Shown here piece by piece: positions 1-64,000 of a stretch of DNA of 64,000 nucleotides. Numbering within the stretch: position 1 is the stretch's first letter; the number at the start of each line of letters is the position of its first letter. The stretch comes from an uncultured Candidatus Saccharibacteria bacterium (GTDB taxonomy: Bacteria > Patescibacteriota > Minisyncoccia > Phycocordibacterales > UBA918), in contig CAYMIV010000002.1 in NCBI GenBank assembly GCA_964390945.1, positions 1,784 to 65,783 of the forward strand, written 5' to 3'. A program made the translations under genes and the position numbers. The notes under the pieces are model-generated. The model worked only from the letters and a program-made list of their open reading frames with translations, was not told the DNA's origin and searched no databases.

Positions 1-98
1 ATGAAGAAACTTGAGAGCATCACGTAAGGCGAGTTGCTCTCGCGCTTCAGCCGCAGAGTTTTATTGTGGATTACGCAATTTCGAAGAGTGCCTTATAA

Positions 99-608
99 TT
101 GTTTTGTTCATTACAAATCACTAATTACACACAAAAAATGTACTCTTTCATTAGAACTCGCTTGGTGTTTTCACTTTTTGCGATTGTTTCGATAGTTTTT
201 TTCCTCGTTATTTTTCCAGCAATTTCAAGTGCGACAGAGACGAACTCGTCGCTTGGGCGCAGTGCCCGAGTTGACGCCACCTGCATGCAAACTGCGGTCG
301 GTACTCGCGAAGAAAGTCTTCTTACCGCGTGGGAAGAATATACGAGTGACATAACATCTGCGCTTAAACAGCGAAAGAGTGCGCTCTATGACGCGTGGGG
401 TGTTTCTGAAATTAAAGACCGAAACGCGGCGATTAAGAGCGCGTGGAAGTCGTGGAAAGAATCGTCGAGAAGTGCTCATGTACAACTGAAAAAAGACCGA
501 AAGGCCGCCTGGGAAACTTTCAAAAAAACGGTGAGAACGAGTTGTAAAATCAGTACCCCGAAGGATGAGAGTCTTGGAAAAGACAGTTCAGGAACAATCT
601 CTCTTTAA
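99..608 (+). CDS. hypothetical secreted/membrane-anchored protein
   Basis: ORF with an N-terminal hydrophobic segment (FSLFAIVSIVFFLVIFPAISSA) and a terminator hairpin just downstream; no recognisable domain. Confidence 0.4.
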   Translation: MFCSLQITNYTQKMYSFIRTRLVFSLFAIVSIVFFLVIFPAISSATETNSSLGRSARVDATCMQTAVGTREESLLTAWEEYTSDITSALKQRKSALYDAWGVSEIKDRNAAIKSAWKSWKESSRSAHVQLKKDRKAAWETFKKTVRTSCKISTPKDESLGKDSSGTISL

Positions 609-621
609 TCAAACCCGCATA

Positions 622-656
622 AAACCCGCCCCGAAATATCATGGGGGCGGGTTTTA
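622..656 (+). terminator. rho-independent terminator-like hairpin
   Basis: aaacccgcccc/ggggcgggttt stem followed by T residues. Confidence 0.6.
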
Positions 657-814
657 ACAACTCCACGTGTTGCTATCGAGAACGCGGGCCTGACCGTTCC
701 TTGACTAGCGCAAAAAAGCATTTTGTGGTACTATTCCGCGCATACTCGTCCTGTTAGGAATTCTTCGGAAAATAATGGGGCACAATATCAGGTATTAGTT
801 AAATTTCTAATAGA

Positions 815-1579
815 ATGGAAAAACAACACACTTCCCCGCGCAACTACCTTGTCCCCATGGTCATAGAAAAGACCCAGGGTGGCGAGCGCGCATTTGATAT
901 CTATTCACGACTTCTCAAAGAGCGCATCATTTTCGTAACCGGAGGCATTGATGACGAGATGGCAAACCTCGTCGTCGCACAACTCCTCTTCCTCGAGGCG
1001 GAAGACCCAAAAAAAGACATCTACATGTACATCAACTCTCCTGGCGGCTCGGTAAGCGCGGGACTCGGTATCGTCGACACGATGAATCACATCAAGCCTG
1101 ATGTGGCGACCGTGTGTGTCGGAATGGCAGCATCAATGGGTTCCATCATTCTTTCGCAGGGTGCGAGGGGGAAACGTGCGGTGCTTCCAAACGCAGAGGT
1201 AATGATCCACCAGCCATGGGGTGGGGCGCAGGGGCAAGCAACCGACATCGAAATTACTGCGCGACACATTCTCCGTACCCGCGAACAACTCAACAAGATG
1301 CTTGCAAAGGCAACGGGAAAACCGCTCTCGCAAATTGAAAAAGATACTGACCGCGACTTCTTCATGACGGCAGAGGAGGCTAAACGGTATGGAATAGTAG
1401 ATGATATTTTGAAAGAATTAGAACACTCACTTGAAACCCCCGCGCGGCGAAGCCGCGCGGGGGTTTTGTTTTTCATTTTTTACTTTTCCTTTTTTATTTT
1501 CTGTATTCTCTATTTTTCGTCCTCATACTCATACTTCTCCCCCATAATTCACCACGCTCTCAAAATTCGACACTCGTGA
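815..1579 (+). CDS. clpP: ATP-dependent Clp protease proteolytic subunit; the annotated ORF lacks a stop before the terminator and reads through it
   Basis: Full-length match to the ClpP fold with the catalytic region GGxxSAG...MIHQP. Homology ends near residue ~203 (codon TCA at 1427-1429); the C-terminal ~46 aa translate the terminator hairpin and a T-rich tract. Confidence 0.88.
1436..1476 (+). terminator. rho-independent terminator
   Basis: GC-rich perfect hairpin cccccgcgcggcgaagccgcgcggggg followed by ttttgttttt. Confidence 0.75.
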
Positions 1580-1712
1580 AAATCTTTGGTACTCTGATGA
1601 TGTCGATTATTGATTAGTGTTGTACCGTACGGCTCTGCACGCATTTCAGACACGCAGAATTCCTTCGACCTTCCGTTGTTTTATGTAGTGCACAGGCCGT
1701 ATACGAACAAGT

Positions 1713-3239
1713 ATGCCCACACAAGTTATTGTCGCGCTCTTATGCGCGGGCTTCGGTGGCATCGCTTTAGGATACTATCTTCGCTATGTTCATGCGCTCA
1801 GCAAGAAAGAATCACTCGAACTTTCCATTAAGGAGAGGGTGATTGAAGCCGAGGAAAAGGCAATCAAAATAGTGGAGAAGGCCGAAGCGAAAGCTGAAGC
1901 GCTCGAAAAGGAGATTAGGCAGGGACTCAAAGAGCAGGAGGAAAAATTGAATAAAACCGAAGAGCGACTCGTAAAAAAGGAGGAGCTTCTCGACAAACGC
2001 CAAATGGATGTTGATTCTGAGGTTGAGGCTGTGCGTCAAAAAATTGACCAGGTGAAGGAAATTAGGGCACAACTCGATGCTCGAAAGGAAGAAATAGATA
2101 CAAAAATAGAGGCGGTCGCACGCCTTACGCAAGAAGAGGCCTACGAACAGGTCGTTTCGAGCATGGAGAAGCGGTATGAGCAGGACATCATGAAGCGTAT
2201 ACAAAAAATGAGTATACGGGGTGACGAGCAGTACGATGAAAAAGCGCGTGAAATTATCACCTCTGCGATTCATCGCATTGGAAATTCTCTCCGCGTCGAC
2301 ATTATGAGTTCGACCATTGAACTTCCAAACGAGGAGATTAAGGGGAAAATCATTGGAAAAGAGGGACGTAATGTGCGCGCGTTTGAGCGTGCAACTGGCG
2401 TTGATGTGCTTATAGACGAAACGCCGGGTCACATAACCCTTTCTTCGTTTGACCCGGTTCGCCGCGAGATAGCTCGCGTCGCGCTTGAAATGCTTCTTTC
2501 AGACGGTCGTATTCAGCCGGCAAAAATTGAAGAGGTTGTTGAAAAAGCACGAAAAGAAGTTGGCACGATTGTAAAAAAGATGGGTGAAAAAGCCGCATAT
2601 GAAGCCGGCGTCACCAATCTGCACCCCGACCTTATGAAAATTCTCGGTCGTCTCCATTTTCGAACGAGTTATGGGCAAAATGTGCTCTGGCATTCTGTTG
2701 AAATGGCGCACATTGCCGCAATCATTGCAGAGGAGGTTGGCGCAGATGTCGCAATTGCACGAGCCGGCGCACTTCTCCACGATATCGGAAAAACCGTGAG
2801 TCAAGAGGTGCAGGGTACGCACGTTGAAATCGGTATCCGCATCCTCCAGAAGTACAATGTCGATGAGCGGGTTATTCTCGCAATGCGTGCACATCATGAG
2901 GAATATCCTTACGAAACTCCCGAGGCAATCATTGTGCAGGTTGCTGACGCAATTTCGGGCGGTCGTCCGGGTGCGCGACGTGATTCAATTGAAAACTACA
3001 TAAAGAGGCTCGCGGAGCTCGAAGAGATTGCCACATCAATGCCTGGCGTTGAAAAAGCGTTTGCTATTCAGGCTGGTCGCGAGGTGCGCGTAATCGTGAA
3101 CCCTGAACAAATCACCGATATCGAAGCGCACAATCTAGCACGCAGTATAGCCACGGATATTGAAGAGAAACTTCGTTATCCTGGAGAAATCAAAGTAAAC
3201 GTCATTCGAGAATCGCGCGCGATTGAATACGCTAAATAG
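1713..3239 (+). CDS. rny: ribonuclease Y
   Basis: N-terminal TM helix, coiled-coil, KH domain (GKIIGKEGRNVRAFE) and HD domain (LLHDIGK...HHE); 508 aa. Confidence 0.9.
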   Translation: MPTQVIVALLCAGFGGIALGYYLRYVHALSKKESLELSIKERVIEAEEKAIKIVEKAEAKAEALEKEIRQGLKEQEEKLNKTEERLVKKEELLDKRQMDVDSEVEAVRQKIDQVKEIRAQLDARKEEIDTKIEAVARLTQEEAYEQVVSSMEKRYEQDIMKRIQKMSIRGDEQYDEKAREIITSAIHRIGNSLRVDIMSSTIELPNEEIKGKIIGKEGRNVRAFERATGVDVLIDETPGHITLSSFDPVRREIARVALEMLLSDGRIQPAKIEEVVEKARKEVGTIVKKMGEKAAYEAGVTNLHPDLMKILGRLHFRTSYGQNVLWHSVEMAHIAAIIAEEVGADVAIARAGALLHDIGKTVSQEVQGTHVEIGIRILQKYNVDERVILAMRAHHEEYPYETPEAIIVQVADAISGGRPGARRDSIENYIKRLAELEEIATSMPGVEKAFAIQAGREVRVIVNPEQITDIEAHNLARSIATDIEEKLRYPGEIKVNVIRESRAIEYAK

Positions 3240-3250
3240 AAATTTACCCT

Positions 3251-3290
3251 AACACCGAGGCGCACGAAGTGCGCCTCGGTGTTTTCGTTT
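3251..3290 (+). terminator. rho-independent terminator
   Basis: aacaccgaggcgcac-gaag-gtgcgcctcggtgtt followed by ttcgtttt. Confidence 0.75.
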
Positions 3291-3440
3291 TATACTATTA
3301 AAAATAAGAACACAAAAATCTAATGAACGGTAGTATATTGCACAAGATATGGCGTACTATATAATTGTTTGTAGCCATAATCTTGGCACCATGTGCAGCG
3401 CACAAAAATTTACACGCCATAAGTACAATTTATACACAGT

Positions 3441-3713
3441 ATGAATAAGGCAGACATCATCAATAAGGTACACGAGGTCGTCGGTGGCACTCGTGCAGAT
3501 GCTGAACGTGCTGTTGAGACAGCAATCGATTGCATCGTTGACTCACTCAAGAGAGGCAAGGAAGTATCGGTCGCGGGGCTCGGTATTTTCTCGACAAAGA
3601 CTCGTAATTCACGCACAGGTCGCAATCCACGAACCGGCGAGACCATCGAGATTCCGGCGATGCGCGTACCGAAGTTCCGCGCTGCGAAGGCGCTCAAGGA
3701 CGCAGTTAAGTAA
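3441..3713 (+). CDS. hup: HU/IHF-family DNA-binding protein
   Basis: 90 aa with the HU signature (GLGIFSTKTRNSRTGRNPRTGETIEIPA...). Confidence 0.9.
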   Translation: MNKADIINKVHEVVGGTRADAERAVETAIDCIVDSLKRGKEVSVAGLGIFSTKTRNSRTGRNPRTGETIEIPAMRVPKFRAAKALKDAVK

Positions 3714-3725
3714 TAACCTCCTCCT

Positions 3726-3763
3726 AAAATCACCGCGGGCTCACGGCCCGCGGTGATTTTTTC
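3726..3763 (+). terminator. rho-independent terminator
   Basis: aaaatcaccgcgggc-tcac-ggcccgcggtgatttttt. Confidence 0.75.
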
Positions 3764-3909
3764 TCCGTGAGCATTGCGTAAAAAAATTTCATGGTATACT
3801 TATCGTGTAGCGGAGGTATTAATGAGTTTGGTTTCATGTACACCAAATTCACGCTATAGATACAACGTGGGGAACCACGGATATACGTCCGCTATTTCCC
3901 ATCACACAA

Positions 3910-3938
3910 AAAGCCCCTCTCGGGGCTTTTTGTTTTTG
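3910..3938. terminator. bidirectional terminator-like hairpin
   Basis: aaaaagcccctctcggggctttttgttttt lies downstream of the minus-strand gene 3995..4453. Confidence 0.55.
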
Positions 3939-3994
3939 TACTGAAAAATTAAAATCGCGCGTGTGCTTATACAGTACACGCGCGATTGCGCACT

Positions 3995-4453
3995 CTATTT
4001 CCGCCGAAACATGCTGGCAATTGTCTCCTCGATAACAAACACGAGCGGAATGAAGCCAGTGGCGGGAATAAGAAGGAATCGTGACAACCACTTCCAGGGC
4101 GCCGCGCCATAACTTTGAAACGGCGTTGCGAGGTACCCAAAAACGAAGGCGCAGCAAACGAACGTTCCCATTGCAACCCAGTACGTTTCCGGACGCAATA
4201 GATGCATTCGGTCCATGCGTTTTGCAAGAAGCACAACCGCCGCGCCAAACAGTATGATGCCGATCGCGCCAACACCGACAACGAGGAGCGCAATGTTGTC
4301 TGCGTCCCACCAGTCTATCGAACTGCGCTTAAATGTGAGGATTCCGGCGCCGTCACCAGCAAACGCCGCGGCATAGCCGACAGCGAGTGCAAGAATGATG
4401 AAAATAAATCCACGAGCAGGATGGACATCGAATTGTGTCATGTCTTCCTCCAT
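3995..4453 (-). CDS. hypothetical polytopic membrane protein
   Basis: 152 aa with about four hydrophobic helices; no recognisable domain. Confidence 0.45.
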   Translation of the reverse strand: MEEDMTQFDVHPARGFIFIILALAVGYAAAFAGDGAGILTFKRSSIDWWDADNIALLVVGVGAIGIILFGAAVVLLAKRMDRMHLLRPETYWVAMGTFVCCAFVFGYLATPFQSYGAAPWKWLSRFLLIPATGFIPLVFVIEETIASMFRRK

Positions 4454-4745
4454 GAATAGTTCAAGATTGGAGAACTTCTGATTCTAGTGTTACACGATGG
4501 GGTTTTAAGTCAATGTGCATGTGTTGCGTGACAGATTTTCCTTTAGAAAATCGAAGTGCTCTTGTGGCGAAAGGTGTACTGCTCCCGTAGGGAGAATCGA
4601 AACCTGACGGTCACTAAGATTTTCGCCGAATGGCGAATCTCTAAGTGCCGCGGGTCACGCCTCGCGTGTTCGTAAACTCACATCGCTCCGGCGGTTTCGA
4701 TTACCCCACACCGTGCGCAGGCACGGTGTTCCCACCCGCACACAA

Positions 4746-4770
4746 AAAGACCCTTTCGGGTCTTTTTGTC
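4746..4770. terminator. hairpin downstream of the minus-strand tRNA-Gly; also the centre of a longer inverted repeat
   Basis: aaaagaccctttcgggtcttttt; flanking sequences cccacccgcacac / gtgcgggcggggg extend the inverted repeat. Confidence 0.5.
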
Positions 4771-4773
4771 TTG

Positions 4774-4844
4774 TGCGGGCGGGGGTAATCGAAACCCCGA
4801 CTACTGCTTGGAAGGCAGTCGTTTTACCACTAAACCACGCCCGC
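4774..4844 (-). tRNA. tRNA-Gly(UCC)
   Basis: Manual cloverleaf: acceptor GCGGGCG/CGCCCGC, D-arm GTTT-AGTGGTA-AAAC, anticodon stem ACTGC/GCAGT with loop CTTCCAA (anticodon UCC), T-arm GGGGT-TTCGATT-ACCCC, discriminator A; no encoded CCA. Confidence 0.8.
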
Positions 4845-4967
4845 ATGTATTCTTTTGTAAATAATCGAAGTTCTTACAGAACCTGTACACCTTTTGGATA
4901 TTTTACTTCGTTTCCCTCGTAAAATTTCTCAAAAGGTCTTGCGGATTGGGTCCTGTCCCAATCCTCA

Positions 4968-5015
4968 CCCGACTACTGCTTCAGGGCAGTCGTTTTACCA
5001 CTAAACCACGCCCGC
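4968..5015 (-). pseudogene. truncated tRNA-like fragment (paralog of the tRNA-Gly 5' half)
   Basis: About 48 nt nearly identical to the tRNA-Gly acceptor, D-arm and anticodon stem, but with a 6-nt anticodon loop and no T-arm or 3' acceptor strand; followed by the hairpin ggattgggacaggacccaatcc. Confidence 0.5.
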
Positions 5016-5081
5016 GCGAGGTTCGGATGATTCTAACACAGGCGAATTAATGATTAAACCCCATGCTACAATTCTTGTGAC

Positions 5082-6254
5082 ATGATGTTTGTAGAATTAT
5101 TGAATGGCGCACTCGTGAGCGTGCTGGTTGCTTATCTTTCCTTCACAAATGCACTCGCGAATATGGTGATTTCGATTGTCCACGAAACGAGACCGGGGGT
5201 TACTGAAACAATCTCTATCAGTACTATTTCTAATTCTGTATCGCAACCATCGGCTTCTGCCGAACTTCGCGAGTTGAGTTCTCGTCTCGCGCACGCCATA
5301 GAAAACACTGTTCCTCGTGTTTTGCTTGAAAATACGGACTTTCAGCAAGCGGCTCTCGGTGCCGCAGATTTGACTGAAAATTTTTCACCACGTAGTGAAG
5401 TTCCTGTTCGAGAACGTATAGAATCTGCACTTGTAAATGTTTTTTGCCAGTATAAAACCGAACACTATATCCGCACGACAACGGGGACGGGGATTTTCAT
5501 AGACCCAAAGGGGGTTATTTTAACGAACGCGCATGTTGCACAATTTCTACTCCTCAAAGACAGTGATTCAAAAGTTATTGATGCCGGATGCATTATCCGT
5601 GTCGGAAATCCGGCGACGCCTACCTATAGAGCGGAACTTCTCTACATTTCACCGATGTGGATATACCAAAACGCCTCGCTCATTACGGAAGAAAGTCCGC
5701 GAGGCACCGGCGAGCGAGATTACGCGCTCCTTTATGTTTCCGATGCTGTCAATAAAAACTCAATTCCGGAATCATTCCCCTTCTTGTCGGTTGACACGGA
5801 ACTTCTCACTATTTATACGAAGGGTATCGGGGCAATCACCGCCGGATATCCTGCGGAAATCCTACAGCGTGAAGGGGCGCGAGCAAAACTCGTTCCCGTA
5901 GTTGCTTCTACGACCATTGAGGATTTATTCACGTTTGGTAGCAACTATGCGGACGTCATGACCATCAGCGAATCACCGGTTGGCGAACAGGGGGCGTCCG
6001 GGGGACCCATCGCGAGAGATGACGGCTCTGTGATTGGGCTCATTGTAACGAAAGGAGACCAGACGAGCGACGGGTCTCACAGCCTCCGCGCCATCACGCT
6101 CTCCTATATTGATCGCACCATAGAAGAGGAAACGGGTTATAGACTGGCACAAAACATGCGTGGCGACCTCGCCTATCGGAGCGGGGTGTTCAAAAAAGCA
6201 CTGGTTCCATTCCTCGCCAATTTGCTTGCGACTGAAATTTCACACTCGGAATGA
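5082..6254 (+). CDS. trypsin-like (S1/HtrA-type) serine protease, membrane-anchored
   Basis: N-terminal TM; catalytic motifs TNAHV (His), DYALLYV (Asp), GASGGPI (Ser). Confidence 0.7.
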   Translation: MMFVELLNGALVSVLVAYLSFTNALANMVISIVHETRPGVTETISISTISNSVSQPSASAELRELSSRLAHAIENTVPRVLLENTDFQQAALGAADLTENFSPRSEVPVRERIESALVNVFCQYKTEHYIRTTTGTGIFIDPKGVILTNAHVAQFLLLKDSDSKVIDAGCIIRVGNPATPTYRAELLYISPMWIYQNASLITEESPRGTGERDYALLYVSDAVNKNSIPESFPFLSVDTELLTIYTKGIGAITAGYPAEILQREGARAKLVPVVASTTIEDLFTFGSNYADVMTISESPVGEQGASGGPIARDDGSVIGLIVTKGDQTSDGSHSLRAITLSYIDRTIEEETGYRLAQNMRGDLAYRSGVFKKALVPFLANLLATEISHSE

Positions 6255-6260
6255 TTATAG

Positions 6261-6330
6261 AAAAACGCCTGGTTCCGCCCACGTAAGGACCCGTCAGCTT
6301 GCTGCGGGGATAGTGAGGCGGACGTTTTTA
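6261..6330. repeat. 70-bp direct repeat, copy 1 (intergenic)
   Basis: aaaaacgcctggttccgcccacgtaaggacccgtcagcttgctgcggggatagtgagg[c/a]ggacgttttta; second copy 161 bp downstream. Confidence 0.85.
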
Positions 6331-6421
6331 CTCGTTCGTCGCAGAATGCCTCGTGGGCGTGCCCCGAGGATGAATGCGACATAAAATTTTAGTATCGTCG
6401 GTGGACGATACTTCTGCGAGC

Positions 6422-6491
6422 AAAAACGCCTGGTTCCGCCCACGTAAGGACCCGTCAGCTTGCTGCGGGGATAGTGAGGAGGACGTTTTTA
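6422..6491. repeat. 70-bp direct repeat, copy 2 (supplies the last 12 codons and stop of the anti-sigma-like gene)
   Basis: Near-identical to 6261..6330 (1 mismatch); its reverse complement encodes ...KNVLLTIPAAS*. Confidence 0.85.
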
Positions 6492-7852
6492 TTTGTTGCA
6501 CCCTGTATTTCTTCTGTTGGCAGCATGGCGGAGTTCACCTCTTCTTCGGGCACTGCCTCTGTTGTCGTACCTGGTGTTTCGACATCTGCCGGGATGTCGT
6601 TCGGCAGTTGTGATTCAGAGAGTGGGGCGGTCTGCGTGAGTAGGTCAAGATCATGAGCAAGCGCCATTGCCTGCGCAATTGTTGCCTCTGCCCCATCGAT
6701 ATCATTGGCAGCGAAAGAGGTTGTTGCGCTGTTGATAAGCACTGAGAGTTCCGTCATGCCGAGCAAAACCTTTTCTGCAATTTCCACCCCCTCAAGAAGT
6801 GCGAGTCGCCCCGTGATAAGCGTACTTGTCGCAATAAGTGAGTCGAGGTTCATCTTTGCCGATGCGGCACGTTCTTCGATGGTAGGAATGATAGGAACGA
6901 GCGTTTCAAGTGCAACTGATTCACGAACATCGATATCAGTCATGAATACGATGAGTTTCTGAACAAGGCCGAGCGCACCCATAAGTTCTGACACAGCAGC
7001 GGATTCGTCGGTGGTGCGTGTATTTTCCGCTTCGAGAATAAGGCGGTCGATGTCTGCGAGGCGGCGAGTCATGTCGCCCTGCTCTTCTTGCGTAGCAATC
7101 TTTTTTACCACCTCGAGGAGTTCGTAGGCGCGCGTGGTCTCAAGTTCGATACGTGCCGAAAGACCATCATACGAAGGCGCAGTCGGGTCTTGGTTTTCAG
7201 CAACCCGTTCTCGGGCAGTGTTGACCACATCGATGATTTCGGCAACAGCCGCTTGAGATTCTTCTGTTGATCCGGTATCAAGTACCGCAGATTGTACTTC
7301 TAGCGCCGAACCGAGTGTGACCTGGGCAATTGCAGCCTCTTCCGCATTATTCGTCCGGAGCTCGGCGATACCATTCTGTGCGGCATCTGCGTGAATTTTA
7401 ACGGTTTCTGCAAGTTCGGCACTTACCTCTTTTGTGAGTTTTCCTTCTTCCGCAAGAAGTCGTGCCTCCGAAATTCGCCGTTCCATGAGTTTGGTTTCGA
7501 ACACAACTTTTTCATAGGGAGAATTTGCAAACTGGGATTGGATTTCTTCGTTCACACCAGTTTTTACGGCATAGAGAACGTCTCCCGGAACGGATTGTTC
7601 TGCGACAAAGGGAATGATGATGAAGACTATTGACGCGAGGACGCCGGCTGCAATGCGAACCGGGAGCGAATTGAATGGCAATATGAAAAAGTACGGTGAA
7701 TGAATCGATTCGGCGGGTATTGATTCCGCTTTTTTCGGAAGCGGATGATATTCCATATACGACAAAACGCGCTCACGAAGTTCACGCCGTTCAAGCGCCC
7801 GCAATCGGACTTTTTCTGCATATTTTTGTAAATCAGTTTCGAAAGATTTCAT
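6455..7852 (-). CDS. membrane-anchored anti-sigma-like protein (DUF5667-like helical ectodomain)
   Basis: Immediately downstream of the ECF sigma gene; cytoplasmic N-terminus, single TM (IAAGVLASIVFIIIPFV), long helical Ala/Glu-rich extracytoplasmic domain. Confidence 0.5.
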   Translation of the reverse strand: MKSFETDLQKYAEKVRLRALERRELRERVLSYMEYHPLPKKAESIPAESIHSPYFFILPFNSLPVRIAAGVLASIVFIIIPFVAEQSVPGDVLYAVKTGVNEEIQSQFANSPYEKVVFETKLMERRISEARLLAEEGKLTKEVSAELAETVKIHADAAQNGIAELRTNNAEEAAIAQVTLGSALEVQSAVLDTGSTEESQAAVAEIIDVVNTARERVAENQDPTAPSYDGLSARIELETTRAYELLEVVKKIATQEEQGDMTRRLADIDRLILEAENTRTTDESAAVSELMGALGLVQKLIVFMTDIDVRESVALETLVPIIPTIEERAASAKMNLDSLIATSTLITGRLALLEGVEIAEKVLLGMTELSVLINSATTSFAANDIDGAEATIAQAMALAHDLDLLTQTAPLSESQLPNDIPADVETPGTTTEAVPEEEVNSAMLPTEEIQGATNKNVLLTIPAAS

Positions 7853-7855
7853 GGT

Positions 7856-8500
7856 TTATGATTCGCGTTTGTCTCTTGCCTGTTCTTCGTGAAGCTCGAT
7901 GCGTTCCCGAAGAAGTCGGAGCGCTCGATGAATGCGAACGGAAACAACATTTTCCGTCTCCTCAATAAGGTCGCTTATCTCCTTTGGTCCGAGACCGTCA
8001 ACATAACGAAGCACGATGACTTCCCGGTACACATTCGGTAACTCATGAATGAGTTCTGACGCCTTCCGTGCATCAAGTGCGAACGTGAGCTCCTCAATGG
8101 AACCGCTTTTAAGTTCTTCGAAGGAACCTTCGTTTCTTCCCTCTTCAGCCAGAAGCGAGTCAAGCGAAACCTCTTTTCTCCTCCGGTACTCGTCAATGAT
8201 GAGATTGTTGAGCACTTTGTAGAGAAATGGCTTATATGAATCAATTTCGCGCCCGTCGCGCAGATACCCCCACGCCTTAGTGAAGGTGTCGTGAACCAAT
8301 TCTATTGAGCGCTCCCTGTCTGAGAGGCGATAGGCCGCATGACGAAAGAGTGCGTCAGCATATTCATCAAACGCTTTCAAAAAACGCTCCTCCGGACCCT
8401 CCGAAGGATTTTGACCTGTTTTCCTCCTAGCCTTTTTTGGTTGTACGGCCATGTGGAAACCATTATACGTGAAGACGGCTAAATTGCCGACTTCTTTCAT
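7856..8500 (-). CDS. ECF (sigma-70 family) RNA polymerase sigma factor
   Basis: Region 2 (ELVHDTFTKAWGYL) and region 4 (VIVLRYVDGLGPKEISDLIEETENVVSVRIHRALRLLRE) present; an alternative start at 8452 is possible. Confidence 0.8.
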   Translation of the reverse strand: MKEVGNLAVFTYNGFHMAVQPKKARRKTGQNPSEGPEERFLKAFDEYADALFRHAAYRLSDRERSIELVHDTFTKAWGYLRDGREIDSYKPFLYKVLNNLIIDEYRRRKEVSLDSLLAEEGRNEGSFEELKSGSIEELTFALDARKASELIHELPNVYREVIVLRYVDGLGPKEISDLIEETENVVSVRIHRALRLLRERIELHEEQARDKRES

Positions 8501-8518
8501 AGAATTTACTAAAAAGCG

Positions 8519-9442
8519 CTAAATCCAGCGGTTTGTGCGAAAGAAGTACGCGGTGAGTGAAACCGCGGTCACAATAAGGACAATGATGAGCCAGAACGCG
8601 TGAGGATGATTTTGAAGCGGCAAAGTGACATTCATACCAAAAAGTGAGGAAACGAGTGTCGGAATGGTAAGCACGATGGTAAATGCCGTGAGCATACGAA
8701 TGGTGTAATTGAGACTTTGGGTGAGGGTCGCCTCTGCGGCACTCCGAATATTTTGGATAGTCTTAAGGATTGACATCGCCGAATCAACGAGCTGACTTGC
8801 GTCAATGAGAAGGTCTTCGAGTACCTCCCTTTCTTCTGCGAACATGTGGATGTAGTTCCCTTTCGTGAGATGCTGGAGCCATGCATTTGTGGGAACAAGT
8901 GCGGAAATCGTCTCGTTGAGTTCCTGTTCCAAAAAAACAAGGCGCTGCATATCTCGGCCGCGAATACTGCGTACACGTCCGAGGTCGCGATACACCATAC
9001 GGCGAGTTTTCGTGAGTTTTCGCTCAAACGAAACGATGAGTGCTGACATGAAATCGAGGAAAAGTTTTGTTTTTTGAATCGTTGCAAATTCACTCTTCCC
9101 CCCTATAAAGGGCGACAGGAATGGAACGTCTTGTTCTGCAATGGTAATAAGAAATGATTCACCAAGAATGATGAGTATTGGTGCGGTATCTATGTCAAGA
9201 TCGGGAACATCACATGGATAACGAGTAAAAAAATACGAAACACTTCCCCATTGCTCAAAACGAGGAACCTCAAAAAAGTCCTTTATATCCTCAACAATTG
9301 TATGTTCAAGCGCATAAAGGTCGAAAATGCTCTTGAGTTCATTTTCAGTTGGTGCAACAACGTGGGTCCACACACCAGTGCGTGGTGCATCCAGCATTTC
9401 GAGTGCGCTATTCGATTGTGGTTTATAGTAATGGGCAATCAT
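8519..9442 (-). CDS. corA: CorA-family Mg2+/Co2+ transporter
   Basis: 307 aa with two C-terminal TM helices and the GMN signature (LFGMNV). Confidence 0.9.
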   Translation of the reverse strand: MIAHYYKPQSNSALEMLDAPRTGVWTHVVAPTENELKSIFDLYALEHTIVEDIKDFFEVPRFEQWGSVSYFFTRYPCDVPDLDIDTAPILIILGESFLITIAEQDVPFLSPFIGGKSEFATIQKTKLFLDFMSALIVSFERKLTKTRRMVYRDLGRVRSIRGRDMQRLVFLEQELNETISALVPTNAWLQHLTKGNYIHMFAEEREVLEDLLIDASQLVDSAMSILKTIQNIRSAAEATLTQSLNYTIRMLTAFTIVLTIPTLVSSLFGMNVTLPLQNHPHAFWLIIVLIVTAVSLTAYFFRTNRWI

Positions 9443-9493
9443 AATTAAACACTAGTCCCCCGCCAAGGTCGGGCCATTGGTTTTGCGAGGTTA

Positions 9494-9520
9494 ATATTTG
9501 GTGTTTGTCGGGGAGCCGGG
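9494..9520. repeat. partial duplicate of the tRNA-Pro 3' end plus downstream flank (direct repeat with 9648..9676)
   Basis: atatttggtgtttgtcggggagccggg versus atatttttggtgtttgtcggggagccggg at the real tRNA. Confidence 0.8.
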
Positions 9521-9647
9521 TGAGACAGTCCGCGCGGACTGTCGCAAGACCTTGAGCAGTTGCTGCGAAAGGTGTACAGCGACTGTAAGGCGGCGAACTT
9601 TGTTCGATTCCCTTTTCAAACATCAAAAACATTCAACGCGAGGCCGA
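9521..9647. repeat. 127-bp insert bracketed by the tRNA-Pro 3'-end direct repeats; shares the repeat module with 10726..10812 and 4564..4603
   Basis: Starts tgaga, then hairpin cagtccgcgcggactg, then cgcaagaccttgagca...gcgaaaggtgtac; the same blocks recur at the tRNA-Gly(GCC) locus. Confidence 0.5.
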
Positions 9648-9663
9648 ATATTTTTGGTGTTTG

Positions 9664-9734
9664 TCGGGGAGCCGGGAATCGAACCCGGACCTCATGGTCC
9701 CAAACCATGAACACTACCACTATGCTACACCCCG
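9664..9734 (-). tRNA. tRNA-Pro(UGG)
   Basis: Manual cloverleaf: acceptor CGGGGTG/CTCCCCG (one T-T mismatch at 6:67), anticodon stem CATGG/CCATG with loop TTTGGGA (anticodon UGG), T-arm CCGGG-TTCGATT-CCCGG. Confidence 0.72.
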
Positions 9735-9884
9735 AATTTTGCCAGAGCATATTAACACATAGCAGCATATTTCCATAAATATTATTCACAATAGTAAGAT
9801 TGCGTGGTTTGTGGTGACAAACTGTATAGAGAGAAGAACTATTCAAAAAATATATTGGGTTTGATTATGATGTTTCACATGAAA

Positions 9885-10283
9885 CTAATCAATAATAATA
9901 TTTTCAATAATTTTGACTCTTGCATACTTTTCACGTGAAACAATTTTTACAGCAATGACATCAATTTGAAATTTGCCATTATAATTGCTTGAAGTTAACC
10001 AGGTTTCAATAACCCTTGCAATTCGACACAGTTTATCATTTCGAACCTTGTCTTCAGGGCGCCACGTTTCATGTGAAACCGCATACTCAAGATCAGACAT
10101 CGTTTCATATGAAACAGATTTAACTTCAACAAAATGAACCACGTCGCCTAATAGCGAAATAATATCGATTTCACCCCATTTTTTGAAATAATTTCTTTCA
10201 ACTATTTTGTGCCTCCTTGAAACAAGCCATTTTGCAGCGATATCTTCACCAATTTTGCCGATAATTTTATTGTCGGTCATCAA
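9885..10283 (-). CDS. YraN/UPF0102-like endonuclease-fold protein (PD-(D/E)xK-like)
   Basis: Core GEDIAAKWLVSRRHKIVERNYFKKWGEIDIISL...VHFVEVKS resembles the UPF0102/YraN family; it carries an internal insertion with repeated VS[RHY]E[KT] motifs. Confidence 0.5.
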   Translation of the reverse strand: MMTDNKIIGKIGEDIAAKWLVSRRHKIVERNYFKKWGEIDIISLLGDVVHFVEVKSVSYETMSDLEYAVSHETWRPEDKVRNDKLCRIARVIETWLTSSNYNGKFQIDVIAVKIVSREKYARVKIIENIIID

Positions 10284-10707
10284 GATATTATATCATTCGA
10301 TTAAAATTACTGGCGTGGCGTTTCACGTGAAACGTTACTTTCCAAATATGACGTGTGCACAACTAATTTTTACCCATATTTTAAGCCGTATAGTTAAGGA
10401 CATTCAGTGTTTATGTCTATGTCCTTTATACACATATTAAGGTGTTTGTTCACAGTTCGATGGTGGTTTTGTGAATGTGCTATTTCGCCAAACTTTAGTT
10501 ATGGTTCAGGATATTGGACCAGGCGTACATTCCAGGAGAATTCTATTTAACTCCTTTTGAGGTTTAAATTCGCGTGAATTTTGTATTTGATGTGCATTTT
10601 GAATCTAAGGCTCACACAGCGATTTTGATGCTTTCGGCGTGGCGAAGGATGGGGCATCGCCCCGATTCACATAAGCGAAACGACCTGAAAACATGTTCAG
10701 GTCGTTT

Positions 10708-10812
10708 CGTTTTGTGCGGCCAGGGTGAGAAGCAATCAATATTGCTTCGCAAGACCTTGAGCATGAATATGCGAAAGGTGTACTGCTCCCGTAGGGAGAA
10801 TCGAAACTTACA
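10708..10812. repeat. partial tRNA-Gly(GCC) 3'-end copy plus the shared repeat module
   Basis: ttttgtgcggccaggg, then tgaga, hairpin agcaatcaatattgcttc, cgcaagaccttgagca, gcgaaaggtgtactgctcccgtagggagaatcgaaac (the last block is identical to 4564..4603). Confidence 0.55.
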
Positions 10813-10881
10813 GTTTCAGTGCAGGTTGTCGCTATTTTCTGCAAAATAGCTGTCAACCTTTTCGATTCTCCAGCCCAAAAG

Positions 10882-10917
10882 GAAAGTACCAGATGTAAAA
10901 ACTGGTACTTTCTTTTT
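10882..10917. terminator. terminator hairpin downstream of the minus-strand tRNA-Gly(GCC)
   Basis: gaaagtaccag-atgtaaaaa-ctggtactttc followed by ttttt. Confidence 0.65.
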
Positions 10918-10918
10918 G

Positions 10919-10989
10919 TGCGGCCAGGGAGAATCGAACTCCCGACTAATCCTTGGCAAGGACTCGTTATACCACTTAACCATGGCCGC
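10919..10989 (-). tRNA. tRNA-Gly(GCC)
   Basis: Acceptor GCGGCCA/TGGCCGC, anticodon stem AGTCC/GGATT with loop TTGCCAA (anticodon GCC), T-arm GGGAG-TTCGATT-CTCCC, discriminator A. Confidence 0.85.
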
Positions 10990-11057
10990 GAATTTATGGT
11001 TTATGGATTATAGTATGTTAGACAGAGGCATGCAATGGATTAATAGAAAACCCCGAA

Positions 11058-11345
11058 TTATTCGGGGCGATTGTGGTTCATGAGATCCTGGAGCGTGAAA
11101 ATGCCGGCAAAACTAAGGCACATTTGAATCGCAGCGAGATGGCGGTTCGCCTTCCCACACTGCGTTTCTACGTTGATATTCTTGAAGTTTTCAACAAGAT
11201 ACCTGGCGTGTGAAAGAATTTCCTGTTTAGTGCACGACTCAAATGTTCTTGACGGGTCTATTCGTCTTGGTTCAACGCCATATTCGATGAGGCTGAAGAA
11301 CTGCTCGTATTTCGCGAGAATTGACAATATTTTAGCCGATGTCAT
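11058..11345 (-). CDS. hypothetical protein
   Basis: 95-aa ORF between two tRNAs; no recognisable domain. Confidence 0.3.
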   Translation of the reverse strand: MTSAKILSILAKYEQFFSLIEYGVEPRRIDPSRTFESCTKQEILSHARYLVENFKNINVETQCGKANRHLAAIQMCLSFAGIFTLQDLMNHNRPE

Positions 11346-11617
11346 GGAAATCTCCTCGGTGTTCCACGTGCAACACTACTTGAAGGAGCGGGGAAGTGCA
11401 AGGTGCACATATCCAAATGTGGTCACAAATCACTAGGTATCTTTGTTCGCTTCACTCCAAACATACTAAGTGTTCTCGACCCCACCTCGACATTTTTCTT
11501 TCTTTATTGAAAGAAAAATAAGCCTGCGTTTGAACACGCGTACGCAAGTGAAGCATTTCACTTGCTAGACTCAAAAACCATGCTTTCTTAAAAGAAAGGT
11601 TTTTGAGTCTACGCGTG

Positions 11618-11689
11618 TGCACCCACCAGGACTCGAACCTGGCACGACGGTTCCGAAGACCGTAATGATATCCACTTCACCATGGGTGC
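11618..11689 (-). tRNA. tRNA-Arg(UCG)
   Basis: Acceptor GCACCCA/TGGGTGC, anticodon stem ACGGT/ACCGT with loop CTTCGGA (anticodon UCG), T-arm CCAGG-TTCGAGT-CCTGG. It overlaps the spurious 5' extension of the cca ORF. Confidence 0.8.
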
Positions 11690-11769
11690 GTATTGGCGGT
11701 TCGCCTATCATACGTTTGACAAAGCCAAATTGCAATGCAAAAAGGGCTTTGAACTGCTATAATCGTCGC

Positions 11770-13239
11770 ATGATAGTGCGAAACGACATCCCAAAAGAAG
11801 TCCAACATGTGGCTGATACCCTAGAAAACAGGGGATTTGAGGCGCATCTCGTTGGCGGTTGTGTGCGCGATATACTCCTTGGGAGAAAACCAAATGACTG
11901 GGATATTACAACCAATGCCCACCCTACGGAAATTGAGAGTCTTTTCCCGGAAACATTCATAAACAACGACTATGGTACCGTGGGGGTGGTTACGGAAAGC
12001 GAAGATTCCACCCTTAAAGTCATCGAGGTAACGCCGTACCGAACGGAATCAACATATTCTGATGCGCGACGACCCGACTCAGTTGAATTTGGTGTCTCGC
12101 TTGAAGAGGATCTTAAACGGCGAGATTTTACCGTAAATGCCATTGCGTATCGCCTGAGGGGTGAAGCAGTCGTTGATCCTTATGGGGGGCGTGAAGATAT
12201 TAAGGAAAAACGACTTCGGGCTGTGGGGAAGGCGACGGAGCGATTTTCTGAAGACGCGCTCCGCATGATGCGCGCGGTACGGCTCGCGGTTGAACTTGGT
12301 TTTGTCATCGATAATGAAACACTCGATGCAATTGTTCTAAATAGTGCTAATTTGAGCCGTATTTCAAAAGAACGAATCCGCGACGAATTTGTTCGAATAC
12401 TGGAATCAAAGCAACCGATGCAGGGTGTCATTTTCCTTGAAAAACTAAAATTGCTTCAGCACGTCGCCCCAGACCTTCTGCGTGGTATTGGGGTGGAACA
12501 AAATCAAGCACATGCATACGATGTGTATGAACACCTCCTCCGCACAATGCAGCACGCAGCCGATAAGGATTGGGTATTCGACGTGCGTCTGGCCGGTTTG
12601 TTTCACGATGTTTCAAAGCCCGAGACTCGCCGTTGGTCCAAGGAAAAGAACGATTGGACATTCCACGGTCACGAGGTTGTTGGGGCGAAAGTAACAAAAA
12701 AAGCCCTCCAGGAACTCAAATTTCCACGTGAAAAGATAGAAAAAATTGTAAAACTCGTGCGCTGGCATATGTTTTTCAGCGACCCAGACCAAGTGACACT
12801 TTCAGCGGTCAGGCGAACGATCGCAAATGTCGGGGAAGAGCATATTTGGGAACTCTTGCAGCTGAGGCGATGCGACCGTATCGGTACCGGGCGCCCGAAA
12901 GAACAGCCGTTTCGACTACGTAAATACACCGCAATGGTTGAGGAAGCGCTCCGTGACCCCATTTCGGTCAAGATGCTCAAGATTGATGGAACGCGCATTA
13001 TGGAAATAACAGGGGAGAGGCCAAGTAAAAAACTTGGAGATACACTCCACGCACTTCTTGAGGAAGTGCTCGATGAACCAGCAAAAAATACGGCTGATTA
13101 CCTCGAGGGTAGGGCACAAGTGCTTATGGCAATGAGCGAATCGGAACTTGCGGCTCTCGGTGAGGCGGGTAAGGCAAAGCGCGATGCTGAGGAAGCAGCC
13201 GCAATCAAAGATTTGGGCCGAAAACACCACGTTTGTTGA
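11770..13239 (+). CDS. cca: CCA-adding enzyme / tRNA nucleotidyltransferase with HD domain
   Basis: Pol-beta-like head motif (GGCVRDILLG...DWDITT) and HD domain; the start is reset to the ATG at 11770 because the upstream part of the ORF covers tRNA-Arg. Confidence 0.85.
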   Translation: MIVRNDIPKEVQHVADTLENRGFEAHLVGGCVRDILLGRKPNDWDITTNAHPTEIESLFPETFINNDYGTVGVVTESEDSTLKVIEVTPYRTESTYSDARRPDSVEFGVSLEEDLKRRDFTVNAIAYRLRGEAVVDPYGGREDIKEKRLRAVGKATERFSEDALRMMRAVRLAVELGFVIDNETLDAIVLNSANLSRISKERIRDEFVRILESKQPMQGVIFLEKLKLLQHVAPDLLRGIGVEQNQAHAYDVYEHLLRTMQHAADKDWVFDVRLAGLFHDVSKPETRRWSKEKNDWTFHGHEVVGAKVTKKALQELKFPREKIEKIVKLVRWHMFFSDPDQVTLSAVRRTIANVGEEHIWELLQLRRCDRIGTGRPKEQPFRLRKYTAMVEEALRDPISVKMLKIDGTRIMEITGERPSKKLGDTLHALLEEVLDEPAKNTADYLEGRAQVLMAMSESELAALGEAGKAKRDAEEAAAIKDLGRKHHVC

Positions 13240-13257
13240 AATAGCGCTGAAGAAAAT

Positions 13258-13316
13258 AAAAAGGCCCGAGGGATCGATTGCCGACTTTGCTCGGCGCCCG
13301 ATCCTTCGGGCCTTAT
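13258..13316. terminator. long imperfect hairpin after cca
   Basis: ggcccgagggatcg ... cgatccttcgggcc stem with a 22-nt loop. Confidence 0.45.
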
Positions 13317-13752
13317 GGGGTGGATTGAGTCGTTGTGGGACGGAGTCCCTAAGGGTGGAGCATAGTGGCTCCGTACCCAAGAGTTGCGACTCATAAAAAT
13401 GGTGATTTTCGTTCTACCCAAAAGATTTGATGTAGTCCGGTCCTCACCTGTGATGTACTTAGAGTTTTTTTGGAGGTATTAACTCAATTTTATAATGATC
13501 TCTTTAAGGTCCTAATCCCTCGCGGGACGGATGCTCGCCCTTTCTGGGCCTACCCATAGAGTATGTCTTATAGGTTTTCTTGTAAAGGACACATTGTGGA
13601 TAAGTGTGCATAATCAAGGACAGTGTGTCTTATACGCGAATGAAGGTTTTTGATGTGTGATTTTGTCCTTATTTATAGCCACCTTTTGAATAGCGTCTTG
13701 CGTTGTGTTGACAAAATTAAGTATCGTGTGTTTGTGATTTGTGTGTTTTCAC

Positions 13753-14547
13753 TCAATCGAGTGAAATATCGATTGAAACGGGGCAGTGGTCACTGCCGAT
13801 AACTTCGGGGTGGATATTTGCCCGCCTGATAAATGGGGCAAGGTTCGATGATGCAAATATGTAGTCGATTCTCCAGCCAACATTTCGCTCGCGAGCCGCT
13901 CCCCAATGCGACCACCAGGTATAGTGACCACTCCCCTTGGTAAAGAGTCGAAAGGTGTCAACAAATCCCGCATTGACAAAGCGATCGATGCCAAGACGCT
14001 CTTCCCGTGTAAATCCTTTGCCACCCTCATTTTCCTTCGGACGGGCGAGATCGTCTTCGGTGTGTGCAACATTGAGGTCGCCACAAAAAATGACCGGTTT
14101 TTGTTTTTCCAACTCGGAAACGAACTCAAGATATGCCGGGTCCCACTGCGTACGCATTGGAATCCTGGAGAGATCGTCTTTGGCGTTGGGCGTATAAACT
14201 GTACTCACAAAAAAGTTTTCAAATTCGAGAGTAATCACACGCCCTTCCTTAGTAGTGTTGCCGTACACGTCGGTGAGCGTGTATTTTTCCGCTATATGCT
14301 CGGGAATACCAAGAATAACGCTATCCGGAGCCATTTTTGTGAAAATGGCAGTGCCAGAATAGCCGCTTTTTTCTGCAGAATTCCAATATTCATCATAGTC
14401 GGGAAGGTCGATTTCCGACTGGTGCTCGTGCGCCTTTGTTTCCTGGAGACAGAGAATGTCCGGCTTGAATTTCTCAATAAATGGCTCAAAAAGACCCTTT
14501 TTATGGATCGCGCGTATGCCATTCACATTCCATGAAAAGATTTTCAT
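13753..14547 (-). CDS. xth: exodeoxyribonuclease III / AP endonuclease
   Basis: Starts MKIFSWNVNG and has the typical ExoIII motifs (CLQETK, GDLNVAH, SDHCPV); start reset to the ATG at 14547. Confidence 0.9.
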   Translation of the reverse strand: MKIFSWNVNGIRAIHKKGLFEPFIEKFKPDILCLQETKAHEHQSEIDLPDYDEYWNSAEKSGYSGTAIFTKMAPDSVILGIPEHIAEKYTLTDVYGNTTKEGRVITLEFENFFVSTVYTPNAKDDLSRIPMRTQWDPAYLEFVSELEKQKPVIFCGDLNVAHTEDDLARPKENEGGKGFTREERLGIDRFVNAGFVDTFRLFTKGSGHYTWWSHWGAARERNVGWRIDYIFASSNLAPFIRRANIHPEVIGSDHCPVSIDISLD

Positions 14548-14634
14548 TAAGTTAGTGTACCAATTCGTATAAAAACATCGAGTATTTACGAAAACGCGCG
14601 CCATTTAGGCGCGCGTTGAATTCAACCTTGCTTT

Positions 14635-14830
14635 GATTAGCAGGGGAGGGCTTCGGGCTCCCAATCCCGAGCCATTGGGAGGTGCCTGCTGCCGAACCAC
14701 GACTCGCTCTGAAGGAGGGCGGCAACTCCCGCCGGAAGATCTCCCTCCGAAACATGCGGGGAAACAGGGGTGGATTGAAATTCGTACTTCCGTGCCGCTT
14801 CGCCACAACGTGCGGGCATACGTGCTCCTT
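14635..14830. ncRNA. GC-rich, densely base-paired intergenic region: candidate structured RNA of unknown class
   Basis: Nested stems (tcccaat/attggga; ggcgg-caactc-ccgcc inside ggaggg/ccctcc; gcagg/cctgc) with only junk-like ORFs; no confident match to SRP, RNase P or tmRNA motifs. Confidence 0.3.
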
Positions 14831-15116
14831 TGGTTATGGTACGTGAAAAAACGAGCTCCTCGCCAACATCAATGTACTCAGAATCGGCGGAATGGTATCA
14901 CGGCCATCTCGCGGTACGCAACCGCTCTCCACTTTCTACACTGCAGAAAGTACTACGCGCACGACTGAGGGTGTAGTGTCCCCAGATTTTTTAACAAGTG
15001 ATTTTTTTGTGATGATAGTATGGAGATATTACAAGGTGTAAAATATGTCATATGGGAGAGAAGGTCACCCACAAAAAGGAGAAGAAGAAGCCGAAGAAAG
15101 ATAAGAAGAAATAACA

Positions 15117-15150
15117 AAATCGGTGCCCTTGCGGACACCGATTTTGTTAT
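15117..15150 (+). terminator. rho-independent terminator
   Basis: aaaatcggtg-cccttgcgga-caccgatttt followed by a T-rich tract. Confidence 0.6.
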
Positions 15151-15341
15151 TTCTTCTTATGATCGGAGCAGTGTGAGTGACTATTCCTAATGGCACGAAC
15201 CTGCGAGATCGGGCAGGAGGCACTTATGAGCGTCAGAAAATTAGTGACCTGGCGCAAGAAGAAATAGTCACGCGGTAATCGTGGGCGTCTTCGACGACTA
15301 CGATTTTCGTTTCCTGAATAAATATTGTAGTCTATGCCACT

Positions 15342-16796
15342 ATGACACGTACCGACGGACTCATAACGTTTCGAGATGTTTCCTTTGAATATACGCATAA
15401 CAAGCCCATTCTCATTGGTGCAAATTTTGTCATACGCCGCGGATCAAAAATAACTCTCATGGGTCAGAACGGTGCCGGAAAAAGCACCATTTTTGGCCTC
15501 ATCACCGGCACCCACTCTCCGAGCGAAGGAGATATCAATATATTACCAAGGACGACCATCGCGGTCTCGCGGCAGGTAATTCCACGCGACGAGCTGGATC
15601 TTACGGTGCGAGAATTTTTTGAAAAATGTTTCAAGGAGAAAATTTACGATATTGATCCGAAAATTGACGTGGTGCTTGAGGCGGTAAATTTCTCTGCGCC
15701 GCATGACCGACGCATTCGTTCATTTTCTGGAGGACAGCAGGCGCGCCTGCTCCTCGCGTCTGCACTCATACAAAAACCTGACCTTCTCCTTCTCGATGAG
15801 CCGACAAACAATCTTGATGTTGCGGGAATCGAGCACCTCACCGCGTTCCTCAAGACGTACTCAAAAACTGTTGTGGTTATTTCACATGATGCGGATTTTC
15901 TCAACGCATTTACGCATGGTGTGCTGTATCTCGACGTTCACACCCACCTCATTGAACAGTACGATGGAAATTATCATGATGTCGTTCACGATATCAAGGC
16001 TCGTATTGAAAAGGAAAATCGAAAAAACGCCCAGTATGCGAAGGAGATACAGGCAAACAAAGAGAAGGCGAATTTTTTTGCCATGAAGGGTGGGAAAATG
16101 CGCCTCGTTGCAAAAAAATTGCGCGAGGAAGCGGAGGAATACGAAGAGAACAAGGTTGATGTGCGAAGGGAGGACAAAACCATTCGACCATTTACAATCG
16201 GCATCCCAAAGGATTTACCACCCAAAATACTTACCATTCGTTCATATAAAGTTATAAAAAACCACAAGCCATCTGAACGAACCTGTAATATTACCCTCAC
16301 CCGCAACACGCACGTGCAACTCGTGGGGCCAAATGGGATTGGAAAAAGCACGCTCCTCGAATCTCTTGCGTCAGGTCACGCAAGGGGGGAGACGGTGGCA
16401 CCGCACGTAAAAATCGGGTATTACCGGCAGGATTTTTCGACGCTAAATTTTGATGATACGGTGTTTGAAGCACTGCTCTCGGTCATGGAGAAAAAAATTG
16501 AAGAGGAAATGCGCTCGTGCGCTGCTGGTTTTCTCCTCACGAGCGATGTCATGCGCACTAAAATCGGCAATCTTTCGGAGGGACAGAAGGGGCTCGTCGC
16601 GTTTGCTCAACTCGTACTCATGAAGCCGGGACTCCTTATTCTCGACGAGCCGACAAATCACATCAATTTTCGCCACCTCCCGATAATTGCGGATGCGCTC
16701 AATGCCTATCAGGGTGCAATGCTCCTCGTATCGCATGTACCTGAGTTTGTGGAAAAAATTCGCATCGATGAAATCCTCGACCTGGGGAACGGCTAA
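15342..16796 (+). CDS. ABC-F family ATPase (tandem ABC domains, no TMD; translation-associated)
   Basis: Two Walker A motifs (GQNGAGKST, GPNGIGKST), two signature motifs (LSGGQQ, LSEGQKG), Walker B (LLLDEPTN, LILDEPTN) and a charged linker. Confidence 0.85.
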   Translation: MTRTDGLITFRDVSFEYTHNKPILIGANFVIRRGSKITLMGQNGAGKSTIFGLITGTHSPSEGDINILPRTTIAVSRQVIPRDELDLTVREFFEKCFKEKIYDIDPKIDVVLEAVNFSAPHDRRIRSFSGGQQARLLLASALIQKPDLLLLDEPTNNLDVAGIEHLTAFLKTYSKTVVVISHDADFLNAFTHGVLYLDVHTHLIEQYDGNYHDVVHDIKARIEKENRKNAQYAKEIQANKEKANFFAMKGGKMRLVAKKLREEAEEYEENKVDVRREDKTIRPFTIGIPKDLPPKILTIRSYKVIKNHKPSERTCNITLTRNTHVQLVGPNGIGKSTLLESLASGHARGETVAPHVKIGYYRQDFSTLNFDDTVFEALLSVMEKKIEEEMRSCAAGFLLTSDVMRTKIGNLSEGQKGLVAFAQLVLMKPGLLILDEPTNHINFRHLPIIADALNAYQGAMLLVSHVPEFVEKIRIDEILDLGNG

Positions 16797-16807
16797 TTGG
16801 AATTTCT

Positions 16808-17332
16808 ATGGGAAACAAAAAAAAGAGCCGAAAAAGGATTGTGGTGAGTACCCCGCGTCAACAGCACTACGCGTACATTTTGAGCGAACCGGAAGGAAAA
16901 AACTTTGCGCCTGATTTCAAACCGCAACTCACTCCGGTGGAGATGCTCACCCTTGGTGTTTTCGGCGGTTTATATTTTGAAGACAGACCAAATGAATACC
17001 CGAAATCATGGTGGATAAACGCAAAACTTTCCGAAGATGGAAAAATGCATAAGGAGCTGAATTACTTTGGAGTATCTGCGAGCCAACCACTGTCGGTTTG
17101 GAAACAGAGGGGATGGATCCACAAGGACGACCCGCGCGGCTGGTTTGAGTGGTATTGCCGCTACTATCGTGGAAGACGCCACGAAGACGATGCGCGACAA
17201 ATTAAACGTTGGAGAGCATTTGCGCGCCACGCCGCCCAGGTGGCTCACCACTGCAGAAGCGGGGATTCTTTTTGTAGGAGGAGGCAACGGCAAGCACTCC
17301 TTCACTGGGCGTATGATTCGCGCGCACTCTGA
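16808..17332 (+). CDS. conserved hypothetical protein (W/Y-rich motif ...GWIHKDDPRGWFEWYCRYYRGRR...)
   Basis: 174-aa ORF; the C-terminal ~45 aa look compositionally odd, so a frameshift is possible. Confidence 0.35.
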   Translation: MGNKKKSRKRIVVSTPRQQHYAYILSEPEGKNFAPDFKPQLTPVEMLTLGVFGGLYFEDRPNEYPKSWWINAKLSEDGKMHKELNYFGVSASQPLSVWKQRGWIHKDDPRGWFEWYCRYYRGRRHEDDARQIKRWRAFARHAAQVAHHCRSGDSFCRRRQRQALLHWAYDSRAL

Positions 17333-17428
17333 TGGTTAGTTGCTGCCGCGCATCGGCTTTGCATGTCGGGTGCGCAACATGGTAATCTTACTGTCACATA
17401 TTATTCAGAATCATTAGATATTTGAGTC

Positions 17429-18181
17429 ATGGAAGAGACACAAGCACAGGTGGTGCGCGAGGCAGAGGTGGTAGAAACAGCGAGCGCGACGACGCCGGTA
17501 CAGAATACGAAACTCAAAATTGCCGCTGCGATTATCGTACTCGGTATTGTGGTGAGTGGAGGTGTGTACTACATGCTCAATGTGCGAGCGGATACGGTAG
17601 CAATAGTGAACGGCTTCAAGATAACGCGCGACGAGTTTGATAAGAATGTCAGCATGATTATGCAGAGCGCAACGCTTTCTGGCGCTGATGTGGCAGACCC
17701 GATTGTAGTAAAGCAAATCAATGATCAGGCCCTCGATATTCTCATCAACAATGCTCTCCTCATCGAGGGGGCGCGGGGGGCCGGTATTTCTGCCGATGGC
17801 GCGGAGGTACAAACTCAATACGACGCCATTGTCGCGAGCGTGGGTGGTGCAGAGGAATTGGCAAAGCGCATGGCGGAGGTCGGCCTCACCGAGGAACAGT
17901 TGCGAAGCAATATTGAGGACCGGATTCTTGCTGACGCATTTATTGAGGCGCAAACGGATATTAAAAATCTTTCCGTCAGTGATGAGGAGGTGCAATCCTA
18001 CTATGACACTGTCGCCTCCCAAATAACCGAGGGGACAGAAACTCCCTCGCTTGATGAAATCAAGCCGCAAATTGAAGCACAGATTCTCTCCCAGAAACAA
18101 CAAGAACTCGTTACTGCGTTTCTCAAAAAACTCCGCGACGAGGCAACGGTTGATATAAAACTGGAAGAGGCGGTGGAGTAA
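17429..18181 (+). CDS. SurA-N-domain-like periplasmic chaperone-type protein, membrane-anchored
   Basis: N-terminal TM followed by a helical SurA_N-like domain; no PPIase domain seen. Confidence 0.45.
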   Translation: MEETQAQVVREAEVVETASATTPVQNTKLKIAAAIIVLGIVVSGGVYYMLNVRADTVAIVNGFKITRDEFDKNVSMIMQSATLSGADVADPIVVKQINDQALDILINNALLIEGARGAGISADGAEVQTQYDAIVASVGGAEELAKRMAEVGLTEEQLRSNIEDRILADAFIEAQTDIKNLSVSDEEVQSYYDTVASQITEGTETPSLDEIKPQIEAQILSQKQQELVTAFLKKLRDEATVDIKLEEAVE

Positions 18182-18206
18182 TTCTGAAGCAATTTTCTGT
18201 CGCCCC

Positions 18207-18240
18207 GAAAAGCCCCGCCACTGGGGCTTTTCGTTGAATA
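18207..18240 (+). terminator. rho-independent terminator
   Basis: aaaagccccgcc-actg-gggcttttcg. Confidence 0.7.
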
Positions 18241-18269
18241 AGACAAAAGGTTTTGCTAGGCTACTTTGT

Positions 18270-18671
18270 ATGGAATCATCTCAATACTCCTGGTATGCGT
18301 CGCTCATTAAGCCGGAGTGGGCACCGCCGTCATGGCTCTTCGGTCCGGTGTGGACCGTGCTCTATATTATTATTTTCTCCACCTACGGATACGTTTTTTA
18401 TCAAGTCCTCACCGGGAAGTTACCAAAGACACTTGCCATTCCATTCATACTCAATCTTGTATTCAACTTCGCCTTTACCCCGATTCAATTCGGCCTCAAA
18501 AACAATCTTCTCGCTTCACTCGATATTTCGTTTGTTCTTGCAACCCTCGTGTGGGCGCTCATTGTTGTGTATCCACACGCAAAGTGGGTCGCGTTCGCAA
18601 ACATTCCGTACCTGCTGTGGGTATGTTTTGCTACGGTTCTCCAGTTCACCATTACATACCTTAATCTCTAA
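18270..18671 (+). CDS. tspO: TspO/MBR-family tryptophan-rich sensory protein
   Basis: Motifs PEWAPPSWLFGPVWTVLY and five TM helices; the upstream part of the ORF overlaps the terminator, so the ATG at 18270 is used. Confidence 0.8.
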   Translation: MESSQYSWYASLIKPEWAPPSWLFGPVWTVLYIIIFSTYGYVFYQVLTGKLPKTLAIPFILNLVFNFAFTPIQFGLKNNLLASLDISFVLATLVWALIVVYPHAKWVAFANIPYLLWVCFATVLQFTITYLNL

Positions 18672-18680
18672 TGCCTCTTT

Positions 18681-19157
18681 ATGCCAAAAGTAGGACAGCC
18701 TGCGCCGGACTTTTCTCTCCGCGACCAAAATGAGAATATGCACTCTCTTTCGCACCACAAGGGAAGGTGGGTACTCATATATTTTTATCCGAAGGATAGT
18801 ACTCCCGGGTGCACGCGACAGGCGTGCGACATACGCGATGTGTATGGTGATTTTTTAAAACACAACTGTGTTGTATTTGGCATATCGACCGACAGCGAAC
18901 AGAGTCATAAAAAATTTGTCGGGCGTTTTGCACTCCCATTCACCCTCCTTGCCGATGTCGAAAAGAGGGTGGTACGAGCATACGGAGTGTGGGCACCGAA
19001 AAAATTTATGGGGCGCGAGTTTCTCGGAACGCTCAGAACGTCGTTTCTTATTGACCCGAACGGAATGGTGGCAAAGGTGTACGAAAAAGTGAAGTCAACA
19101 CTCCACGCAGAGGAGGTTCTCTCCGACCTCAAAACCCTCTCGCGGAACAAGGCGTGA
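18681..19157 (+). CDS. bcp: peroxiredoxin Bcp (thiol peroxidase)
   Basis: FYPKDSTPGCT active-site motif; 158 aa. Confidence 0.85.
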   Translation: MPKVGQPAPDFSLRDQNENMHSLSHHKGRWVLIYFYPKDSTPGCTRQACDIRDVYGDFLKHNCVVFGISTDSEQSHKKFVGRFALPFTLLADVEKRVVRAYGVWAPKKFMGREFLGTLRTSFLIDPNGMVAKVYEKVKSTLHAEEVLSDLKTLSRNKA

Positions 19158-19952
19158 TTAATCCTTTGCGCTCATGATGATGCTCAAATCTTTTGAATCA
19201 ATTGAGCCATCAACGTTGAAATCATATCGCGGGTCGTCGCCGGTCATGTTGAGTATGAAGATGCTCACATCGACGAGGGAGTGTTTGCCATCGCCGCTCA
19301 GATCTGTGTCGGGCCGCTCATGGTGAATGGCAATTCTTGCGGTGGTCGGCCCGGGCAGCGCAACCGTCTCCTGTTCGACACGCGCATTTTCAACGGCAAA
19401 GATTGCATCAATCGATTCTTCGAGCGGGACGTCAGTGCCAAGTCCATCGTGTTTTAGAATGCGGGCTTCAGAAAAATGGATAGCGGCATCACCCGCAGAG
19501 AGTGATCGGAACGTTATTGTAATGAGTGTTCCATCTCCTATGAACCCGCCCCGACGAGTTGTTCCACCAATGAAGCCGAGCGTGCCATCTCCATTTTCAT
19601 ACCATGGGGCGCGCGCCCACAGGTCGGCGAGTGAGGTGTTATAGTCAATCGACTCGACCGATAGTTTCGTGTGGTCGAAGCCGATGTCTCCCTTGAATGC
19701 ATTCACCGGCACACCCGCAGCAATGCGTACCGAGACGGCGAATGTTTCACCAACCAACACCCCGCCGCGAAGCGGTTCAAGATACATGTCGGCAATCGGT
19801 TCCGTCGCAACGGGAACCACAAAGAGACCGATAAGGGAGAGGAAGGCAACGAGCGCACTCGCAATGAGCGCGCTTTGGGGAATCATTCCTCGGACATCAC
19901 GTCTCCATCTGTTCATCAGATAAGTATAGCGGATATCAGACCGACCAAACAC
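19158..19952 (-). CDS. secreted protein with a cohesin-like domain and a C-terminal dockerin-like repeat pair
   Basis: Signal/TM segment, then a beta-rich domain, then tandem calcium-binding dockerin-type repeats (DLSGDGKHSLVDVSIFI... / DFNVDGSIDSKDLSIIM). Confidence 0.5.
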   Translation of the reverse strand: MFGRSDIRYTYLMNRWRRDVRGMIPQSALIASALVAFLSLIGLFVVPVATEPIADMYLEPLRGGVLVGETFAVSVRIAAGVPVNAFKGDIGFDHTKLSVESIDYNTSLADLWARAPWYENGDGTLGFIGGTTRRGGFIGDGTLITITFRSLSAGDAAIHFSEARILKHDGLGTDVPLEESIDAIFAVENARVEQETVALPGPTTARIAIHHERPDTDLSGDGKHSLVDVSIFILNMTGDDPRYDFNVDGSIDSKDLSIIMSAKD

Positions 19953-19988
19953 TTAACCTTTCGGGCTATTGGTGCCATACTTGTCGAT

Positions 19989-20579
19989 ATGCAGGATGAT
20001 GAGTTTTACACGAACGAATGTGTTCACGGCAACACAGAGGCTTTCGGCACGCTCTATGATCGATATGCGGAAAAAATATATCGTTTTGTGTACTACAAAA
20101 CATTTTCGAAAGAACTTGCCGAAGATATCGTGAGCGAAGTCTTCGTAAAAGCGCTCGAAAAAATTTCTTCCTTTGATGCAGGGAAGGGTTCATTCCCAAC
20201 GTGGCTCTATCGAATCGCACGAAACGCAGTCATCGACCATTACCGCACACGAAAGGCGCTCGTTCCGATAGACGACGTGTTTGATGTTGCGTTCGATGAA
20301 CGAACTGTTGAGCAACTCGACGCACTCCGCTCGCTTGCGCGCGTCCAAGAATTTCTCGAATCGCTGAATCCCAAACAGCGCGAAATCATTGTGCTTCGCA
20401 TCTGGGAAGAACTCTCATATCGGGAAATTGCTGCTATTGTGGGCGGTACGGAAGATGGTGTGAAAATGGCATTCTCGCGGGGTATTCGCGAAGTTCGTGA
20501 AAAGTGCGGTCTGCTCGGGGTGGCGCTTCTCTATGCACTCTCAGCATCCGCAGCGTTACCTTTCAGCAAACTTTCGTAA
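19989..20579 (+). CDS. ECF sigma factor
   Basis: Region 2 (IVSEVFVKALEK...TWLYRIARNAVIDHYR) and region 4 (EIIVLRIWEELSYREIAAIVGGTEDGVKMAFSRG); start reset to the ATG at 19989. Confidence 0.8.
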   Translation: MQDDEFYTNECVHGNTEAFGTLYDRYAEKIYRFVYYKTFSKELAEDIVSEVFVKALEKISSFDAGKGSFPTWLYRIARNAVIDHYRTRKALVPIDDVFDVAFDERTVEQLDALRSLARVQEFLESLNPKQREIIVLRIWEELSYREIAAIVGGTEDGVKMAFSRGIREVREKCGLLGVALLYALSASAALPFSKLS

Positions 20580-20587
20580 TACATACT

Positions 20588-21361
20588 ATGAACACCTCAA
20601 ACGACACAATCATCCTCGACATCCTGTCACTCGATCCGGAACTTGCTTCGCGGGAAAGCGAGATTCGCGATATTGTGGCATTGTTTGTAGGTGCGAAACC
20701 GACTGTAGAAATTGACGGGGTATTTCTCAATCGCCTCCGGGCTCACATTGTGAAACGCCCAGTCGAAAGGTCGATTCCATCGCCTTGGTTTCAGGCATTT
20801 ATAATCCGCCTCGCTCCAGTTTCGGCAATTGCGCTCCTTGTGCTCATTCTTGCACCTTCGTTTCTTACCCGACCGAATGAAGTAGGCGATAGTTTAATGT
20901 CCGTACAAGAGGTCTCCCTTGAAACGTCTGCTCCACTAAGCGCGAAGCGTGCAGCCGAAGGACCGACTGCTGATATGTTTTCGATGACAAGCATTGAAAA
21001 TGAGAATGTGCAGGAAGAAAGTTTTGCGATAGGTCCACAGATGCCGGGCACCATTGTTCATGTTGATTTTGTTTCGCTCCATGAGTGGGGATTCATCGGT
21101 ATTCATGAGAATGCGGATGGGGTTTTGGGAATACTCGTCGGCACAAGTACCCTTCTCGCTCCGGGAGTCACCAAAGAAATTTCTGTTTCACTTACTCGAC
21201 CTTCGAGGGTGGGAGAAACCTATTTTGGAATTGCGTACAAAGATAACGGAGATGGTGTCTTTGATGTGTCGGGCGATGTTCCCATTACTGACGCATCAAA
21301 TGTTTCGCCCCTCACCACGCTCTTCTCGATTGAATCCTCGATTCCGCTGAACCGGCAATGA
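20588..21361 (+). CDS. membrane-anchored anti-sigma-like protein
   Basis: Starts 9 nt after the sigma stop; N-terminal cytoplasmic segment, one TM helix, extracytoplasmic beta-rich domain. Confidence 0.45.
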   Translation: MNTSNDTIILDILSLDPELASRESEIRDIVALFVGAKPTVEIDGVFLNRLRAHIVKRPVERSIPSPWFQAFIIRLAPVSAIALLVLILAPSFLTRPNEVGDSLMSVQEVSLETSAPLSAKRAAEGPTADMFSMTSIENENVQEESFAIGPQMPGTIVHVDFVSLHEWGFIGIHENADGVLGILVGTSTLLAPGVTKEISVSLTRPSRVGETYFGIAYKDNGDGVFDVSGDVPITDASNVSPLTTLFSIESSIPLNRQ

Positions 21362-21429
21362 TGCGAAGCGTTACCGTTTCCAGATGATTTCGTATACAAA
21401 AGAATAGACGATTTATTATTTTAATTCGA

Positions 21430-22446
21430 TTGATTATGGAATTCTTTAAGACGATGACACAAAATCCGATGCGTTTTTTGAAGAGTGCGGGGGTCATTTT
21501 CATTGGACTCGCGGTGGTTGTCGTAGCACTCAACGTCATGGTCACAACCAGAGGCGGACTCGATGACCTCACGGTCGGTACTCAAAAAACTTCGGAAATG
21601 CGCCTCGACGAATCGATGGGTGTTCCGTCTCTCTCGATGCGAAACGTCATCGAGGATGAAATGCTGCTACAATCGCCGGATGGTGGATACACGCCGGGCG
21701 ACACTGCGGAAGCGTTCGAGGTCAAAGAATACAACGTACGCATTGAGACGCGAAACCTCGACAGGGACTGCGGTGTAGTTCGAGCGCTCAGGGAGCGAGA
21801 CGATGTTATTTTTGAAAACACCTCCGAATATGAGCGCGGGTGCGCGTATGCGTTCAAGGTTCGGCGGGGGAGTGTCGAGGATGTGCTCGGGGTGATTGCA
21901 TCACTCGACCCACGCGAGCTCTCCGAGAATGCGTATACTATCAAGCGCGAAATCGATGACTTTACGAGCGAGGTACAAATTCTTGAAAATAAACTGGCGT
22001 CGCTCGACGCCACACTGAAAGATGCAGCAACATCGTATGGAAATATCACCGCGCTTGCGACAAGCCGTGGCGACGTCGAGAGTCTCGCAAAAATTATTGA
22101 GAGCAAACTCATTATTCTCGAACGTCTCACGTCCTCAAAAATCGAAACAGTGAATCAGCTCGAGCGGGTAAACCGCGCGAAGGCGGAAGCGCTCGACCGG
22201 CTCGAGTACACGCACATGACTGTTTCAGTGTACGAGACTGTATTCGCGGATATCGAGAACATTAAGGATTCCTGGAAATCAACCGTGCGGGAATTCGTAC
22301 TTGAAGCAAACTCGCTCGCGCAGGATGTGAGCGTCGGGCTCGTGGTGCTCATACTTACGCTCGCAAAGTTTGCACTATATTTCTTCGTACTCCTCTTTGT
22401 CGCAAAGTTTGGATGGGCATTCACGCGTAAAAATTGGAACGATTGA
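21430..22446 (+). CDS. DUF4349-like membrane protein with coiled-coil
   Basis: N-terminal and C-terminal TM helices flank a coiled-coil region; the architecture resembles DUF4349. Confidence 0.4.
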   Translation: MIMEFFKTMTQNPMRFLKSAGVIFIGLAVVVVALNVMVTTRGGLDDLTVGTQKTSEMRLDESMGVPSLSMRNVIEDEMLLQSPDGGYTPGDTAEAFEVKEYNVRIETRNLDRDCGVVRALRERDDVIFENTSEYERGCAYAFKVRRGSVEDVLGVIASLDPRELSENAYTIKREIDDFTSEVQILENKLASLDATLKDAATSYGNITALATSRGDVESLAKIIESKLIILERLTSSKIETVNQLERVNRAKAEALDRLEYTHMTVSVYETVFADIENIKDSWKSTVREFVLEANSLAQDVSVGLVVLILTLAKFALYFFVLLFVAKFGWAFTRKNWND

Positions 22447-23045
22447 GTCGTGTAAAGAAAAAACCGGGGACTTCCCCGGTTTGTCATGAAGAACGGTGCT
22501 GTTGTTCTGGGCTCCGAATATTCCTTGATGATGAGTGCGATGACCTCGGGCTCCCTGCTCTCGAAGGCGGTGTATGCCGAAACCTCACCAGTCCTTCCGC
22601 ACGCACCGCGGAGCAACGGTTGGTCTTCGCGTGTCGCGGGGTATACCTCGCACTTGTACCATAAGGTGCCTTCTCGTTTCTTGAGTATGCTTTCGTAGTC
22701 CGAAAGTGAAACGCGCACCCCGCCCGCCGCCACAAGTGCGTTTACCGTGCGTGTGCGTGCGAGACGCTCGGATTTGTTGGTTGGCTTTCCGTGAATCTCA
22801 ACAACGACGGCGCCGAGCTCCACAACAGCAACTCGATCTGATGTTCCGTACCATCGGTCTAAGAGGGTAAGACCGTAAAGTGACACCAGAGCAATGCCGA
22901 CAGCAACGAGCGCGACGGCACACCCCATGACAAATACCGCGATTGGACTTAGTGTCGGGTATAATGCGTTGCGTTGTGAAGACACATCAACCTCCCCTAT
23001 CACGTTTGACGACACGACTGTGCTCGGCGGGTATGATACCGCCAA
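22155..23045 (-). CDS. hypothetical membrane-anchored protein (3' extent uncertain)
   Basis: N-terminal TM and a plausible globular domain up to about residue 200; the C-terminal ~95 aa overlap the 3' end of the convergent DUF4349 gene and look like non-coding translation. Confidence 0.3.
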   Translation of the reverse strand: MAVSYPPSTVVSSNVIGEVDVSSQRNALYPTLSPIAVFVMGCAVALVAVGIALVSLYGLTLLDRWYGTSDRVAVVELGAVVVEIHGKPTNKSERLARTRTVNALVAAGGVRVSLSDYESILKKREGTLWYKCEVYPATREDQPLLRGACGRTGEVSAYTAFESREPEVIALIIKEYSEPRTTAPFFMTNRGSPRFFLYTTQSFQFLRVNAHPNFATKRSTKKYSANFASVSMSTTSPTLTSCASEFASSTNSRTVDFQESLMFSISANTVSYTETVMCVYSSRSSASAFARFTRSS

Positions 23046-23538
23046 GCTCGCAATCCTTGCGATAAAAATCTTCGAGTACCTTCACGACCTTTTGGTGCGG
23101 TACCTTTTCGACGTTGCGTACGCAAGAGCCGCCGAACTTTCCCTCCATGAAACATGATGCCGTCGCACCCTCTTTTGAGAGATTGAGTGCGCAATCAAAG
23201 ACGAGCAACTCTCCCACTCCAACTTGTTCAAGTCCGGCGTGCTCGAGAGCTGTGATGATGTGCTCGGCATCCTGCGCGCTTCCGGACGAGTGAATGGCAA
23301 TCCGAACAGATGGGAGTTTGAGTCCCGCTCGCGAAGGTGCGAGTAACGCCACTCTGCTTTTGGCGGGGGGCACTGGGTTAGTCGGCGCCTCAAACATCGC
23401 CACGAGACAAACAAGGAGCAGAATGACGAACAAAACTGTTCGTGTCGCCCGCCCCACATGCCCGCCCCGACGCACAACTCCGCGACCGTTACAAAACGCG
23501 CGTTTTGCAGACATTTTTCCTCCGATGAGTGAGTACAA
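22987..23538 (-). CDS. LytR_C-domain protein, membrane-anchored
   Basis: TM helix, then VRIAIHSSGSAQDAEHIITALEHAGLEQV, which is characteristic of the LytR/CpsA/Psr C-terminal domain. Confidence 0.45.
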   Translation of the reverse strand: MYSLIGGKMSAKRAFCNGRGVVRRGGHVGRATRTVLFVILLLVCLVAMFEAPTNPVPPAKSRVALLAPSRAGLKLPSVRIAIHSSGSAQDAEHIITALEHAGLEQVGVGELLVFDCALNLSKEGATASCFMEGKFGGSCVRNVEKVPHQKVVKVLEDFYRKDCELGGIIPAEHSRVVKRDRGG

Positions 23539-23638
23539 AGTGCAGTTATCTTTGCGGATTATGCATTAATTATCCATGGGAGTCAAACTTTTCTTGTAAC
23601 GCTCTGCGGGCTCGTCTGCATTGGTGTAAAGTAGAGAC

Positions 23639-24178
23639 ATGGAAATGGCGAACGAAAGACTCCGTGCGTGCATAGCGGCAAGTGCGGGGGGCGACCAGGA
23701 ACATTACCGAGAACTCTATGAACATCTCGTCGATCGGGTCTTTGCATACGTGCGTTCACGCACTAACACACGTGAGCAGGCGACCGATACAACACAGGAT
23801 GTTTTCATAGAACTTTGGAAATCCCTTCCACGGTTTACGTATCACTCGCGTGAGCAGTTTTACTCATACGTATACGTAATCGCCAAGCGACGCCTCGCGG
23901 CACTCTATGGAGCAAAACAAACCGAGGCGCTTCCCGAAGAAGAAATCCTTGAGGGCGAGGAAGCGCGTCCAGGTGACGAGACGAGTGATGCGATCATGCG
24001 CGCACTTGCAACACTCGACGAGGAAACGAGAGAAATAATAACTCTCCACCACTGGCTTCGGTACACGTTTAAAGAAATTGGGGACTTCATCGGGATGGGT
24101 GAAACTGCCGTACGAGTGCGCCACCACCGAGCACTCAAGTTGTTACAAGCACGCTTATCAAATGCATCGTATGAATAA
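23639..24178 (+). CDS. ECF sigma factor
   Basis: Region 2 (TQDVFIELWKSLPRF) and region 4 (EIITLHHWLRYTFKEIGDFIGMGETAVRVRHHRALKLL). Confidence 0.8.
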   Translation: MEMANERLRACIAASAGGDQEHYRELYEHLVDRVFAYVRSRTNTREQATDTTQDVFIELWKSLPRFTYHSREQFYSYVYVIAKRRLAALYGAKQTEALPEEEILEGEEARPGDETSDAIMRALATLDEETREIITLHHWLRYTFKEIGDFIGMGETAVRVRHHRALKLLQARLSNASYE

Positions 24179-25172
24179 TCATAACGATATCGAAAAAGTA
24201 CTTGCGGGGAGTGTTCCGACCCTCCTTCCTTCCGAGCGTGCACTGCTATGGGCGTCTCTTTCTTCAAAATTGGAAAAACGCACCTCGGTTCCATCCCCAT
24301 TTACATTTTACGCACGCCATACATATATGGTTGTTTCCGCTGCACTCGTGGTCGCCCTCGTTCTTGGGGGTGGAGGAACTGCCCTTGCGTCAAATGCGGC
24401 CCGTCCCGGGGATTTGTTATTTCCCATTGACCGGGTAATCGAAAACACCCACCTCTCCCTCTTGCGCGACGAAAATTCAAGAAATATCCTCCGTGCGCAG
24501 TTGTCAGAAGAGCGTATTATCGAGCTTCGTGAAATTCTCGACGAGGAATCTGTCTCAGTGGAGGTGGTCGCTCCCGCGAGCGAAGGTGTTGCTACTGGAA
24601 CTTTGTGGGGGGAGCGGGGTGGGAAAAAATTGAGAGAGAGCGGGGAGGGGAGGGTCGGGTTGGCTGTAAATGAAATCTTGTCCTTCCTTGACGAAACGCA
24701 CGCCGACGACGATTCGAGGGTTCGCGTCTTTGAGAAGGTTTTTGGTGAAATCGAAGAACTCTCCCTTTCCGTAGACGTGGACGATTCGCGCCCGAAATTG
24801 GAAGATGGTGGGCGTGTCGAGATACGACGCGACGAGAGTCGAGGCAGTTCGCTTCGCGTCATGTATCGTGGAGACCAAATCCGCTTTGAAAAGAAGAATG
24901 ATGAAATTCGTTTCCGGAACGAGGTTGAACGTACCACAAAAGAGAAAATATCCGACCAGAGGCTCTCTGACGACACGCGTGAAGAATTCGAGGTGGAGGT
25001 GGAGGGCGACGAAGACGGGGGTATTTCTTCGGAAAATGGGAGCATGGATCTTCGCTGGAACGATGATGATAGTGACGGTGGAGAAAAGGGGGATGATAGG
25101 GATGAGGATGAGGATGAGGATGAGGATGGTGGTGGTGATGATGATTCTGACGAGAGAGAAGATGATGATTAG
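24162..25172 (+). CDS. anti-sigma-like membrane protein with an extremely acidic C-terminal tail
   Basis: Overlaps the sigma stop by 17 nt; one TM helix, a helical ectodomain and a tail ...DDDSDGGEKGDDRDEDEDEDEDGGGDDDSDEREDDD. Confidence 0.5.
   Translation: MHRMNNHNDIEKVLAGSVPTLLPSERALLWASLSSKLEKRTSVPSPFTFYARHTYMVVSAALVVALVLGGGGTALASNAARPGDLLFPIDRVIENTHLSLLRDENSRNILRAQLSEERIIELREILDEESVSVEVVAPASEGVATGTLWGERGGKKLRESGEGRVGLAVNEILSFLDETHADDDSRVRVFEKVFGEIEELSLSVDVDDSRPKLEDGGRVEIRRDESRGSSLRVMYRGDQIRFEKKNDEIRFRNEVERTTKEKISDQRLSDDTREEFEVEVEGDEDGGISSENGSMDLRWNDDDSDGGEKGDDRDEDEDEDEDGGGDDDSDEREDDD
25101..25127 (+). repeat. tandem hexanucleotide (GATGAG)x4 plus GAT/GGT triplets encoding the poly-Asp/Glu tail
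   Basis: gatgaggatgaggatgaggatgaggat, a candidate slippage site. Confidence 0.8.
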
Positions 25173-25256
25173 CATTTCTCGTGATAGGCATATGCCCATT
25201 AATCTCATTAATGCGTCGAGTATTGCATTTTGAGAAGAGGGGGGCATAATTTCAAC

Positions 25257-25802
25257 ATGAAACGTATCGCAGTGATTTGTATCTCTATTGCGATTGCATT
25301 CGGTTTCGCTTTTCTTGTTTCGATTCAAAGCGCCCGCACTCCGACCCCCTGCTCCACAGACGCACTGCTTTGTCCCGACGGAACGGCCGTTGGTCGCATT
25401 GGTCCTCGCTGCGAGTTCGCGCCGTGTCTCACCCCAACTGCCTATGAGACCACGGAGCAGATTGATGCGAAGAGAGACCTCATTGTTCTTGAATCTCCCC
25501 CGCGCGACAGCGTCATTTCCTCTCCTGTCACCATAACAGGCAAAGCCCGCGGTTACTGGTATTTTGAAGCGAGCTTTCCCATCACCATCGTCAATTGGGA
25601 CGGCCTCATCATCGGAGAGGGAATTGCGCGGGCGCAGAGCGATTGGATGACCGAGGATTTTGTGCCCTTTGTGGCAACCGTAACTTTTCACATTCCTCCT
25701 GACACACCGTATCATCGTGGAGCAATTATTTTGAAAAAAGACAACCCATCCGGGCTTCCACAAAATGATGACGCACTCGAGGTGCCCGTATTATTCAAAT
25801 AA
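25257..25802 (+). CDS. secreted protein with a Gmad2-type immunoglobulin-like domain
   Basis: Signal peptide, then ITGKARGYWYFEASFPITIVNWDGLIIGEG...FVATVTF, typical of the Gmad2 Ig-like fold; the reported ORF start is TTG, so the ATG at 25257 is used. Confidence 0.45.
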   Translation: MKRIAVICISIAIAFGFAFLVSIQSARTPTPCSTDALLCPDGTAVGRIGPRCEFAPCLTPTAYETTEQIDAKRDLIVLESPPRDSVISSPVTITGKARGYWYFEASFPITIVNWDGLIIGEGIARAQSDWMTEDFVPFVATVTFHIPPDTPYHRGAIILKKDNPSGLPQNDDALEVPVLFK

Positions 25803-27040
25803 TGCAATGTTCAATGTCATTCAAGTGGTGCTCGGCTATGCTCATAATCGCATCAGTACTCTTTCCGTTTTCAGATGTTCGCGCCGCACAATCAACCGAC
25901 ACGACTATGATTGAGCGCCTCTCTGCAATCAGTTCGTATCTTTCACGAACGTACGGCGAGCGTAAAGACCTTGCCCCAAGTGAGCTCATTGCTTCTATTC
26001 GCGCAGGAATAGGGTGGCTTAAAAACGCACAAGAAGAGTCGGGTCGCTTCAAGTATGAATACCTCCCATTTGAGGGAACGTATCGCGCCGACGATAATAT
26101 CGTGCGTCAGGCGGGGGCACTGTATGCGCTCGGGGAGGTGGCGCGCCGAATCGACAACGACGAGTTGGGGGTGCGCAAAACGATGGAGCGTTCGATTCAC
26201 TATTTTGAATCACTCGCGCGCCAGAGCGACGGGGGCGGATCTTGTATCGCCCCAACAAAAAAGAGCGTTCGCTGTCAGCTCGGCGCAACAGCGCTCGCAC
26301 TCATCGGGACAATTTCATTTGTTGAATCCTTTCCCGATTCGAACGATGAGTACCAGCCGCTCATAGAATCGTTTGTTGCGCATCTCCTTGCATCGCAAAA
26401 AGCGAACGGCGGTTTTCGAAATTTATACATGGGAGGAAACACAAAAATCTCTGACGAAGAGTCGGCTTTTTCGAACGGGGAAGCGCTTCTCGCGCTTGTG
26501 CGCTATTACCGGCACGAAAATGACGACGCTGTGCGAGTAGCGATTGATCGAGCGTTCGCCCACTTGAGCGCCGAGCCCCTCGACAGCAATCTCTATCTCT
26601 GGATGATGGCGTCGCTCAAAGATATGCATGCACTGTGGCCGAAAAGTGCATATACGGATTACGCGAGTTCATTTACTTCGTGGCGCATGCAGAAAGCGAA
26701 AAATCTCACCGACCGCACCCGCAATTACTGCGCCTACGCGGAAGGTCTTGCGAGTGCTACGAGTGTTGTGAGAAAGGAAAACGATACGTATGCACCGCTC
26801 ATCGCTGAACTCAATCTGCGGAACGCACGTAATTATTCGCTCCAAATAACAGAGAAAGACCGTTATCGTATTCTCACGGAAGGCGGTTTGCCAAAACTCA
26901 AAACACTCGCTGATGCAAAACGCGCACTCGGGGGATTTCTTACGGGAGATGGGGAGCCCTCACAGCGTATCGACTTCACCCAACACTGCATCGGGGCGTA
27001 CGTACAGACGCTGGTCGATATTCTGGGAGAAAAACTATAA
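25802..27040 (+). CDS. secreted protein with an alpha/alpha-toroid (prenyltransferase/terpene-cyclase-like repeat) fold
   Basis: Signal peptide; repeated Q..NGGF / aromatic-rich helical repeats; overlaps the upstream gene by 1 nt. Confidence 0.35.
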   Translation: MQCSMSFKWCSAMLIIASVLFPFSDVRAAQSTDTTMIERLSAISSYLSRTYGERKDLAPSELIASIRAGIGWLKNAQEESGRFKYEYLPFEGTYRADDNIVRQAGALYALGEVARRIDNDELGVRKTMERSIHYFESLARQSDGGGSCIAPTKKSVRCQLGATALALIGTISFVESFPDSNDEYQPLIESFVAHLLASQKANGGFRNLYMGGNTKISDEESAFSNGEALLALVRYYRHENDDAVRVAIDRAFAHLSAEPLDSNLYLWMMASLKDMHALWPKSAYTDYASSFTSWRMQKAKNLTDRTRNYCAYAEGLASATSVVRKENDTYAPLIAELNLRNARNYSLQITEKDRYRILTEGGLPKLKTLADAKRALGGFLTGDGEPSQRIDFTQHCIGAYVQTLVDILGEKL

Positions 27041-27051
27041 TCGATTGAATT

Positions 27052-27648
27052 TTGACACGCAAAGAGCATAATGACACCATGACTCACCTCAATAAAATCC
27101 TCATACTCTGTATTCTTCTTCTCGTCGGCGTGATTGTCGCACTTTCCATACGAACGCCCATTGCCGTCGCCCCATCACCATCACAGGAGGTGCCCGAAAC
27201 CACAAAAGAAGAGCGGGGACAGGACGGAACCCCGTCGTCCCCAAAAAATGATGCGGGCACCGGCGCGGGTGGCACGGTAACGCGTGACATGCGCAATCAA
27301 AACCTCAATGAGGTACCTCGCTCTCTCTTTGATTCGACCAACATCGAGGTGCTCGACCTTTCGGAAAACTCCCTCAACTCTGTACAGGCGGAAATACGAC
27401 ACTTGCAAAATTTGCGCGTGCTTAATCTTTCGAACAACAAACTGACGAATATTCCCGCGGAGTTGGGTCAATTAACCGCACTTGAGGTGCTCAATCTGTC
27501 GAACAACAAACTCACCGGGCTCCCCCACGAACTCGGTAACTTACAAAATCTCAAAACACTCGATCTTCGAGGAAACAACTATGCCAAATTTGATTTGGAT
27601 ATCATTAAAAAATCTCTTTCATCCGAAACGGTTATTCTGACTGACTAA
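27052..27648 (+). CDS. leucine-rich-repeat protein, membrane-anchored
   Basis: TM helix plus about five tandem LRRs (LxxLxxLxLSNNKLTxxP). Confidence 0.75.
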   Translation: MTRKEHNDTMTHLNKILILCILLLVGVIVALSIRTPIAVAPSPSQEVPETTKEERGQDGTPSSPKNDAGTGAGGTVTRDMRNQNLNEVPRSLFDSTNIEVLDLSENSLNSVQAEIRHLQNLRVLNLSNNKLTNIPAELGQLTALEVLNLSNNKLTGLPHELGNLQNLKTLDLRGNNYAKFDLDIIKKSLSSETVILTD

Positions 27649-27692
27649 CGTTCAGCGGTGAATGTGTGGGGGTGCAACACCCAGTCCTCGCC

Positions 27693-28619
27693 CTAACCAC
27701 GCGAATGAAATTTTTTATGAATATCGCGGAGGTGCTTATCAGTTACGTGCGTATACACCTGTGTTGTCGCAATGTTTGCATGCCCGAGGAGCGCTTGTAC
27801 GGAGCGGAGGTCGGCGCCGTTGCTTAAGAGGTCGGTTGCAAAACTGTGACGAATCACGTGCGGCGTCACCTTCCGCGTAATACCCGCAATCGTTGCGTAT
27901 CGTTTGATGATGCGCTGTACGCTTCTTGGTGTGAGTCGCAAATCTTTATTTTTCACCGTATCTGCTCGTGCTGTCTTGCCATATTGAATGAAGAGCGCAT
28001 CGTCCATATCTTTTCGCTCTTTGAGATACTCACGTATCGCGGAGCGGGCGGTATCGGAGAGAAACACGACGCGCACTTTATCACCCTTGCCGCGGACCGA
28101 AAATTCGTCACGAGAGAGGTCAACATCTTCAACTGAAAGTCCGCACAGCTCAGAAACACGCAGGCCAGTCGAAAATAGAAGTTCGAGTATTGCACGATCG
28201 CGGAGACCCTGGAGCGTCGAGGCGTCAGGTGCTTCCATAAGCCGATTCAATTCCTGCGGTGAAATGAGGTCGAGCGAGCGTTCCGGAACCTTTGCAAGCT
28301 CGATGCGTTCCGGGTTCAGCGATTCGATGCCGCGTTTGCGCAAAAATTTAAGAAATGCTCGCAGTGCAATGAGATAATAATTTTGCGTTCTGCGCTTCAG
28401 CGTGTCCCGCTGTCTGCCGATTCGTGTTCCAGGTTGGCGGTTGAGCCAGAGCCTATATTCTCGGACCATATCCTCTGTGAGTTTTTGGGGGGAATCAACC
28501 TTTGCATACTCGAAGAAACGCGAGAGGTAGTGATCATAATTTGCGACTGTATGGATGCTTCGACCCTTTTCAATTTCAAGATATTCCAAAAATTGTCGCT
28601 TGAGTTCCTGGAGTGACAT
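27693..28619 (-). CDS. tyrosine site-specific recombinase, XerC/XerD type
   Basis: Catalytic motifs RHSFAT...LLGHANIATTQVYTHV; N-terminal SAM-like core-binding domain; start reset to the ATG at 28619. Confidence 0.85.
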   Translation of the reverse strand: MSLQELKRQFLEYLEIEKGRSIHTVANYDHYLSRFFEYAKVDSPQKLTEDMVREYRLWLNRQPGTRIGRQRDTLKRRTQNYYLIALRAFLKFLRKRGIESLNPERIELAKVPERSLDLISPQELNRLMEAPDASTLQGLRDRAILELLFSTGLRVSELCGLSVEDVDLSRDEFSVRGKGDKVRVVFLSDTARSAIREYLKERKDMDDALFIQYGKTARADTVKNKDLRLTPRSVQRIIKRYATIAGITRKVTPHVIRHSFATDLLSNGADLRSVQALLGHANIATTQVYTHVTDKHLRDIHKKFHSRG

Positions 28620-28698
28620 ATATATGTATGTGTGGTGGATATATTGTACCGCAAAACAAAGCCGCCTCGCGTGGGCGGGGCGGCAAGCGTGTACGAGA

Positions 28699-28998
28699 CT
28701 ACAGCTCGTCAGGATCAATGAGGAGCGGGCGTCTTTTGATGTCTTCCCTCATGTGCGGCACCGAAACGATAAGCATCATGTGGAGAAACCCAACCGCGTA
28801 GCAGAGAACGCGGACAAGACCGCCGCCGTACGCCTTGAGTTGGTTGTGCCCCCTCATGCGGTCGACGTTTTTTTGGCGCACAAACTCCTTGAGCATTGCC
28901 TGGAAAACGACGAGGACTGCGTCATACCGCAGTTTCGCGATTTTTGTGCCAAGTTCTTCGAGGTTTTTTGCAGTCGGTACTTCGATTGGGTGTTTCAT
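28699..28998 (-). CDS. hypothetical protein
   Basis: 99 aa; no recognisable domain. Confidence 0.3.
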   Translation of the reverse strand: MKHPIEVPTAKNLEELGTKIAKLRYDAVLVVFQAMLKEFVRQKNVDRMRGHNQLKAYGGGLVRVLCYAVGFLHMMLIVSVPHMREDIKRRPLLIDPDEL

Positions 28999-29154
28999 CG
29001 CACCTCCGGGAAGATTCCGCTGCGGAGTTTAACACACCAGATAAGGGGTTGCAATTAATGTCAATTTATGGTAAAGTAGCAACAACCTTCGCAGGTTAAC
29101 GACTAACGGCGTCCGTGCGCACATCTACCGCACGAAGACGCATTTTTAATCACT

Positions 29155-29418
29155 ATGCTTACGAAACGAAAGAAAGAGAACGCAATAAAGGAAGTGCGTC
29201 GTCACGATAGCGATACAGGTTCACCGGAATCACAGGTTGCGCTCCTCACAAAGCAAATTGATGAGCTCTCAAAGCACCTTAAGAAGCACCGGAATGACTT
29301 TCATTCGCGTCGTGGCCTCTTGCAGATGGTCGCAAACCGTCGCAAACACCTCAAGTACATCGAGCGCAAAGATGGGAAGACGTACAAGTCACTCATAAAG
29401 AAGCTCGGGCTCAAATAG
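29155..29418 (+). CDS. rpsO: 30S ribosomal protein S15
   Basis: 87-aa S15 signature ([48 protein letters not shown]). Confidence 0.9.
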
Positions 29419-29426
29419 ATGGCGGT

Positions 29427-29451
29427 GCCGCGCGGACAAAGGTCCGCGCGG
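29427..29451 (+). terminator. hairpin after rpsO (attenuator/terminator-like; weak T-tract)
   Basis: ccgcgcggac-aaag-gtccgcgcgg. Confidence 0.45.
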
Positions 29452-29549
29452 TGTTCGTCAGTGAATTCTCCTCTGGTATACTACGGGGAGCGTTCTTTTT
29501 AAGAAATGTGAGGTTTTTAAAGTCTTTTTTTAAATTTTTTTAAGTTTTT

Positions 29550-30119
29550 ATGTCAATCATTAAACACAAGGAGCAGCGCGTTGCAATTTTTATCGACACG
29601 CAAAACCTTTATCACAGTGCAAAAAATATATACAAATCAAAGGTCAACTTTGATGCCGTCGTGCGCGCCGCCTTAGGCGACCGCAAACTGGTGCGCGCTA
29701 TTTCTTATGTCGTTACTACAGAGAGCGGGGAGGAGCAGTCGTTTTTCGAAGCGCTCGAAAAAGTTGGTATCGAGGTCAAAACAAAGGATCTCCAAATATT
29801 TTATGGCGGGGCAAAAAAAGCGGACTGGGACGTCGGCATGGCAATCGATGCCATTAAACTTTCCCAAAAAGTCGATGCAATTATTCTCGCGACCGGGGAC
29901 GGGGACTTCGTCCCGCTTGCTGAATACATTCGGTCACACGGCTGCCAGGTTGAAGTTATCGCATTCGGGCGTTCGAGCTCATCAAGACTCCGTGAATCCG
30001 TTGATGATTTCATCGACATGGATGACAATCCACGTGAATTTCTCATTGGCTACAAGAACGGCAGCCGTTTCAAGAGACAAATGAGACATGTTGTCGGGAC
30101 CGATACCGACGAATTGTGA
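29550..30119 (+). CDS. NYN/LabA-like PIN-fold domain protein
   Basis: VAIFIDTQNL...GDGDFVPL, the NYN signature; lies between rpsO and pnp. Confidence 0.7.
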   Translation: MSIIKHKEQRVAIFIDTQNLYHSAKNIYKSKVNFDAVVRAALGDRKLVRAISYVVTTESGEEQSFFEALEKVGIEVKTKDLQIFYGGAKKADWDVGMAIDAIKLSQKVDAIILATGDGDFVPLAEYIRSHGCQVEVIAFGRSSSSRLRESVDDFIDMDDNPREFLIGYKNGSRFKRQMRHVVGTDTDEL

Positions 30120-30280
30120 TTTTGGGTTGGTGGGCGCGGCCATATGGTCGCGCCCATTTTCATTTCTATTTCCCGCGGCTTCTGTTAGACTGTCCCCATT
30201 ACAAGCGGGCGGGCCCGATAGGTAGGTTTCAAGCGCGACGGTTTGAAATCTGAAATCGGAGCCGCCACATATAAGTAGGT

Positions 30281-32437
30281 ATGGAAAAGAAGGTATATAC
30301 GCACATCGTGGGCGGTAAAACACTTTCCGCAGAATTTACCAATCTCACCAACCAGGCGCACGGTTCCGTTCTGGTTCGCCTCGGCGAAACGGTCGTACTC
30401 GTAACGGCGGTGATGAGTGATCGTGAAAATCCGGGACTTTCGTACTTCCCGCTCTCGGTCGAGTTTGAGGAAAAATTCTATGCGAGCGGACAAATTCTTG
30501 GGAGCCGTTTCATGCGGCGAGAGGGTCGGCCGTCAGACGGCGCGGTTCTTTCGGCGCGTATTGTTGATAGGACTATTCGCCCTCTCTTCAACCACGCAAT
30601 CCGCAACGAGGTGCAGGTAATCGTCACTGTACTTGCAATGGGTGATGATGATCCGGACACGCTCGGGGTTATCGGTGCCTCTCTCGCACTTGGTACATCA
30701 GATATTCCCTGGGATGGTCCCGTTGGTGCTGTGCGTATTGGGAAGCGAAACGATTCGGGTGAAATCATCATCAATCCCACCTATGCCGAACGTGAAGCGG
30801 GCGTGCTCGCATACGAAGTGCTCGCGTGCGGGAAAGACGGACACATCAACATGATTGAAACTGCTGGCAATGAAATCTCCGAGGCGGTGGTGGTGCACGC
30901 GCTCGAAGAGGCGGTTGCCATCAACACCGGCCTTGAGGAGTTCCAGAAAACAATTATGCGCGAAATCGGCAAAGAGAAACGGGGCGTTGTCATACACGAG
31001 GCGGCAGACAACCTCCGCTCGCTCTTTGATTCGACTATGCGAAGTCGGCTTTCTGAAGCACTCTTCTCAAACCGCTCTGGGAAGTCTCACCTCTATGAAC
31101 TCAAGGAGGTGTGGCTCGATGAGGTCAAGACAGCGCTTCCGGAAGCAAGCGAAGCCGACGCTGGTGACCTTTTCGAACACGGTGTCGATGAGGAACTGCA
31201 CAGGGGAGTCATCGAGCGTGGGAAGCGCCCGGATGGGAGGGGAATGGATGAGGTGCGCGAACTATACGCACAAGCGGGAGGTTTGTCTCCTGTTCTCCAT
31301 GGATCGGGAATATTCTATCGCGGTGAAACGCACATCCTCACCGCACTCACCCTGGGCGGTCCAGACGATTCCCAAATTCTCGACACCATTGAAGAAAATG
31401 GCACAAAAAAACACTTCATGCACCACTACAATTTTCCTCCGTTTTCCGTCGGCGAAACTGGTCGCGTCGGGGGGCAAAACCGTCGCATGATCGGTCATGG
31501 CGCTCTCGCGGAAAAGGCGCTCGTTCCCGTAATTCCGAAGAAGGAGATTTTTCCGTATACTATTCGTCTCGTTTCTGAAACGCTCGCCTCAAACGGCTCA
31601 AGCTCAATGGGTTCAGTCTGCGCTTCGACCCTCGCGCTCATGGATGGCGGCGTACCGATTCTTCGACCAGTTGCTGGTATTGCATCGGGACTCATGATGG
31701 AAAATGATACAACTTATACTCTCCTCACCGATATCCAGGGGCCGGAAGATGAACATGGCGACATGGACTTTAAGGTTGCGGGAACGCGCGAAGGTATCAC
31801 CGCAATCCAGATGGACGTAAAAGTTGCCGGTATTCCGGTTCCAGTTCTCGCCGAGGCGCTTGAAAAGGCTCGACTGGCGCGCCTCACCATTCTCGATGTC
31901 ATTGAAAAAGAATTGGGTGCTCCTCGTGCGGACATAAGCCCCCGCGCCCCAAAGATACTCGTACTCTCCATACTTCCCGACCAAATCGGCCTCGTTATCG
32001 GTTCGGGAGGAAAAACCATCAACGGTATAAAAGAGGAAACTGGTGTTGATGAAATCACCATCGAGGATGACGGAACCGTGTTCATCACAGGGAAGAACGG
32101 GACTGCCGAATCTGCCCTCGCACGAATACAGGCACTGACTCGGGTATTTGAGATTGGCGAACGACTTGATGCAACAATAACCCGTATCGCAACCTTCGGC
32201 GCGTTTGCAAAAATGAATGAGCAGAACGAGGGACTCATCCACATATCTGAAATTGCACCGTTCCGACTTGAGACGCTTGACGGCATTCTCAAGGTCGGCG
32301 ACGTAGTTCCGGTGATTGTCTCCAAGATAGAAGAAGGAAAGATCGGCCTCTCAATCAAGCGGGCGGATCCTGATTTTGCGCAAAAAAAAGGAATTAAACC
32401 GCCTGAGCGGAAACCTTTCCCCGAAAAGCGGGGATAG
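30281..32437 (+). CDS. pnp: polynucleotide phosphorylase
   Basis: 718 aa; two RNase PH domains, a KH domain and an S1 domain. Confidence 0.95.
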   Translation: MEKKVYTHIVGGKTLSAEFTNLTNQAHGSVLVRLGETVVLVTAVMSDRENPGLSYFPLSVEFEEKFYASGQILGSRFMRREGRPSDGAVLSARIVDRTIRPLFNHAIRNEVQVIVTVLAMGDDDPDTLGVIGASLALGTSDIPWDGPVGAVRIGKRNDSGEIIINPTYAEREAGVLAYEVLACGKDGHINMIETAGNEISEAVVVHALEEAVAINTGLEEFQKTIMREIGKEKRGVVIHEAADNLRSLFDSTMRSRLSEALFSNRSGKSHLYELKEVWLDEVKTALPEASEADAGDLFEHGVDEELHRGVIERGKRPDGRGMDEVRELYAQAGGLSPVLHGSGIFYRGETHILTALTLGGPDDSQILDTIEENGTKKHFMHHYNFPPFSVGETGRVGGQNRRMIGHGALAEKALVPVIPKKEIFPYTIRLVSETLASNGSSSMGSVCASTLALMDGGVPILRPVAGIASGLMMENDTTYTLLTDIQGPEDEHGDMDFKVAGTREGITAIQMDVKVAGIPVPVLAEALEKARLARLTILDVIEKELGAPRADISPRAPKILVLSILPDQIGLVIGSGGKTINGIKEETGVDEITIEDDGTVFITGKNGTAESALARIQALTRVFEIGERLDATITRIATFGAFAKMNEQNEGLIHISEIAPFRLETLDGILKVGDVVPVIVSKIEEGKIGLSIKRADPDFAQKKGIKPPERKPFPEKRG

Positions 32438-32442
32438 CCACA

Positions 32443-32478
32443 ATCGCGCCCCAAACCGGGGCGCGATTTTGTTTTTTC
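32443..32478 (+). terminator. rho-independent terminator
   Basis: atcgcgcccc-aaac-cggggcgcgat followed by tttgtttttt. Confidence 0.75.
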
Positions 32479-32495
32479 GTGCGATACTTATAGGG

Positions 32496-34454
32496 ATGGA
32501 TGACCGCAAAAAGAACGACGACACGCTTGGCGTGGTGTTCAAAGATAAAAACGGGGAAAAACATCAGAAACTCGACATGGAAACTCCGCTTAAGGGCGGC
32601 GGGAGTGTGAGGGGCGCTTCGCTCCTCTCGACTGGTGAGGGAGTGTTTGATGTCGGTCACGCGTTCGGAAGCACCGATGATGTAGAGCGTGGAACAATAG
32701 TGACCGACAAGCGGCACGTGCACGTCAGCATCGGCGAAACACTCCGGAGCGCGTTTTCTGAGTGGTATGAAAAGACAGCGGCATCACTCCGTCGTGTTGA
32801 AGTTCTGCAAAAGAACCCGCCCGTGACCGTCGCGGCGCCGGAAACACGCAGGGAAGTAATCAAAGAGGCGTCTGGCTTCACCAAACAAGTTCCGAAAGAT
32901 GATCACACCATCATCGTCGAAAAACTGAAAACACTCAACAGAGATGCTGCGCGCGTAACCGGCCGCCCGTTCTCGCTCAAGAGTGCGGGAGAAAATTCGC
33001 CCCCGCCCCAGTCCACCCCAGTCGGCACCCCGGAAAAAAGCACTCCCGATGCGGATTTCACGAAAAACAAAAGCACGCTGGATTTGCGCGCGCACGCAAT
33101 CGCGCCGACTGTTGAGAAAAAATTCTCAGCACCCTCGCATGAACATCCTCATCGGGAAGAAATTCCCGCGTCAGGAATACCGCTCTTCAAAACAATTCCA
33201 CGCGATGCGCTACCGCACCATGAGGACCGGGGAGCAACGCCGCCGCAGCCGATTCTCAATGGACACCCAAATCAGGTTCCCGAAATTGTGCACAGAGACC
33301 CGGCCTCTTTCAAAAAGGAGGGGAGTGAACCGGGCTGGTCATTCCTCCTTAACGAGACGGAGGACTCGCCGAAATTGGCGAATGTGAGTTTCCCAGAGTG
33401 GGATGTCGAGAAGCACATAACAGAAGTGCTCTCAAATCCGGCTCCCGACCCCAAAGACGTGGAGCGTATTGGGAGTAAACGAAAGGAGGTGGAGAGCGCA
33501 CAAAAAGAAGCGGCACTCCGCGTGCTTAAAGAACGTGCCGCAGAGGAAGTGGCTCGACAGGAAGAGGCTGCGCGCGTGCGCAAAGAAGAAGCGGAACGTG
33601 CGCGAAAAGAAGAACTGGCACGCGTACAGCGTATTGAAGCGGAGTCGCGCGCAGCCCGTGAAGCCGAGATTCAAAAGCAGAAACACGCAGAGGAACCCGC
33701 GGCTCTGGCGCTGCGCCAACAACGTGCCGATGTCGAAACCATTCAACACACAAGTATTCGTACCGCCACCATTCCTCGGGAGAAGGCAGGAAAGTTTCCC
33801 TTCGCAACCGCCATCATTATTGCTCTGGTTATTGTTGGTACTGTTGCGGGAGTTGGTGCCGCCTTCATGGTGACAAAAGAGTCTCCCCAAGAAGCCGCAG
33901 TGCCGACCCCCACGCTTGTTTCTGCTGATGCAACTGTGGAGGCGCAGTTCAGTGCGGACCGCACGACCCTTATCGCCTCACTTGAGCGCGCGGTGGGTGA
34001 TTCACTGGGTGAAATCACGCACATCGCAATCCGCGACGAGTCGGGGCTCCTCGTTAATCCGGAGACATTCTTTTCGTCGCTTGGTGCAGGCGTACCGGGT
34101 TCTTTTGTCCGCTCTCTTCGTGACACCATGATGGTGGGTTCCGTTTCACTCACCAAACACGAACTGTTTATCATATTCCAAACAAACTCGTTTGAATCTG
34201 CTTTTGCGGGCATGCTTGCGTGGGAACCTCGTATGCGCTCTGATTTCGCTCCATTGTTTGGAAAAACGTCAGATATGATTACTGACAGCATCGAATCGCG
34301 TTTTGCGGACGCAACAACGGCGGGAGACTCCATCAGAATTCTTCGGGGAACCGACGGTCAGGAAGTTCTCCTCTATGCGTTTGTGAATCGCACAACGCTC
34401 ATCATAACGTCATCGACCGAAGCGCTTGCAATGATTCTTCCAAAACTCAAATAA
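32496..34454 (+). CDS. hypothetical membrane protein with Glu/Arg/Ala-rich coiled-coil
   Basis: 652 aa from the ATG at 32496 (the upstream ORF portion covers the pnp terminator); charged repeat EEAARVRKEEAERARKEELARVQRIEAE, one TM helix, then a C-terminal globular domain. Confidence 0.4.
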   Translation: MDDRKKNDDTLGVVFKDKNGEKHQKLDMETPLKGGGSVRGASLLSTGEGVFDVGHAFGSTDDVERGTIVTDKRHVHVSIGETLRSAFSEWYEKTAASLRRVEVLQKNPPVTVAAPETRREVIKEASGFTKQVPKDDHTIIVEKLKTLNRDAARVTGRPFSLKSAGENSPPPQSTPVGTPEKSTPDADFTKNKSTLDLRAHAIAPTVEKKFSAPSHEHPHREEIPASGIPLFKTIPRDALPHHEDRGATPPQPILNGHPNQVPEIVHRDPASFKKEGSEPGWSFLLNETEDSPKLANVSFPEWDVEKHITEVLSNPAPDPKDVERIGSKRKEVESAQKEAALRVLKERAAEEVARQEEAARVRKEEAERARKEELARVQRIEAESRAAREAEIQKQKHAEEPAALALRQQRADVETIQHTSIRTATIPREKAGKFPFATAIIIALVIVGTVAGVGAAFMVTKESPQEAAVPTPTLVSADATVEAQFSADRTTLIASLERAVGDSLGEITHIAIRDESGLLVNPETFFSSLGAGVPGSFVRSLRDTMMVGSVSLTKHELFIIFQTNSFESAFAGMLAWEPRMRSDFAPLFGKTSDMITDSIESRFADATTAGDSIRILRGTDGQEVLLYAFVNRTTLIITSSTEALAMILPKLK

Positions 34455-34457
34455 TGA

Positions 34458-34856
34458 ATGCGTGGTATACTGTCCGCCATGATAGACACATCACACTATA
34501 AGGCGCTTCTTGATTCGGCGCTCGAAGAACTCACCGAAGAGCTCAAGACCGTTGGTATACACGACCCGCACAACCCGCAAAACTGGGTCGCAATTCCCGA
34601 TACGACCGATGCGGATAATGCCGATATCGACCTTGTTGCCGATGCTGTCGAAGATGCCGATGAGCGTCAGGCGCTCGTTGCGGCTTTTGAAACCCGCTAT
34701 AACAGTATTATGCGCGCCCTCAAAAAAATTGACGAAGGAACCTATGGAGCGTGCGAGGTGTGTGGTGCCCCGATAGAAACCGAGAGACTTGAGGTAAGCC
34801 CGGAAGCTCGAACCGACAAAGCGCATATGGGGGAAGAAGAAACCCTCGAACTATAG
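34458..34856 (+). CDS. DksA/TraR-family C4-type zinc-finger protein
   Basis: C-terminal CEVCGAPIETERLEVSPEARTDKAH zinc-ribbon motif; 132 aa. Confidence 0.7.
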   Translation: MRGILSAMIDTSHYKALLDSALEELTEELKTVGIHDPHNPQNWVAIPDTTDADNADIDLVADAVEDADERQALVAAFETRYNSIMRALKKIDEGTYGACEVCGAPIETERLEVSPEARTDKAHMGEEETLEL

Positions 34857-34858
34857 GT

Positions 34859-36385
34859 ATGGCCATCGCCCGTGTTCACGCCGCTCAACCATCCGTACTC
34901 GGTGGAGATATCGTCACAATTGAAGCAGACCTCTCGCGAGGTCTGTATTCGTTTGCGGTTGTCGGTCTTCCGGGGAAGGCGGTCGAAGAGGCGAAGGATC
35001 GTGTCTCGAGTGCAATTAAAAATTCCGGATTCAATTCACCGAAAAGTGAAAATCAGAGGGTTGTCATCTCGCTCGCACCCGCAGACTTGAAAAAAGAGGG
35101 ACCGCTCTTCGACCTTCCAATCGCTCTGTCGTATCTTCTTGCAAAAGGAGAAGTTCATGGAAAAACGGAAAATCGAGTCTTCGTCGGAGAGCTTGCGCTT
35201 GATGGAACGCTTCGCCCAGTGCGGGGAATTCTTCCTGTTGTGCAAGAGGCGGCACGTCGTGGATTTGAGGAAGTTATAGTTCCCCTCGAGAACGCAGAGG
35301 AGTCGGCACTCATTCCAAACATCATTTCGATTCCAGCGCGCTCTCTCATGGAGGTTGTGAAACACATTGATTCCTCGCGAGACGATCACCAAACCATCCC
35401 GGCACAACCGCCAACCCAAATCGCAACCGTCTGGAGCGAGGAGGGTGTGAGATTTGAAGATATTCGCGGGCAAGAAACTGCAAAGCGCGGTCTCATGATT
35501 GCAGCGGCGGGGAGACACAACCTCATCATGGTTGGTCCTCCGGGGACCGGAAAAACAATGCTCGCGCGGGCATTCCAAAGCATCCTACCGCCGCTTTCCA
35601 CAAAAGAGGCGCTCGAGGTGACGGCGATACACTCGGTTGCAGGAACGGGTGAGGGTATTACGAGTAGGCCGCCATTTCGAGCGCCGCATCACACCGCATC
35701 ACATACCTCACTCGTGGGTGGCGGTACACACCCAAAACCCGGCGAGGTTACCCTCGCACATCGTGGTGTGTTGTTTCTCGATGAGTTTCCGGAATTTGAG
35801 AGAAGAAGTATTGATGCACTGCGGCAACCTCTCGAGGATAAGGTAGTTTCAATTTCCCGCGTACATTCTTCGGCGCTCTTTCCTGCAGATTTTGTGCTCG
35901 TCGCCGCAATGAATCCAACGCGCGGAGGAGATGATGGTGGCGACTATGCTTCCCAGATGCTCACAACATACAAACAGAAAATATCAGGCCCAATTCTTGA
36001 CCGGATTGATCTATGGCTTCCTGTTCCGCACATTGATTTCGAAACGCTCACGCGCCTTCGTGAGTCGACTGTTACCGGTCGAAAAACCGAAACGACTGTG
36101 GTGCGCGAACGAATTCTTGAAGCGAGGGAACGACAGCGCGAGCGCCTCAAGGGTCTCGGTATTCAAACGAACGGGGAAATGTCAGCTCGTGACATTGAAG
36201 AACGCATCGAATTATCAGAGTACGTTCGGTCACTGCTCAAAAATTCCGCTGAAAAATTGCACCTCTCGCCGAGAAGTTATCATCGGCTCATCAAGGTTGC
36301 ACGTACGATTGCCGATCTCGATGAATCAGCAGAGATGACGACCGACCACGTACTTGAGGCACTCCAGTACCGAGTGAAGATGTAG
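34859..36385 (+). CDS. comM: YifB/ComM-family Mg-chelatase-like AAA+ ATPase
   Basis: Lon-protease-like N-terminal domain and AAA+ core with Walker A GPPGTGKTMLA and Walker B LFLDEFPEF. Confidence 0.85.
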   Translation: MAIARVHAAQPSVLGGDIVTIEADLSRGLYSFAVVGLPGKAVEEAKDRVSSAIKNSGFNSPKSENQRVVISLAPADLKKEGPLFDLPIALSYLLAKGEVHGKTENRVFVGELALDGTLRPVRGILPVVQEAARRGFEEVIVPLENAEESALIPNIISIPARSLMEVVKHIDSSRDDHQTIPAQPPTQIATVWSEEGVRFEDIRGQETAKRGLMIAAAGRHNLIMVGPPGTGKTMLARAFQSILPPLSTKEALEVTAIHSVAGTGEGITSRPPFRAPHHTASHTSLVGGGTHPKPGEVTLAHRGVLFLDEFPEFERRSIDALRQPLEDKVVSISRVHSSALFPADFVLVAAMNPTRGGDDGGDYASQMLTTYKQKISGPILDRIDLWLPVPHIDFETLTRLRESTVTGRKTETTVVRERILEARERQRERLKGLGIQTNGEMSARDIEERIELSEYVRSLLKNSAEKLHLSPRSYHRLIKVARTIADLDESAEMTTDHVLEALQYRVKM

Positions 36386-36416
36386 AGTTGGTGCTCTACC
36401 TCTTTTCTACACGACC

Positions 36417-37439
36417 CTAAAATGGATTCCGTGCGCCTCGAACCTCAAAGTGCAGGTGCGGGCCTGTTGAGCGTCCGGTATTTCCCATTCCTCCGATTGC
36501 CGCACCCGTACTGACTTTTTGTCCTACCACAACATACACGCTCGAGAGGTGGGCGTAGAGGGTCTGTGTTCCGTTTCCGTGTTTGATGACGACGTATGCT
36601 CCATATCCCCCATTCCAGCCGGTCGCTTTCGCCACAATGACTTCGCCTGAAGCTGCGGCAAGTACTGACGAGCCGACAGGTACGCCCGCGAGGTCAACGC
36701 CGTTGTAACCGTGAATGCCTTGTGTCTTTGACGCGCCAGGGAGCGGGTTTGCAAAACTGCCGCTTGCCGAAACAGAACCGCTCGTCTTCGACGGTGATAC
36801 GCTCCGTGCAATTGCGGGTGCGGCAATTGTTCCGTCGGGAACAACAATGGTGTCGCCCACCCGGATGTCGCTTGCGGAAGCGAGCTGATTGAAGTCGAGA
36901 ATGTCGTCAACATCGCCCTTGTATTTTTTCGCGATAGACGCAATGGTGTCCCCTTGTTTTACGACATGACGCACGCCGGTAATGGGCAAGATGACGAGTG
37001 TGTCCCCGGGACGAATAAGGCTTGGAGAATCAATATCGTTTGCCCAAAGCACGGTCTTCGCGCTCACACCGAACATCTCTGCAATCTGTGAGAGGGTGTC
37101 GCCCTCGCGCACGATATAAACGCTAATTTCACCGTTCGGGGATTTATTTTCCACCCCGTCATCCCGAATATCAAAAATACCCTGCGGTACCAGAGCCCCG
37201 TCTTCGATAAGGATGTCACCGCCGCCTTTTGCCGGATTCGGGTCCGCGTGAAGGGCGGCGCGGAGAAGGGGAACGGTCTGCGCATTGTAGGATTGTGTGA
37301 CTATCTCGTTTGCGCGCGCTTCGCTCCGAATGCTATAAGTCGCCGTGTATATCGCAGAATGTACAAGAACGGCAACGAGGAGGGGGACTGACAAAGAAAC
37401 CGGTGCGTGCGATACGCGCCGTAGCATACGGTATGTCAT
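36417..37439 (-). CDS. LysM-domain M23-family metallopeptidase
   Basis: TM helix, two LysM repeats (GDTLSQIAEMFGVSAKTV; GDTIASIAKKYKGDV) and M23 motifs (HxxxD region GVDLAG, HLHFE). Confidence 0.8.
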   Translation of the reverse strand: MTYRMLRRVSHAPVSLSVPLLVAVLVHSAIYTATYSIRSEARANEIVTQSYNAQTVPLLRAALHADPNPAKGGGDILIEDGALVPQGIFDIRDDGVENKSPNGEISVYIVREGDTLSQIAEMFGVSAKTVLWANDIDSPSLIRPGDTLVILPITGVRHVVKQGDTIASIAKKYKGDVDDILDFNQLASASDIRVGDTIVVPDGTIAAPAIARSVSPSKTSGSVSASGSFANPLPGASKTQGIHGYNGVDLAGVPVGSSVLAAASGEVIVAKATGWNGGYGAYVVIKHGNGTQTLYAHLSSVYVVVGQKVSTGAAIGGMGNTGRSTGPHLHFEVRGARNPF

Positions 37440-37805
37440 CTGTCCCCGATATTTCCATTCAGAATGGAGGGGTTCAGAATTCGTAAGTTTGGATTTTATA
37501 CGCAGTTGTTATGGTCTCGCCGCCGGTCTTCCATTACGGAAATTGAATGAAACAAAAAGAGCGATACTTGTGAGAACGCTCCAAATCGTATCCAACGCTT
37601 CAGGATACGTTACTTATGATAGCGGAGGAGGTGGTTGGGTCAACCTTGCCAGATTTTGTTGTCCACAGCATAGTGCGAAACGCTCATAATTGGCAAAGAT
37701 AAGCCACAAAAGTGATATGGTCTTGTTCGTTTTTTTGTGGTCTAGTGTATTCTTTTGTTCTACCTTTAGTTTCTGCGGGATATTTGTTTTTCTCGTGCTA
37801 TAGTT

Positions 37806-39755
37806 GTGTTCTTAGTGTCCATGAACCACCTTGAAGGTCTCAATCCAGCGCAGAAAGAAGCCGTTTTATACACGGACGGGCCGCTTCTCGTGCTCGCGGG
37901 CGCGGGGTCGGGGAAAACGCGGGTTATTACGCACCGCATTATCCACCTCATAGAACAGGGAATTGCCCCACAGAACATTCTCGCGGTCACCTTCACCAAT
38001 AAGGCAGCTCGTGAGATGCGGGAACGTGTTTTTTCGCTTATGAAGTCGTCCTTCCCTGCATTGCGCGCAAGTATTGATTCAACACCCACAATTGCAACTT
38101 TTCACTCGCTCGGCGTCCGTATGCTCCGAGATCACCATGAGACCCTGGGCCTACGCCGGCACTTCGTCATCTACGATAGGAGCGATTCGGTGCGTGCAAT
38201 GAAAAAGGCCCTTGAGGCAGGGGGGTACACCGATAAACAATTCGAACCAAGAAAAATCCTCGGCATGATATCGCGTGCAAAGGGAGATGCACAATCACCC
38301 GAGGATTACCGGACGAATGCACGCTCATATCCGGAGAGGGTTGCCGCCGATGCGTGGGGGCGGTATGACGCCGCGCTGAGGGGGGAGCACGCCCTCGATT
38401 TTGATGACCTGCTTATTAAAACGCTCACTATGTTAAGGAGCCATCCTCACATCCTTGCGGAGTATCGCGACCATTTCCGCTACATCCATATTGACGAGTA
38501 CCAAGACACCAATAAGGTGCAGTACGAAATCGCTCGACTTCTTGCGGGAGATTCGGAGAACCTCTGTGTTGTCGGCGACGTCGACCAGAATATCTATTCG
38601 TGGCGCGGCGCCGACATAGCAAACATCATGCAGTTCGAGCGTCATTTCCCGAACGCAAAAATAATCATGCTCGAAGAAAACTACCGCTCGACACAAACCA
38701 TCATTGCCGCATCAAACGACATCATCGAAAAAAATGTTAACCGCCCGCCAAAGAAAGTCTTCACACACAATCATGAGGGCGAGCCGATTGCGCTCTATGT
38801 TGCCATGAGCGCGGAAGAAGAAGCGGAGCATGTCGCGCTCACCGCAAAAAACATCATCAGGGACGGAGCGTCTCCTTCGGGTATCGCTGTTTTGTTCCGT
38901 ACCAATTTCCAATCCCGTGCGCTCGAAGAGGCGTTTATAAACTTCGGGGTTCCCTACCAAGTCCTCGGAACTAGGTTTTTTGAACGAAAGGAAGTGAAAG
39001 ATGTGCTTTCGTATCTCCGCCTTGCGCTCAATCCGGAGAGTGTCGCCGATCTTGCGCGCGTGATAAACAATCCGCCGCGCGGTATCGGCAAAGTGACGCT
39101 CCTAAAAATTGTCGAGGGGAGACGGGGAGAACTTACCGGTTCGGCATCGGAAAAGGTTGCCCAGTTCGAGCGAATGATGGATGAGATTCGCGCCGTCGCG
39201 CTCGAGAAGCCTGTCGATGAAACGCTGAAGTTTATTCTGAAACGAACAAAAATCGAGGAGGAGCTTGTAAGCGGAGGGGAAGAGGGTTTGGAGCGTCTTG
39301 AAAATCTCCGCGAGCTTGTCACCCTGGGGACCAGATATCAAGAACTTGAGCCACATGAGGCGGTTGAATGTCTTCTTGAGGACGCCGCACTCCAAAGTGA
39401 TCAAGACGAACTCCGCGCAAAGGAGGAGCAGGACGCCGTTCGTCTCATGACCATTCATGCCTCGAAAGGTCTTGAGTTTCCCTACGTGTTCATTACCGGT
39501 CTTGAGGAGGGGCTTTTTCCGCATGAGCGGCTCTCGGACGAAAAAATTGATGAGGAAGAGGAGCGTCGACTCTTTTACGTTGCGCTCACGCGGGCGCAAA
39601 AAAAGGTATACCTGTCGTTTGCGCACCTGCGCACCATTTTTGGAAGCCAGCGAGTCAACGTACCTTCCTCATTCCTCACCGACATAAGCGAGCATCTCCT
39701 TGAGAGCAAAAACCCGAATGAGTCGGGATATGAGACAACCGTTTACCTCGATTGA
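37806..39755 (+). CDS. pcrA: ATP-dependent DNA helicase PcrA/UvrD (superfamily 1)
   Basis: Walker A AGAGSGKT; motifs DEYQDTN, TIHASKGLEF and VALTRA. Confidence 0.9.
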   Translation: MFLVSMNHLEGLNPAQKEAVLYTDGPLLVLAGAGSGKTRVITHRIIHLIEQGIAPQNILAVTFTNKAAREMRERVFSLMKSSFPALRASIDSTPTIATFHSLGVRMLRDHHETLGLRRHFVIYDRSDSVRAMKKALEAGGYTDKQFEPRKILGMISRAKGDAQSPEDYRTNARSYPERVAADAWGRYDAALRGEHALDFDDLLIKTLTMLRSHPHILAEYRDHFRYIHIDEYQDTNKVQYEIARLLAGDSENLCVVGDVDQNIYSWRGADIANIMQFERHFPNAKIIMLEENYRSTQTIIAASNDIIEKNVNRPPKKVFTHNHEGEPIALYVAMSAEEEAEHVALTAKNIIRDGASPSGIAVLFRTNFQSRALEEAFINFGVPYQVLGTRFFERKEVKDVLSYLRLALNPESVADLARVINNPPRGIGKVTLLKIVEGRRGELTGSASEKVAQFERMMDEIRAVALEKPVDETLKFILKRTKIEEELVSGGEEGLERLENLRELVTLGTRYQELEPHEAVECLLEDAALQSDQDELRAKEEQDAVRLMTIHASKGLEFPYVFITGLEEGLFPHERLSDEKIDEEEERRLFYVALTRAQKKVYLSFAHLRTIFGSQRVNVPSSFLTDISEHLLESKNPNESGYETTVYLD

Positions 39756-39785
39756 GTTTTTTGCCGAACGCGATAGTCTATCGTT

Positions 39786-40604
39786 ATGCGCATACCGCCC
39801 AAAAAATCCCTCGGCCAGCATTTTTTGAATAATCAAACCATTCCGAAACTCATGGCTGATGCCGCGTCGGTTGGGTCGGGGGATGTTGTCTTTGAAATAG
39901 GCCCCGGAACGGGCGTACTCACCGCAGAGTTGCTTCGGCGCGGTACAAAGGTTATCGCTGTTGAGGCAGACGACCGCGCTATTCAGGCACTCCGGAACAC
40001 CTTTTCACAAGAAATACAAGAGGCCCGCCTCGAACTTGTTCATGCCGACATGCGTACCGCTCCGATTTCTTCTTTTGGAGTTTATGAACATGCGTACAAG
40101 GTGGTTGCGAACATTCCCTACTATCTTTCCGGCAAACTCTTTCGGGCGCTCCTCGAAACAGAATGCCAGCCATCGCACATTGTCTTTCTTGTACAGAAGG
40201 AGGTGGCGGAGCGCATTGCACGCGACAAAAAAGAATCACTCCTATCCTTGAGTGTGAAGGTGTTTGGCAACCCTCGCTATGTCAAAACGGTGGGGCGTGG
40301 TAATTTCACTCCACAACCCCGCGTTGATTCAGCAGTCATTTCCATATCAGACATTTCACACGACCGACTCCGTGGTGTGGATGCGCGTTTCTTTTTTGAG
40401 TTACTCCACGCTGGCTTTGGCTCAAAACGAAAGCAACTTCTCGGAAATCTCGCCACCCTGTTCCCGCGCAATATTCTCCAACACACATTTGAGGACGTGG
40501 GTGTTCCACCCGACATCCGTGCGGAGGACGTGGGTCTTGCGACATGGCTTGTGCTCGCGAATGCACTGATTGTCCACAGATCCTCCACAGGTAGTACAGT
40601 CTAG
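39786..40604 (+). CDS. rsmA: 16S rRNA (adenine1518/1519-N6)-dimethyltransferase
   Basis: LGQHFL and EIGPGTGVLT SAM-binding motifs (KsgA/RsmA). Confidence 0.9.
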   Translation: MRIPPKKSLGQHFLNNQTIPKLMADAASVGSGDVVFEIGPGTGVLTAELLRRGTKVIAVEADDRAIQALRNTFSQEIQEARLELVHADMRTAPISSFGVYEHAYKVVANIPYYLSGKLFRALLETECQPSHIVFLVQKEVAERIARDKKESLLSLSVKVFGNPRYVKTVGRGNFTPQPRVDSAVISISDISHDRLRGVDARFFFELLHAGFGSKRKQLLGNLATLFPRNILQHTFEDVGVPPDIRAEDVGLATWLVLANALIVHRSSTGSTV

Positions 40605-40627
40605 GGACACTTACTCTCAACAGATGT

Positions 40628-41569
40628 ATGCACGCCCCGCATACCGCTGAGTCCTGGTATACTACGATGATGGTTTCGATTCTCAAACAATATGCCTATG
40701 TTGTGGGGGCGCTCCTCTGCGCGTTTTTTATCATTGGTCTGGCTCTCTATGTTCGTTCCCACGAAGACGGCGGCGCAGAGGGTGGGGTTATTGCTTTGCC
40801 CGCCCCTGACCGCACCTCGCTTGCGGTGCCCGATTCAGATGGTGACGGAATTCCGGACTGGCAAAACGAACTGGTAAAGAACATCATCGCTTCGGTGAGC
40901 ACAACGAGCGCGCTCTATGACACGAACGCAACATATACGCCGCCAACAACATTTACGGGGCGTTTTGCGGAGGAGTTTTTCAAAGATTATCTCGTACGGA
41001 AGGGTTCGGGGGAAACCTTTGAAGACCCGAGCGCTCTGGTTGAAAATGCGGTGAATAGTATTGAAGCGAGCACGGGCGCTTCGAAACACTCTCGTCTCGA
41101 TATCAATCTGATTTCCGACAGCGAAACCGAGGTGCGGGAGTACGCCAATGCCCTCGGGGCGATTATACTCGCTCACCCGACAGGAAGTACTGCTAACGAG
41201 GCGGTGATATTTTCAAAGGCTCTTCAGGAACAAAACCCCGGTGGTCTTGATGCTCTAAAACCGCGCAAAGAGGCGTATGAAGCGATTCTTCGGGAAACAC
41301 TCCTTGTTCCAGTGCCCGAACCGCTCATTAGCACACACCTCGATATTTTGAATGCATATGAGGCTATTATTCTCGATATCGAGGCAATGGAATTGGCATT
41401 TGATGACCCGCTCCTTGCTCTTGCGCGCCTCAAGAAATACCCGGATGATGCCGAGGCATTTGTCCGAGCATTTAAAGAACTGTCTTCATACGTTACCTCG
41501 CGAGGCATTGTATACACTAAAGATGAGCCGGGGGCGATGCTTTACATTTTTGATGCGCTGAATATTTGA
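40628..41569 (+). CDS. hypothetical membrane-anchored protein
   Basis: TM helix near the N-terminus and a helical C-terminal domain; it precedes the T4SS-like locus. Confidence 0.35.
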   Translation: MHAPHTAESWYTTMMVSILKQYAYVVGALLCAFFIIGLALYVRSHEDGGAEGGVIALPAPDRTSLAVPDSDGDGIPDWQNELVKNIIASVSTTSALYDTNATYTPPTTFTGRFAEEFFKDYLVRKGSGETFEDPSALVENAVNSIEASTGASKHSRLDINLISDSETEVREYANALGAIILAHPTGSTANEAVIFSKALQEQNPGGLDALKPRKEAYEAILRETLLVPVPEPLISTHLDILNAYEAIILDIEAMELAFDDPLLALARLKKYPDDAEAFVRAFKELSSYVTSRGIVYTKDEPGAMLYIFDALNI

Positions 41570-41724
41570 GTTTTGCGGGCACGCACTCTCAACACCGACA
41601 CAATGTTCTCTGGGTCGGTGCTTGCTATACTTATTGTATAGAGTATGCGAACGCATATGGTTTTCTACGGAGTGCCTTGTCGTGAGTTTTTGCGTACCCG
41701 TCAACCGAACGAATCTTTTCTATA

Positions 41725-44058
41725 ATGTCTCTGGCGCAATATAAAACCTTTGGAAAATTGTTCATTACAGGCATTCTTTCGTGTATTCTTTTACTTTCCG
41801 CATATACGCCTTTTCTCTTTCCGACACAGGTTGCTCATGCAATCCCCGTTGAAATAACAACCGATTTTTCCCTTGCGGGTCTCGGGACGTGGGCGGAGTC
41901 GATACTCACTACCGCAAACACGCTCATGCTTCGCTTCAAGGAAATGATACTCGACCCCGGCGTCTGGTTGTTAACCACAATCATCCTACAAAAACTATCG
42001 CAACAGATTATCAGTTGGATAAATTCCGGCTTTAATGGAAGTCCCGCGTTCGTCAGTGATTTTGGCGGATTTCTTCGCGACATTGCTGACAGAACCGCTG
42101 GTGAATTCATATTCGGTGGTGATTTAGGTTTTCTCTGCTCCCCGTTCAAACTCAACGTACAGTTGGCGCTCGATATCCAATATCAGCGGAGCCGGAATAC
42201 GGATTTTAAATTTGATTCCCAGTGTACGCTTTCCGGTGTTGTGTCGAATATTCAAAACTTCATGGATGGTGATTTCTTTGCGGGGGGTTGGGATGGCTGG
42301 TTTGAGATGACCCAACGCGCACAGAATAATCCGTATGGTGCGCTCGTCCTTGCGCAGGAGCAACTCGCACTGCGGGTTGCAAACACCAAGCAACGGGAGA
42401 CCAAACTGCTTGATTTCAGCAAGGGATTTTTCAGCCAGCGGCACTGTGAGAGCGGGGGGCCAGGCGACCCCCCCACATGCTGGACGGTCACACCGGGAAG
42501 TGCGATTGAGAATCAACTTAATAGCGCCCTCGATATTCCTATGGGACGACTGACTATTGCAGACGAGTTTGATGAGATTCTTGCAGCGCTGTTTGCCTAT
42601 CTTGTTCCAACCATGCTTAACGGCGCAGGCGGTCTTCTTGGACTCACGAATGGTTCGTATGGGGGAAGCAGCGGGACATACTACACACAGCTTGCAAACG
42701 CTTCGACAACTTCCTCTGCACAGTGCGGAGCGGCATCAATTGGAAGTTACACAAGTGCACCAACCACCGACCTTTGCACCTATGGGGCTCCGTCGCCCGT
42801 GTCAGGATCGGGTCCGTGGACATGGACCTGCACCACTCCGCAGGGATCTGTTTCATGTACTGCAAACACCCAGTCTGGAGTACTGCCTCCGGGTGGAGGC
42901 GGTGGGGGGGGAGGGGCACAAGATTTTTGTTCACAATACAGCGATGTTATGGAGAACACCGCCACATGGGGAGACTATTCACGTCAACTTACCGGGCCAT
43001 GGCGTACTGGTATTCTCGTATATGAATTCACTGTGCCGCAAACATTCGCAACATACTCGGGGGTCGGTTACACATCAATGGCGGAGTACCAGGGTCCGCC
43101 CCAATTGCGCCGCATGACACTTTCTCGGAGTAAGTGTGACTTCAGACCAACAGATCCGACTGGTGTAAACGGACCGTTTGAGGTCAGCACTGGGATGCAA
43201 ACGACCATATACTGGAACGTTGGAGTTGCACCGCACTCGCTTATACCAGGAGAAACCTACTACATGAATTTTGCCAACGTCGACCCGGCTACCTCGGGAA
43301 TAAGTGACTGTCCACAAAGTGCCTGCAATGCCGGATATAGCACCATATGGCCAAGCGGAGGTAGTGGTAGTGGAGGAGGCGGGGGGGGAGGTGGGGGAAC
43401 GCCGGGAAACGGTGTGTGTGGTACAGCTCAGGGTGGTTTGTACTCAAGCGCACCAACAACAAATCTCTGTTTGTCGGGCACCGCATCTCTGCCGGTACTT
43501 AACTCCACAAGCCAGTGGTTGTGGTCGTGTGGATCCGGAACCAACATAGTTACCTGCACAGCAAACAATCCCGCAGGAACCCCTTCGATATCTACAAACA
43601 TCACTTCATACGTCGCAAATCATCTTCCAATCACCTATAACAATGTGAATCCTGCAACCATGTCGTTACGAACATGGAATATCACAACCGGCGGAGTCCA
43701 CACCACAGCTCTTCCGGGGTGGTCAGGAACCAATTTTGACGTCACATACCCCTCGGGTTTCTTTGTTGCAGGAAACAGTGTCGAGATCTCCATTATAAAT
43801 ACTTCAAGTAGTGCGCGGGTCGGTAACCTTGTGAGTTTCATTATACCAAGTGGCGGTGGCGGGGGGGGAGGTGGGGGTGGCGGTGGAAGTCCTGCAATCC
43901 CCGCGTTTCCGTGGACGGTGATGGGAGTACAGTACGCCTCACAGGCACAATTTGATGCTGCGGTTGTTGCAAACACCTTCATGGGGCAGGCTGTCAGAAT
44001 AAACGGCGTCACGGTACTCTCGGGATTCGGACCGGGAATTGACGGGACATCACCATAA
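41725..44058 (+). CDS. large secreted surface protein with Gly-runs and duplicated 4-Cys modules
   Basis: Signal peptide. Two copies of the module CG.A..G.Y[ST]SAPTT[DN]LC...W.W.C....V.CTAN, each after a poly-Gly linker (GGGGGGGG, GGSGSGGGGGGGGG, GGGGGGGGGGGGG). Three poly-G(8) nucleotide tracts lie in the coding sequence. Confidence 0.5.
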   Translation: MSLAQYKTFGKLFITGILSCILLLSAYTPFLFPTQVAHAIPVEITTDFSLAGLGTWAESILTTANTLMLRFKEMILDPGVWLLTTIILQKLSQQIISWINSGFNGSPAFVSDFGGFLRDIADRTAGEFIFGGDLGFLCSPFKLNVQLALDIQYQRSRNTDFKFDSQCTLSGVVSNIQNFMDGDFFAGGWDGWFEMTQRAQNNPYGALVLAQEQLALRVANTKQRETKLLDFSKGFFSQRHCESGGPGDPPTCWTVTPGSAIENQLNSALDIPMGRLTIADEFDEILAALFAYLVPTMLNGAGGLLGLTNGSYGGSSGTYYTQLANASTTSSAQCGAASIGSYTSAPTTDLCTYGAPSPVSGSGPWTWTCTTPQGSVSCTANTQSGVLPPGGGGGGGGAQDFCSQYSDVMENTATWGDYSRQLTGPWRTGILVYEFTVPQTFATYSGVGYTSMAEYQGPPQLRRMTLSRSKCDFRPTDPTGVNGPFEVSTGMQTTIYWNVGVAPHSLIPGETYYMNFANVDPATSGISDCPQSACNAGYSTIWPSGGSGSGGGGGGGGGTPGNGVCGTAQGGLYSSAPTTNLCLSGTASLPVLNSTSQWLWSCGSGTNIVTCTANNPAGTPSISTNITSYVANHLPITYNNVNPATMSLRTWNITTGGVHTTALPGWSGTNFDVTYPSGFFVAGNSVEISIINTSSSARVGNLVSFIIPSGGGGGGGGGGGGSPAIPAFPWTVMGVQYASQAQFDAAVVANTFMGQAVRINGVTVLSGFGPGIDGTSP
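42904..42911 (+). repeat. poly-G(8) homopolymer inside the surface-protein CDS
   Basis: gggggggg encodes part of a Gly run; candidate slipped-strand site. Confidence 0.8.
43381..43388 (+). repeat. poly-G(8) homopolymer inside the surface-protein CDS
   Basis: gggggggg. Confidence 0.8.
43861..43868 (+). repeat. poly-G(8) homopolymer inside the surface-protein CDS
   Basis: gggggggg. Confidence 0.8.
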
Positions 44059-44063
44059 AAACC

Positions 44064-46028
44064 ATGCGACGCCCCTTTGACAACAAAATACAAATTGGAT
44101 TGCGGAATGCGGTTTTGGCGTTTCTTCTTGTTGGGGGCGTGCTGATCTCTCTGGGCGCAGCACAATCAGCCTGGGCAGATACTGTCGGTGATGCAGACAT
44201 AAAACCACCCACAAACGGGGTATCAAACACAACCTCATACGGCAACCTCATTGGCTACGTATTACTCACACCCGCCGCCGGCATCACCTGGCTTGGCGGG
44301 AAGGCGCTCGAGGTGAGCGTGGAGAAGTTGGTGCTTGGGATGAAAAATATATACGACGGGGGGCTTGGTTACACAGTGGAAACGGTTTGGAAAATCGTCC
44401 GCGACCTCTGCAATCTTGCATTTATATTCGGCTTCATCTATCTCGGCATTCGCACCATCTTTGATTCTGAGAGCGCCAACGTGAAGCGTATGCTCGCCTC
44501 CATCATTATCGGGGCACTCCTTATCAACTTCAGTCTCTTCTTTGCGAAGTTCATCATTGACGTCGGGAACGTATTTGCGGTCAACATCATGACCACCCTG
44601 AGCATTGACGGGTCGAGCTTGACCTACCAGATTGCTGACACGCTTGGTCTCACCACGATTTATAATCCGAAGCAGAGCGGTGCAATCCTGGGGAATCTAA
44701 CTGCCGGTGCCAATATCACGTTCTTTGTGATGGCGGCGATATTTCTTCTCGTTGCCGCATTTGTGATGTTTGCGGGGGCATTTCTCCTCATGATACGGTT
44801 TGTTGCGCTCGTTTTTATTATGATTTTTTCGCCTGTTCTTTTTGGGGCGACGGTGTTTCCACAAACCCAGCGCTACGCGAGTATGCTTTGGTCTAAACTC
44901 ATCAGTTACTCGTTCTTCGCGCCGGCCTACCTCTTTTTGCTCTATGTATCGCTCGCCGTTTTAAACGGCATCATGACATCCTTTGGTAAAGGCAAGCTGG
45001 CGGATGCACTGCAGGGAACCGCAGGCAGCGCACCGACATCGGGGATGTTTGATGTGGTTCTTCTCTTTGTCATCTGTATTCTATTCCTCATCTACTCGCT
45101 CAAGATTGCACAGCAGCTGAGCGTCTTTGGTGCCGACAGGGCGATATCACTCACAAAACAATGGAGCGGAAGAGCGACAGCAGGACTTGCGGCTGCGGCG
45201 GGGCGCGCAACCATTGGAAAATATGCGCACTCTATGTCCGAGGATGAACGTCTGAAAGATCGCGCGAGCCAAAAGGGCGTACGTGGTTTTGTTGCTCGAC
45301 AACAACTTAAGGCGAGCCGCGTTGTAGGTGATAGTTCGTTTGATGCCCGGAACACCGCCGCCGGCAAAGCATTGGGTTTTGAGGGCAGAAAGGGCGGATA
45401 TACAACGATGAAAAAGGAAGTTGAGGAGAGGGAAACTAAATTTGCTCGATCGCTAGGTGAAATAAAGGATGATGATGTTGAGGTACAGGCACGAAAGAAG
45501 GAGTTTTCTTTCGAACAATCTCGTCTTCGAACACTGGAAGAGGAATTGAATAGAATTGATAAAAATGACGTTGGGGCTCGTGTGGCAAAACGTGATGAAA
45601 TTGAGAAGCAAAAAGAGTTAATACAGAACTCACAGGTTGCGTTCGAAAGAGAAAAGCAGCGAAGAATCGTCGGGAGCACGTATTCAAAACCAAATCCCGG
45701 TGATGCTGCACTAATAAAAAAACAAAAGGACGATATTAAAACACTGATGAATGATATTAAAACGGAGTGGGATGTATACGTTCGGTTGCCTGATGTGGCA
45801 AAGGAGGGCCATCGCTCTGTGATACAAACCTTAAAAACCCAACTCGACAATCTCCAGTCAAAGCACGCTGAACTCCTCAAGAATCAGCCAGACCGTGGCT
45901 ATGCTGGTGTGCTTGAGAGTAGTAAGCGCATAACTGCTTGGCCAAAGGGTCGTATGGTAACACACGAAAGGGAGGCGGGCAGGGCGATACGAAAAACTGC
46001 CGAGAAGGGATTACCGAAAGAAAAATAA
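44064..46028 (+). CDS. VirB6/TrbL-like polytopic membrane protein with a C-terminal coiled-coil (T4SS-like)
   Basis: Signal-like N-terminus, about six TM helices in the TrbL/VirB6 arrangement, long charged coiled-coil tail. Confidence 0.5.
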   Translation: MRRPFDNKIQIGLRNAVLAFLLVGGVLISLGAAQSAWADTVGDADIKPPTNGVSNTTSYGNLIGYVLLTPAAGITWLGGKALEVSVEKLVLGMKNIYDGGLGYTVETVWKIVRDLCNLAFIFGFIYLGIRTIFDSESANVKRMLASIIIGALLINFSLFFAKFIIDVGNVFAVNIMTTLSIDGSSLTYQIADTLGLTTIYNPKQSGAILGNLTAGANITFFVMAAIFLLVAAFVMFAGAFLLMIRFVALVFIMIFSPVLFGATVFPQTQRYASMLWSKLISYSFFAPAYLFLLYVSLAVLNGIMTSFGKGKLADALQGTAGSAPTSGMFDVVLLFVICILFLIYSLKIAQQLSVFGADRAISLTKQWSGRATAGLAAAAGRATIGKYAHSMSEDERLKDRASQKGVRGFVARQQLKASRVVGDSSFDARNTAAGKALGFEGRKGGYTTMKKEVEERETKFARSLGEIKDDDVEVQARKKEFSFEQSRLRTLEEELNRIDKNDVGARVAKRDEIEKQKELIQNSQVAFEREKQRRIVGSTYSKPNPGDAALIKKQKDDIKTLMNDIKTEWDVYVRLPDVAKEGHRSVIQTLKTQLDNLQSKHAELLKNQPDRGYAGVLESSKRITAWPKGRMVTHEREAGRAIRKTAEKGLPKEK

Positions 46029-46047
46029 TTCACATTAGGCAATTTCT

Positions 46048-46635
46048 ATGGAAATAACACGTGAAGAGGCACAGAAGATGTTGGCAATGCGACTTGATCA
46101 GTATCCTGAAACAAAGGCGCTCGTCAACTCACCCTCTTTTAAGAACAATCTTGCGCAGATTGCTGAGTTTTTTCAGGTTGATTCTGCCCTTTTGCCAATT
46201 ATTGAAAACGAGGTGCTGGTCGTTTTGTGTTTCTACGCTCCACTTACGGAGCTCGCACAAAATATCAGCGAGAGTACCGGGTTGCCGGTGAACCTTTGCG
46301 AAAACATCGCAACAATGCTTAATGCTCTTGTTTTTTCTCCTGTGCATGACGACCTCGCTGCCTTTGAATTATTGTGGGAGGAGGAACTTAAGAAAACCAC
46401 AACCGTCCCCGATGCAAATTCCGACCTCAAAGAGCGGCTCGATTTGAGACCCCAGAACGCTTCCGCTCCGTGGGGAGCATCACAACCCCCCAAACCCCTC
46501 ACCCGTGAAGAACTCATGAGCGCCCTTGCGCCGAAGCGCACCATGACAAGCGACATTGAAGCGATGCGTGCAAAGACCGGGGGTGCAAGTATTGTCGAAC
46601 CGCCGCCGCCACCCGCATCGCCCTCACCACAGTGA
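46048..46635 (+). CDS. hypothetical protein (Pro-rich C-terminus)
   Basis: 195 aa ending PPPPASPSPQ; no domain recognised. Confidence 0.3.
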   Translation: MEITREEAQKMLAMRLDQYPETKALVNSPSFKNNLAQIAEFFQVDSALLPIIENEVLVVLCFYAPLTELAQNISESTGLPVNLCENIATMLNALVFSPVHDDLAAFELLWEEELKKTTTVPDANSDLKERLDLRPQNASAPWGASQPPKPLTREELMSALAPKRTMTSDIEAMRAKTGGASIVEPPPPPASPSPQ

Positions 46636-46718
46636 CATGAGCCGCCCGAGAAGGTGGCTCGTGTGTTTTCCGCACGGGGAAGCGGCTCGTATGTGTTGTT
46701 GGTGTACAATAGCGTTAT

Positions 46719-47117
46719 ATGCGCTTTGAGGTGCCGCAATTTATTGAAGTTGAAGATAAAATCGTCGGTCCTTTGACATGGCGTCAATTTGTGTATCTTG
46801 CAGGCGGTGCCGGAACTGTCATCATCCTGTTCTTTTTACTGCCTTTTTTAATCGCGGCAGTTCTCTCAATTCCGTTTGTCGCCCTCGCGGGATTTCTCGC
46901 CTTCCACCAGGTGAACAACAGACCGTTTTCGTTTTTTCTTGAGGCGTTTTTTAATTATTTCACGAAAAGCCGCCTCTATCTCTGGAAGAAAGATGTCGCA
47001 CAAACAATCGTGACAAAGCGCGAGGCGCCCGTGTCTGTGGCACCGAAAGTCATTCCCGGGAAAACAAACCTTTCTGCACTCTCGACGAGGTTGGAACTTA
47101 ACAACATTCAAAAATAG
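46719..47117 (+). CDS. VirB3/PrgI-like small two-TM protein
   Basis: 132 aa with two adjacent TM helices immediately upstream of VirB4, the typical VirB3 position and topology. Confidence 0.4.
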   Translation: MRFEVPQFIEVEDKIVGPLTWRQFVYLAGGAGTVIILFFLLPFLIAAVLSIPFVALAGFLAFHQVNNRPFSFFLEAFFNYFTKSRLYLWKKDVAQTIVTKREAPVSVAPKVIPGKTNLSALSTRLELNNIQK

Positions 47118-47118
47118 C

Positions 47119-47748
47119 ATGGATACGAACGTACCTTCCCAACAATTTCTTCCCATTCAGGATGTCCGCGACGGTATTGCGGTGCTTGAGAACGGGCAAA
47201 TGTGCATCGTGCTCCTTGCCACCTCCATCAACTTTGCGCTCAAGTCGACTGATGAGCAGGAGGCGATACTCTCCCAATTTCAGACATTTCTGAATACGCT
47301 CGATTTCTCGCTTCAGTTTTATATTCAATCCAGACGGCTCGATATCCGACCCTACATGGAAATCCTCCGCGCGCAGGAAGTCCACCAATATAATGACCTC
47401 ATGAAAGTCCAGCTCCGCGAGTACATGGAGTTTATTCGCGCGTTCACCGAAGAAGTCGACATTATGTCGAAAAATTTCTTTGTGGTAATCCCTTATACGC
47501 CCACCGCTTCCGTTGATACCTCGCAGCTCAAGAAGGTGCTCAATTTCGGAGAAAAGAAACAGAGTCCCGAGATTGACCCGGCGAAGTTTGTCGAACACAG
47601 AAGCCAACTTGAACAGCGAGTCACGGTTGTCGAGCAGGGGCTCGCGCGCATCGGTATTCGCACCGCGCCGCTCGGCACTGATGAGCTCATCGAACTCTAT
47701 TATCACATCTTTAATCCGCAGGACATGTCGTCTGCACCGAAGCGATAG
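47119..47748 (+). CDS. VirB4/TrbE/CagE-family ATPase, N-terminal domain (upstream of an in-frame TAG)
   Basis: The 209 aa resemble the VirB4 N-terminal domain; the ORF ends at TAG 47746-47748 and the same frame continues at 47752. Confidence 0.6.
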   Translation: MDTNVPSQQFLPIQDVRDGIAVLENGQMCIVLLATSINFALKSTDEQEAILSQFQTFLNTLDFSLQFYIQSRRLDIRPYMEILRAQEVHQYNDLMKVQLREYMEFIRAFTEEVDIMSKNFFVVIPYTPTASVDTSQLKKVLNFGEKKQSPEIDPAKFVEHRSQLEQRVTVVEQGLARIGIRTAPLGTDELIELYYHIFNPQDMSSAPKR

Positions 47749-47751
47749 CGT

Positions 47752-49551
47752 ATGGGAATATTTGATTTCATTGCAAAAAACATGCAGAGCAGGGGAGAGC
47801 CGGACAATCGCGCCGACGCGGACACCCCCCTCACGACGCGCGATGTTATCGCTCCGTCAGCCATCAGTGTCGGTCCGCGCAACATCAATGTGAGCGGAAA
47901 ATTCGCCCGCGTCTTCTTTGCGGTTTCATACCCTCGATATCTCAACGATGGTTGGATGGAGCCGATTCTCAACATTGAACGCGAAATAGACATCACCATT
48001 GTCGTTCATCCCATCAACACAGCGGAAACCTTGAAGAAATTTCAAAAAAAGGTTGCCGAGGTGCAGAGCCAAATCAACCTCCGCGCGGAGCAGGGTATGG
48101 TGCGCGACCCACAACTTGATGCCGCGTATCGGAACCTTGAGGAGCTCCGCGACAAACTCCAGCAAGCGGAGGAGAAACTGTTCAATGTCGGTTTGTACAT
48201 TGCGCTCTATGGAGACTCCGAGGCGGAGCTCAACAAGAGTGAGGCGGAAATTAAAAGTTCGCTCGATGCCCGCCTCATTTACATCAAACCCGCACTTTTC
48301 CAACAAGAGCAGGGTTTCCGCAGCATCATACCGACTGTTTCAGATGAACTCTTGGTGCACAGCAAATTCAACTCTTCGCCACTTTCCAGTTTTTTTCCAT
48401 TCACTTCGTTTGACCTCACCTCAAACAACGGTATTCTCTACGGGATAAACCGCCACAACTCATCGCTTATTCTTTTCGACCGCTTTTCGCTCCCCAACTA
48501 CAACTCGGTCACCTTTGCAACGTCCGGCGCAGGAAAGTCATACGCGATAAAGTTGGAAATACTCCGCTCCCTCATGTTCGGGACCGAAATTATTGTCATC
48601 GACCCGGAGCGGGAATATGAGTATTTGGCAGAGTCGGCGGGCGGCCGCTTCTTCAACATTTCACTCTCTTCGTCCCACCACATCAATCCGTTCGACCTGC
48701 CGATACCGCAACCCGATGAGAGTCCGGATGATTTGCTCCGCTCTCACATCATTGAACTTGTCGGTCTCTTTAAACTCATGCTTTCCGGTCTTACTCCGGA
48801 AGAGGACGCGATTATTGACCAGGCGCTCCGGGAGACGTACGCACTCAAAGACATCACTGGGAACACCGACTTCACCAACATGAGCCCGCCCCTTCTTTCC
48901 GATTTCGAAATGGTACTTGCGGGCATGGAGGGAAGCGAGTCGTTGGTGCAGCGCCTCTCAAAATACACAACAGGCACGTGGGCTGGGTTTGTGAATCAGC
49001 CAACCAACGTTGATATCAATCAAAAATTCATTGTCTTTTCTCTCCGTGATATGGAGGAGGAGCTGAAGACAATTGCAATGTATATCGTGACGAACCATAT
49101 CTGGGGCGCAATTCGCCGCGAACTTAAAAAACGTCTTCTCGTCATTGATGAGGCGTGGTGGATGCTCAAGTCGCCCGACACAGCGTCGTTTCTCCACAAC
49201 CTCGCCAAGCGCGGACGCAAGTACTATCTTGGACTTGCCACCATAACCCAAGATGTGGACGATTTTCTCCGTTCACCGTATGGCGTACCAATGATCACCA
49301 ACTCTTCAATGCAACTTCTCATGAAGCAATCCCCGACAGCAGTCGATACGCTCCAGAGCGTATTCAACCTCACCGACGAGGAAAAGTTTCTTCTTCTTGA
49401 ATCTGGTGTTGGTGAAGGTATTTTCTTTGCGGGCATGAAGCATGTTGCCATTAAAACAATTGCTTCGTATACAGAAGACCAGATTATCACATCAGACCCG
49501 TCTCAGCTCCTTCAGATACGGAACGCTCGGCTTGAGCTTCAAGGAAAATAA
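47752..49551 (+). CDS. VirB4/TrbE/CagE-family ATPase, ATPase domain (downstream of the in-frame TAG)
   Basis: Walker A ATSGAGKS, Walker B LLVIDEAW and other VirB4 C-terminal motifs. Combined with 47119..47748 the length is ~810 aa, typical for VirB4. Confidence 0.8.
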   Translation: MGIFDFIAKNMQSRGEPDNRADADTPLTTRDVIAPSAISVGPRNINVSGKFARVFFAVSYPRYLNDGWMEPILNIEREIDITIVVHPINTAETLKKFQKKVAEVQSQINLRAEQGMVRDPQLDAAYRNLEELRDKLQQAEEKLFNVGLYIALYGDSEAELNKSEAEIKSSLDARLIYIKPALFQQEQGFRSIIPTVSDELLVHSKFNSSPLSSFFPFTSFDLTSNNGILYGINRHNSSLILFDRFSLPNYNSVTFATSGAGKSYAIKLEILRSLMFGTEIIVIDPEREYEYLAESAGGRFFNISLSSSHHINPFDLPIPQPDESPDDLLRSHIIELVGLFKLMLSGLTPEEDAIIDQALRETYALKDITGNTDFTNMSPPLLSDFEMVLAGMEGSESLVQRLSKYTTGTWAGFVNQPTNVDINQKFIVFSLRDMEEELKTIAMYIVTNHIWGAIRRELKKRLLVIDEAWWMLKSPDTASFLHNLAKRGRKYYLGLATITQDVDDFLRSPYGVPMITNSSMQLLMKQSPTAVDTLQSVFNLTDEEKFLLLESGVGEGIFFAGMKHVAIKTIASYTEDQIITSDPSQLLQIRNARLELQGK

Positions 49552-49569
49552 TCATCTCAACACTACGCT

Positions 49570-50427
49570 ATGCGGGAGCGTGAAAATGACGAATACACAG
49601 ACGAGGAAGGGGTGCGAAATGCTGCCGAATATTCGGATTTTACCAGTGTGCCAGAGGACGGACCGGACTTGCCCGCGAATGAATCAACCATTGAACGCAT
49701 CGATGCCACATACCGCTCACTCAACCGAGGCGCGTCTGGGAGAAGGAGCAACAGATATCGTTCTCCAGCAGCACGAAGGTTGGATGAGCGACCGGGGGTT
49801 GCAAAAGACGCCTACCGAAGGGTGCGCACGGTCCGCAATAACGCCAAAACAGAGGCTTCTCGCGTCTCTACATCAACCAATGTTCGTGACGCGGCACACA
49901 AACAATTCGCCACTCCACTGTCAAAATCCTCCGCCTTTCCTGGGGGTGGTTCGGCGGCTATAAAAACCACCGGGCGTGCCGCCGCTCGTTTTCTCATTAT
50001 GCCCGCCGTGTTTGCGTATGGTGCCCAACTCGTACTTGGACTTATAGCGTTTGGTTTGGTTGGGGTTCATGTGGTTATTCAAGAAATGACGAGCGGGGGA
50101 GGTGTTGTGGCAACGGTGACTGGTTGGTTGCTCGAGGCGGGGAAGACCGTCGTCGGTTGGTTTGCTGACATTCCCGGATTTGATGAGATGGGGATGTTTT
50201 TTTGGTTTTTCGCCTTTCTTGTTGCGCTTTGTGTATTTCTCGGATACATTCTCTTTTTTCATTTTATAGGAATTTCCTTTATGGATTCTGTGACCGCAAC
50301 AATCATTCTTTTTGTTTGTATTGTGCTCTGCTACGTGATTCCGATATTCCCCGGAGCCCTTATCTGGGTGGTATATGTTGTGGCGAAAGACACAGTGAAA
50401 AGTGCGCGGGAGATTGCGGGTGTGTGA
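49570..50427 (+). CDS. hypothetical polytopic membrane protein
   Basis: Arg/Ser-rich cytoplasmic N-terminus followed by about five TM helices. Confidence 0.35.
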   Translation: MRERENDEYTDEEGVRNAAEYSDFTSVPEDGPDLPANESTIERIDATYRSLNRGASGRRSNRYRSPAARRLDERPGVAKDAYRRVRTVRNNAKTEASRVSTSTNVRDAAHKQFATPLSKSSAFPGGGSAAIKTTGRAAARFLIMPAVFAYGAQLVLGLIAFGLVGVHVVIQEMTSGGGVVATVTGWLLEAGKTVVGWFADIPGFDEMGMFFWFFAFLVALCVFLGYILFFHFIGISFMDSVTATIILFVCIVLCYVIPIFPGALIWVVYVVAKDTVKSAREIAGV

Positions 50428-50441
50428 TAAACTTTACCTAT

Positions 50442-51449
50442 ATGGGCATTTGTTCATATGCGCGCATACGGTTGTTTGTTTCTATATTCATTGTAGGTGT
50501 TTTTGTTGCGTTCTTTTCTTCTTCCGCACAAGCACAGAGTTTTACAAGCCTCTTGTCGGGGGGTGGAATTTCTCTTTCTTCACAGCCATCTTTTCCTCTT
50601 CCGCTCTATCCCGTTTCTGTTTCGCTCGAGACTCCAGGGCTAAATTTGGCGGGTTCGAATATTGCATGGTACGTTGATGGTGTTGAGTTTTCGGAAGGAA
50701 AAAATATGCGCTCAATCACCTTTACCACCGGCGAGGTGGGAACGAAGCACACAGTGCGCGCACAAATCACAAACAATGGTGGTGTATCACAGGAAACAAG
50801 CCATTCATTTGTGACAACCAAGGTTGATGTTGTGCTCGAGGCCGACACTGTGGTTCCGCTCTTGTATAAAGGGAAGCCGCTTCCCACGCCGCAAGGGAGC
50901 GTTCGCGCCATTGCGCTGCTCCATGGTTTTAATGGTGACGCAACCACTTATGGGTATGATTGGCGCCTCGATAATAATTCACTGTATGGGGGTCCGGTCC
51001 AGGGTAAGCCGTTTATGGAGTTTGAGGTGCCGCCTTTTGGGAGACACAGACTTTCGGTGCAGGTGTATGATCGCCGCGGAACGTTGGTGGGTGGGGGCGG
51101 TGTGGAAGTTGCCCCAGTACAGCCAGAACTGTATTTTTATGAGGAACATGCCCTTAGTGGGATGAATATGCGGGCGCTTACCGCAGACTTTATTCTCGAG
51201 GGTGACGAAACAACTATTGTTGCATCTCCTTATTACACCGATAATACTAATGGGGGCGCGGCGGTTCACTCCTACATGTGGTCGCTTAATGGTGATTTGG
51301 TTTCAGCAACCGGTGACCGCCCCAACACACTGACGCTTCGTCCGGTTGGAGAAGGGGAGGGTTCGGCAAGGGTTGATTGCCGTCTTTCGGTCGATCGTAC
51401 GATACCGCAACAGGTTTCGAACTCGTTTACAATTTACTACAAAAAATAA
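50442..51449 (+). CDS. hypothetical secreted protein (beta-rich)
   Basis: Signal peptide (ARIRLFVSIFIVGVFVAFFSSSAQA); start reset to the ATG at 50442. Confidence 0.35.
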   Translation: MGICSYARIRLFVSIFIVGVFVAFFSSSAQAQSFTSLLSGGGISLSSQPSFPLPLYPVSVSLETPGLNLAGSNIAWYVDGVEFSEGKNMRSITFTTGEVGTKHTVRAQITNNGGVSQETSHSFVTTKVDVVLEADTVVPLLYKGKPLPTPQGSVRAIALLHGFNGDATTYGYDWRLDNNSLYGGPVQGKPFMEFEVPPFGRHRLSVQVYDRRGTLVGGGGVEVAPVQPELYFYEEHALSGMNMRALTADFILEGDETTIVASPYYTDNTNGGAAVHSYMWSLNGDLVSATGDRPNTLTLRPVGEGEGSARVDCRLSVDRTIPQQVSNSFTIYYKK

Positions 51450-51450
51450 C

Positions 51451-52050
51451 GTGTTTTTGGGAAATTGGTGTCGAATTGTTTATGTGAGTGTGTATTTTTG
51501 GATATGTTTTGGTGTGTGTTTCTTTGTCTTTACCCTCTCTGCATTTGCCGCCGATTACATCCCCCTCACCACCCTCCCTGGTTTGTCACCAAATACGCCT
51601 GTCACGAGCATTCCTGATTTTCTCAACAGAATCTACATCAGCATTATCGGGATTGGCGCCATGTTTGGAGTGGTAAAAATCGCCATCGCGGGTTTCAAGT
51701 GGGCGTTTTCAGACATCATTACCGATAAAGCGTCGGCAAAAAAAGACATTCAGGGTGTTTTACTCGGTCTTGCAATCCTTCTTATTCCTTGGGTTGTGTT
51801 GTACACCATTAACCCTGACTTGGTTAAACTGGATGTTTTAAATTCACTAAAGAACGCCCCCTCAATGGGCACCGGTTCTGGATCTGGGTCGGGTTCGGGG
51901 TCGGGTTCAACTCAAGTAACTGCCCTTTGCTCAACTCAAACTTTTGACTCGGGTGCGTCGTGCCAAACATGGTGTAGTGCATTGTGGAATGGTTCGTATA
52001 ATGCGGGACCTCCGGCGTCTTGTACATATACAATATCTGTCACCCCTTGA
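51451..52050 (+). CDS. candidate VirB2/TrbC-like pilin (start uncertain: GTG at 51451 or 51484)
   Basis: Signal peptide, two hydrophobic helices separated by a short loop (IYISIIGIGAMFGVVKIAIAGF / VLLGLAILLIPWVVLYTI), a (GS)6 linker and a Cys-containing C-terminus. Confidence 0.35.
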   Translation: MFLGNWCRIVYVSVYFWICFGVCFFVFTLSAFAADYIPLTTLPGLSPNTPVTSIPDFLNRIYISIIGIGAMFGVVKIAIAGFKWAFSDIITDKASAKKDIQGVLLGLAILLIPWVVLYTINPDLVKLDVLNSLKNAPSMGTGSGSGSGSGSGSTQVTALCSTQTFDSGASCQTWCSALWNGSYNAGPPASCTYTISVTP

Positions 52051-52064
52051 AGTATTAAGATTTT

Positions 52065-53231
52065 ATGAAAAAATCCCTTATCATCCTCGGCGCACTCCTC
52101 ATTGTGGTGGTTCTTGTTGTGTGGGGATACCTCATGGTATTTGGAGCACCACAGAGCACGGCCGACATTTTTACCTCTTTTGGTATTCGTGGGGAAACAC
52201 AAACAGATTCTTACAACACCCCACCTCCCGACACAATCTCACCAGTAACAGACAATGAGGTTTCAGTATCGGCGCTCCGCCAAGTTGTTGTCGGTATCGA
52301 GGTTGTTGGCGCGGTATTTGTGGGAGATGTGTTGCGTTTTGTTGAGCGAGGAACCGGTCACATATATGATTTGAATATTGTTTCCGGAGAAGTTAAAAAA
52401 GTAAGCGGCACTACCATACCAAAAACAAGCAGTGCTGTGTTTTCAAAAAACGGTTCCCGCGTTGCGATTACACACGAGGATGGCGGTGCATTTCTTACCA
52501 CAATCGGGACGATTGATGGGGGTGGTGTTTTACTCAATATGGTTGGTTTGCAGCCAAATTCGGTTGAGGTTGTGTTTATTTCCGACTCTGTTGTGCGCTA
52601 CCTTGAAACACTTGCTGATGGCACGGTGGGGGTTGAACTTAATCTCGACACGGAGAAAAAAACAAAACTATTCACCACACCTCTCAAACAGTTGCGGCTT
52701 GCGGTAGCGAGCACAACCACCTATGCGTACACAACCCCTTCATCGAAACTGCTTGGTTTTGTATATACGGTTGATGGTGGTTTGCATTATGTATCAAACG
52801 GCGGATTTGGCCTTCTTCCGGTCCCATATGGTGAGGGTGTGGTCCTTTCCACACTAACTGAAAATGGTGTTTTTACTTCGAGTGTTGTGGGTGCACAAAA
52901 CACACCACTCCCTATATCCCTATTTCCGGAGAAGTGCGTCGGGAATCCGAAAACAAACACACTGACGCTTTATTGTTCTGCTCCCGCGCTCGCGCTTTCG
53001 GGTGATTATCCCGATATGTGGTACAAGGGGTTGGTTTCTCTCAAAGACAGTTTCTGGGAGGTTGACCCGGGTACAAACCAATCATTTCTTTTGAGTGATA
53101 TGTTTTTTGAGGGTGGGCGCGAGATTGATGTTTCAAGTATTGGTGTAAGTGTGGACGGATCCTTCGTCTATATGATAAATAAAAACGACAACTCCTTGTG
53201 GTTGTATGATACAACCACACGATCCGAGTAG
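52065..53231 (+). CDS. hypothetical secreted/membrane-anchored beta-rich protein
   Basis: N-terminal TM/signal segment; repetitive beta-strand-like sequence. Confidence 0.35.
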   Translation: MKKSLIILGALLIVVVLVVWGYLMVFGAPQSTADIFTSFGIRGETQTDSYNTPPPDTISPVTDNEVSVSALRQVVVGIEVVGAVFVGDVLRFVERGTGHIYDLNIVSGEVKKVSGTTIPKTSSAVFSKNGSRVAITHEDGGAFLTTIGTIDGGGVLLNMVGLQPNSVEVVFISDSVVRYLETLADGTVGVELNLDTEKKTKLFTTPLKQLRLAVASTTTYAYTTPSSKLLGFVYTVDGGLHYVSNGGFGLLPVPYGEGVVLSTLTENGVFTSSVVGAQNTPLPISLFPEKCVGNPKTNTLTLYCSAPALALSGDYPDMWYKGLVSLKDSFWEVDPGTNQSFLLSDMFFEGGREIDVSSIGVSVDGSFVYMINKNDNSLWLYDTTTRSE

Positions 53232-53233
53232 TT

Positions 53234-53983
53234 TTATTGGTGGGATGTTTGTTTGAGGCCTTTATGCCGAACCACATATTCCTGCAAAATTGCCATGATG
53301 TTGCTCACAAAGAAGTAAAGTGCAATGGCGCTTGAGATTGAGTATGCGAAGAATGTAATAAGAATTGGCATCATGTATCTCATCTGCATGTTCATACTTC
53401 TTGATATATCTTCTTTGAAGTTTGGTGCTGCTTTGGGGTCGCGTGGCTCTGTTTTTGGTATTGAGAGGTGTCCATGGAGGTACTGTGTTGCGCCTGCAAG
53501 GAGCGCGAGTGGTAAACTTTTTGCGGTGATGTCGAGAATCCCAAAGAAAAGCATTGTAATTTTTTCCGGGTTTGGAACAAACCCATAGAGTAGGGCTGTG
53601 TTTATATTGGGGAGCGGAACCCCTCCTCCATTTGAAACAGCGAGATAGAGCGCAATGATGATGGGAATTTGAATAAAGAGGAGAAGGATGCTCAAGAATG
53701 GATTTACTCCCGCGTTTTGATAGAGCTCCATTGTTTTAAGAGCGAGCTCCTCCTTTTTTTCCTTATATTTTTCTTTGAGGTCTTTGAGTTTTGGTTCAAG
53801 ATCCCTCATTGCAATTTGTGTTTTTGCCGCCTTAAGAGAGATGGGGAGGAGAATGAGTTTTACCAACACCACAGTGAGGATAATGGCAATCCCGACGTCG
53901 CCTTTTGGAACGGCGTCAATAAAGAAAACGAGTGTGTTGTATACCGGGTCAAAGAATATGGTATGCCAAATTGTTCCAAACAT
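53234..53983 (-). CDS. yidC: membrane protein insertase YidC/Oxa1 (short form)
   Basis: Conserved YidC core helices; lies in the rpmH-rnpA-yidC operon context. Confidence 0.85.
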   Translation of the reverse strand: MFGTIWHTIFFDPVYNTLVFFIDAVPKGDVGIAIILTVVLVKLILLPISLKAAKTQIAMRDLEPKLKDLKEKYKEKKEELALKTMELYQNAGVNPFLSILLLFIQIPIIIALYLAVSNGGGVPLPNINTALLYGFVPNPEKITMLFFGILDITAKSLPLALLAGATQYLHGHLSIPKTEPRDPKAAPNFKEDISRSMNMQMRYMMPILITFFAYSISSAIALYFFVSNIMAILQEYVVRHKGLKQTSHQ

Positions 53984-53993
53984 AGTGGTGATT

Positions 53994-54305
53994 TTATGAT
54001 TGTGAGACGAGGTTGGTAATGTGGGCGCGCAGTTCCGGTGGGGTAAGTGTGTTGATTGGTTTTTTCAGTATAAAAATATATACGCCGTTTTTTATTCCTG
54101 TTGTTCGTATTGTGTTGTATATTCGCCGGCGTGCTCTGTTTCGTTCAGCCGCAAGTTTTACGATTTTTTTTGGTATTACCACAGCGCAATGCAGTTTTGG
54201 GTGTTGTGAGTAAACACAATAGAGGTGTGGTGCGTGCGTGCGTCTCCCTGACGAAAAAAAACGATTGAACACCTCTCTCGTCAATCGTTCTTTTTTCTTC
54301 ATCAT
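53994..54305 (-). CDS. rnpA: RNase P protein component
   Basis: Basic ~103-aa protein with the RnpA-like motif, sitting between rpmH and yidC. Confidence 0.75.
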   Translation of the reverse strand: MMKKKERLTREVFNRFFSSGRRTHAPHLYCVYSQHPKLHCAVVIPKKIVKLAAERNRARRRIYNTIRTTGIKNGVYIFILKKPINTLTPPELRAHITNLVSQS

Positions 54306-54320
54306 GGGTATAGTCTACGA

Positions 54321-54458
54321 CTATACACTAAGTTTTGCACGGCCTTTTTTGCGCCGCGCTTTGAGAACTTTTTTTCCTTTTTTTGTTGCGGAGCGCACAA
54401 GATACCCGTGTGTTGTCGCTCGCTTCTTCTTTTTTGGTTGGTATGTTTGTTTGGACAT
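54321..54458 (-). CDS. rpmH: 50S ribosomal protein L34
   Basis: [45 protein letters not shown], 45 aa. The reported ORF is a spurious 5' extension, so the start is reset to the ATG at 54458. Confidence 0.9.
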
Positions 54459-54635
54459 GTTGTTTGTCTGATTTCGCCACTCTACACTACATGGAAAACA
54501 AAAGCAATCTTTTTTTGTTCTCCACACGTTGTACACAGTGGTTGTGCAGGTTTGTTTTTTATATGGCGAATAATCAACTATATTTACACTTTTCCACAGG
54601 TCGGTATAATGTCTGTCATTACATTTGTTTTTCAG

Positions 54636-56024
54636 ATGAACACTATGAGTTATCTCCCAAACACATCGACAAGTATTGTTCAAACGGAACAAATTGATGT
54701 TAAAAAACTTTGGGATGATGCGCTTGTTAATATCGAACTCTCGATAACACCAGCAAACTTTAAGACGTGGTTTCGGGACACCTATATTCTCTCCCTTGAA
54801 GACGGCACTGTTTCACTTGCTGTTCCGAGTGTTTTTGTCCGGGATTGGGTCAGTGATAAGTTTCAGGCCCTTATTTTAAAGACGCTTCGTGATTTAACCC
54901 CGCATGTAAGGAGTATTGAGTATGCGGTTGTGCAGAGAAGCGATAGAAAAATAGAATCCTCAAAAAAACAAACAGTGAATGCGGCTCTTCCTCTCGAAGA
55001 GTATTACATAAACAAGAGCGACAATTTGAACCCAAAGTATGTATTTGAAACTTTTGTTGTCGGTCCTTTTAATGAGTTGTCTCATGCGGCGGCAAAAACT
55101 GTTGTTCTAAAGCCGGGTATTGCATACAACCCCCTCTTTATATATGGAAAGACTGGGCATGGAAAAACCCACCTTATTCAAGCGGTTGGGAATCAGTTGA
55201 AACGCGTTGGGAAGAAGGTATTCTATGTGACGAGTGAGCGTTTTGCGGTTGATTATATGAATTCTCTCCAGAGTGGAACGGCGAATAATTTTAAGGATAA
55301 ATATCGCCAATATGATGTTTTGATTATGGACGACGTACAGTTTCTTGCAAATAAAGAAAAAACACAAGAAGAACTCTTCCATCTTTTTAATGCAATGCAC
55401 GACAACAACAAACAAATTGTTTTCTCGAGCGATGTACATCCTGCGCTTATGTTAAATATGGAAGAGCGCCTGCGTTCTCGTTTTTCACAAGGAATGATCG
55501 TTGATATCCCGTCCCCTGATACGGAGTCGCGTGGGGCTATTTTAAAGTCAAAAGCCGCCCAAAACGGCATAACCTTATCAAATGATGTTGTTGACCATCT
55601 TTCTGGAGTAATAGAGGGAAATATTCGAGAGCTTGAGGGTGCTTTAAATACCATTCTCTGTCAATCACAACTCCTTGGTAGGACACTCACACTCGATGAG
55701 GTGAAGGTTCTTATTAAAAATAGTACACGGCCGAGAAAATCTCTCGCTGTTTCCGATGTTGTTGACAAAATCGCCCGTTTTTATGATGTTGAACCAGCGA
55801 GTATTTATGAAAAAACAAGGAGGAAGGAGGTTGTAAAACCCCGTCAGCTCATTATGTACATTCTCCGTGAAGATTTTCAAGTTTCATACCCTGCTATCGG
55901 TCAAAAATTGGGTGGTCGTGACCACACTACAGTTATTCACTCGTGTGAAAAAATAAAGCGGGAACTTATTGGCGACACAGACCTCGAGGATGAGGTTTCC
56001 CAAATACGCACACTCCTTAAGTAA
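54636..56024 (+). CDS. dnaA: chromosomal replication initiator DnaA
   Basis: AAA+ Walker [11 protein letters not shown] and the C-terminal DNA-binding domain. The start is reset to the ATG at 54636; a TATAAT box at 54604-54609 argues against the upstream in-frame ATG at 54609. Confidence 0.9.
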
Positions 56025-56275
56025 GGTGTGGAAAATGTGTGTTTTGTTCTTTACAGATTGTGGTTTTCCTGTGTTCTTTCGTTTCACTCTATAAAAATAA
56101 ATTATTTATAGGGCGTTACTCACATTATTATTATTCCTTTGTTTATAAAATACACATATTTATACAAAATTGTTTTAAAAAATATGTTGTATTTATTGTA
56201 TAAAATCCACAATCCACACATCCACACAACTAATAATAAAATTGTTTTTTAAAAAAAGAAAAATAAAAACACACT
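56025..56275. promoter_or_regulatory. candidate oriC (DnaA boxes plus AT-rich unwinding region) between dnaA and dnaN
   Basis: TTTTCCACA on the reverse strand at 56027-56035; tandem aaTCCACAa x3 at 56203-56228; the surrounding AT content is above 80%. More DnaA-box-like 9-mers lie upstream of dnaA (TTCTCCACA ~54527, TTTTCCACA ~54588). Confidence 0.55.
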
Positions 56276-57364
56276 ATGCACATCACTTTAGACACACAAG
56301 AATTTAAAAATGCCCTTGATGTTGTTGCTCGTGTGAGTACAAAGCACATTACTCTCCCCGTTCTCCAATGCGTTCTCCTTGAAGCAACAAAAGATACGCT
56401 GTTTTTTAAATCAACAAACCTTGAAATTCATATTGAGGTGGAGATACCGATAAAAAACACCACACCGGGAACTATTGCAGTTCCCGCCGTAACACTTCTT
56501 CAAATAATAAACCTCATTAACCAAAAAACAATTTCAATCTCAATTGAAGGTGAAAACCTTGTTATTGAATCACAAAACTCAAAAACAGAAATACGGAGCC
56601 TCCCACCAGAAGACTTCCCAAAAATACCAAAAATAGAGGAGAAACCAAAAAAAATAAAAGGCTCTCAATTTGCTCTTGGTATAAAAACAACAGCCTTCAC
56701 AGCATCACAATCATCAATAAAACCGGAACTTGGGAGCGTATACATATATCAAAAAAAAGAGAACACACTCACCTTTGTTGCGACCGACTCTTTCCGTCTT
56801 ATGGAAAAAACTGTCGCTCAACCTCATGTTGTGTTGGATCATCACCTCCTTATACCATTTAAAAACGCACTCGAGATGGCGCGTGTCGCGGAGATGTCTG
56901 ACGAGATTGATTTATATGTTACTGAAAACCAATGTGCTCTCCGGGTAAAAAACATATACATAACAACACGCCTCATAAACGGGACTTTCCCTGACTATGA
57001 ACAAATAATTCCAAAAGAATATGTTTCACATGCAACTATACACACAGTTGATTTTATTAATTCCTTAAAGAAAACAAACATATTTCTTAATAAATTTTTA
57101 CAGGTATCACTTATACTTTCAGGAAAATATCTCACTCTCTCATCCCAAAACACCGAAAGCGGCTCAACAACAGAATCAATTCACGCGGCAATAGAAGGTC
57201 AAGAAATTACACTTAACTTCAACCAAAGATATTTAAGCGAAATAACCCAATATTTAACTGATGAGAGTGTATGTTTTCACTGTGCTGGCATAGGAAGGCC
57301 AATGGTTATTGAAAACCTACATGACCGCTCGCTTCGATATTTAGTGATGCCTATGAACAAATAA
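56276..57364 (+). CDS. dnaN: DNA polymerase III beta sliding clamp
   Basis: 362 aa with three-domain beta-clamp organisation, immediately after dnaA. Confidence 0.9.
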   Translation: MHITLDTQEFKNALDVVARVSTKHITLPVLQCVLLEATKDTLFFKSTNLEIHIEVEIPIKNTTPGTIAVPAVTLLQIINLINQKTISISIEGENLVIESQNSKTEIRSLPPEDFPKIPKIEEKPKKIKGSQFALGIKTTAFTASQSSIKPELGSVYIYQKKENTLTFVATDSFRLMEKTVAQPHVVLDHHLLIPFKNALEMARVAEMSDEIDLYVTENQCALRVKNIYITTRLINGTFPDYEQIIPKEYVSHATIHTVDFINSLKKTNIFLNKFLQVSLILSGKYLTLSSQNTESGSTTESIHAAIEGQEITLNFNQRYLSEITQYLTDESVCFHCAGIGRPMVIENLHDRSLRYLVMPMNK

Positions 57365-57366
57365 TA

Positions 57367-57660
57367 ATGAGAATAAAAAAAGAAGGAGGACCCATTAAAA
57401 TAAACAACCTCCTGGATGTTTATAAAAAAAGACTCAAGGCGCCGGAGAGAACAGTAATACAAACATTCCAAGAGGTGGTTTCTGATATTTTAAAAATATC
57501 TATTCCCGACGCACAGTGTTCCTATTCACCAAACACAAAAACACTCACTATTCGAAACAACGGTCAAGTTCGGAGCGAAATACTCATGCATAAAAAGGAA
57601 ATACTCACACACCTTAAAGGGAGATTAGGGGAAAAAAACACTCCAAAAGAGGTGTTATAG
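57367..57660 (+). CDS. small protein immediately downstream of dnaN (possibly DUF721/DciA-like)
   Basis: The position right after dnaN and the ~97-aa size fit DUF721-family proteins; the sequence-level match is not verified. Confidence 0.3.
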   Translation: MRIKKEGGPIKINNLLDVYKKRLKAPERTVIQTFQEVVSDILKISIPDAQCSYSPNTKTLTIRNNGQVRSEILMHKKEILTHLKGRLGEKNTPKEVL

Positions 57661-57663
57661 GAA

Positions 57664-59832
57664 TTACTCGCTCTTTTTTTCGCTCAAAACCCCAAGAAGT
57701 TGTTTTTTCCAAAGATCCACAGCATATTCCCATCGGGAATATTGCGGGTCGGATTCCGGGTTTTCAGGTATAAGGCCATTTGGGTCGTCCCTTTTAACAT
57801 AATAGAGAATTGAGTGTGCCCCGGTAATAGAGTCTGTAATATTTGCATCACCAACACCATTGTTTCTTTCTGAATCAAACCAAACTCCACGAAGCACAGG
57901 TTTTACTGTACCTGGTGTTGGGATTGGTTCCGTAAAAGTTTCTTTTGGTATTTTTGAGAGAGCAACATCCATAAAAGCCCTCCACATAGGCGTAATAATA
58001 AGGCCTGAAATTTCACTCATAGACCTATTATCATTGTTTCCTGCCCACGCACCAACCGCGAGGTTAGGGGTATACCCTATTATCCACGCATCCCGCTTAT
58101 CATTTGTGGTGCCTGTTTTTGCCGCAACATCACGGTTTGGGAAGTATAGAAGGGAATTTGGACCATAAAGAGGGGTTCGTGCGACGTTGTCAGAGAGAAT
58201 ATCTGATATCTTGCGTGTTATTTCCTCATCCATAACTCGGGTTGGTTCACCGGAATATTCTTTAATAACAGAACCTGTATTATCCTCAATACGGAGAATA
58301 GAGTGTTGCTCATTTTTCACACCCTCGTTTGCAAAAACACCATACGCCCCAACCATATCGATAAGGCGAACCTCACCACCCCCGAGAACCAGTGTTAAAC
58401 CGTACTGGTTTGGATTTGTGAGCGTGGAAACCCCCAAATCACGCGCTGTTTTAATTGAGGGAGCAATTCCCGCCAAATAAAGTGTTTTTACAGCAGGAAC
58501 GTTTAATGATTGAGCAAGCGCGTTTCGCAGCGACACTGGCCCACGAAACTTTTCATCATAGTTTTTTGGGGAGTAACAATTATCCTGTGAAGTAAAATTA
58601 TCCATCGGGCAAGCGGTAGAAAATTGTGTTTCCAAATCAAATACAACAGTTTCCGGAGTATAGCCCTTACCAAACGCGGTAGCATACACAAACGGTTTAA
58701 ATGCGGAACCTGGTTGCCGAAGCGCAACAGCAATATTGTAGTTGCCGTCAATTTTAGTATCAAAATAATCACGAGAACCGACCAAAACAAGAACTTCTCC
58801 GGACTTCGGATCGACAGCTACCAACGCACCATTTTCCGCATTAAATGTTTTTTCATTATAGAGGGATTTCTCACGCACAATCTCCTCCGCAGCCTCCTGG
58901 AGTTCCCAATCGAGGGTTGTAATTACACGAAGACCGCGCTCCGCAAGTGATTCTTCCCCATAGAGTGCAGCAAGTTGTTCCCTAACATACATAACAAAGT
59001 GAGGAGCACGAATTCCTGTTGCGGACTGCGGCTTAAACTCAACTTTTTCAGCAACCGCACTTATATACTCCTCCTCAGAAATAAAACCCAACAACTTCAT
59101 TCTTTCTAAAACAAGGTTTTTTCTTTTCTCAAGCTCATCAACATGGTTCCCATACGGAGAGTAATATGTCGGGAGTTGCGGAAGGGAGGCAAGATACGCA
59201 GCTTCAGCAAGAGTCACGTCCGCCGCCTGTTTTCCAAAAAACGAAAGGCTGGCTTCTTCAACTCCATAAATAGTTCCACCATACGGCGACTCGTTTAAAT
59301 AGTGGGAGAGAATTTCTTCTTTTGTGAGTATTTGTTCAAGGCGGACTGCGAGTATAGCCTCTTTAATCTTTCGAGTAAGCGACTTCTCTTGTTGGAGGAT
59401 TGAGTTTTTTATTACCTGCTGAGTAATAGTAGAACCACCAGCACCACTAAAAGGACCACCACCATTCTTAATGTTAGTAACCATTGAACGGAGAATTGCG
59501 AGTGGGCGCACCCCACTATGTTCAAAAAACGTATCATCTTCAATTGCAACAGATGCATTTTTTATATGCCTCGATATTTTTTCATACGGAACAATCGTTC
59601 TCCGCACATCTTGATGAAGGTCATAGAGTAGAACCTCACCAGTTCGATCAAAAATCTTTGTTGACTGGAGAACCCGGCGTTCTTCAAAAGAGGAGAGATC
59701 CGGTATATCGAGTGTTGAAATCCATAAAAAAACACCGCCTGCGACAACAAAACCACACGCAACAAGCACCACAAAAACATCAACAAGAAACTCTTTCAGG
59801 TTATGTTTGGTGCGCCCAAAAAGGTGCAACAT
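57664..59832 (-). CDS. class A penicillin-binding protein (transglycosylase plus transpeptidase)
   Basis: GT51 motifs (EDxxFxxHxG, GGSTITQQ) and the transpeptidase motifs SAFKP, SxN and KTGTT. Confidence 0.9.
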   Translation of the reverse strand: MLHLFGRTKHNLKEFLVDVFVVLVACGFVVAGGVFLWISTLDIPDLSSFEERRVLQSTKIFDRTGEVLLYDLHQDVRRTIVPYEKISRHIKNASVAIEDDTFFEHSGVRPLAILRSMVTNIKNGGGPFSGAGGSTITQQVIKNSILQQEKSLTRKIKEAILAVRLEQILTKEEILSHYLNESPYGGTIYGVEEASLSFFGKQAADVTLAEAAYLASLPQLPTYYSPYGNHVDELEKRKNLVLERMKLLGFISEEEYISAVAEKVEFKPQSATGIRAPHFVMYVREQLAALYGEESLAERGLRVITTLDWELQEAAEEIVREKSLYNEKTFNAENGALVAVDPKSGEVLVLVGSRDYFDTKIDGNYNIAVALRQPGSAFKPFVYATAFGKGYTPETVVFDLETQFSTACPMDNFTSQDNCYSPKNYDEKFRGPVSLRNALAQSLNVPAVKTLYLAGIAPSIKTARDLGVSTLTNPNQYGLTLVLGGGEVRLIDMVGAYGVFANEGVKNEQHSILRIEDNTGSVIKEYSGEPTRVMDEEITRKISDILSDNVARTPLYGPNSLLYFPNRDVAAKTGTTNDKRDAWIIGYTPNLAVGAWAGNNDNRSMSEISGLIITPMWRAFMDVALSKIPKETFTEPIPTPGTVKPVLRGVWFDSERNNGVGDANITDSITGAHSILYYVKRDDPNGLIPENPESDPQYSRWEYAVDLWKKQLLGVLSEKKSE

Positions 59833-59946
59833 ATTGCAGATAGTAACATCCTATTGCACAAACAAACAGTGCTTTGTTTTTAGAAAAACCACCAAAACAA
59901 AACTTGTGCAAACCACAGCAGGGCGGGGAAAGAGGTTTGGATGTTT

Positions 59947-60276
59947 TTATAAATCATCCTCATCGTCAAACGAGTCGTAGTCATCCACATCACCCTCTTC
60001 TTCCTCAAGCGGCAAATCACCATCCTTCGCATCACCATCAAAGACTTCAAGCGACTTCTCGCTTTCCGGGGCGGCCATCAAACCATGATCTTCAACTTCT
60101 TCATCCACCAAATCATCACCCTCAAGTTCATCAAGAACCGAATCATCCAATTCGTCCTTCTCCTCTTCCTCCTCAAACGAGTTCGCCTGCGCAATATCAA
60201 ACATCATACATGTACTCATTAATAATTCGTTTGGTATTTTTATCAAAACTTTTCGGGTTATGCAACCCAAAAACAA
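59947..60276 (-). CDS. small highly acidic protein
   Basis: About 50% Asp/Glu (EEEEKDELDDSVLDELEGDDLVDEEVEDH...); no domain recognised. Confidence 0.35.
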   Translation of the reverse strand: MFLGCITRKVLIKIPNELLMSTCMMFDIAQANSFEEEEEKDELDDSVLDELEGDDLVDEEVEDHGLMAAPESEKSLEVFDGDAKDGDLPLEEEEGDVDDYDSFDDEDDL

Positions 60277-60279
60277 ACA

Positions 60280-60762
60280 TCAACTCCGCTCATGAGCCAA
60301 ACAAGTAATCCCGACAGCAATCGCATCATACTCATCATCAAGCGCACCCTTTGGAACGCCGGAGATAAGCCGATTTACCATATCATATACGGATTGTTTA
60401 TCACTCTTTCCATATCCGGTCACAGCAACCTTAATCTCTTGCGGACCAAATTCACGAACAACACAACCAAAACAACGCGCCACATATACAACAACACCAC
60501 GCGCCTGCGCAACACCAATAGCAGTCCTGGTGTTTTTGTTAAAAAAAAGCGTTTCTATCCCGAGTATTGTTGGTTTATACTCGCTTAAAATTGAGGAAAT
60601 AGCGTTTCCGACAACAAAAATACGTTCTGTAAGCGAGTCAGAGCGGTTGGTGGTGATACATGAAGAATAGAGGAGCGTCTCCACACCGTTTTTTTGTTCT
60701 AAAACAGCAACACCAACCCTGTCATAACCAGGGTCCACTCCAAGAACACGAACAGATTCCAT
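60280..60762 (-). CDS. ruvC: crossover junction endodeoxyribonuclease RuvC
   Basis: VLGVDPGYDRVGVAV RNase-H-fold start and catalytic acidic residues. Confidence 0.85.
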   Translation of the reverse strand: MESVRVLGVDPGYDRVGVAVLEQKNGVETLLYSSCITTNRSDSLTERIFVVGNAISSILSEYKPTILGIETLFFNKNTRTAIGVAQARGVVVYVARCFGCVVREFGPQEIKVAVTGYGKSDKQSVYDMVNRLISGVPKGALDDEYDAIAVGITCLAHERS

Positions 60763-60764
60763 AC

Positions 60765-61319
60765 TTATTCAAAACCAACCTCCGGCGCGGAGTCTGCTGT
60801 TGTGAATATGTCCTGCACGTCCTCATGTTCCTCAAGGGCTTCAATGAGTTCAGCAAGTTTCTCACCATCAGCATCCGAGAGTTCAAGGGGAGAGGAAGGT
60901 ATATACCCCTGGGGTGTTTTCATAAACGCCCACAAAGCAGATCCAGCACCACCAAGTTGATAGCCGTGCTTACTGAGCGCGTGCCTGATTTCCGGTGTGG
61001 TGCGGTTTGGGTTGTTTGTGACCGCAGTTATGAGCACAGCAGCACCACCAGGACCGTATGTTTCATAAAGCACCTCAACCAAAGACGCTCCCTCTGCCGC
61101 CTTACCCTTCATTACAGCACGGTCTATATTTTCTTTCGGCATGGAATCTCTTTTTGCGCGGTCAATAGCCGCCAAAAGCCCCGGGGCGGCAAGGTCACCA
61201 TGCGCCTTTCGTGACTCAACAGCAATGAGACTGGCGTGTTTTGAAAAAATCTTACTCTTCTGTGAATCGGACGCCGCCTTTTTGTGTTTGATTTTACTCC
61301 ACTTGTTATGTCCTGACAT
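60765..61319 (-). CDS. yebC: YebC/PmpR-family transcriptional regulator (short)
   Basis: MSGHNKWSKIKHKK... is the family-defining N-terminus. Confidence 0.85.
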   Translation of the reverse strand: MSGHNKWSKIKHKKAASDSQKSKIFSKHASLIAVESRKAHGDLAAPGLLAAIDRAKRDSMPKENIDRAVMKGKAAEGASLVEVLYETYGPGGAAVLITAVTNNPNRTTPEIRHALSKHGYQLGGAGSALWAFMKTPQGYIPSSPLELSDADGEKLAELIEALEEHEDVQDIFTTADSAPEVGFE

Positions 61320-61425
61320 AAAATATAATTACTCAGCAAACTCTAAAACAACCGCCTTTTGCCCCGAAACCAGACTGACAAAACACTGCAATACAACAGT
61401 TGCCGTAGTGTAACGTCTCTTTCCG

Positions 61426-62427
61426 CTAATGGGAAGAGTTTTTCAAATGCTCGTATGCCGCAGCAGACGCGGTGCGACCGCGGGGGGTTCTCTCAATGAG
61501 GCCGAGACGAATAAGGTACGGCTCAATAACATCTTCAATTGTTGACATTTCTTCACCAGTTGCCGCGGCGATGGTGTTAAGCCCCACGGGTCCACCACTA
61601 AACATTCTCACTACAACATCCAATACAGCCCGATCCGGAGACCCAAGACCAAGCGAATCGATTTCAAGGAGGGCAAATGTTTTTTCAACCACAGCAGCGT
61701 CAAGATTTTTCTTTTCGAGTTGTGCCAAATCCCGGCACCGCTTCAAGAGGTAGTTTGCGGTTCGTGGTGTTGCGCGACAACGGCGCGCTACACAAGAAAG
61801 AATTTCATAACTTGCAGAAACAGCAAGAATTTCGGAAGACCGACGGAGGATTTCTGTTATTTCTTCTTCAGAATAAAACTCAAGCCGAAACGTACCACCA
61901 GAAAATCTCGATCGGAGCGGAGCAGAAAGGAGCGAAATTCTTGTTGTTGCCGCAACAAGTGTAAAGGGTGGCAATTCAAGCTGAACTGTTCGGGCGGAAG
62001 GACCCTTGCCGATAATAATATCGAGAACCCCCGACTCCATCGCAGGATATAACACCTCTTCAATTGTCTTCGAGAGACGGTGAATTTCATCAATAAAAAG
62101 CACATCACCAGGAGCGAGGTTGGTGAGAATTGCGGCGAGGTCACCAACACGTTCAATAGCGGGTCCCGAGGTCGTCCGCATATTTGTGCCGAGTGTTTTT
62201 GATACAAGATGAGCGAGGGTGGTTTTCCCCAACCCAGGCGGACCATAGAGGAGGATGTGTTCAGCAGCATGACCACGCTCGCGTGCCGCAGTAAGAAGAA
62301 TTCGCAGATTCTCCTTTATTTTTGTTTGCCCAACATACTCATCCCAGTGTTGAGGGCGAAGTGTTTGATCGAGGTTTCCCACAGAATCGCGCCCAAGACC
62401 CCTTTTTTCAGAAAATTCTTGCCCCAT
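61426..62427 (-). CDS. ruvB: Holliday junction branch-migration ATPase RuvB
   Basis: Walker A GPPGLGKTTLA, RuvB sensor motifs and a winged-helix C-terminus. Confidence 0.9.
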   Translation of the reverse strand: MGQEFSEKRGLGRDSVGNLDQTLRPQHWDEYVGQTKIKENLRILLTAARERGHAAEHILLYGPPGLGKTTLAHLVSKTLGTNMRTTSGPAIERVGDLAAILTNLAPGDVLFIDEIHRLSKTIEEVLYPAMESGVLDIIIGKGPSARTVQLELPPFTLVAATTRISLLSAPLRSRFSGGTFRLEFYSEEEITEILRRSSEILAVSASYEILSCVARRCRATPRTANYLLKRCRDLAQLEKKNLDAAVVEKTFALLEIDSLGLGSPDRAVLDVVVRMFSGGPVGLNTIAAATGEEMSTIEDVIEPYLIRLGLIERTPRGRTASAAAYEHLKNSSH

Positions 62428-62576
62428 AGACGCTTATTGTATAGAAAAAAACACTAAAAAGAAGCCCAAAAAAGTCTTGACAAAAACCCATACTATGCTA
62501 GAATAGCCCGCAAATGTTCATTCATCACTGCGTTTCTGCGCAGCGATGTTCTCTCTTCAAAAGGTCACATAATATC

Positions 62577-62716
62577 CAGAGGATAACCCTCTAAGTAAAC
62601 TTGGTATTTCGAACGAGGGTAGTTTGGTGCTCGCCTTGAGCGTGACCACTGAGCTATTCCTTAGTCCCAAATGCCACTTTCATACGGAAGCATTTGCTTA
62701 GAGGGTTATCGGCTGG
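62577..62716. repeat. 20-bp imperfect inverted repeats bracketing ~100 bp that contains a tRNA D-arm-like fragment
   Basis: ccagaggataaccctctaag ... cttagagggttatcggctgg; the interior contains ggaatagctcagtggt on the minus strand but no complete cloverleaf. Confidence 0.4.
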
Positions 62717-62838
62717 ATGTTCTCAACGTGCACAACCGGAAGAAGGAATTTCTCATCGGAATATAGCACACAAAATAAAAACAACCCCCTTGACCCAAAA
62801 AGAAAACCCATTTCTAACGGGCGAGACGCCTTTTGATA

Positions 62839-64000
62839 TTAAAACCCCTCACCCAACTCGTTTTTGATTCCATAGAGATCAACAACGCGAGCGAGTTCAT
62901 CAAGTGATGTAAATCCCGCGAGCGCTTTCATAACGCCGTCCTGCTGCAATGTGGGTATCCCTTGTGGTTTTGCCGCCATGCGAATATTTTCTTCCCGCGA
63001 ATCGCTGACAATCGCTTCCTCAACAGCCTTATCAACCATAACCGCTTCGTAGATTCCCATTCGTCCCTTATAACCACTGTGTCCGCACGCATCGCACCCC
63101 GCGGCTTCATACACTGTTTGGAGCGCAACTGGTTGTTCCATAATTCTCGCAATAAGTTTTTGTTCCTCCGTATTCGCATCGCGTGAAACACGACACGCCT
63201 CGCAAAGTTTTCGCACAAGGCGCTGACCCAATATGAGGTTGAAGGCGCTTCCAATCATTCGCGAATCAACACCGAGGTTGATGAGGCGTGGAAACGCACC
63301 TACGGCGCTATTGGTGTGGAGTGTTGAGAACACAAGGTGACCGGTGAGGGCTGCATGAACCACGGTTTCCGCAACCTCGCGATCGCGGATTTCGCCAACC
63401 ATAATAACATCCGGGTCCTGACGGAGGACGGCGCGGAGCCCGGCCGCAAACGAATAATTATCACTGACTTGGGTCTGCACAATGCCGGGAAGTTTGTATT
63501 CGACTGGGTCCTCAATTGTGATGATTTTCACTTCCGGTGTGTGCACTGCTTGGAGGAATGCGTACAGCGCGGTTGTTTTTCCCGACCCGGTCGGTCCTGT
63601 TGTCACAATCGCGCCGTTGGGGCGCTTTAATTCTTCCGCAACAACTTCTCGAAGCCGCGACCCGAAATTCAAATACTCGAGTTTGAAACTTCTCGCACCC
63701 GGGTCGAGGAGACGCATAACAATAGACTCTCCATACCCCCCGGGAATGACCGATGTGCGAACTTCAATTTTCCTATCCCCGATATCGAATGTAAAACGAC
63801 CGTCTTGCGCCTCGTTTCGTATATTGAGTTTGAGCCCCGAGAGAAGTTTGAAGCGCGAAACAATGAGCGCGGAAAGGCTCTTCGGAATCTCAACCGTATC
63901 CCAAAGCACCCCGTCGAGGCGAAAGCGAATGCGTGTTGCGAGAGATTCCGGCTCAATATGAACATCGGATGCGTTGAGCGCGAGCGCACCGCCGAAAAGT
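62839..64000 (-). CDS. GspE/PilB-family type II/IV secretion ATPase (5' end runs off the window)
   Basis: Walker A GPTGSGKTT and the tetracysteine motif CEAC...CDAC. The frame stays open upstream of the reported GTG through to position 64000 (…ASDVHIEPESLATRIRFRLDGV…). Confidence 0.8.
   Translation of the reverse strand, partial: LFGGALALNASDVHIEPESLATRIRFRLDGVLWDTVEIPKSLSALIVSRFKLLSGLKLNIRNEAQDGRFTFDIGDRKIEVRTSVIPGGYGESIVMRLLDPGARSFKLEYLNFGSRLREVVAEELKRPNGAIVTTGPTGSGKTTALYAFLQAVHTPEVKIITIEDPVEYKLPGIVQTQVSDNYSFAAGLRAVLRQDPDVIMVGEIRDREVAETVVHAALTGHLVFSTLHTNSAVGAFPRLINLGVDSRMIGSAFNLILGQRLVRKLCEACRVSRDANTEEQKLIARIMEQPVALQTVYEAAGCDACGHSGYKGRMGIYEAVMVDKAVEEAIVSDSREENIRMAAKPQGIPTLQQDGVMKALAGFTSLDELARVVDLYGIKNELGEGF

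What the first reader, a model, noticed from the sequence alone, without database searches (positions are those of the whole stretch)
4540..5040. tRNA-Gly(UCC) region with a truncated paralogous tRNA fragment, a long inverted repeat and a copy of the shared tRNA-linked module
A 48-nt copy of the tRNA-Gly 5' half (4968-5015) has an altered 6-nt anticodon loop and no T-arm, and lies ~120 bp from the intact gene (4774-4844). The intact tRNA's 3' acceptor strand forms part of an extended inverted repeat around the 4746-4770 hairpin (cccacccgcacacaaaaagaccc / gggtctttttgtcttgtgcgggcggggg). Upstream at 4564-4603 is the block gcgaaaggtgtactgctcccgtagggagaatcgaaac, which is identical to the tRNA-Gly(GCC) locus. 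Together these indicate repeated recombination at tRNA genes.
Basis: seen in the sequence. Interest (0 to 1): 0.5.

Follow-up and report, generated by a model that had tools for sequence, protein, structure and literature searches.

The report
Structured insertion element splitting tRNA copies
The "truncated tRNA" is the front part of a spare tRNA-Gly copy split by a roughly 100-base, three-hairpin insertion element; the family has at least 120 copies in ultra-small (Patescibacteria) genomes, matches no catalogued RNA family, and its function and means of spreading are unknown.

Summary
All three observations are real. The 48-nt tRNA-Gly(UCC) 5' copy, the extended palindrome at the tRNA 3' end, and the 37-nt block shared with the tRNA-Gly(GCC) locus are all at the stated places.

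The unifying object is not generic recombination. It is a conserved structured element, which I call M. Its form is RGG|UGAG-hairpin Pa-CGCAAGACC-hairpin Pb with tandem G-A pairs-AAAGGUGUAC-hairpin Pc with a GUA triloop.

The window holds four copies: 4870-4967(-), 9521-9592(+), 10726-10798(+) and a decayed one at 4529-4594(+). An exact-pattern scan found more than 119 loci, almost all in Patescibacteria MAGs. Covariation is strong: 97.6% of cells pair and 17 of 20 pairs show compensatory changes. No Rfam family matches.

The tRNA fragment is the 5' part of a tRNA-Gly copy cut at the T-stem/T-loop boundary by one M copy; 8 nt of T-loop follow the insert. The M copy at 10726-10798 is a clean insertion: removing it and one GGG restores the tRNA 3' end exactly. 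Relatives show empty, filled and decayed states.

Best reading: a non-autonomous mobile structured element that survives in tRNA-derived decoy copies. How it moves is unknown.

The parts
5030..5035 (-). -10-like TAGAAT of the tRNA-Gly(UCC) transcription unit, 14 nt upstream of the tRNA fragment
   Evidence: Read. The same ..TAGAATCA.. box precedes the tRNA or its leader in L120, L121, L124, L125 and L127. Promoter function is inferred.
4968..5015 (-). X': copy of tRNA-Gly(UCC) nt 1-48 (acceptor 5' strand, D arm, anticodon arm with the 6-nt loop CCUGAA, variable loop, T-stem GGG)
   Evidence: (D2, D8). The orthologous X' in L120 keeps an intact loop.
4870..4967 (-). M3: full copy of the structured element (UGAG-Pa-CGCAAGACC-Pb-AAAGGUGUAC-Pc)
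   Evidence: Model R1, 55.9 bits, E = 8e-13. The fold matches the consensus, z = -5.1. The ortholog in L120 has a compensatory flip of the Pb base helix.
4845..4869 (-). Tail. UUCGAUUA (4862-4869) is the T-loop plus the first T-stem base of tRNA-Gly(UCC), the remnant of the interrupted copy. A 17-nt A/U-rich spacer then runs up to the tRNA 5' end.
   Evidence: L120 carries UUCGAUUCUC at the same place. The tails of M1 and M2 carry the T-loop of their own tRNAs.
4773..4844 (-). Intact tRNA-Gly(UCC)
   Evidence: ARAGORN and Rfam, 72.4 bits.
4731..4785 (.). Palindromic terminator-like hairpin (4744-4767), extended on both sides so that the tRNA acceptor 3' strand pairs with an antisense copy
   Evidence: The same layout is present in L121, L125, L127 and L128. 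Terminator function is inferred; the simple consensus scan did not call it.
4693..4729 (-). Antisense copy of the T-arm (4693-4707) plus an inserted hairpin (4708-4729). This is the left arm of the closing helix of the downstream companion hairpin.
   Evidence: I12, 15/15 complementary. Fold of 4590-4707, z = -5.2.
4609..4692 (-). Core-less shell E0 (GCCGGAGCG-H1-CGAGGCG|UGACC..H2..GUGACC). It is homologous to the shell in L016, which does contain an M core, and to the shell behind tRNA-Pro in L128.
4590..4608 (-). R'-like piece GUCAGGUUUCGAUUCUCCC: a T-loop plus a GCC-type T-stem 3' strand. It forms the right arm of the closing helix and overlaps the Pc hairpin of M4 on the other strand.
   Evidence: (I14).
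4529..4594 (+). M4: decayed copy. The 5' half is degenerate; the 3' half is intact and identical to M2 over 37 nt (4567-4603 = 10771-10807).
   Evidence: R1, 27.1 bits, E = 2.4e-05; D6.
9521..9592 (+). M1: full copy, antisense to tRNA-Pro, inserted after CCGGG of a decoy copy of the tRNA-Pro 3' end
   Evidence: R1, 72.1 bits. The 27-nt repeat 9494-9520 = 9650-9676 (D11). The uninterrupted decoy in L128. A degenerate ortholog in L121.
10726..10798 (+). M2: full copy, antisense to tRNA-Gly(GCC), inserted into a decoy copy of the tRNA 3' end
   Evidence: R1, 85.8 bits. Deleting the block together with one GGG leaves UUCGAUUCUCCCUGGCCGCAC, exactly the tRNA 3' end. The decoys in L128 and L130 are uninterrupted.
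10804..10871 (-). Companion hairpin of tRNA-Gly(GCC): the antisense T-arm GGAGAAUCGAA (10861-10871) plus an 'M-lite' unit (Pb-like helix, GCAC, Pc-like hairpin AAACUGUAAGUUU)
   Evidence: Orthologous units in L128, L129 and L130 and at the UCC locus of L121 and L125.

Best explanation
The region holds four copies of a small (about 75-110 nt), non-coding, three-hairpin insertion element (M). The element is spread through Patescibacteria genomes.

M lands immediately 3' of a purine-rich RGG. In this lineage it repeatedly lands at the junction between the G-run of a T-stem and the T-loop, on either strand.

A hit in the only functional tRNA gene would probably be lethal. So the copies we see sit in spare tRNA-derived sequences: a second tRNA-Gly(UCC) copy at the promoter (giving X'-M3-UUCGAUUA-tRNA), and the duplicated 3'-end decoys that follow each tRNA behind its palindromic terminator (M1, M2, M4).

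In the UCC unit, transcription from the conserved TAGAAT box would read through X' and M3 into the intact tRNA. RNase P would then release the tRNA, leaving M in the 5' leader.

Shown here: the element's structure and covariation; its multiplicity; its exact boundaries; filled, empty and decayed orthologous sites; and near-identical copies behind different tRNAs in one genome.

Inferred: that M is mobile now or was recently; that its hairpins are conserved because a trans-acting enzyme, or M's own RNA or single-stranded DNA fold, needs them for spread; and the read-through and RNase P processing.

Unknown: the enzyme and the intermediate (single-stranded DNA of the IS200/REP type, or RNA).
For: Family and structure:
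- Exact pattern found in more than 119 genome loci, none in viral contigs.
- 120 covariance-model hits in 768 kb of the held sequence.
- 97.6% of cells paired, 17/20 pairs with double changes, 0/500 shuffles as good, slid controls 37-54%. RNAalifold gives the same three hairpins.
- Single-sequence folds have z = -3 to -5.

Discrete insertion:
- M2 is removable to restore the tRNA 3' end exactly. The orthologous decoys in L128 and L130 are uninterrupted, as is the tRNA-Pro decoy in L128.
- At the UCC promoter, L125 has the tRNA directly after TAGAAT, L120 has X'-M-tRNA like the window, and L121 has only an M 3' remnant.
- The M core is present in the L016 shell and absent from the homologous window shell.

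Spread:
- Two long-form copies on one contig (L051, L055), identical at most aligned positions over about 210 nt, lie behind tRNA-Leu and tRNA-Tyr. Each is preceded by an antisense copy of its own tRNA's 3' end.
- Up to 4 copies occur in 8 kb (L075), and decayed copies exist (M4, L121).

Target:
- Position -1 is G in 118/119 copies, -2 is G in 89/119, and -3 is a purine in 108/119.
- Junctions lie at the T-stem GGG in M1, M2, M3 and L114. The tails carry each tRNA's own T-loop.
- 39/124 copies lie within 400 nt of a tRNA.

Not a regulon element:
- 145 flanking ORFs fall in 158 Pfam families, none shared by more than 3.
Against: - No transposase, integrase or reverse transcriptase is linked to any copy, so no mobilising activity is identified.
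- There are no shared terminal inverted repeats and no fixed-length target duplication.
- Core nucleotides are conserved across very divergent lineages, and helices show compensatory change. This is more typical of a functional RNA than of a decaying MITE.
- The X'-M-tRNA arrangement is old (shared with L120 at 63% identity in the neighbouring protein), yet X' stays almost identical to the tRNA in each genome. That needs gene conversion or selection.
- Orientation is biased: 36 of 39 tRNA-proximal copies are co-oriented with the tRNA, and upstream genes are co-oriented 30:15. This suggests the transcript matters.
- About a quarter of copies (29 of 113 scored) are flanked by long locus-specific inverted repeats, and a dozen or so by 14-63-nt direct repeats that abut the 5' end. 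My model explains these only partly.
- The G-U versus A-C asymmetry is weak (40 versus 33 overall).
- All empty and filled sites compared are between species, not strains.
Confidence: 0.5

Rival explanations
1. M is primarily a functional structured RNA domain of tRNA and mRNA leaders and trailers. It could be a processing, stability or termination signal recognised by a conserved Patescibacteria protein. On this view the tRNA fragments are by-products of local duplication, and multiplicity reflects repeated recruitment rather than selfish spread.
For: - Strong covariation and invariant junction nucleotides.
- A compensatory flip of the Pb helix in the orthologous L120 copy.
- 36/39 tRNA-proximal copies are co-oriented with the tRNA, and upstream ORFs are co-oriented 30:15.
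- M3 sits between a conserved promoter box and the tRNA, so it must be transcribed.
- The M-lite and E0 companion hairpins are conserved behind the same tRNAs in several relatives.
Against: - M1 and M2 are intact yet antisense to their tRNAs, with no promoter-like site upstream.
- Orthologous sites are empty in relatives with no visible replacement.
- Neighbouring genes are unrelated.
- Decayed copies are tolerated (M4, L121).
- Insertion into gene fragments with exact boundaries is not how cis-regulatory RNAs arise.
Confidence: 0.25
2. There is no dedicated element. The pattern is the debris of repeated duplication, inversion and gene conversion at tRNA genes, nucleated by palindromic terminators and the palindromic T-arm, or by integrase att sites.
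For: - The layout R - terminator - antisense R - R' resembles a direct-inverted-direct triplication.
- L121 has a 36-nt tRNA-Pro 5' duplicate with no M next to it.
- A GCC-type block lies in the UCC locus.
- tRNA-Pro is inverted relative to its neighbours in L121 and L129 compared with the window and L128.
Against: - It cannot explain a 40-nt conserved core with covarying hairpins in more than 120 loci of many genera, two thirds of them not within 400 nt of a tRNA.
- It cannot explain the clean M2 insertion.
- No integrase is in the window's first 13 kb or among 145 neighbouring ORFs.
Confidence: 0.1
3. M is, or descends from, an intron-like RNA. It could be a degenerate group I intron or an unknown small self-splicing or self-cleaving ribozyme that entered tRNAs by reverse splicing, with the interrupted copies being dead intron-bearing genes.
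For: - Group I introns are common in Patescibacteria tRNAs, and some are too divergent for RF00028 (PMC13011429).
- M lies inside tRNA copies between a 5' and a 3' exon-like part (L001, L056, L073, L115, window).
- It has a sharp, invariant 5' boundary G|UGAG.
Against: - No hit to RF00028 or to any ribozyme family at E <= 5-10 over nine copies.
- 75-110 nt, three serial hairpins and no P3/P7 pseudoknot is far below group I size.
- Insertion sites are in the D-loop, anticodon stem, variable region and T-stem, not the anticodon loop.
- The 5' exon ends in G, not U.
- The interrupted copies lack one exon half, so they cannot give a tRNA.
- Many copies lie in intergenic DNA.
Confidence: 0.08

Closest known systems
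REP/REPIN and IS200/IS605-derived PATE elements (hairpin repeats moved as single-stranded DNA by Y1 HUH transposases or RAYTs); comparison from my own knowledge
   Same: Short, non-coding, multi-copy and hairpin-rich. Intergenic, often at gene 3' ends. Insertion directly 3' of a short target with little or no target duplication. No terminal inverted repeats needed. Structure conserved because it is the enzyme's substrate.
   Different: No TnpA or RAYT found nearby. The core sequence is conserved across many candidate phyla-level groups, whereas REPs are species-specific. Three different hairpins with conserved single-stranded joiners. tRNA T-arm preference. Long locus-specific flanking repeats.
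Bacterial MITEs and structured repeats (Correia, BOX, RUP, ERIC); comparison from my own knowledge
   Same: Size, copy number, co-transcription with neighbouring genes, and presence/absence between relatives.
   Different: No common terminal inverted repeats and no fixed target-site duplication. Much wider phylogenetic conservation, with covariation.
Integrative elements that target tRNA genes and duplicate the tRNA 3' part at attL/attR; comparison from my own knowledge
   Same: Duplicated tRNA 3' ends (with some flank) bracket inserted DNA while an intact tRNA is kept. The T-loop region is a junction.
   Different: The insert is only 75-200 nt and encodes nothing. There is no integrase. 5' parts are also duplicated. 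The same element lies at many different tRNAs and at non-tRNA sites. M2 is inserted inside an already duplicated 3' end.
[quoted passage not shown] 2026, PMC13011429)
   Same: Same phylum, tRNA genes interrupted by structured RNA, and some members invisible to standard models.
   Different: Those introns are in the anticodon loop (33/34 to 36/37), follow a U, end in G, have the length of canonical group I introns, and splice in vitro to give functional tRNAs. M has none of these features and no model match.
Archaeal tRNA introns at non-canonical positions and split tRNA genes; comparison from my own knowledge
   Same: Interruptions at the D-loop, anticodon stem, variable region and T-arm. tRNA halves are joined to structured or complementary sequence.
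   Different: No bulge-helix-bulge motif was looked for or seen. An intact tRNA gene is always adjacent. The interrupted copies are incomplete. The organisms are bacteria.

Membership tests
tRNA (RF00005), for the fragment 4968-5015 | Complete cloverleaf scoring at or above the gathering score of 29 bits | tested here: not met
   ARAGORN finds no gene there. cmscan gives 24.0 bits only by using part of the M hairpin Pa as a T-arm.
tRNA with intron | 5' and 3' exon halves that join to a complete tRNA once the insert is removed | tested here: not met
   After M3 only UUCGAUUA remains. The T-stem 3' strand and acceptor 3' strand are absent, and the anticodon loop has 6 nt.
Group I intron (RF00028) | Match to the covariance model | tested here: not met
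   No hit at E <= 10 in window 4300-5300 and none at E <= 5 over 8 loci containing M.
Group I intron (RF00028) | [quoted passage not shown] | tested here: not met
   Position -1 is G in 118/119 copies. Junctions lie in the T-stem, D-loop, anticodon stem and variable region.
Known small self-cleaving ribozymes in Rfam (hammerhead, HDV-like, twister, twister-sister, pistol, hatchet) | Match to a family model | tested here: not met
   No such hit at E <= 5-10 or at gathering score in 15 loci and the window.
Self-cleaving or self-splicing ribozyme (any) | Catalytic activity | not testable with these tools
   Needs in vitro transcription assays.
MITE | Terminal inverted repeats shared by all copies | tested here: not met
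   The alignment of 120 copies shows no shared terminal repeats. The flanking inverted repeats are locus-specific.
MITE | Fixed-length target-site duplication | tested here: not met
   M2 has a 3-nt GGG ambiguity. M1 has a 3-nt loss. Other loci have 14-63-nt direct repeats or none.
IS200/IS605-type PATE or REPIN | Insertion 3' of a short conserved target without duplication, with subterminal hairpins | tested here: inconclusive
   An RGG precedes every copy, and hairpins lie within 4 nt of both ends. But the target is only 1-3 nt of information, and strand bias relative to replication could not be assessed.
IS200/IS605-type PATE or REPIN | A cognate Y1 transposase or RAYT in the same genome | not tested
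   Only 64 kb of this genome is available. None is among the 10 window ORFs or the 145 neighbouring ORFs scanned.
tRNA-targeting integrative element (att sites) | A tyrosine or serine recombinase gene within the bracketed DNA or nearby | tested here: not met
   The bracketed DNA is 123-204 nt. Nearby genes are ClpP, RNase Y, a protease, a DUF5667 protein, a sigma factor, CorA, YraN and the CCA enzyme.
tRNA-targeting integrative element (att sites) | Direct repeat of the tRNA 3' part at both ends of the insert | tested here: met
   9494-9520 = 9650-9676, and 10700-10728 resembles 10904-10932. L125 has a perfect repeat of at least 52 nt. The repeat predates M2, however.

The most novel reading that the evidence does not exclude
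M, together with its relatives (the M-lite unit and the E0 shell), is a previously unrecognised class of RNA-based mobile or catalytic element. It would recognise the T-arm of tRNA genes or transcripts, for example by its own fold or by pairing. Alternatively, the conserved 'companion hairpins' may be functional regulators of tRNA maturation in organisms with minimal RNA-processing machinery. These hairpins have the form: antisense T-arm, structured insert, second tRNA 3' end, second terminator. They follow tRNA-Gly(UCC), tRNA-Gly(GCC) and tRNA-Pro in several related genomes.
Probability: 0.15. Interest if true: 0.85.

Novelty: new variant of a known kind. Interest (0 to 1): 0.6.

Why it matters
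Patescibacteria have tiny genomes with little room for selfish DNA. Even so, this structured element appears in many copies across Kaiser-, Nomura-, Taylor-, Zambryski-, Yonath- and Lloydbacteria, Minisyncoccia and other MAGs, and it matches no Rfam family.

It explains a recurring annotation puzzle: tRNA halves and pseudo-tRNAs next to real tRNA genes. It also gives precise insertion boundaries for finding the mobilising activity.

If the hairpins are an enzyme substrate, the element points to an unrecognised transposition system. If they act as RNA, it would be a new conserved RNA of the phylum tied to tRNA transcription units.

Tried and rejected
Database and literature searches that found nothing:
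- Rfam at gathering score on the window and 15 loci, and at E <= 5-10 on the region and 8 loci. Only tRNAs and chance hits came back.
- Viral contigs: no copy.
- Literature by sequence strings and by topic: nothing on this element. The only relevant paper is the group I intron study.

Structural ideas considered and dropped:
- Hammerhead reading of CUUGAG..CGAAAGG. The tandem G-A pairs sit in a continuous helix, not a three-way junction.
- HDV-like fold. There is no P1 partner after Pa.
- K-turn at UGAG/CGCA. It is a single A-G mismatch.
- Pc as an anticodon-loop or Shine-Dalgarno mimic. The 'loop' bases covary as pairs, and the Pc sequence varies.
- A closing helix formed by the 8 nt on either side of M. 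I inspected a few copies (L092, L001, L008, L026) by eye and saw no consistent complementarity. This was not counted on an alignment.
- A tRNA-like fold of X' plus Pa. It is sub-threshold and depends on tRNAs that start with GCG.

Mechanistic ideas considered and dropped:
- Retroviral-type primer-binding site for the antisense tRNA 3' copies. They include genomic flank and no CCA complement, so they were copied from DNA.
- Long direct repeats as target-site duplications made by M. M2 sits inside an older duplication, and L121 has a tRNA-Pro 5' duplicate without M.

Other checks:
- The motif matches at 26742 and 19073 lie inside coding sequence and are chance.
- The promoter and terminator consensus scans were uninformative.
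Full report
**What the window is.** The first 13 kb encode ClpP, RNase Y, a trypsin-like protease, a DUF5667 protein, an ECF sigma factor, CorA, YraN (UPF0102) and a CCA-adding enzyme. Four tRNA genes lie on the minus strand: Gly-UCC 4773-4844, Pro-UGG 9663-9734, Gly-GCC 10918-10989 and Arg-UCG 11617-11689. The closest proteins and non-coding homologs come from Kaiserbacteria-like Patescibacteria MAGs.

Window 4968-5015 copies tRNA-Gly(UCC) nt 1-48. It is 41/41 identical outside the anticodon loop, and the loop reads CCUGAA instead of CUUCCAA. The hairpin at 4744-4767 is extended by arms that include the acceptor 3' strand. The stretch 4693-4707 is a perfect complement of the T-arm. Finally, 4567-4603 equals 10771-10807.

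**The shared module is a conserved element.** I read the flanks of all three tRNA loci in one orientation. This showed a common unit, which I call M:
- It starts directly after a G-run with UGAG.
- Hairpin Pa follows, then CGCAAGACC.
- Hairpin Pb follows, whose base ACCUU/AAGGU is extended by tandem G-A pairs, then GUAC-N-G.
- It ends with hairpin Pc, a 5-bp stem with a GUA triloop.

These came from Kaiser-, Nomura-, Taylor-, Zambryski-, Yonath- and Lloydbacteria, Minisyncoccia, Paceibacterota and MAGs titled Saccharibacteria. I did not verify those titles. No viral contig matched.

RNAalifold on 43 copies gives the three hairpins. On 120 model-aligned copies, 97.6% of cells pair and 17 of 20 pairs show double changes (376 cells). 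No shuffle out of 500 does as well, and slid controls reach only 37-54%. That alignment is fitted to the model, which inflates pairing somewhat.

Single-sequence folds reproduce the structure, with z = -3.1 to -5.1. No Rfam family matches at permissive thresholds.

**Copies in the window.** Model R1 finds four:

| Copy | Coordinates | Strand | Score |
|---|---|---|---|
| M2 | 10726-10798 | + | 85.8 bits |
| M1 | 9521-9592 | + | 72.1 bits |
| M3 | 4870-4967 | - | 55.9 bits |
| M4 | 4529-4594 | + | 27.1 bits |

M4 has a decayed 5' half.

**What the tRNA fragment is.** Reading the minus strand gives this order:
1. a TAGAAT box at 5035-5030;
2. 14 nt of spacer;
3. X' (tRNA nt 1-48, ending in the T-stem GGG);
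4. M3;
5. UUCGAUUA, which is the T-loop and first T-stem base of this very tRNA;
6. a 17-nt A/U-rich spacer;
7. the intact tRNA.

So X' is the front of a tRNA-Gly copy cut by M3 at the T-stem/T-loop boundary. The tails of M1 and M2 likewise carry the T-loop and T-stem 3' strand of their own tRNAs: UUCGAUUCCC for Pro and UUCGAUUCUCC for Gly-GCC.

**Relatives show which pieces are ancestral.** I fetched orthologous loci through homologs of the neighbouring protease and of YraN.

*Upstream of tRNA-Gly(UCC):*
- L125 (58% protein identity) has TAGAAT, 20 nt, then the tRNA. This site is empty.
- L127 has no M, and none was detected in L126.
- L120 (63%) has X'-M-UUCGAUUCUC-tRNA like the window. Its X' is identical to the first 37 nt of the downstream tRNA, all that is visible before the contig ends, including an intact anticodon loop. 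Its M has a compensatory flip of the Pb base (AGGUUGU/ACAACCU).
- L121 (60%) keeps only an M 3' remnant and no X'.

*Downstream of the tRNAs:* the unit (palindromic terminator, antisense acceptor/T-arm, structured insert, second tRNA 3' end R', second terminator) recurs widely.
- At Gly-UCC it occurs in L121, L125 and the window.
- At Gly-GCC it occurs in L128, L129, L130 and the window.
- At Pro it occurs in L121, L128 and the window.
- The insert is either an 'M-lite' (Pb-like helix, GNAC, Pc-like hairpin) or a 'shell' E0.

**M is a discrete insertion.** In the window's GCC unit, R' reads UUUCGAUUCUCCC, then the antisense M2 block, then CCCUGGCCGCAC. Deleting the block with one CCC leaves UUCGAUUCUCCCUGGCCGCAC, exactly the tRNA 3' end. 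The same decoy is uninterrupted in L128 and L130.

M1 sits at the equivalent point of the tRNA-Pro decoy (CCGGG|...|CGAAC, with AAU lost), which is uninterrupted in L128. The window's E0 shell lacks the M core that the homologous L016 shell contains.

On one contig, L051 and L055 carry long-form copies that are identical at most aligned positions over about 210 nt. They lie behind tRNA-Leu and tRNA-Tyr, and each is preceded by an antisense copy of its own tRNA's 3' end.

Across 119 copies, position -1 is G in 118, -2 is G in 89 and -3 is a purine in 108.

**Context across the family.** Of 124 copies, 39 lie within 400 nt of a tRNA, and 36 of those are co-oriented with it. GTTCGA is enriched about tenfold on both sides. 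The other copies lie in intergenic DNA next to unrelated housekeeping genes: 145 ORFs fall in 158 Pfam families, none shared by more than 3, with no transposase, integrase or reverse transcriptase standing out.

Many tRNA loci repeat one of two patterns:
- [degenerate tRNA 5' piece ending at |UGAG]-M-[intact tRNA], as in L101, L114, L110, L086, L067 and L010;
- [intact tRNA]-[5' remnant]-M-[3' copy], as in L001 and L056 (both tRNA-Phe, same site), L073 and L115.

A protein gene shows the same layout. In L098, 16 codons of a helicase, M, then the full gene follow one another. Twenty-nine of 113 copies are bracketed by locus-specific inverted repeats of 12-46 nt.

**Interpretation.** The best-supported reading is a non-autonomous, structurally constrained insertion element. 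It lands after RGG, in this lineage typically at the G-run/T-loop junction of T-arm sequences on either strand. It is seen only where the hit sequence is dispensable: spare tRNA copies and 3'-end decoys.

The decoys themselves appear to come from older duplications and inversions around the palindromic terminators.

**What remains unexplained:**
- the mobilising activity;
- why the core is so conserved;
- why X' tracks the tRNA sequence within each genome, whether by gene conversion or by function;
- why X' differs from the tRNA only in the anticodon loop in the window;
- the origin of the long flanking inverted repeats.

A functional-RNA reading, in which M is a leader or trailer domain, cannot be excluded and may coexist with mobility.

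Noticed in passing
window 6261-6336 and 6422-6497: Two 76-nt direct copies (96% identical, 161 nt apart) of a long hairpin-like sequence (AAAAACGCC...GGCGGACGUUUUU). They lie between the convergent protease and DUF5667 genes. No other copy was found in the window or in the loci searched, apart from a partial 14-nt match at the end of L123, which appears to be a short contig of the same organism.
   Followed up: partly
window 9873-10335: Five copies of the palindrome GUUUCAYRUGAAAC (starting at 9873, 9929, 10067, 10103 and 10321) within and next to the YraN/UPF0102 gene. Similar palindromes precede the YraN gene in L128 and L130. They may be a protein-binding site array.
   Followed up: partly
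L121 6480-6556 (JBKJIT010000003.1): A perfect 36-nt copy of the tRNA-Pro 5' end sits 42 nt upstream of the intact tRNA-Pro, with no M between them. It is followed by the reverse complement of the tRNA's downstream flank. So tRNA 5' duplications also arise without the element.
   Followed up: partly
L121/L130, L129 versus window and L128: tRNA-Pro is inverted relative to the flanking sigma and CorA/YraN genes in some relatives. This fits inversion across the inverted tRNA 3'-end copies.
   Followed up: no
L012 3950-4170; L003, L079, L026, L029 and others: M copies are enclosed by long, locus-specific inverted repeats (up to 31 bp perfect). These are not tRNA-derived, and I could not explain their origin.
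   Followed up: partly
L098 6842-7000 (minus strand): A helicase gene's promoter, start codon and 16 codons (MKFEEEYKKLNPKQGR) are followed by M and then by the complete gene (MTTFEAEYKKLNKQQ...). Most of the nucleotide differences between the two copies are synonymous.
   Followed up: partly
Genome contigs record titles: Many hit MAGs are titled 'uncultured Candidatus Saccharibacteria'. Yet one of that naming series (CAZQIF01) is a close relative of this Kaiserbacteria-like window. The titles may therefore be generic, and the true taxonomic breadth of the element needs checking.
   Followed up: no
window 11566-11611: A 21-bp near-perfect palindrome lies directly downstream of tRNA-Arg(UCG). 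It has no antisense tRNA copy and no M, so this tRNA lacks the companion unit seen at the other three.
   Followed up: no

What the first reader, a model, noticed from the sequence alone, without database searches (positions are those of the whole stretch)
6455..25172. Three ECF sigma factors, each paired with a membrane-anchored DUF5667-like anti-sigma-like gene and flanked by secreted-protein genes
The sigma/anti-sigma-like pairs are 8500..7856 / 7852..6455, 19989..20579 / 20588..21361 and 23639..24178 / 24162..25172. Each partner has a cytoplasmic N-terminus, one TM helix and a large ectodomain. Neighbouring genes encode secreted proteins: an S1 protease, a cohesin-dockerin protein divergent from the second sigma, and Gmad2, alpha-toroid and LRR proteins after the third. 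Three ECF modules in 20 kb is a lot for a reduced genome and suggests that envelope- or host-contact signalling is a major regulatory mode. The three anti-sigma-like ectodomains are unrelated to each other, which hints at distinct signals.
Basis: partly seen in the sequence, partly recalled or inferred. Interest (0 to 1): 0.5.

Follow-up and report, generated by a model that had tools for sequence, protein, structure and literature searches.

The report
Three ECF sigma / membrane-partner operons
A small-genome Paceibacteria (CPR) chromosome carries three real, evolutionarily conserved pairs of an alternative sigma factor and a single-pass membrane partner that most likely holds it inactive; this is an ordinary kind of bacterial signalling, but it uses partner families that nobody has characterised.

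Summary
The three ECF sigma genes are real: all have Sigma70_r2 and r4 and score above the TIGR02937 cut-off. Each is followed by a tightly coupled gene for a single-pass membrane protein. The pairing is conserved elsewhere in 77/77, 17/17 and 7/7 related loci.

- Only partners 1 and 3 carry DUF5667. Partner 2 carries DUF7282.
- Ectodomains 1 and 3 are therefore related, not unrelated.
- The first 48 nt of the "sig1 ORF" (8453-8500) are a promoter, conserved at the DNA level in 76/77 orthologous loci: TGAAAG-N16-CGTCT-N5-TATAAT. The real start is 8452.
- No flanking secreted-protein gene carries any of the three promoter motifs.

Sig3 has a conserved ECF-type promoter (TGTAACG-N16-GCAT). Sig2 has a sigma-70-like extended -10 promoter placed for a leaderless mRNA, and a conserved hydrophobic C-terminal tail.

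The partners' short cytoplasmic N-termini (35-65 aa) match no known anti-sigma domain family. In partner 1 this segment is the most conserved part of the protein.

Best reading: three ECF sigma/anti-sigma switches with non-canonical short anti-sigma segments. Sigma binding and the signals are inferred, not shown. Interest is moderate.

The parts
8453..8499 (-). sig1 promoter: -35-like TGAAAGAA (8499-8492), 16-nt spacer after TGAAAG, -10-like CGTCT (8477-8473), then TATAAT (8467-8462) 9 nt before the ATG
   Evidence: The same motif is present in 76/77 orthologous loci plus the window. The -35 G[A/T]AAGAA was not part of the search pattern and is still nearly invariant. The PWM score here is 27.5 bits; the next best site in the window scores 13.5, which is shuffle level.
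7856..8452 (-). sig1, ECF sigma factor (198 aa; revised start)
   Evidence: Sigma70_r2 and Sigma70_r4_2. TIGR02937 63.1 bits, cut-off 42.9. An orthologue lies directly upstream of the DUF5667 partner in 77/77 loci.
6455..7852 (-). partner 1: N-terminal helix 2-35, disordered linker, TM 63-87, DUF5667 plus an all-alpha ectodomain, disordered tail. Putative anti-sigma.
   Evidence: DUF5667 35.6 bits. 542 homologues. AF2 pLDDT 78.7. Residues 1-40 have the highest conservation in the protein, 74% mean pairwise identity. It starts 3 nt after the sig1 stop.
5082..6254 (+). membrane-anchored Trypsin_2 (S1) protease, convergent with partner 1; candidate site-1 protease (weak inference)
   Evidence: Trypsin_2 45.4 bits. 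Convergent downstream of the partner in 63/80 loci, and within 300 nt in 33. It lies in a generally syntenic block and carries no sig1-type promoter.
19953..19981 (+). sig2 promoter: TTAACC-N17-CATACT with TGn before the -10, ending 7 nt before the ATG (predicts a leaderless mRNA)
   Evidence: Conserved in orthologous loci. It is the only match in the window.
19989..20579 (+). sig2, ECF sigma (196 aa) with a conserved hydrophobic C-terminal tail (aa 173-196, nt 20505-20576)
   Evidence: Sigma70_r2 74.9 bits, r4_2, Sigma70_ECF. TIGR02937 104.5 bits. The tail CGP-hydrophobic-LPFxxLS is conserved in orthologues. Kyte-Doolittle mean 1.76 over aa 174-192.
20588..21361 (+). partner 2: conserved ~60-aa cytoplasmic N-terminus, TM 70-88, Pro/Thr-rich linker, DUF7282 Ig-like ectodomain. 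Putative anti-sigma.
   Evidence: DUF7282 50 bits. A sigma lies directly upstream in 17/17 loci. The family has 200 representatives at E <= 1e-10. N-terminal alignment.
21436..22446 (+). membrane protein (N- and C-terminal TM segments, coiled coil). It follows partner 2 in several relatives and has a weak DUF4349-like signal.
   Evidence: A homologue follows the partner in L008, L092 and L097, and a 351-aa gene follows it in L174. DUF4349 E = 0.009, below threshold, in the L092 orthologue. The terminator hairpin 22461-22482 lies just after the gene.
19158..19916 (-). divergent membrane-anchored protein with sub-threshold cohesin and dockerin matches
   Evidence: Cohesin 22.9 bits, gathering score 24.1; dockerin 17 bits. 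It is conserved next to sig2 in L008 and L097, and a 251-aa gene occupies that position in L174.
23595..23621 (+). sig3 promoter: TGTAACG-N16-GCAT (ECF-type -35 and -10)
   Evidence: GTAACG is present at the same distance upstream of the sigma gene in 7/7 loci, with the -10 in 6/7. It is the only perfect match in the window.
23639..24178 (+). sig3, ECF sigma (179 aa)
   Evidence: Sigma70_r2 and Sigma70_r4_2. TIGR02937 80.5 bits.
24162..25172 (+). partner 3: short N-terminal helix, PSPF motif, TM 57-75, DUF5667, charged repeats, acidic tail. Putative anti-sigma. The start may instead be 24171.
   Evidence: DUF5667 27.7 bits, gathering score 27. 37 homologues. A sigma lies directly upstream in 7/7 loci. 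It overlaps the end of sig3.
25257..27648 (+). Gmad2 (25257-25802), a 412-aa secreted protein (25802-27040) and an LRR protein (27079-27648). Same strand as sig3 with short gaps; possibly co-transcribed.
   Evidence: Gmad2 40.1 bits; LRR_8 63.1 bits; no Pfam match for 25802-27040. The same trio lies after the sig3 module in L008. No terminator was found between 25172 and 25257, and no sig3-type promoter lies upstream.

Best explanation
The region holds three independent ECF sigma / membrane-anchored anti-sigma switches in a Paceibacteria (Kaiserbacteria-like, CPR) chromosome.

Each sigma gene is translationally coupled to a gene for an N-in single-pass membrane protein. In the proposed mechanism:
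1. The partner's short, conserved cytoplasmic helical N-terminus (35-65 aa) sequesters the sigma at the membrane.
2. The partner's extracytoplasmic domain senses an envelope or external cue. That domain is DUF5667 plus helical repeats in partner 1, a DUF7282 Ig-like domain in partner 2, and DUF5667 plus charged repeats and an acidic tail in partner 3.
3. Release of the sigma, probably through proteolysis of the partner, lets it direct RNA polymerase to its targets.

For sig1 and sig3 the targets include their own operons, through conserved ECF-type promoters: TGAAAG-N16-CGTCT and TGTAACG-N16-GCAT. Sig1 also has an overlapping TATAAT that would give basal, nearly leaderless expression. Sig2 appears to be driven by a sigma-70-type extended -10 promoter and not by itself.

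Shown: gene and domain identities, membrane topology features, conserved pairing, and conserved promoter motifs.

Inferred: sigma binding by the N-terminus, proteolytic release, autoregulation, and the nature of the signals.
For: - ECF identity of all three sigmas.
- Each partner has one TM segment with a short N-terminus before it.
- The genes are coupled: a 3-nt gap, an 8-nt gap and an overlap. In orthologous loci the sig1 ORF ends within a few nucleotides of the partner start.
- Pairing is conserved in 77/77, 17/17 and 7/7 loci.
- DUF5667 ORFs lie downstream of unrelated ECF sigmas that were chosen by sigma similarity only, 8/8 tested.
- In partner 1 the cytoplasmic residues 1-40 are the most conserved segment: 74% mean pairwise identity, against 47% for most of the ectodomain. 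A conserved cytoplasmic binding partner would explain this.
- The three partner N-terminus-plus-TM segments align weakly to each other by hhalign (80%, 79% and 56% probability). They share a helix / (I/V)PSP[YFW] / TM layout.
- The ectodomains diverge faster than the sigmas between the window and its syntenic relative: 33% against 70% for module 2, and 38% against 60% for module 3. This is typical of sensor domains.
- Conserved ECF-style promoters lie upstream of sig1 (76/77 loci) and sig3 (7/7 loci). PMC7826278 states that ECFs usually autoregulate and are co-encoded with their regulators.
Against: - No partner N-terminus matches any Pfam or NCBIfam anti-sigma model, even at E <= 10.
- At 35-65 aa the N-termini are shorter than class I anti-sigma domains, which average 101 +/- 33 aa (PMC7406223).
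- The hhalign signal drops to about 30% probability when the TM segment is removed.
- No site-2 protease was seen among the window ORFs scanned.
- The adjacent trypsin-like protease lies in a broadly syntenic block, so its adjacency is weak evidence.
- The sig1 promoter's invariant TATAAT could mean that the housekeeping sigma drives it.
Confidence: 0.72

Rival explanations
1. The partners are not anti-sigma factors. They are co-transcribed envelope proteins, either structural or effector members of each sigma's regulon or positive co-factors. The sigmas would then be controlled in some other way, for example by transcription alone.
For: There is no similarity to any known anti-sigma domain. 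The cytoplasmic parts are very short. The fold search of partner 1 returns only generic helical bundles such as EzrA and designed repeat proteins. Sig1 has a perfect TATAAT and belongs to a core syntenic block, which is compatible with constitutive expression.
Against: The cytoplasmic N-terminus of partner 1 is the most conserved part of the protein. That is hard to explain for an extracytoplasmic structural protein. Adjacency to a sigma gene is universal across three unrelated ectodomain types and in distant phyla. This is the signature that is used to predict ECF regulators (PMC7826278).
Confidence: 0.15
2. The three modules and the flanking secreted proteins (S1 protease, cohesin-like protein, Gmad2, 412-aa protein, LRR) form one coordinated envelope or host-contact signalling island, with the neighbours as the regulons.
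For: All neighbours have an N-terminal anchor or signal-like segment. The whole arrangement is kept in a relative at about 60% identity. An LRR gene lies near sig3-type modules in L009 and L170, and a Gmad2 gene follows a sig2 module in L098. Gmad2, the 412-aa protein and LRR lie on the same strand as sig3, with no terminator between them.
Against: None of the three promoter motifs occurs upstream of any neighbour in the window. No recurrent second sig1-type site appears in 849 kb of orthologous flanks. Other sig3-type loci have quite different neighbours. The module 1 neighbourhood (UPF0102, CorA, protease, HU, RNase Y, ClpP) is ordinary conserved synteny.
Confidence: 0.2
3. Sig2 is itself membrane-tethered through its conserved hydrophobic C-terminal tail (tail-anchored). 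It would be released by cleavage of its own tail, with the DUF7282 partner acting as co-sensor and not as a classical sequestering anti-sigma.
For: The tail CGP-[~15 hydrophobic]-LPF-x-x-[LFI]S-COOH is conserved in the window, L008, L090-L098, L174 and L176; L099-L101 keep the hydrophobic stretch but end differently, and L175 carries a shorter tail. Its Kyte-Doolittle mean is 1.76 over 19 residues. Sig2 lacks an ECF-type promoter of its own. Membrane-tethered ECFs that are activated by proteolysis are known, such as IutY and groups ECF48/52/53 (PMC8999054).
Against: The hydrophobic stretch is short and only moderately hydrophobic. AF2 simply extends the last sigma-4 helix at low confidence. 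The known tethered ECFs have long extensions and lack a separate partner, whereas here a separate partner is always present.
Confidence: 0.13

Closest known systems
Canonical ECF sigma / single-pass anti-sigma pairs controlled by regulated proteolysis (E. coli RpoE-RseA, B. subtilis SigW-RsiW, SigV-RsiV)
   Same: The sigma is a two-domain (sigma-2 plus sigma-4) factor. A co-transcribed N-in single-pass membrane partner follows it. An ECF-style -35/-10 promoter lies upstream of the operon for sig1 and sig3. The sig1 motif TGAAAG-N16-CGTCT resembles Bacillus ECF promoters as I recall them; that comparison was not tested here.
   Different: The partner cytoplasmic parts are 35-65 aa and match no class I anti-sigma domain model. 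No zinc-binding Hx3Cx2C motif is present. No cognate site-1 or site-2 protease has been identified.
Class II anti-sigma factors (CnrY of Cupriavidus, NepR)
   Same: They have a very short cytoplasmic sigma-binding segment built from one or two helices. CnrY is also membrane-anchored. [quoted passage not shown]
   Different: There is no sequence similarity. CnrY has almost no ectodomain and depends on a separate sensor (CnrX), whereas the partners here carry large ectodomains of 170-380 aa.
RsbN-BldN (class III anti-sigma, Streptomyces)
   Same: The best named NCBIfam match for sig2 is the BldN-family model. The partner 2 N-terminus (~60 aa) looks from its sequence like about three helices, which is what is described for the class III domain (PMC7406223).
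   Different: Sig2 scores 130 bits against a 206-bit cut-off, so it is not a BldN equivalog. The similarity of partner 2 to RsbN was not tested, and its ectodomain is DUF7282.
ECF sigmas with membrane-spanning C-terminal extensions (IutY, ECF48/52/53)
   Same: Sig2 has a hydrophobic extension after region 4.
   Different: The extension is only ~24 aa, with no fused anti-sigma or sensor domain, and a separate membrane partner is always present.

Membership tests
ECF (group 4) sigma-70 family | [quoted passage not shown] | tested here: met
   Sigma70_r2 and Sigma70_r4_2 are above the gathering score in all three. TIGR02937 scores 63.1, 104.5 and 80.5 bits against a cut-off of 42.9. Lengths are 179-198 aa.
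ECF (group 4) sigma-70 family | Membership of a named ECF equivalog or group (SigW, BldN, ShbA and so on) | tested here: not met
   All equivalog models score far below their cut-offs, for example BldN 130 against 206, SigW 69 against 209 and ShbA 80 against 209. ECF Hub group assignment is not available here.
ECF sigma/anti-sigma operon | The regulator gene is adjacent and co-oriented, and this is conserved across relatives | tested here: met
   77/77, 17/17 and 7/7.
ECF sigma/anti-sigma operon | Conserved ECF-type promoter upstream of the sigma gene (autoregulation) | tested here: inconclusive
   Conserved -35/-10 motifs are present for sig1 and sig3. Sig2 has a sigma-70-like extended -10 instead. 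Which sigma uses each promoter was not testable.
Class I anti-sigma domain (ASDI; zf-HC2, RskA, RseA_N type) | A four-helix cytoplasmic domain of roughly 100 aa that ASDI/Pfam models recognise | tested here: not met
   No Pfam or NCBIfam hit for the partners or for their isolated N-termini at E <= 10. The cytoplasmic parts are 35-65 aa. AF2 shows a single helix, residues 2-35, in partner 1.
Class II anti-sigma domain (CnrY/NepR-like) | A short one- or two-helix segment that wraps sigma-2 and sigma-4 | tested here: inconclusive
   Length and helicity are compatible. There is no sequence match. A complex model could not be run.
Anti-sigma factor (functional definition) | Binds its cognate sigma and inhibits transcription | not testable with these tools
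   This needs a multimer prediction or an experiment.
DUF5667 (PF18915) | Pfam score at or above the gathering score of 27 | tested here: met
   Partner 1 scores 35.6 bits and partner 3 scores 27.7 bits, which is borderline. Partner 2 has no match, so the feature is not met for that protein.
DUF7282 (PF23951) | Pfam score at or above the gathering score of 27 | tested here: met
   Partner 2 scores 50 bits over aa 153-236. Orthologues are annotated PF23951.
Regulated intramembrane proteolysis pathway | A cognate site-1 protease and a site-2 (M50) protease | not tested
   A Trypsin_2 protease is syntenic with module 1, but no functional link is shown. No M50 protease was seen among the window ORFs scanned. 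The rest of the genome is unavailable.

The most novel reading that the evidence does not exclude
The DUF5667 and DUF7282 partners may define a new, minimal class of ECF anti-sigma domain: one short helix plus a PSP[YFW] juxtamembrane motif. This class would be shared by three ectodomain types and be widespread beyond CPR. In addition, sig2 may be a tail-anchored sigma factor whose own C-terminal membrane helix, conserved down to a C-terminal [DE][LF]S, takes part in its release. Membrane-tethered ECFs with long fused extensions are known, but the reviews read here do not describe a sigma with only a short hydrophobic tail plus a separate membrane partner.
Probability: 0.15. Interest if true: 0.7.

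Novelty: new variant of a known kind. Interest (0 to 1): 0.4.

Why it matters
CPR/Patescibacteria have tiny genomes and few recognisable regulators, and how they sense hosts or their envelope state is largely unknown.

- **A core regulatory module.** One ECF/DUF5667 pair is a core, syntenic feature of a large Paceibacteria clade. It was found in 108 species-level genomes and has more than 540 protein homologues. Its promoter is conserved almost base for base across proteins that are only 35-60% identical. This gives a concrete, testable module.
- **A working function for two uncharacterised families.** The analysis assigns a working function, ECF-linked membrane regulator and probable anti-sigma, to DUF5667 and to the N-term/TM/DUF7282 architecture. 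A full-text search found no paper mentioning DUF5667 or PF18915.
- **Tools for follow-up.** The defined promoter motifs allow regulon prediction in complete genomes. They could also supply orthogonal sigma/promoter parts.

The overall logic is standard ECF signalling, so the advance is incremental unless the short N-terminal module or the sig2 tail proves to work by a new mechanism.

Tried and rejected
1. Modelling a sigma1/partner 1 complex. 
2. Sequence search of PDB with the partner 1 profile gave no hit at E <= 1.
4. Regulon search. Strict and PWM scans for the sig1, sig2 and sig3 promoter motifs in the window found only the site upstream of each sigma gene. In 849 kb of module 1 flanks there were 10 scattered extra hits and no recurrent position. 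I therefore dropped the idea that the trypsin protease or CorA is a sig1 target.
5. Word-index homology search for partner 2 found only itself. This looked like an orphan, but the exhaustive HMMER search overturned it with 1,244 hits.
6. Homology among the three partner N-termini. hhalign gives about 80% probability with the TM segment included and about 30% without it. I kept this as suggestive only.
7. Literature. No paper was found on DUF5667 or PF18915, and none on ECF signalling in Patescibacteria or Parcubacteria. The main text of the ECF reclassification paper does not mention candidate phyla, and its supplements are not held.
8. An Rfam scan of the window found only the four tRNAs, so the conserved sig1 leader is not a known RNA family.

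Full report
**What is there**

The window is a chromosomal segment of a Paceibacteria/Kaiserbacteria-like (CPR) bacterium. The closest relatives of its genes are MAGs labelled Kaiserbacteria, Paceibacterota and Nomurabacteria. The window also holds yidC, dnaA and dnaN, a type-IV-secretion-like cluster, PNPase, RNase Y and ClpP.

The three sigmas carry Sigma70_r2 and Sigma70_r4_2. They exceed the TIGR02937 ECF cut-off of 42.9 bits with 63.1, 104.5 and 80.5 bits, but they reach no equivalog cut-off. They share only 23-29% identity with each other, and no further paralogue occurs in the 64 kb.

Each partner has exactly one hydrophobic TM segment, at aa 65-83, 70-88 and 57-75.
- Partner 1 has DUF5667 (35.6 bits).
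- Partner 3 has DUF5667 at 27.7 bits, just over the gathering score of 27.
- Partner 2 has DUF7282 (50 bits) and no DUF5667.

So 'DUF5667-like' fits two of the three. Ectodomains 1 and 3 are related at their membrane-proximal end; both begin with PGD(V/L)L(Y/F) right after the TM segment.

**Module 1 is a core, deeply conserved unit**

Partner 1 has 542 detected homologues, mostly full-length at about 50% identity. A scan of one genome per species found 108 relatives. In the 80 loci kept, a sig1 orthologue ends within a few nucleotides of the partner start in all 77 loci that have upstream DNA.

The neighbourhood is itself syntenic: UPF0102, CorA, sigma, partner, convergent Trypsin_2 protease, HU, RNase Y. 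The protease is convergent downstream in 63/80 loci and within 300 nt in 33. I therefore treat it only as a weak candidate site-1 protease.

The AF2 model of partner 1 (pLDDT 78.7) has these parts:
- a single helix at residues 2-35
- a disordered linker
- a TM helix at 63-87
- an all-alpha ectodomain with pLDDT around 90
- a disordered tail

**The 'N-terminus' of sig1 is a promoter**

I aligned the DNA upstream of the 77 orthologues. This showed that the first 16 codons of the window ORF (8453-8500) belong to a motif conserved at the nucleotide level whatever the frame or the apparent start codon (ATG, GTG, TTG, CTG or none). The consensus is tG[A/T]AAGAA ... CGTCT-N5-TATAATGGTT-N6-ATG.

The motif is present in 76/77 loci plus the window. 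The remaining locus keeps the -35 and -10 parts, with an insertion after them. The G[A/T]AAGAA block was not part of the search pattern and is still nearly invariant.

Read as TGAAAG-N16-CGTCT, this is an ECF-style promoter. The TATAAT that overlaps it lies 9 nt before the ATG and would give an almost leaderless transcript from a housekeeping-type promoter. The sig1 gene is therefore 7856-8452.

A PWM built from these sites scores 27.5 bits at this position. Nothing else in the window scores above shuffle level. In 849 kb of orthologous flanks there is no recurrent second site.

**Module 2**

The word-index search made partner 2 look like an orphan. The exhaustive search found 1,244 relatives, 200 of them at E <= 1e-10. 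Many are full-length proteins of 240-280 aa.

A sigma lies directly upstream in every locus examined:
- the syntenic relative L008
- 12/12 metagenome loci
- 3/3 further members, including ones at only 25-28% identity

The family has a conserved cytoplasmic N-terminus of about 60 aa (LDPxL ... FxxxLRxxL), a TM segment, a variable Pro/Thr-rich linker and DUF7282. A membrane protein with a coiled coil (21436-22446, weakly DUF4349-like) follows in several loci.

The conserved element upstream of sig2 is TTAAC[CG]-N17-TGnCATACT, ending 6-8 nt before the ATG. This is a sigma-70-type extended -10 promoter placed for a leaderless mRNA, not an ECF-type promoter.

Sig2 orthologues share a C-terminal tail: CGP, about 15 hydrophobic residues, then LPFxx[LFI]S at the C-terminus. 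The window, L008, L090-L098, L174 and L176 carry it in full. L099-L101 keep the hydrophobic stretch but end differently, and L175 has a shorter tail. Its Kyte-Doolittle mean is 1.76. AF2 merely extends the last helix at low confidence.

**Module 3**

Partner 3 has 37 detected homologues. In all seven loci examined a sigma lies directly upstream.

Upstream of the sigma, all seven loci share TGTAACG(T/C)T, and six of seven have (G/C)CAT 16 nt later. The window copy at 23595-23621 is the only perfect match in the 64 kb.

Gmad2, the 412-aa protein and the LRR protein follow on the same strand with short gaps and no detected terminator. The same trio follows in L008. Other sig3-type loci have different neighbours.

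**Generality of DUF5667**

The metagenome scan used sig2 as the query and also returned many unrelated ECF loci at or below 41% identity. In eight of these the ORF directly downstream of the sigma is a DUF5667 protein above the Pfam gathering score. DUF5667 is therefore a recurrent ECF partner outside this lineage too.

**Are the partners anti-sigma factors?**

In favour:
- universal adjacency and coupling to a sigma gene
- N-in single-pass topology
- strong constraint on the short cytoplasmic segment
- a shared layout of helix, (I/V)PSP[YFW] motif and TM segment
- weak profile-profile similarity between the three families (80%, 79% and 56% probability with the TM segment, about 30% without it)
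- ectodomains that evolve much faster than their sigmas (33% against 70%, and 38% against 60%)

Against:
- no match to any known anti-sigma domain model, even at E <= 10
- lengths of 35-65 aa, below those of class I domains, which average 101 +/- 33 aa; domains shorter than 50 aa are regarded as possible class II (PMC7406223)
- no complex model could be computed

I conclude that these are very probably cognate membrane regulators of the ECFs and most likely anti-sigma factors with a non-canonical short sigma-binding segment. Binding and the release mechanism remain inferred.

**The wider interpretation**

None of the neighbouring secreted-protein genes carries any of the three promoter motifs, so regulon membership is not shown. 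Co-transcription with the sigma operons remains possible for 21436-22446 and for 25257-27648.

Three ECFs in a genome of about 1 Mb is close to the average density implied by roughly 10 ECFs per bacterial genome (PMC7826278). The genome size is taken from a complete relative of 994,774 bp. So 'a lot for a reduced genome' is not demonstrated. What is notable is that the three modules sit within 18 kb and that the arrangement is kept in a relative at about 60% identity.

**Novelty**

The logic is standard ECF signalling. The new elements are:
- the link between two uncharacterised protein families and ECF sigmas
- the unusually short N-terminal module
- a promoter conserved almost base for base across a large clade
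- the hydrophobic tail of sig2

The searchable literature has nothing on DUF5667/PF18915 or on ECF signalling in Patescibacteria. I rate this a new variant of a known kind, of moderate interest.

Noticed in passing
window 20505-20576 (sig2 aa 173-196); also L008, L090-L101, L174, L176: The sig2 family carries a conserved C-terminal hydrophobic tail: CGP, ~15 hydrophobic residues, then LPFxx[LFI]S-COOH. It is a TM candidate by Kyte-Doolittle. Sig1 and sig3 lack it. This may be a tail-anchored ECF sigma that also has a separate membrane partner.
   Followed up: partly
L090:4831, L092:6525, L095:2867, L096:5505, L098:5484, L176:3893: In six sig2-type loci a small two-TM protein gene (68-87 aa, MYEKAK...PGAP...GLELxGxRLxFLDR) follows the module. 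It is preceded by GTAAGA-N16-CGTCA, which closely resembles the sig1-type promoter. This is a candidate sig2 (or sig1) target and hints at similar promoter specificity between the two. The gene is absent from the window.
   Followed up: partly
window 22155-23045 (-) and 22461-22482: The long minus-strand ORF reads through a strong bidirectional terminator hairpin (AAACCGGGGAAGTCCCCGGTTT followed by a T-run) and overlaps gene 21436-22446 by about 290 nt. Similarity to the relative's 153-aa gene covers only 22832-22512, so the real gene is probably shorter.
   Followed up: partly
window 22987-23538 (-) and 22512-22832 (-): Two small membrane-anchored proteins with no Pfam match separate modules 2 and 3. 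They are poorly conserved against the syntenic relative (24-30% identity). A sigma-70-like promoter (TTGACT-17-CATAAT) at 23586-23558 lies divergent from the sig3 promoter.
   Followed up: no
window 53234-57364 and 56000-58000: This is the replication-origin region: yidC (-), dnaA, dnaN, and an AT-rich stretch (GC 0.36) where cumulative GC skew turns.
   Followed up: no
window 41725-51449: A type-IV-secretion or competence-like cluster. It includes a TrbL/VirB6-like protein (44064-46028, just below the gathering score), a TraG/VirB4-like P-loop ATPase (47752-49551), and several large ORFs with no Pfam match.
   Followed up: no
window 18270-18632 (+): A TspO/MBR-family gene, 75% identical to the relative's annotated TspO_MBR gene, lies between the SurA-like gene and AhpC. 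An overlapping ORF in another frame could easily be mistaken for the gene.
   Followed up: partly
window 11617-11689: The GTG-start version of the CCA-adding enzyme ORF (11617-13239) overlaps tRNA-Arg on the opposite strand. The real start is probably the internal Met near aa 52.
   Followed up: no
L010, L011, L013 and many other loci: Many TPA-assembled MAGs titled 'uncultured Candidatus Saccharibacteria bacterium' carry this Paceibacteria-type locus. They share synteny with Kaiserbacteria and Paceibacterota MAGs, so the organism label in those records looks generic or wrong.
   Followed up: no

What the first reader, a model, noticed from the sequence alone, without database searches (positions are those of the whole stretch)
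9494..9734. tRNA-Pro 3' end plus flank duplicated around a 127-bp insert that shares a repeat module with the tRNA-Gly(GCC) locus
The last 13 nt of tRNA-Pro plus 16 nt of downstream flank (9648..9676) recur as a direct repeat at 9494..9520, bracketing a 127-bp segment (9521-9647). That segment begins with tgaga plus a hairpin and contains cgcaagaccttgagca and gcgaaaggtgtac. At the tRNA-Gly(GCC) locus, a partial copy of that tRNA's 3' end (gtgcggccaggg, 10714-10725) is followed by the same blocks: tgaga, hairpin, cgcaagaccttgagca, gcgaaaggtgtactgctcccgtagggagaatcgaaac. The last block recurs a third time at 4564..4603 beside tRNA-Gly(UCC). The pattern is a partial tRNA 3' end, a conserved junction and a shared module, found at two different tRNA genes. 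This points to a small tRNA-targeting insertion element family or repeated site-specific recombination scars. Alternatively the modules may be tRNA-derived small RNAs.
Basis: seen in the sequence. Interest (0 to 1): 0.65.

Follow-up and report, generated by a model that had tools for sequence, protein, structure and literature searches.

The report
Small folded repeat beside tRNA genes
The duplicated end of the tRNA-Pro gene is real, and the DNA between the two copies holds one copy of a roughly 90-base, three-hairpin element that recurs in well over a hundred genomes of ultra-small (Patescibacteria/CPR) bacteria, matched no Rfam family, and behaves like a small duplicating RNA-type element that sits in spare, broken copies of tRNA and other genes.

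Summary
A 27-nt direct repeat (9494-9520 / 9650-9676), made of the tRNA-Pro 3' end plus trailer, brackets an insert. The shared blocks recur at the tRNA-Gly(GCC) and tRNA-Gly(UCC) loci.

The "module" (M) is an element of about 85-110 nt: (RR)GUGAG, hairpin P1, CGCAAG, hairpin P2 (ACCUU...AAGGU), GUAC-NG, hairpin P3 with a GUA triloop. One capped pattern scan found at least 120 loci, nearly all in Patescibacteria MAGs. There were none in viral contigs and no Rfam family matched.

P1 and P3 covary strongly (98% of cells paired; 300 double changes against 77 in shuffles). The fold is strand-specific: the forward strand is more stable in 105 of 114 copies.

M lies inside partial, decaying duplicates of tRNA, 5S rRNA or protein-gene starts, next to the intact gene. 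It has a sharp 5' edge. Filled and empty sites both occur. No gene is consistently linked to it.

The long repeat is not a target-site duplication. A copy of the tRNA 3' end downstream of tRNA-Pro is also found in relatives, where it carries other small elements.

Best reading: a new CPR-specific family of non-autonomous, structured, duplicative elements. How it moves and what it does are unknown.

The parts
9494..9520 (+). Left copy (X) of the antisense tRNA-Pro 3' end (TCGGGGAGCCGGG) plus 14 nt of trailer. It abuts the 5' edge of M.
   Evidence: D11 (27 nt, 96%). (extends to 36 nt, with no gap between it and M).
9520..9597 (+). M copy A: GUGAG 9520-9524, P1 9526-9541, (U)CGCAAG 9542-9548, P2 9549-9573, GUAC 9574-9577, degenerate P3 9579-9594.
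   Evidence: 61.5 bits, E 4e-14. (alignment and covariation). (fold).
9598..9647 (+). Spacer B, containing a sense T-loop-like piece GTTCGATTCCC (9612-9622). It resembles the right flank of the F-type element at tRNA-Pro in L123 (CTTTTCGATTCCCTT).
   Evidence: The homology was read by eye; the alignment is weak.
9648..9676 (+). Right copy of the repeat: the trailer plus the last 13 nt of the intact tRNA-Pro gene.
9663..9734 (-). Intact tRNA-Pro(UGG).
   Evidence: (64.3 bits).
10673..10725 (+). Terminator-like hairpin (10673-10712) plus a partial antisense copy of the tRNA-Gly(GCC) 3' end (10714-10725). On the minus strand this reads as a tRNA 3' end followed by a terminator.
   Evidence: I9, D5. 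(56-nt diverged repeat).
10725..10798 (+). M copy B. Its P3 is CUCCC-GUA-GGGAG, whose 3' strand coincides with the flanking antisense T-stem.
   Evidence: 74.3 bits. (canonical three-hairpin fold, z -3.6). (absent at the matching place in L123).
10803..10876 (-). F-type relative of M: AAUCGAAA-AGGUUG...CAACCU-GCAC-UG-GAAAC-UGUAA-GUUUC, flanked by inverted T-loop halves.
   Evidence: 22.7 bits, E 4e-4, 10795-10944 minus strand. (conserved in L123).
10918..10989 (-). Intact tRNA-Gly(GCC). A two-way terminator hairpin lies at 10873-10921.
   Evidence: (I6).
4870..4968 (-). It has a long P2.
   Evidence: 82.2 bits. (z -5.4).
4969..5016 (-). Pseudo-tRNA-Gly 5' part (positions 1-51, with a 6-nt anticodon loop), fused to M copy C. 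It duplicates the first 51 nt of the tRNA-Gly(UCC) gene next to it.
   Evidence: 48-nt repeat. (tRNA model 24 bits, below the threshold of 29).
4773..4844 (-). Intact tRNA-Gly(UCC).
4567..4603 (+). Partial M copy D (3' third of M plus AATCGAAAC), 100% identical to 10771-10807.
   Evidence: D7. (25.4 bits).
4604..4733 (-). An 'E-outer' element without M (4692->4604), preceded on the minus strand by an inverted copy of the tRNA-Gly(UCC) 3' end that carries an inserted hairpin (4733->4693).
   Evidence: (I10, I14). Compared with L034 and L004.

Best explanation
The insert next to tRNA-Pro holds one copy of a previously uncatalogued family, specific to Patescibacteria, of small (about 85-110 nt) elements that encode no protein. 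I call the element M.

Shown: M has a fixed architecture, namely (RR)GUGAG, hairpin P1, CGCAAG, hairpin P2, GUAC-NG, and hairpin P3 with a GUA triloop. The stems are kept through compensatory changes. The fold is specific to one strand, the one that reads GUGAG. M occurs in several copies per genome and in unrelated sequence contexts.

Shown: M sits inside partial duplicates of genes (tRNA in either orientation, 5S rRNA, a protein-gene start) that lie beside the intact gene. Its 5' junction is sharp and follows a purine-rich ..RRG. About 2-3 nt of the target are lost and there is no target-site duplication. Both filled and empty sites exist.

Inferred: M spreads by insertion through a single-stranded intermediate, either RNA or one DNA strand, whose fold is recognised by a factor encoded elsewhere in the genome. 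Insertions into essential single-copy RNA genes survive only where a local duplicate exists, so what remains today is a broken copy, then M, then the intact gene. In this window the broken copy is the downstream repeat of the tRNA-Pro 3' end, which in relatives carries other small elements.

Unresolved: whether M also serves the host.
For: An HMM finds 138 copies in 119 sources, and 16 sources hold two or more copies within 8 kb.

Structure: 98.3% of cells form standard pairs. There are 300 double-change cells against 77 +/- 7.5 in shuffles and 27-67 in the slid controls; covariation score 0.456 against 0.115.

Strand: the forward strand folds more stably in 105 of 114 copies, on average by 4.1 kcal/mol, p = 7e-19.

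Sharp edges: the two copies in L056 are alike from GTGAG to the end of P3 and have unrelated flanks. Position -1 is G in 112 of 114 copies, and -2 and -3 are purines.

Insertion into gene copies: 16 of 125 pattern matches have the left flank repeated 0-160 nt downstream with no gap to M. The sequence after M continues the interrupted gene in L002, L038, L073, L017, L113 and window copy C.

Filled versus empty sites: L004 has three E-outer units without M and one with it. The tRNA-Gly(GCC) downstream unit carries M in the window and not in L123. The window's own E-outer lacks M, while its relative L034 has M at that position.

No coding partner: the most frequent neighbouring protein cluster is in only 10 of 120 loci and is a housekeeping gene. 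The window's neighbours are ClpP, RNase Y, a protease, a sigma factor, CorA and YraN.

Not a known RNA: no Rfam family matches at the gathering threshold or at E <= 10.
Against: No transposase, reverse transcriptase or integrase was linked to M. A Y1/IS200-like ORF is present in only 4 of 120 loci, and Patescibacteria are reported to lack group II introns (PMC13011429).

The three copies in the window share only the conserved core; P1, the tip of P2 and P3 are all different. So there was no recent burst, and each copy looks individually maintained, which fits a host function better than a parasite.

The locus is 100% identical in contigs from two other samples of the same species, so there is no polymorphism within the species.

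An M copy follows a closely similar tRNA-Pro-end fragment in L123, whose CorA is 71% identical. That could mean long-term retention.

M is co-oriented with the nearest tRNA gene 31 times against 7. That suggests co-transcription with tRNAs, and possibly a function.
Confidence: 0.5

Rival explanations
1. M is a functional host RNA module and not a parasite. It would be a protein- or RNA-binding scaffold transcribed together with the gene fragment on its 5' side. In the window's configuration (copies A and B, and also L112, L017 and L113) that fragment is antisense to the 3' end and trailer of a tRNA or of 5S rRNA. The transcript would therefore be a guide plus a scaffold that pairs with the precursor's 3' end, for processing, quality control or regulation. 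The repeat would be kept because the guide has to match its target.
For: The core nucleotides are invariant across many Paceibacteria/Parcubacteria lineages. Copies within one genome have diverged everywhere except in the core and in the base pairing. The fold is strand-specific. M is co-oriented with tRNA genes 31:7. M and a tRNA-Pro-end fragment are retained in L123 at 71% CorA identity. The left repeat abuts M with no gap.
Against: The fragment next to M is sense in many cases (5' parts of tRNAs in L002, L020, L038, L073, L086 and window copy C; a protein-gene start in L007), where it cannot pair with the gene's own transcript over more than the acceptor strand. About 85% of copies have no detectable repeat. 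In L123 the supposed guide has decayed relative to its tRNA (TGGGGAGTCGGG against TCGGGGAGCCGGG). Copy A's P3 is degenerate. L122 has no M near tRNA-Pro, L124 has only a weak partial hit cut by the locus start, about 3.5 kb from it, and L121 carries only a variant that R1 does not score.
Confidence: 0.22
2. The repeat and the insert are leftovers of site-specific integration into the 3' part of the tRNA gene. The repeated tRNA end would be the attL/attR pair of a tyrosine-integrase element that crosses over in the T-loop, and the present insert a deleted remnant or an integrase-less satellite.
For: The repeat starts at the boundary between T-loop and T-stem and runs to the 3' end of the tRNA and beyond, as at many integrase sites in tRNA genes (my own knowledge: Williams 2002, Nucleic Acids Res). 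The same layout recurs at tRNA-Gly(GCC), in L004, L123 and L124.
Against: No integrase was found among the ten window ORFs scanned against Pfam or as a recurrent neighbour. M also lies in D-arm sites, 5S rRNA, a protein-gene start and other elements. The repeats run 16-45 nt past the tRNA end and include terminators. There are no matches in viral contigs. The covarying, strand-specific hairpins are not a property of att sites. This idea could still hold for the E-outer and F-type units, but it does not explain M.
Confidence: 0.1
3. M is a REP-like or IS200/IS605-type single-strand DNA element: hairpins preceded by GTGAG and GTAC-AG, moved in trans by a Y1 (HUH) tyrosine transposase of the RAYT or TnpA kind.
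For: The structure is strand-specific. There are no terminal inverted repeats and no target-site duplication. Short conserved motifs lie 5' of hairpins, as GTAG does in REPs (my own knowledge: Ton-Hoang 2012, Messing 2012). A Y1-transposase-like ORF (HxH motif, YIHLNP) is present in 4 of 120 loci, once 212 nt downstream of M.
Against: Four of 120 is only weakly above chance (about 1 expected, by my rough estimate). The window holds no such gene (tblastn). P1 and P3 are unlike each other. The 3' end has no conserved cleavage motif, and the 5' flank is only RRG. At 85-110 nt with three hairpins, M does not have the anatomy of a REP.
Confidence: 0.12
4. M is a very small intron (self-splicing or enzyme-dependent) in tRNA and other genes.
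For: It begins with GUGAG and often ends in ..AG. It interrupts tRNA sequences at defined places. Patescibacteria are rich in tRNA introns (PMC13011429).
Against: No interrupted copy would give an intact gene once M is removed: anticodon loops are altered and 3' parts are missing. M also lies antisense to the interrupted gene (window copies A and B, L017, L112, L113). An intact gene copy is present nearby. The Rfam intron models do not match.
Confidence: 0.03

Closest known systems
REP / REPIN elements with RAYT (Y1 HUH) transposases
   Same: Both are short, multi-copy, non-coding, hairpin-forming elements in intergenic DNA. Both have a short conserved motif 5' of a hairpin and no target-site duplication. 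Both would be acted on by a single-copy enzyme encoded elsewhere.
   Different: M is 3-4 times longer. It has three unlike hairpins and about 20 invariant unpaired bases. It is conserved across many CPR lineages rather than within one species. The link to a Y1 transposase is weak (4 of 120 loci).
Miniature derivatives of IS200/IS605 (PATEs) and their OMEGA guide-RNA scaffolds
   Same: Both have a strand-specific fold, no inverted terminal repeats and insertion next to a short motif. In both, a scaffold directly abuts flanking sequence that could serve as a guide.
   Different: No tnpA, tnpB or iscB was found nearby. The end hairpins are not alike. No Rfam model reached E <= 10 in the tested M regions. 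The flanking repeats lie in cis and are of variable length.
Integrative elements that target the T-loop or 3' end of tRNA genes, and integrase-less derivatives such as CIMEs
   Same: In both, a direct repeat of the tRNA 3' portion brackets the inserted DNA and the gene is left intact.
   Different: The insert is only about 130-190 bp and has no integrase. The repeat extends past the tRNA end. M also occurs away from tRNA 3' ends and in both orientations.
Group I introns in Patescibacteria tRNA genes (PMC13011429)
   Same: Same phylum. Both are structured RNA elements that interrupt tRNA sequences and make tRNA genes hard to annotate.
   Different: Those introns lie at position 35/36, are over 200 nt long, match the Rfam model Intron_gpI and splice out precisely. 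M is about 90 nt, matches no intron model, and interrupts only non-functional copies.
Ribozymes and processing elements next to tRNAs (for example HDV-like 'theta' ribozymes downstream of phage tRNAs; my own knowledge, Kienbeck et al. 2024)
   Same: Both are small structured RNAs physically tied to tRNA ends, with a sharp 5' edge that does not depend on the upstream sequence.
   Different: M cannot form the HDV-like P1 and P1.1 pairings (by inspection). No known self-cleaving family reaches E <= 10 in the M regions scanned at that threshold. Self-cleavage was not tested.

Membership tests
Any Rfam 15 RNA family | Score at or above the family's gathering threshold. | tested here: not met
   Only tRNA, rRNA, a group I intron and an L10 leader were found in the window and 20 loci, none of them over M. 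At E <= 10 only chance-level miRNA or sRNA hits appear.
REP/RAYT system | A RAYT (Y1 transposase) gene in the same genome, typically flanked by the repeats. | tested here: inconclusive
   A Y1-like ORF lies in 4 of 120 8-kb loci and none in the 64-kb window. Whole genomes could not be searched.
REP/RAYT system | A single imperfect palindrome of about 20-40 nt preceded by a conserved GTAG-type tetranucleotide. | tested here: not met
   M has three different hairpins over 85-110 nt. The motifs GUGAG and GUAC-NG precede P1 and P3.
IS200/IS605-derived miniature elements | Similar subterminal hairpins at both ends and conserved cleavage motifs at the left flank and the right end. | tested here: not met
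   P1 and P3 are unrelated. The left flank is only RRG, and the right end is variable.
MITE (DDE transposase-dependent) | Terminal inverted repeats and a target-site duplication of fixed length. | tested here: not met
   There are no terminal inverted repeats. Flanking repeats are present in only 16 of 125 pattern matches and vary from 13 to 97 nt, and the sequence after M continues the target with 2-3 nt lost.
tRNA-targeting integrative element (tyrosine integrase) | An integrase gene inside the element, or a demonstrable attP partner. | tested here: not met
   The insert is 127-190 bp. No integrase was found among ten scanned window ORFs or as a recurrent neighbour. No viral contig matched.
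tRNA-targeting integrative element (tyrosine integrase) | A direct repeat limited to the tRNA 3' segment, starting in the T-loop or anticodon loop. | tested here: inconclusive
   The repeat starts at the edge between T-stem and T-loop, which fits. But it runs 16-45 nt beyond the tRNA end.
Intron (group I, group II, or archaeal-type) | Removing the element restores a functional gene. | tested here: not met
   The interrupted copies have altered anticodon loops or lack their 3' or 5' parts. Several insertions are antisense to the gene.
Self-cleaving ribozyme | Site-specific self-scission of the transcript. | not testable with these tools
   No known ribozyme model matches. Cleavage needs an in vitro transcription assay.

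The most novel reading that the evidence does not exclude
M is the conserved scaffold of a CPR-specific class of guide-carrying small RNAs. The gene fragment fused to its 5' edge (here antisense to the 3' end and trailer of pre-tRNA-Pro and pre-tRNA-Gly, and elsewhere to 5S rRNA) would direct an M-bound factor, or M's own catalytic activity, to the matching precursor or gene. Together with the related E-outer and F-type units, which are closed by a stem resembling the tRNA acceptor and T stems and have their own terminators, this would be a new RNA-guided layer of tRNA/rRNA end processing or gene targeting in bacteria with minimal genomes.
Probability: 0.1. Interest if true: 0.85.

Novelty: new variant of a known kind. 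Interest (0 to 1): 0.62.

Why it matters
Patescibacteria have tiny genomes with very little spare DNA. Even so, they keep several copies of this roughly 90-nt element, with invariant junction bases and covarying stems, across many lineages. It matched no Rfam family, and the four literature searches I ran, one of them for its core sequences, found no description of it.

If it is mobile, it is a protein-less element whose means of moving is unknown, in a phylum reported to lack group II introns. It also explains the broken tRNA and 5S rRNA gene fragments that complicate annotation of CPR genomes. If it is functional, it is a new structured RNA class tied to tRNA genes.

The same loci also show a recurrent layout: tRNA, terminator, inverted copy of the tRNA end, small element, second copy of the tRNA end. 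This layout has no explanation yet.

Tried and rejected
1. Known RNA families. Rfam searches at the gathering threshold and at E <= 10 on the window and the loci found nothing over M.

2. My early guess that the 'GAAAGCCGGAGC' context was RNase P, tmRNA or SRP RNA. No model supports it, and the sequence turned out to be an antisense T-loop joined to another element.

3. Long target-site duplication, or target-primed reverse transcription. Rejected because the sequence after M continues the interrupted gene.

4. The idea that the 3' strand of P3 comes from the target, as a guide-like pairing. It holds for window copy B and partly for the E-outer class, but not in general. Mutual information shows no coupling between the flank and the interior of M.

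5. A diversity-generating retroelement (template and variable repeats). The differences between repeat copies are not adenine-specific.

6. HDV-like and hammerhead folds. By inspection the required pairings and core motifs are absent.

7. A linked protein gene. All-against-all clustering of ORFs from 120 loci found no recurrent partner.

8. Phage or plasmid carriage. There were no matches in viral contigs.

9. Closely related strains that could show an empty site at copy A. A metagenome scan for the 21-nt junction found nothing. Contigs of the same species from two other samples are identical.

10. Literature. Searches for the core sequences and for CPR repeats or ncRNAs found no description.
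Full report
**1. What is in the window**

All four tRNA genes of the window lie on the minus strand: Gly(UCC) 4773-4844, Pro(UGG) 9663-9734, Gly(GCC) 10918-10989 and Arg(UCG) 11617-11689. The surrounding genes are ordinary housekeeping genes: ClpP, RNase Y, a trypsin-like protease, a DUF5667 protein, an ECF-type sigma factor, CorA, YraN/UPF0102, an exonuclease-endonuclease-phosphatase (EEP) family nuclease and an ABC ATPase. CorA homologues place the organism among Kaiserbacteria-like Patescibacteria.

9494-9520 and 9650-9676 are 96% identical over 27 nt, and with one indel the match reaches about 36-39 nt. The shared blocks are exact. A complete fourth copy was missed: 4968->4870 on the minus strand, fused to the first 51 nt of a second, defective tRNA-Gly (5016->4969) that sits directly upstream of the intact tRNA-Gly(UCC).

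**2. The module is a discrete structured element (M)**

Written on the strand that reads GUGAG, every copy has the same layout: (RR)GUGAG, hairpin P1, CGCAAG, hairpin P2 (closed by ACCUU/AAGGU, tip 15-60 nt), GUAC-NG, and hairpin P3 (4-5 bp, with a GUA triloop closed by a covarying pair).

Almost all are Patescibacteria MAGs, including Kaiser-, Zambryski-, Nomura-, Taylor-, Lloyd-, Campbell- and Yonathbacteria, Paceibacteria and Minisyncoccia. Many records are labelled 'uncultured Saccharibacteria'; I did not verify those labels. Six records have other labels. L037, L074 and L094 lack the GTGAG lead and look like chance matches. L006, L063 and L104 are contigs of 4.8-6.1 kb in MAGs and probably mis-binned.

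In an alignment of 106 copies (A1), 98.3% of cells in the proposed pairs are standard pairs. There are 300 cells with changes on both sides, against 77 +/- 7.5 in shuffles and 27-67 when partners are slid. The covariation score is 0.456 against 0.115. The P2 closing helix never varies in this set, but that was imposed by the search pattern. L104 and the F-type relatives show the compensatory swap ACC/GGU -> AGG/CCU.

The GUGAG strand folds more stably than its complement in 105 of 114 copies, on average by 4.1 kcal/mol, p = 7e-19. The structure therefore acts on one strand, as RNA or as single-stranded DNA. Window copies B and C fold into the canonical three hairpins. Copy A, the one in the finding, has a weakened P3.

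No Rfam 15 family matches, even at E <= 10. Literature searches, including one for the core sequences, found no description.

**3. Where M sits**

An HMM finds 138 copies in 119 of the sequences held, and 16 of those sources have two or more copies within 8 kb. The window has the densest cluster: three full copies and one partial copy within 6.3 kb, and none in the other 58 kb.

Thirty of 111 copies lie within 400 nt of a tRNA gene. By my estimate of tRNA density (not a tool result), that is roughly five times what chance would give. M is co-oriented with nearby tRNA genes in 31 cases against 7. Window copies A and B belong to the antisense minority, along with L112 and L017.

The base before UGAG is G in 112 of 114 copies, and the two bases before that are purines. 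In 16 of 125 pattern matches the left flank, ending exactly at M, recurs 0-160 nt downstream. The repeated piece is one of the following:
- The 5' part of a tRNA in sense orientation (L001, L002, L020, L038, L073, L086, window copy C).
- The antisense 3' end of a tRNA (window A and B, L017, L112).
- 97 nt of antisense 5S rRNA (L113).
- The first 34 nt of a glycosidase-like gene together with its upstream bases (L007).

The decisive detail is that the sequence after M is often the continuation of the interrupted gene, with 2-3 nt missing. This holds for L002, L038 and L073 (anticodon arm), L017, L113 and window copy C (T-loop TTCGATTA). So M is a simple insertion inside a partial, decaying duplicate that lies beside the intact gene. 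The long repeats are not target-site duplications.

**4. Evidence that M comes and goes**

- One contig (L004) holds four copies of a second small element, 'E-outer' (..CCGGAGC, hairpin, GAGGCGGG | GUCGCGAG, hairpin, CUUGUGAC). Three have nothing at the bar and one has M there.
- The window's own E-outer (4692->4604) is empty, while the relative L034 has M at that place.
- Downstream of tRNA-Gly(GCC), L123 and the window share the same unit. It ends ..GTTTCGATTCTCCCTAC|CCGCA in L123, whereas the window has M (reversed) at the bar.
- The two L056 copies are nearly identical from GTGAG to the end of P3 and have unrelated flanks.
- M is nested in larger composites inserted in tRNA-Asn fragments (L069, L028).

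Against recent activity:
- The window's three copies share only the core.
- Contigs of the same species from two other samples are identical over the tRNA-Pro locus.
- L123 (CorA 71% identical) also has an M directly after a tRNA-Pro-end fragment, GGTGTTTGTGGGGAGTCGGG|TGAGA.

**5. The repeat at tRNA-Pro in context**

Relatives show a recurrent layout downstream of tRNA genes: tRNA, terminator, inverted copy of the tRNA 3' end, a small structured element, a sense copy running from the T-loop to the 3' end, and often a second terminator.

- At tRNA-Pro the element is F-type in L124 and L123 and E-outer-like in L121. L122 keeps only a short remnant.
- F-type elements are relatives of M: AAUCGAAA-AGGUUG..CAACCU-GCAC/GAAC-NG-hairpin with a UGUAA loop.
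- In the window the 127-bp 'insert' consists of a short piece that resembles the flank of such an element (GGGAATCGAAC on the minus strand) plus M in reverse orientation relative to the tRNA. The homology of that short piece was judged by eye.
- The 37-nt identity between 4567-4603 and 10771-10807 shows a recent exchange between the two tRNA-Gly loci.

**6. Mechanism**

Shown: the architecture, the covariation, the strand specificity, the multi-copy distribution restricted to CPR, the sharp 5' edge, insertion into gene duplicates, filled and empty sites, and the absence of a linked gene. The commonest neighbouring protein cluster occurs in 10 of 120 loci and is a housekeeping gene, and no viral contig carries M.

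Inferred: M spreads through a single-stranded intermediate that is recognised by a factor encoded elsewhere. Insertions in essential RNA genes persist only where a duplicate exists.

The only lead to such a factor is a Y1/IS200-like transposase ORF in 4 of 120 loci, once 212 nt from M. Group II introns, and with them their reverse transcriptases, are reported absent from Patescibacteria (PMC13011429).

The main rival is that M is a host RNA module, possibly a scaffold whose 5'-fused fragment acts as an antisense guide to the 3' ends of tRNA and 5S precursors. It explains the deep conservation and the divergence of copies within one genome. It does not explain the sense-oriented fragments or the many copies with no repeat at all.

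**7. Verdict**

The interpretation 'small insertion element family' is partly right. 'tRNA-targeting', 'recombination scar' and 'tRNA-derived RNA' are not supported as stated. The element is a new family, and both its mechanism and its function remain open.

Noticed in passing
window 4604-4769 (minus strand); window 10673-10917; also L004 4870-5790, L030 6080-6520, L095 7640-7900, L121 1-300, L123 2056-2240 and 3390-3660, L124 3668-3930: A recurrent layout downstream of tRNA genes: terminator, inverted copy of the tRNA 3' end (acceptor strand, T-stem, T-loop), a small structured element ('E-outer' or 'F-type'), a sense copy from the T-loop to the 3' end, and often its own terminator. The two tRNA-end copies can pair into a long stem that resembles the acceptor and T stems. 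At tRNA-Pro the layout recurs in L121, L123 and L124 but the inserted element differs; L122 keeps only a remnant.
   Followed up: partly
window 6261-6336 and 6422-6497: A 76-nt direct repeat (96% identical). Each copy is a long hairpin flanked by A-run and T-run, in the spacer between the protease gene and the DUF5667 gene. There is no Rfam match. The fold z-scores are only -1.6 and -2.1, so these may simply be duplicated two-way terminators.
   Followed up: partly
window 9873-10333 (six copies), plus 6904-6916 and 11362-11374; L123 2550-3090; L122 295-335: The 13-nt palindrome TTTCACGTGAAAC and close variants occur seven times, six of them inside and around the YraN/UPF0102 gene. Relatives have the same palindromes around their yraN gene, both within the coding sequence (..VSHET..) and in the flanking spacers.
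   Followed up: no
window 5016-4969 (minus strand); L002 pseudo-tRNA-Asn: The M-interrupted pseudo-tRNA copies are nearly identical to the intact gene except in the anticodon loop. The window's copy has a 6-nt loop CCTGAA where the intact gene has CTTCCAA; L002 has CTGATTCA where the intact gene has CTGTTAA. Three pseudo-copies also share GGTGGAG in place of GGTAGAG at the junction.
   Followed up: no
window 4708-4729; L121 about 222-246: A GC-rich hairpin of 22-25 nt is inserted exactly between the T-stem strand and the acceptor strand in the inverted copies of tRNA 3' ends (ACACCGTGCGCAGGCACGGTGT in the window, ACGTGAGCAAAGCAGTTTGCTCACT in L121).
   Followed up: no
L123 3664-3735 compared with window 9663-9734: The tRNA-Pro gene lies between yraN and corA in both genomes but in opposite orientation relative to those genes. 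This implies an inversion of the tRNA-bearing spacer, which is full of inverted tRNA-end copies.
   Followed up: no
L106 3281-4004; L061, L107, L001: Y1 (IS200/RAYT-like) transposase ORFs lie in four of the M-bearing loci. In L106 the gene starts 212 nt downstream of an M copy on the same strand.
   Followed up: partly
L069 520-700 (minus strand); L028 about 1040-1300: A composite insertion in tRNA-Asn 5' fragments: UGAGA-P1-CGCAAG is joined directly to an E-outer element that itself carries a full M, after which the tRNA sequence resumes. The same composite occurs in two different MAGs.
   Followed up: partly
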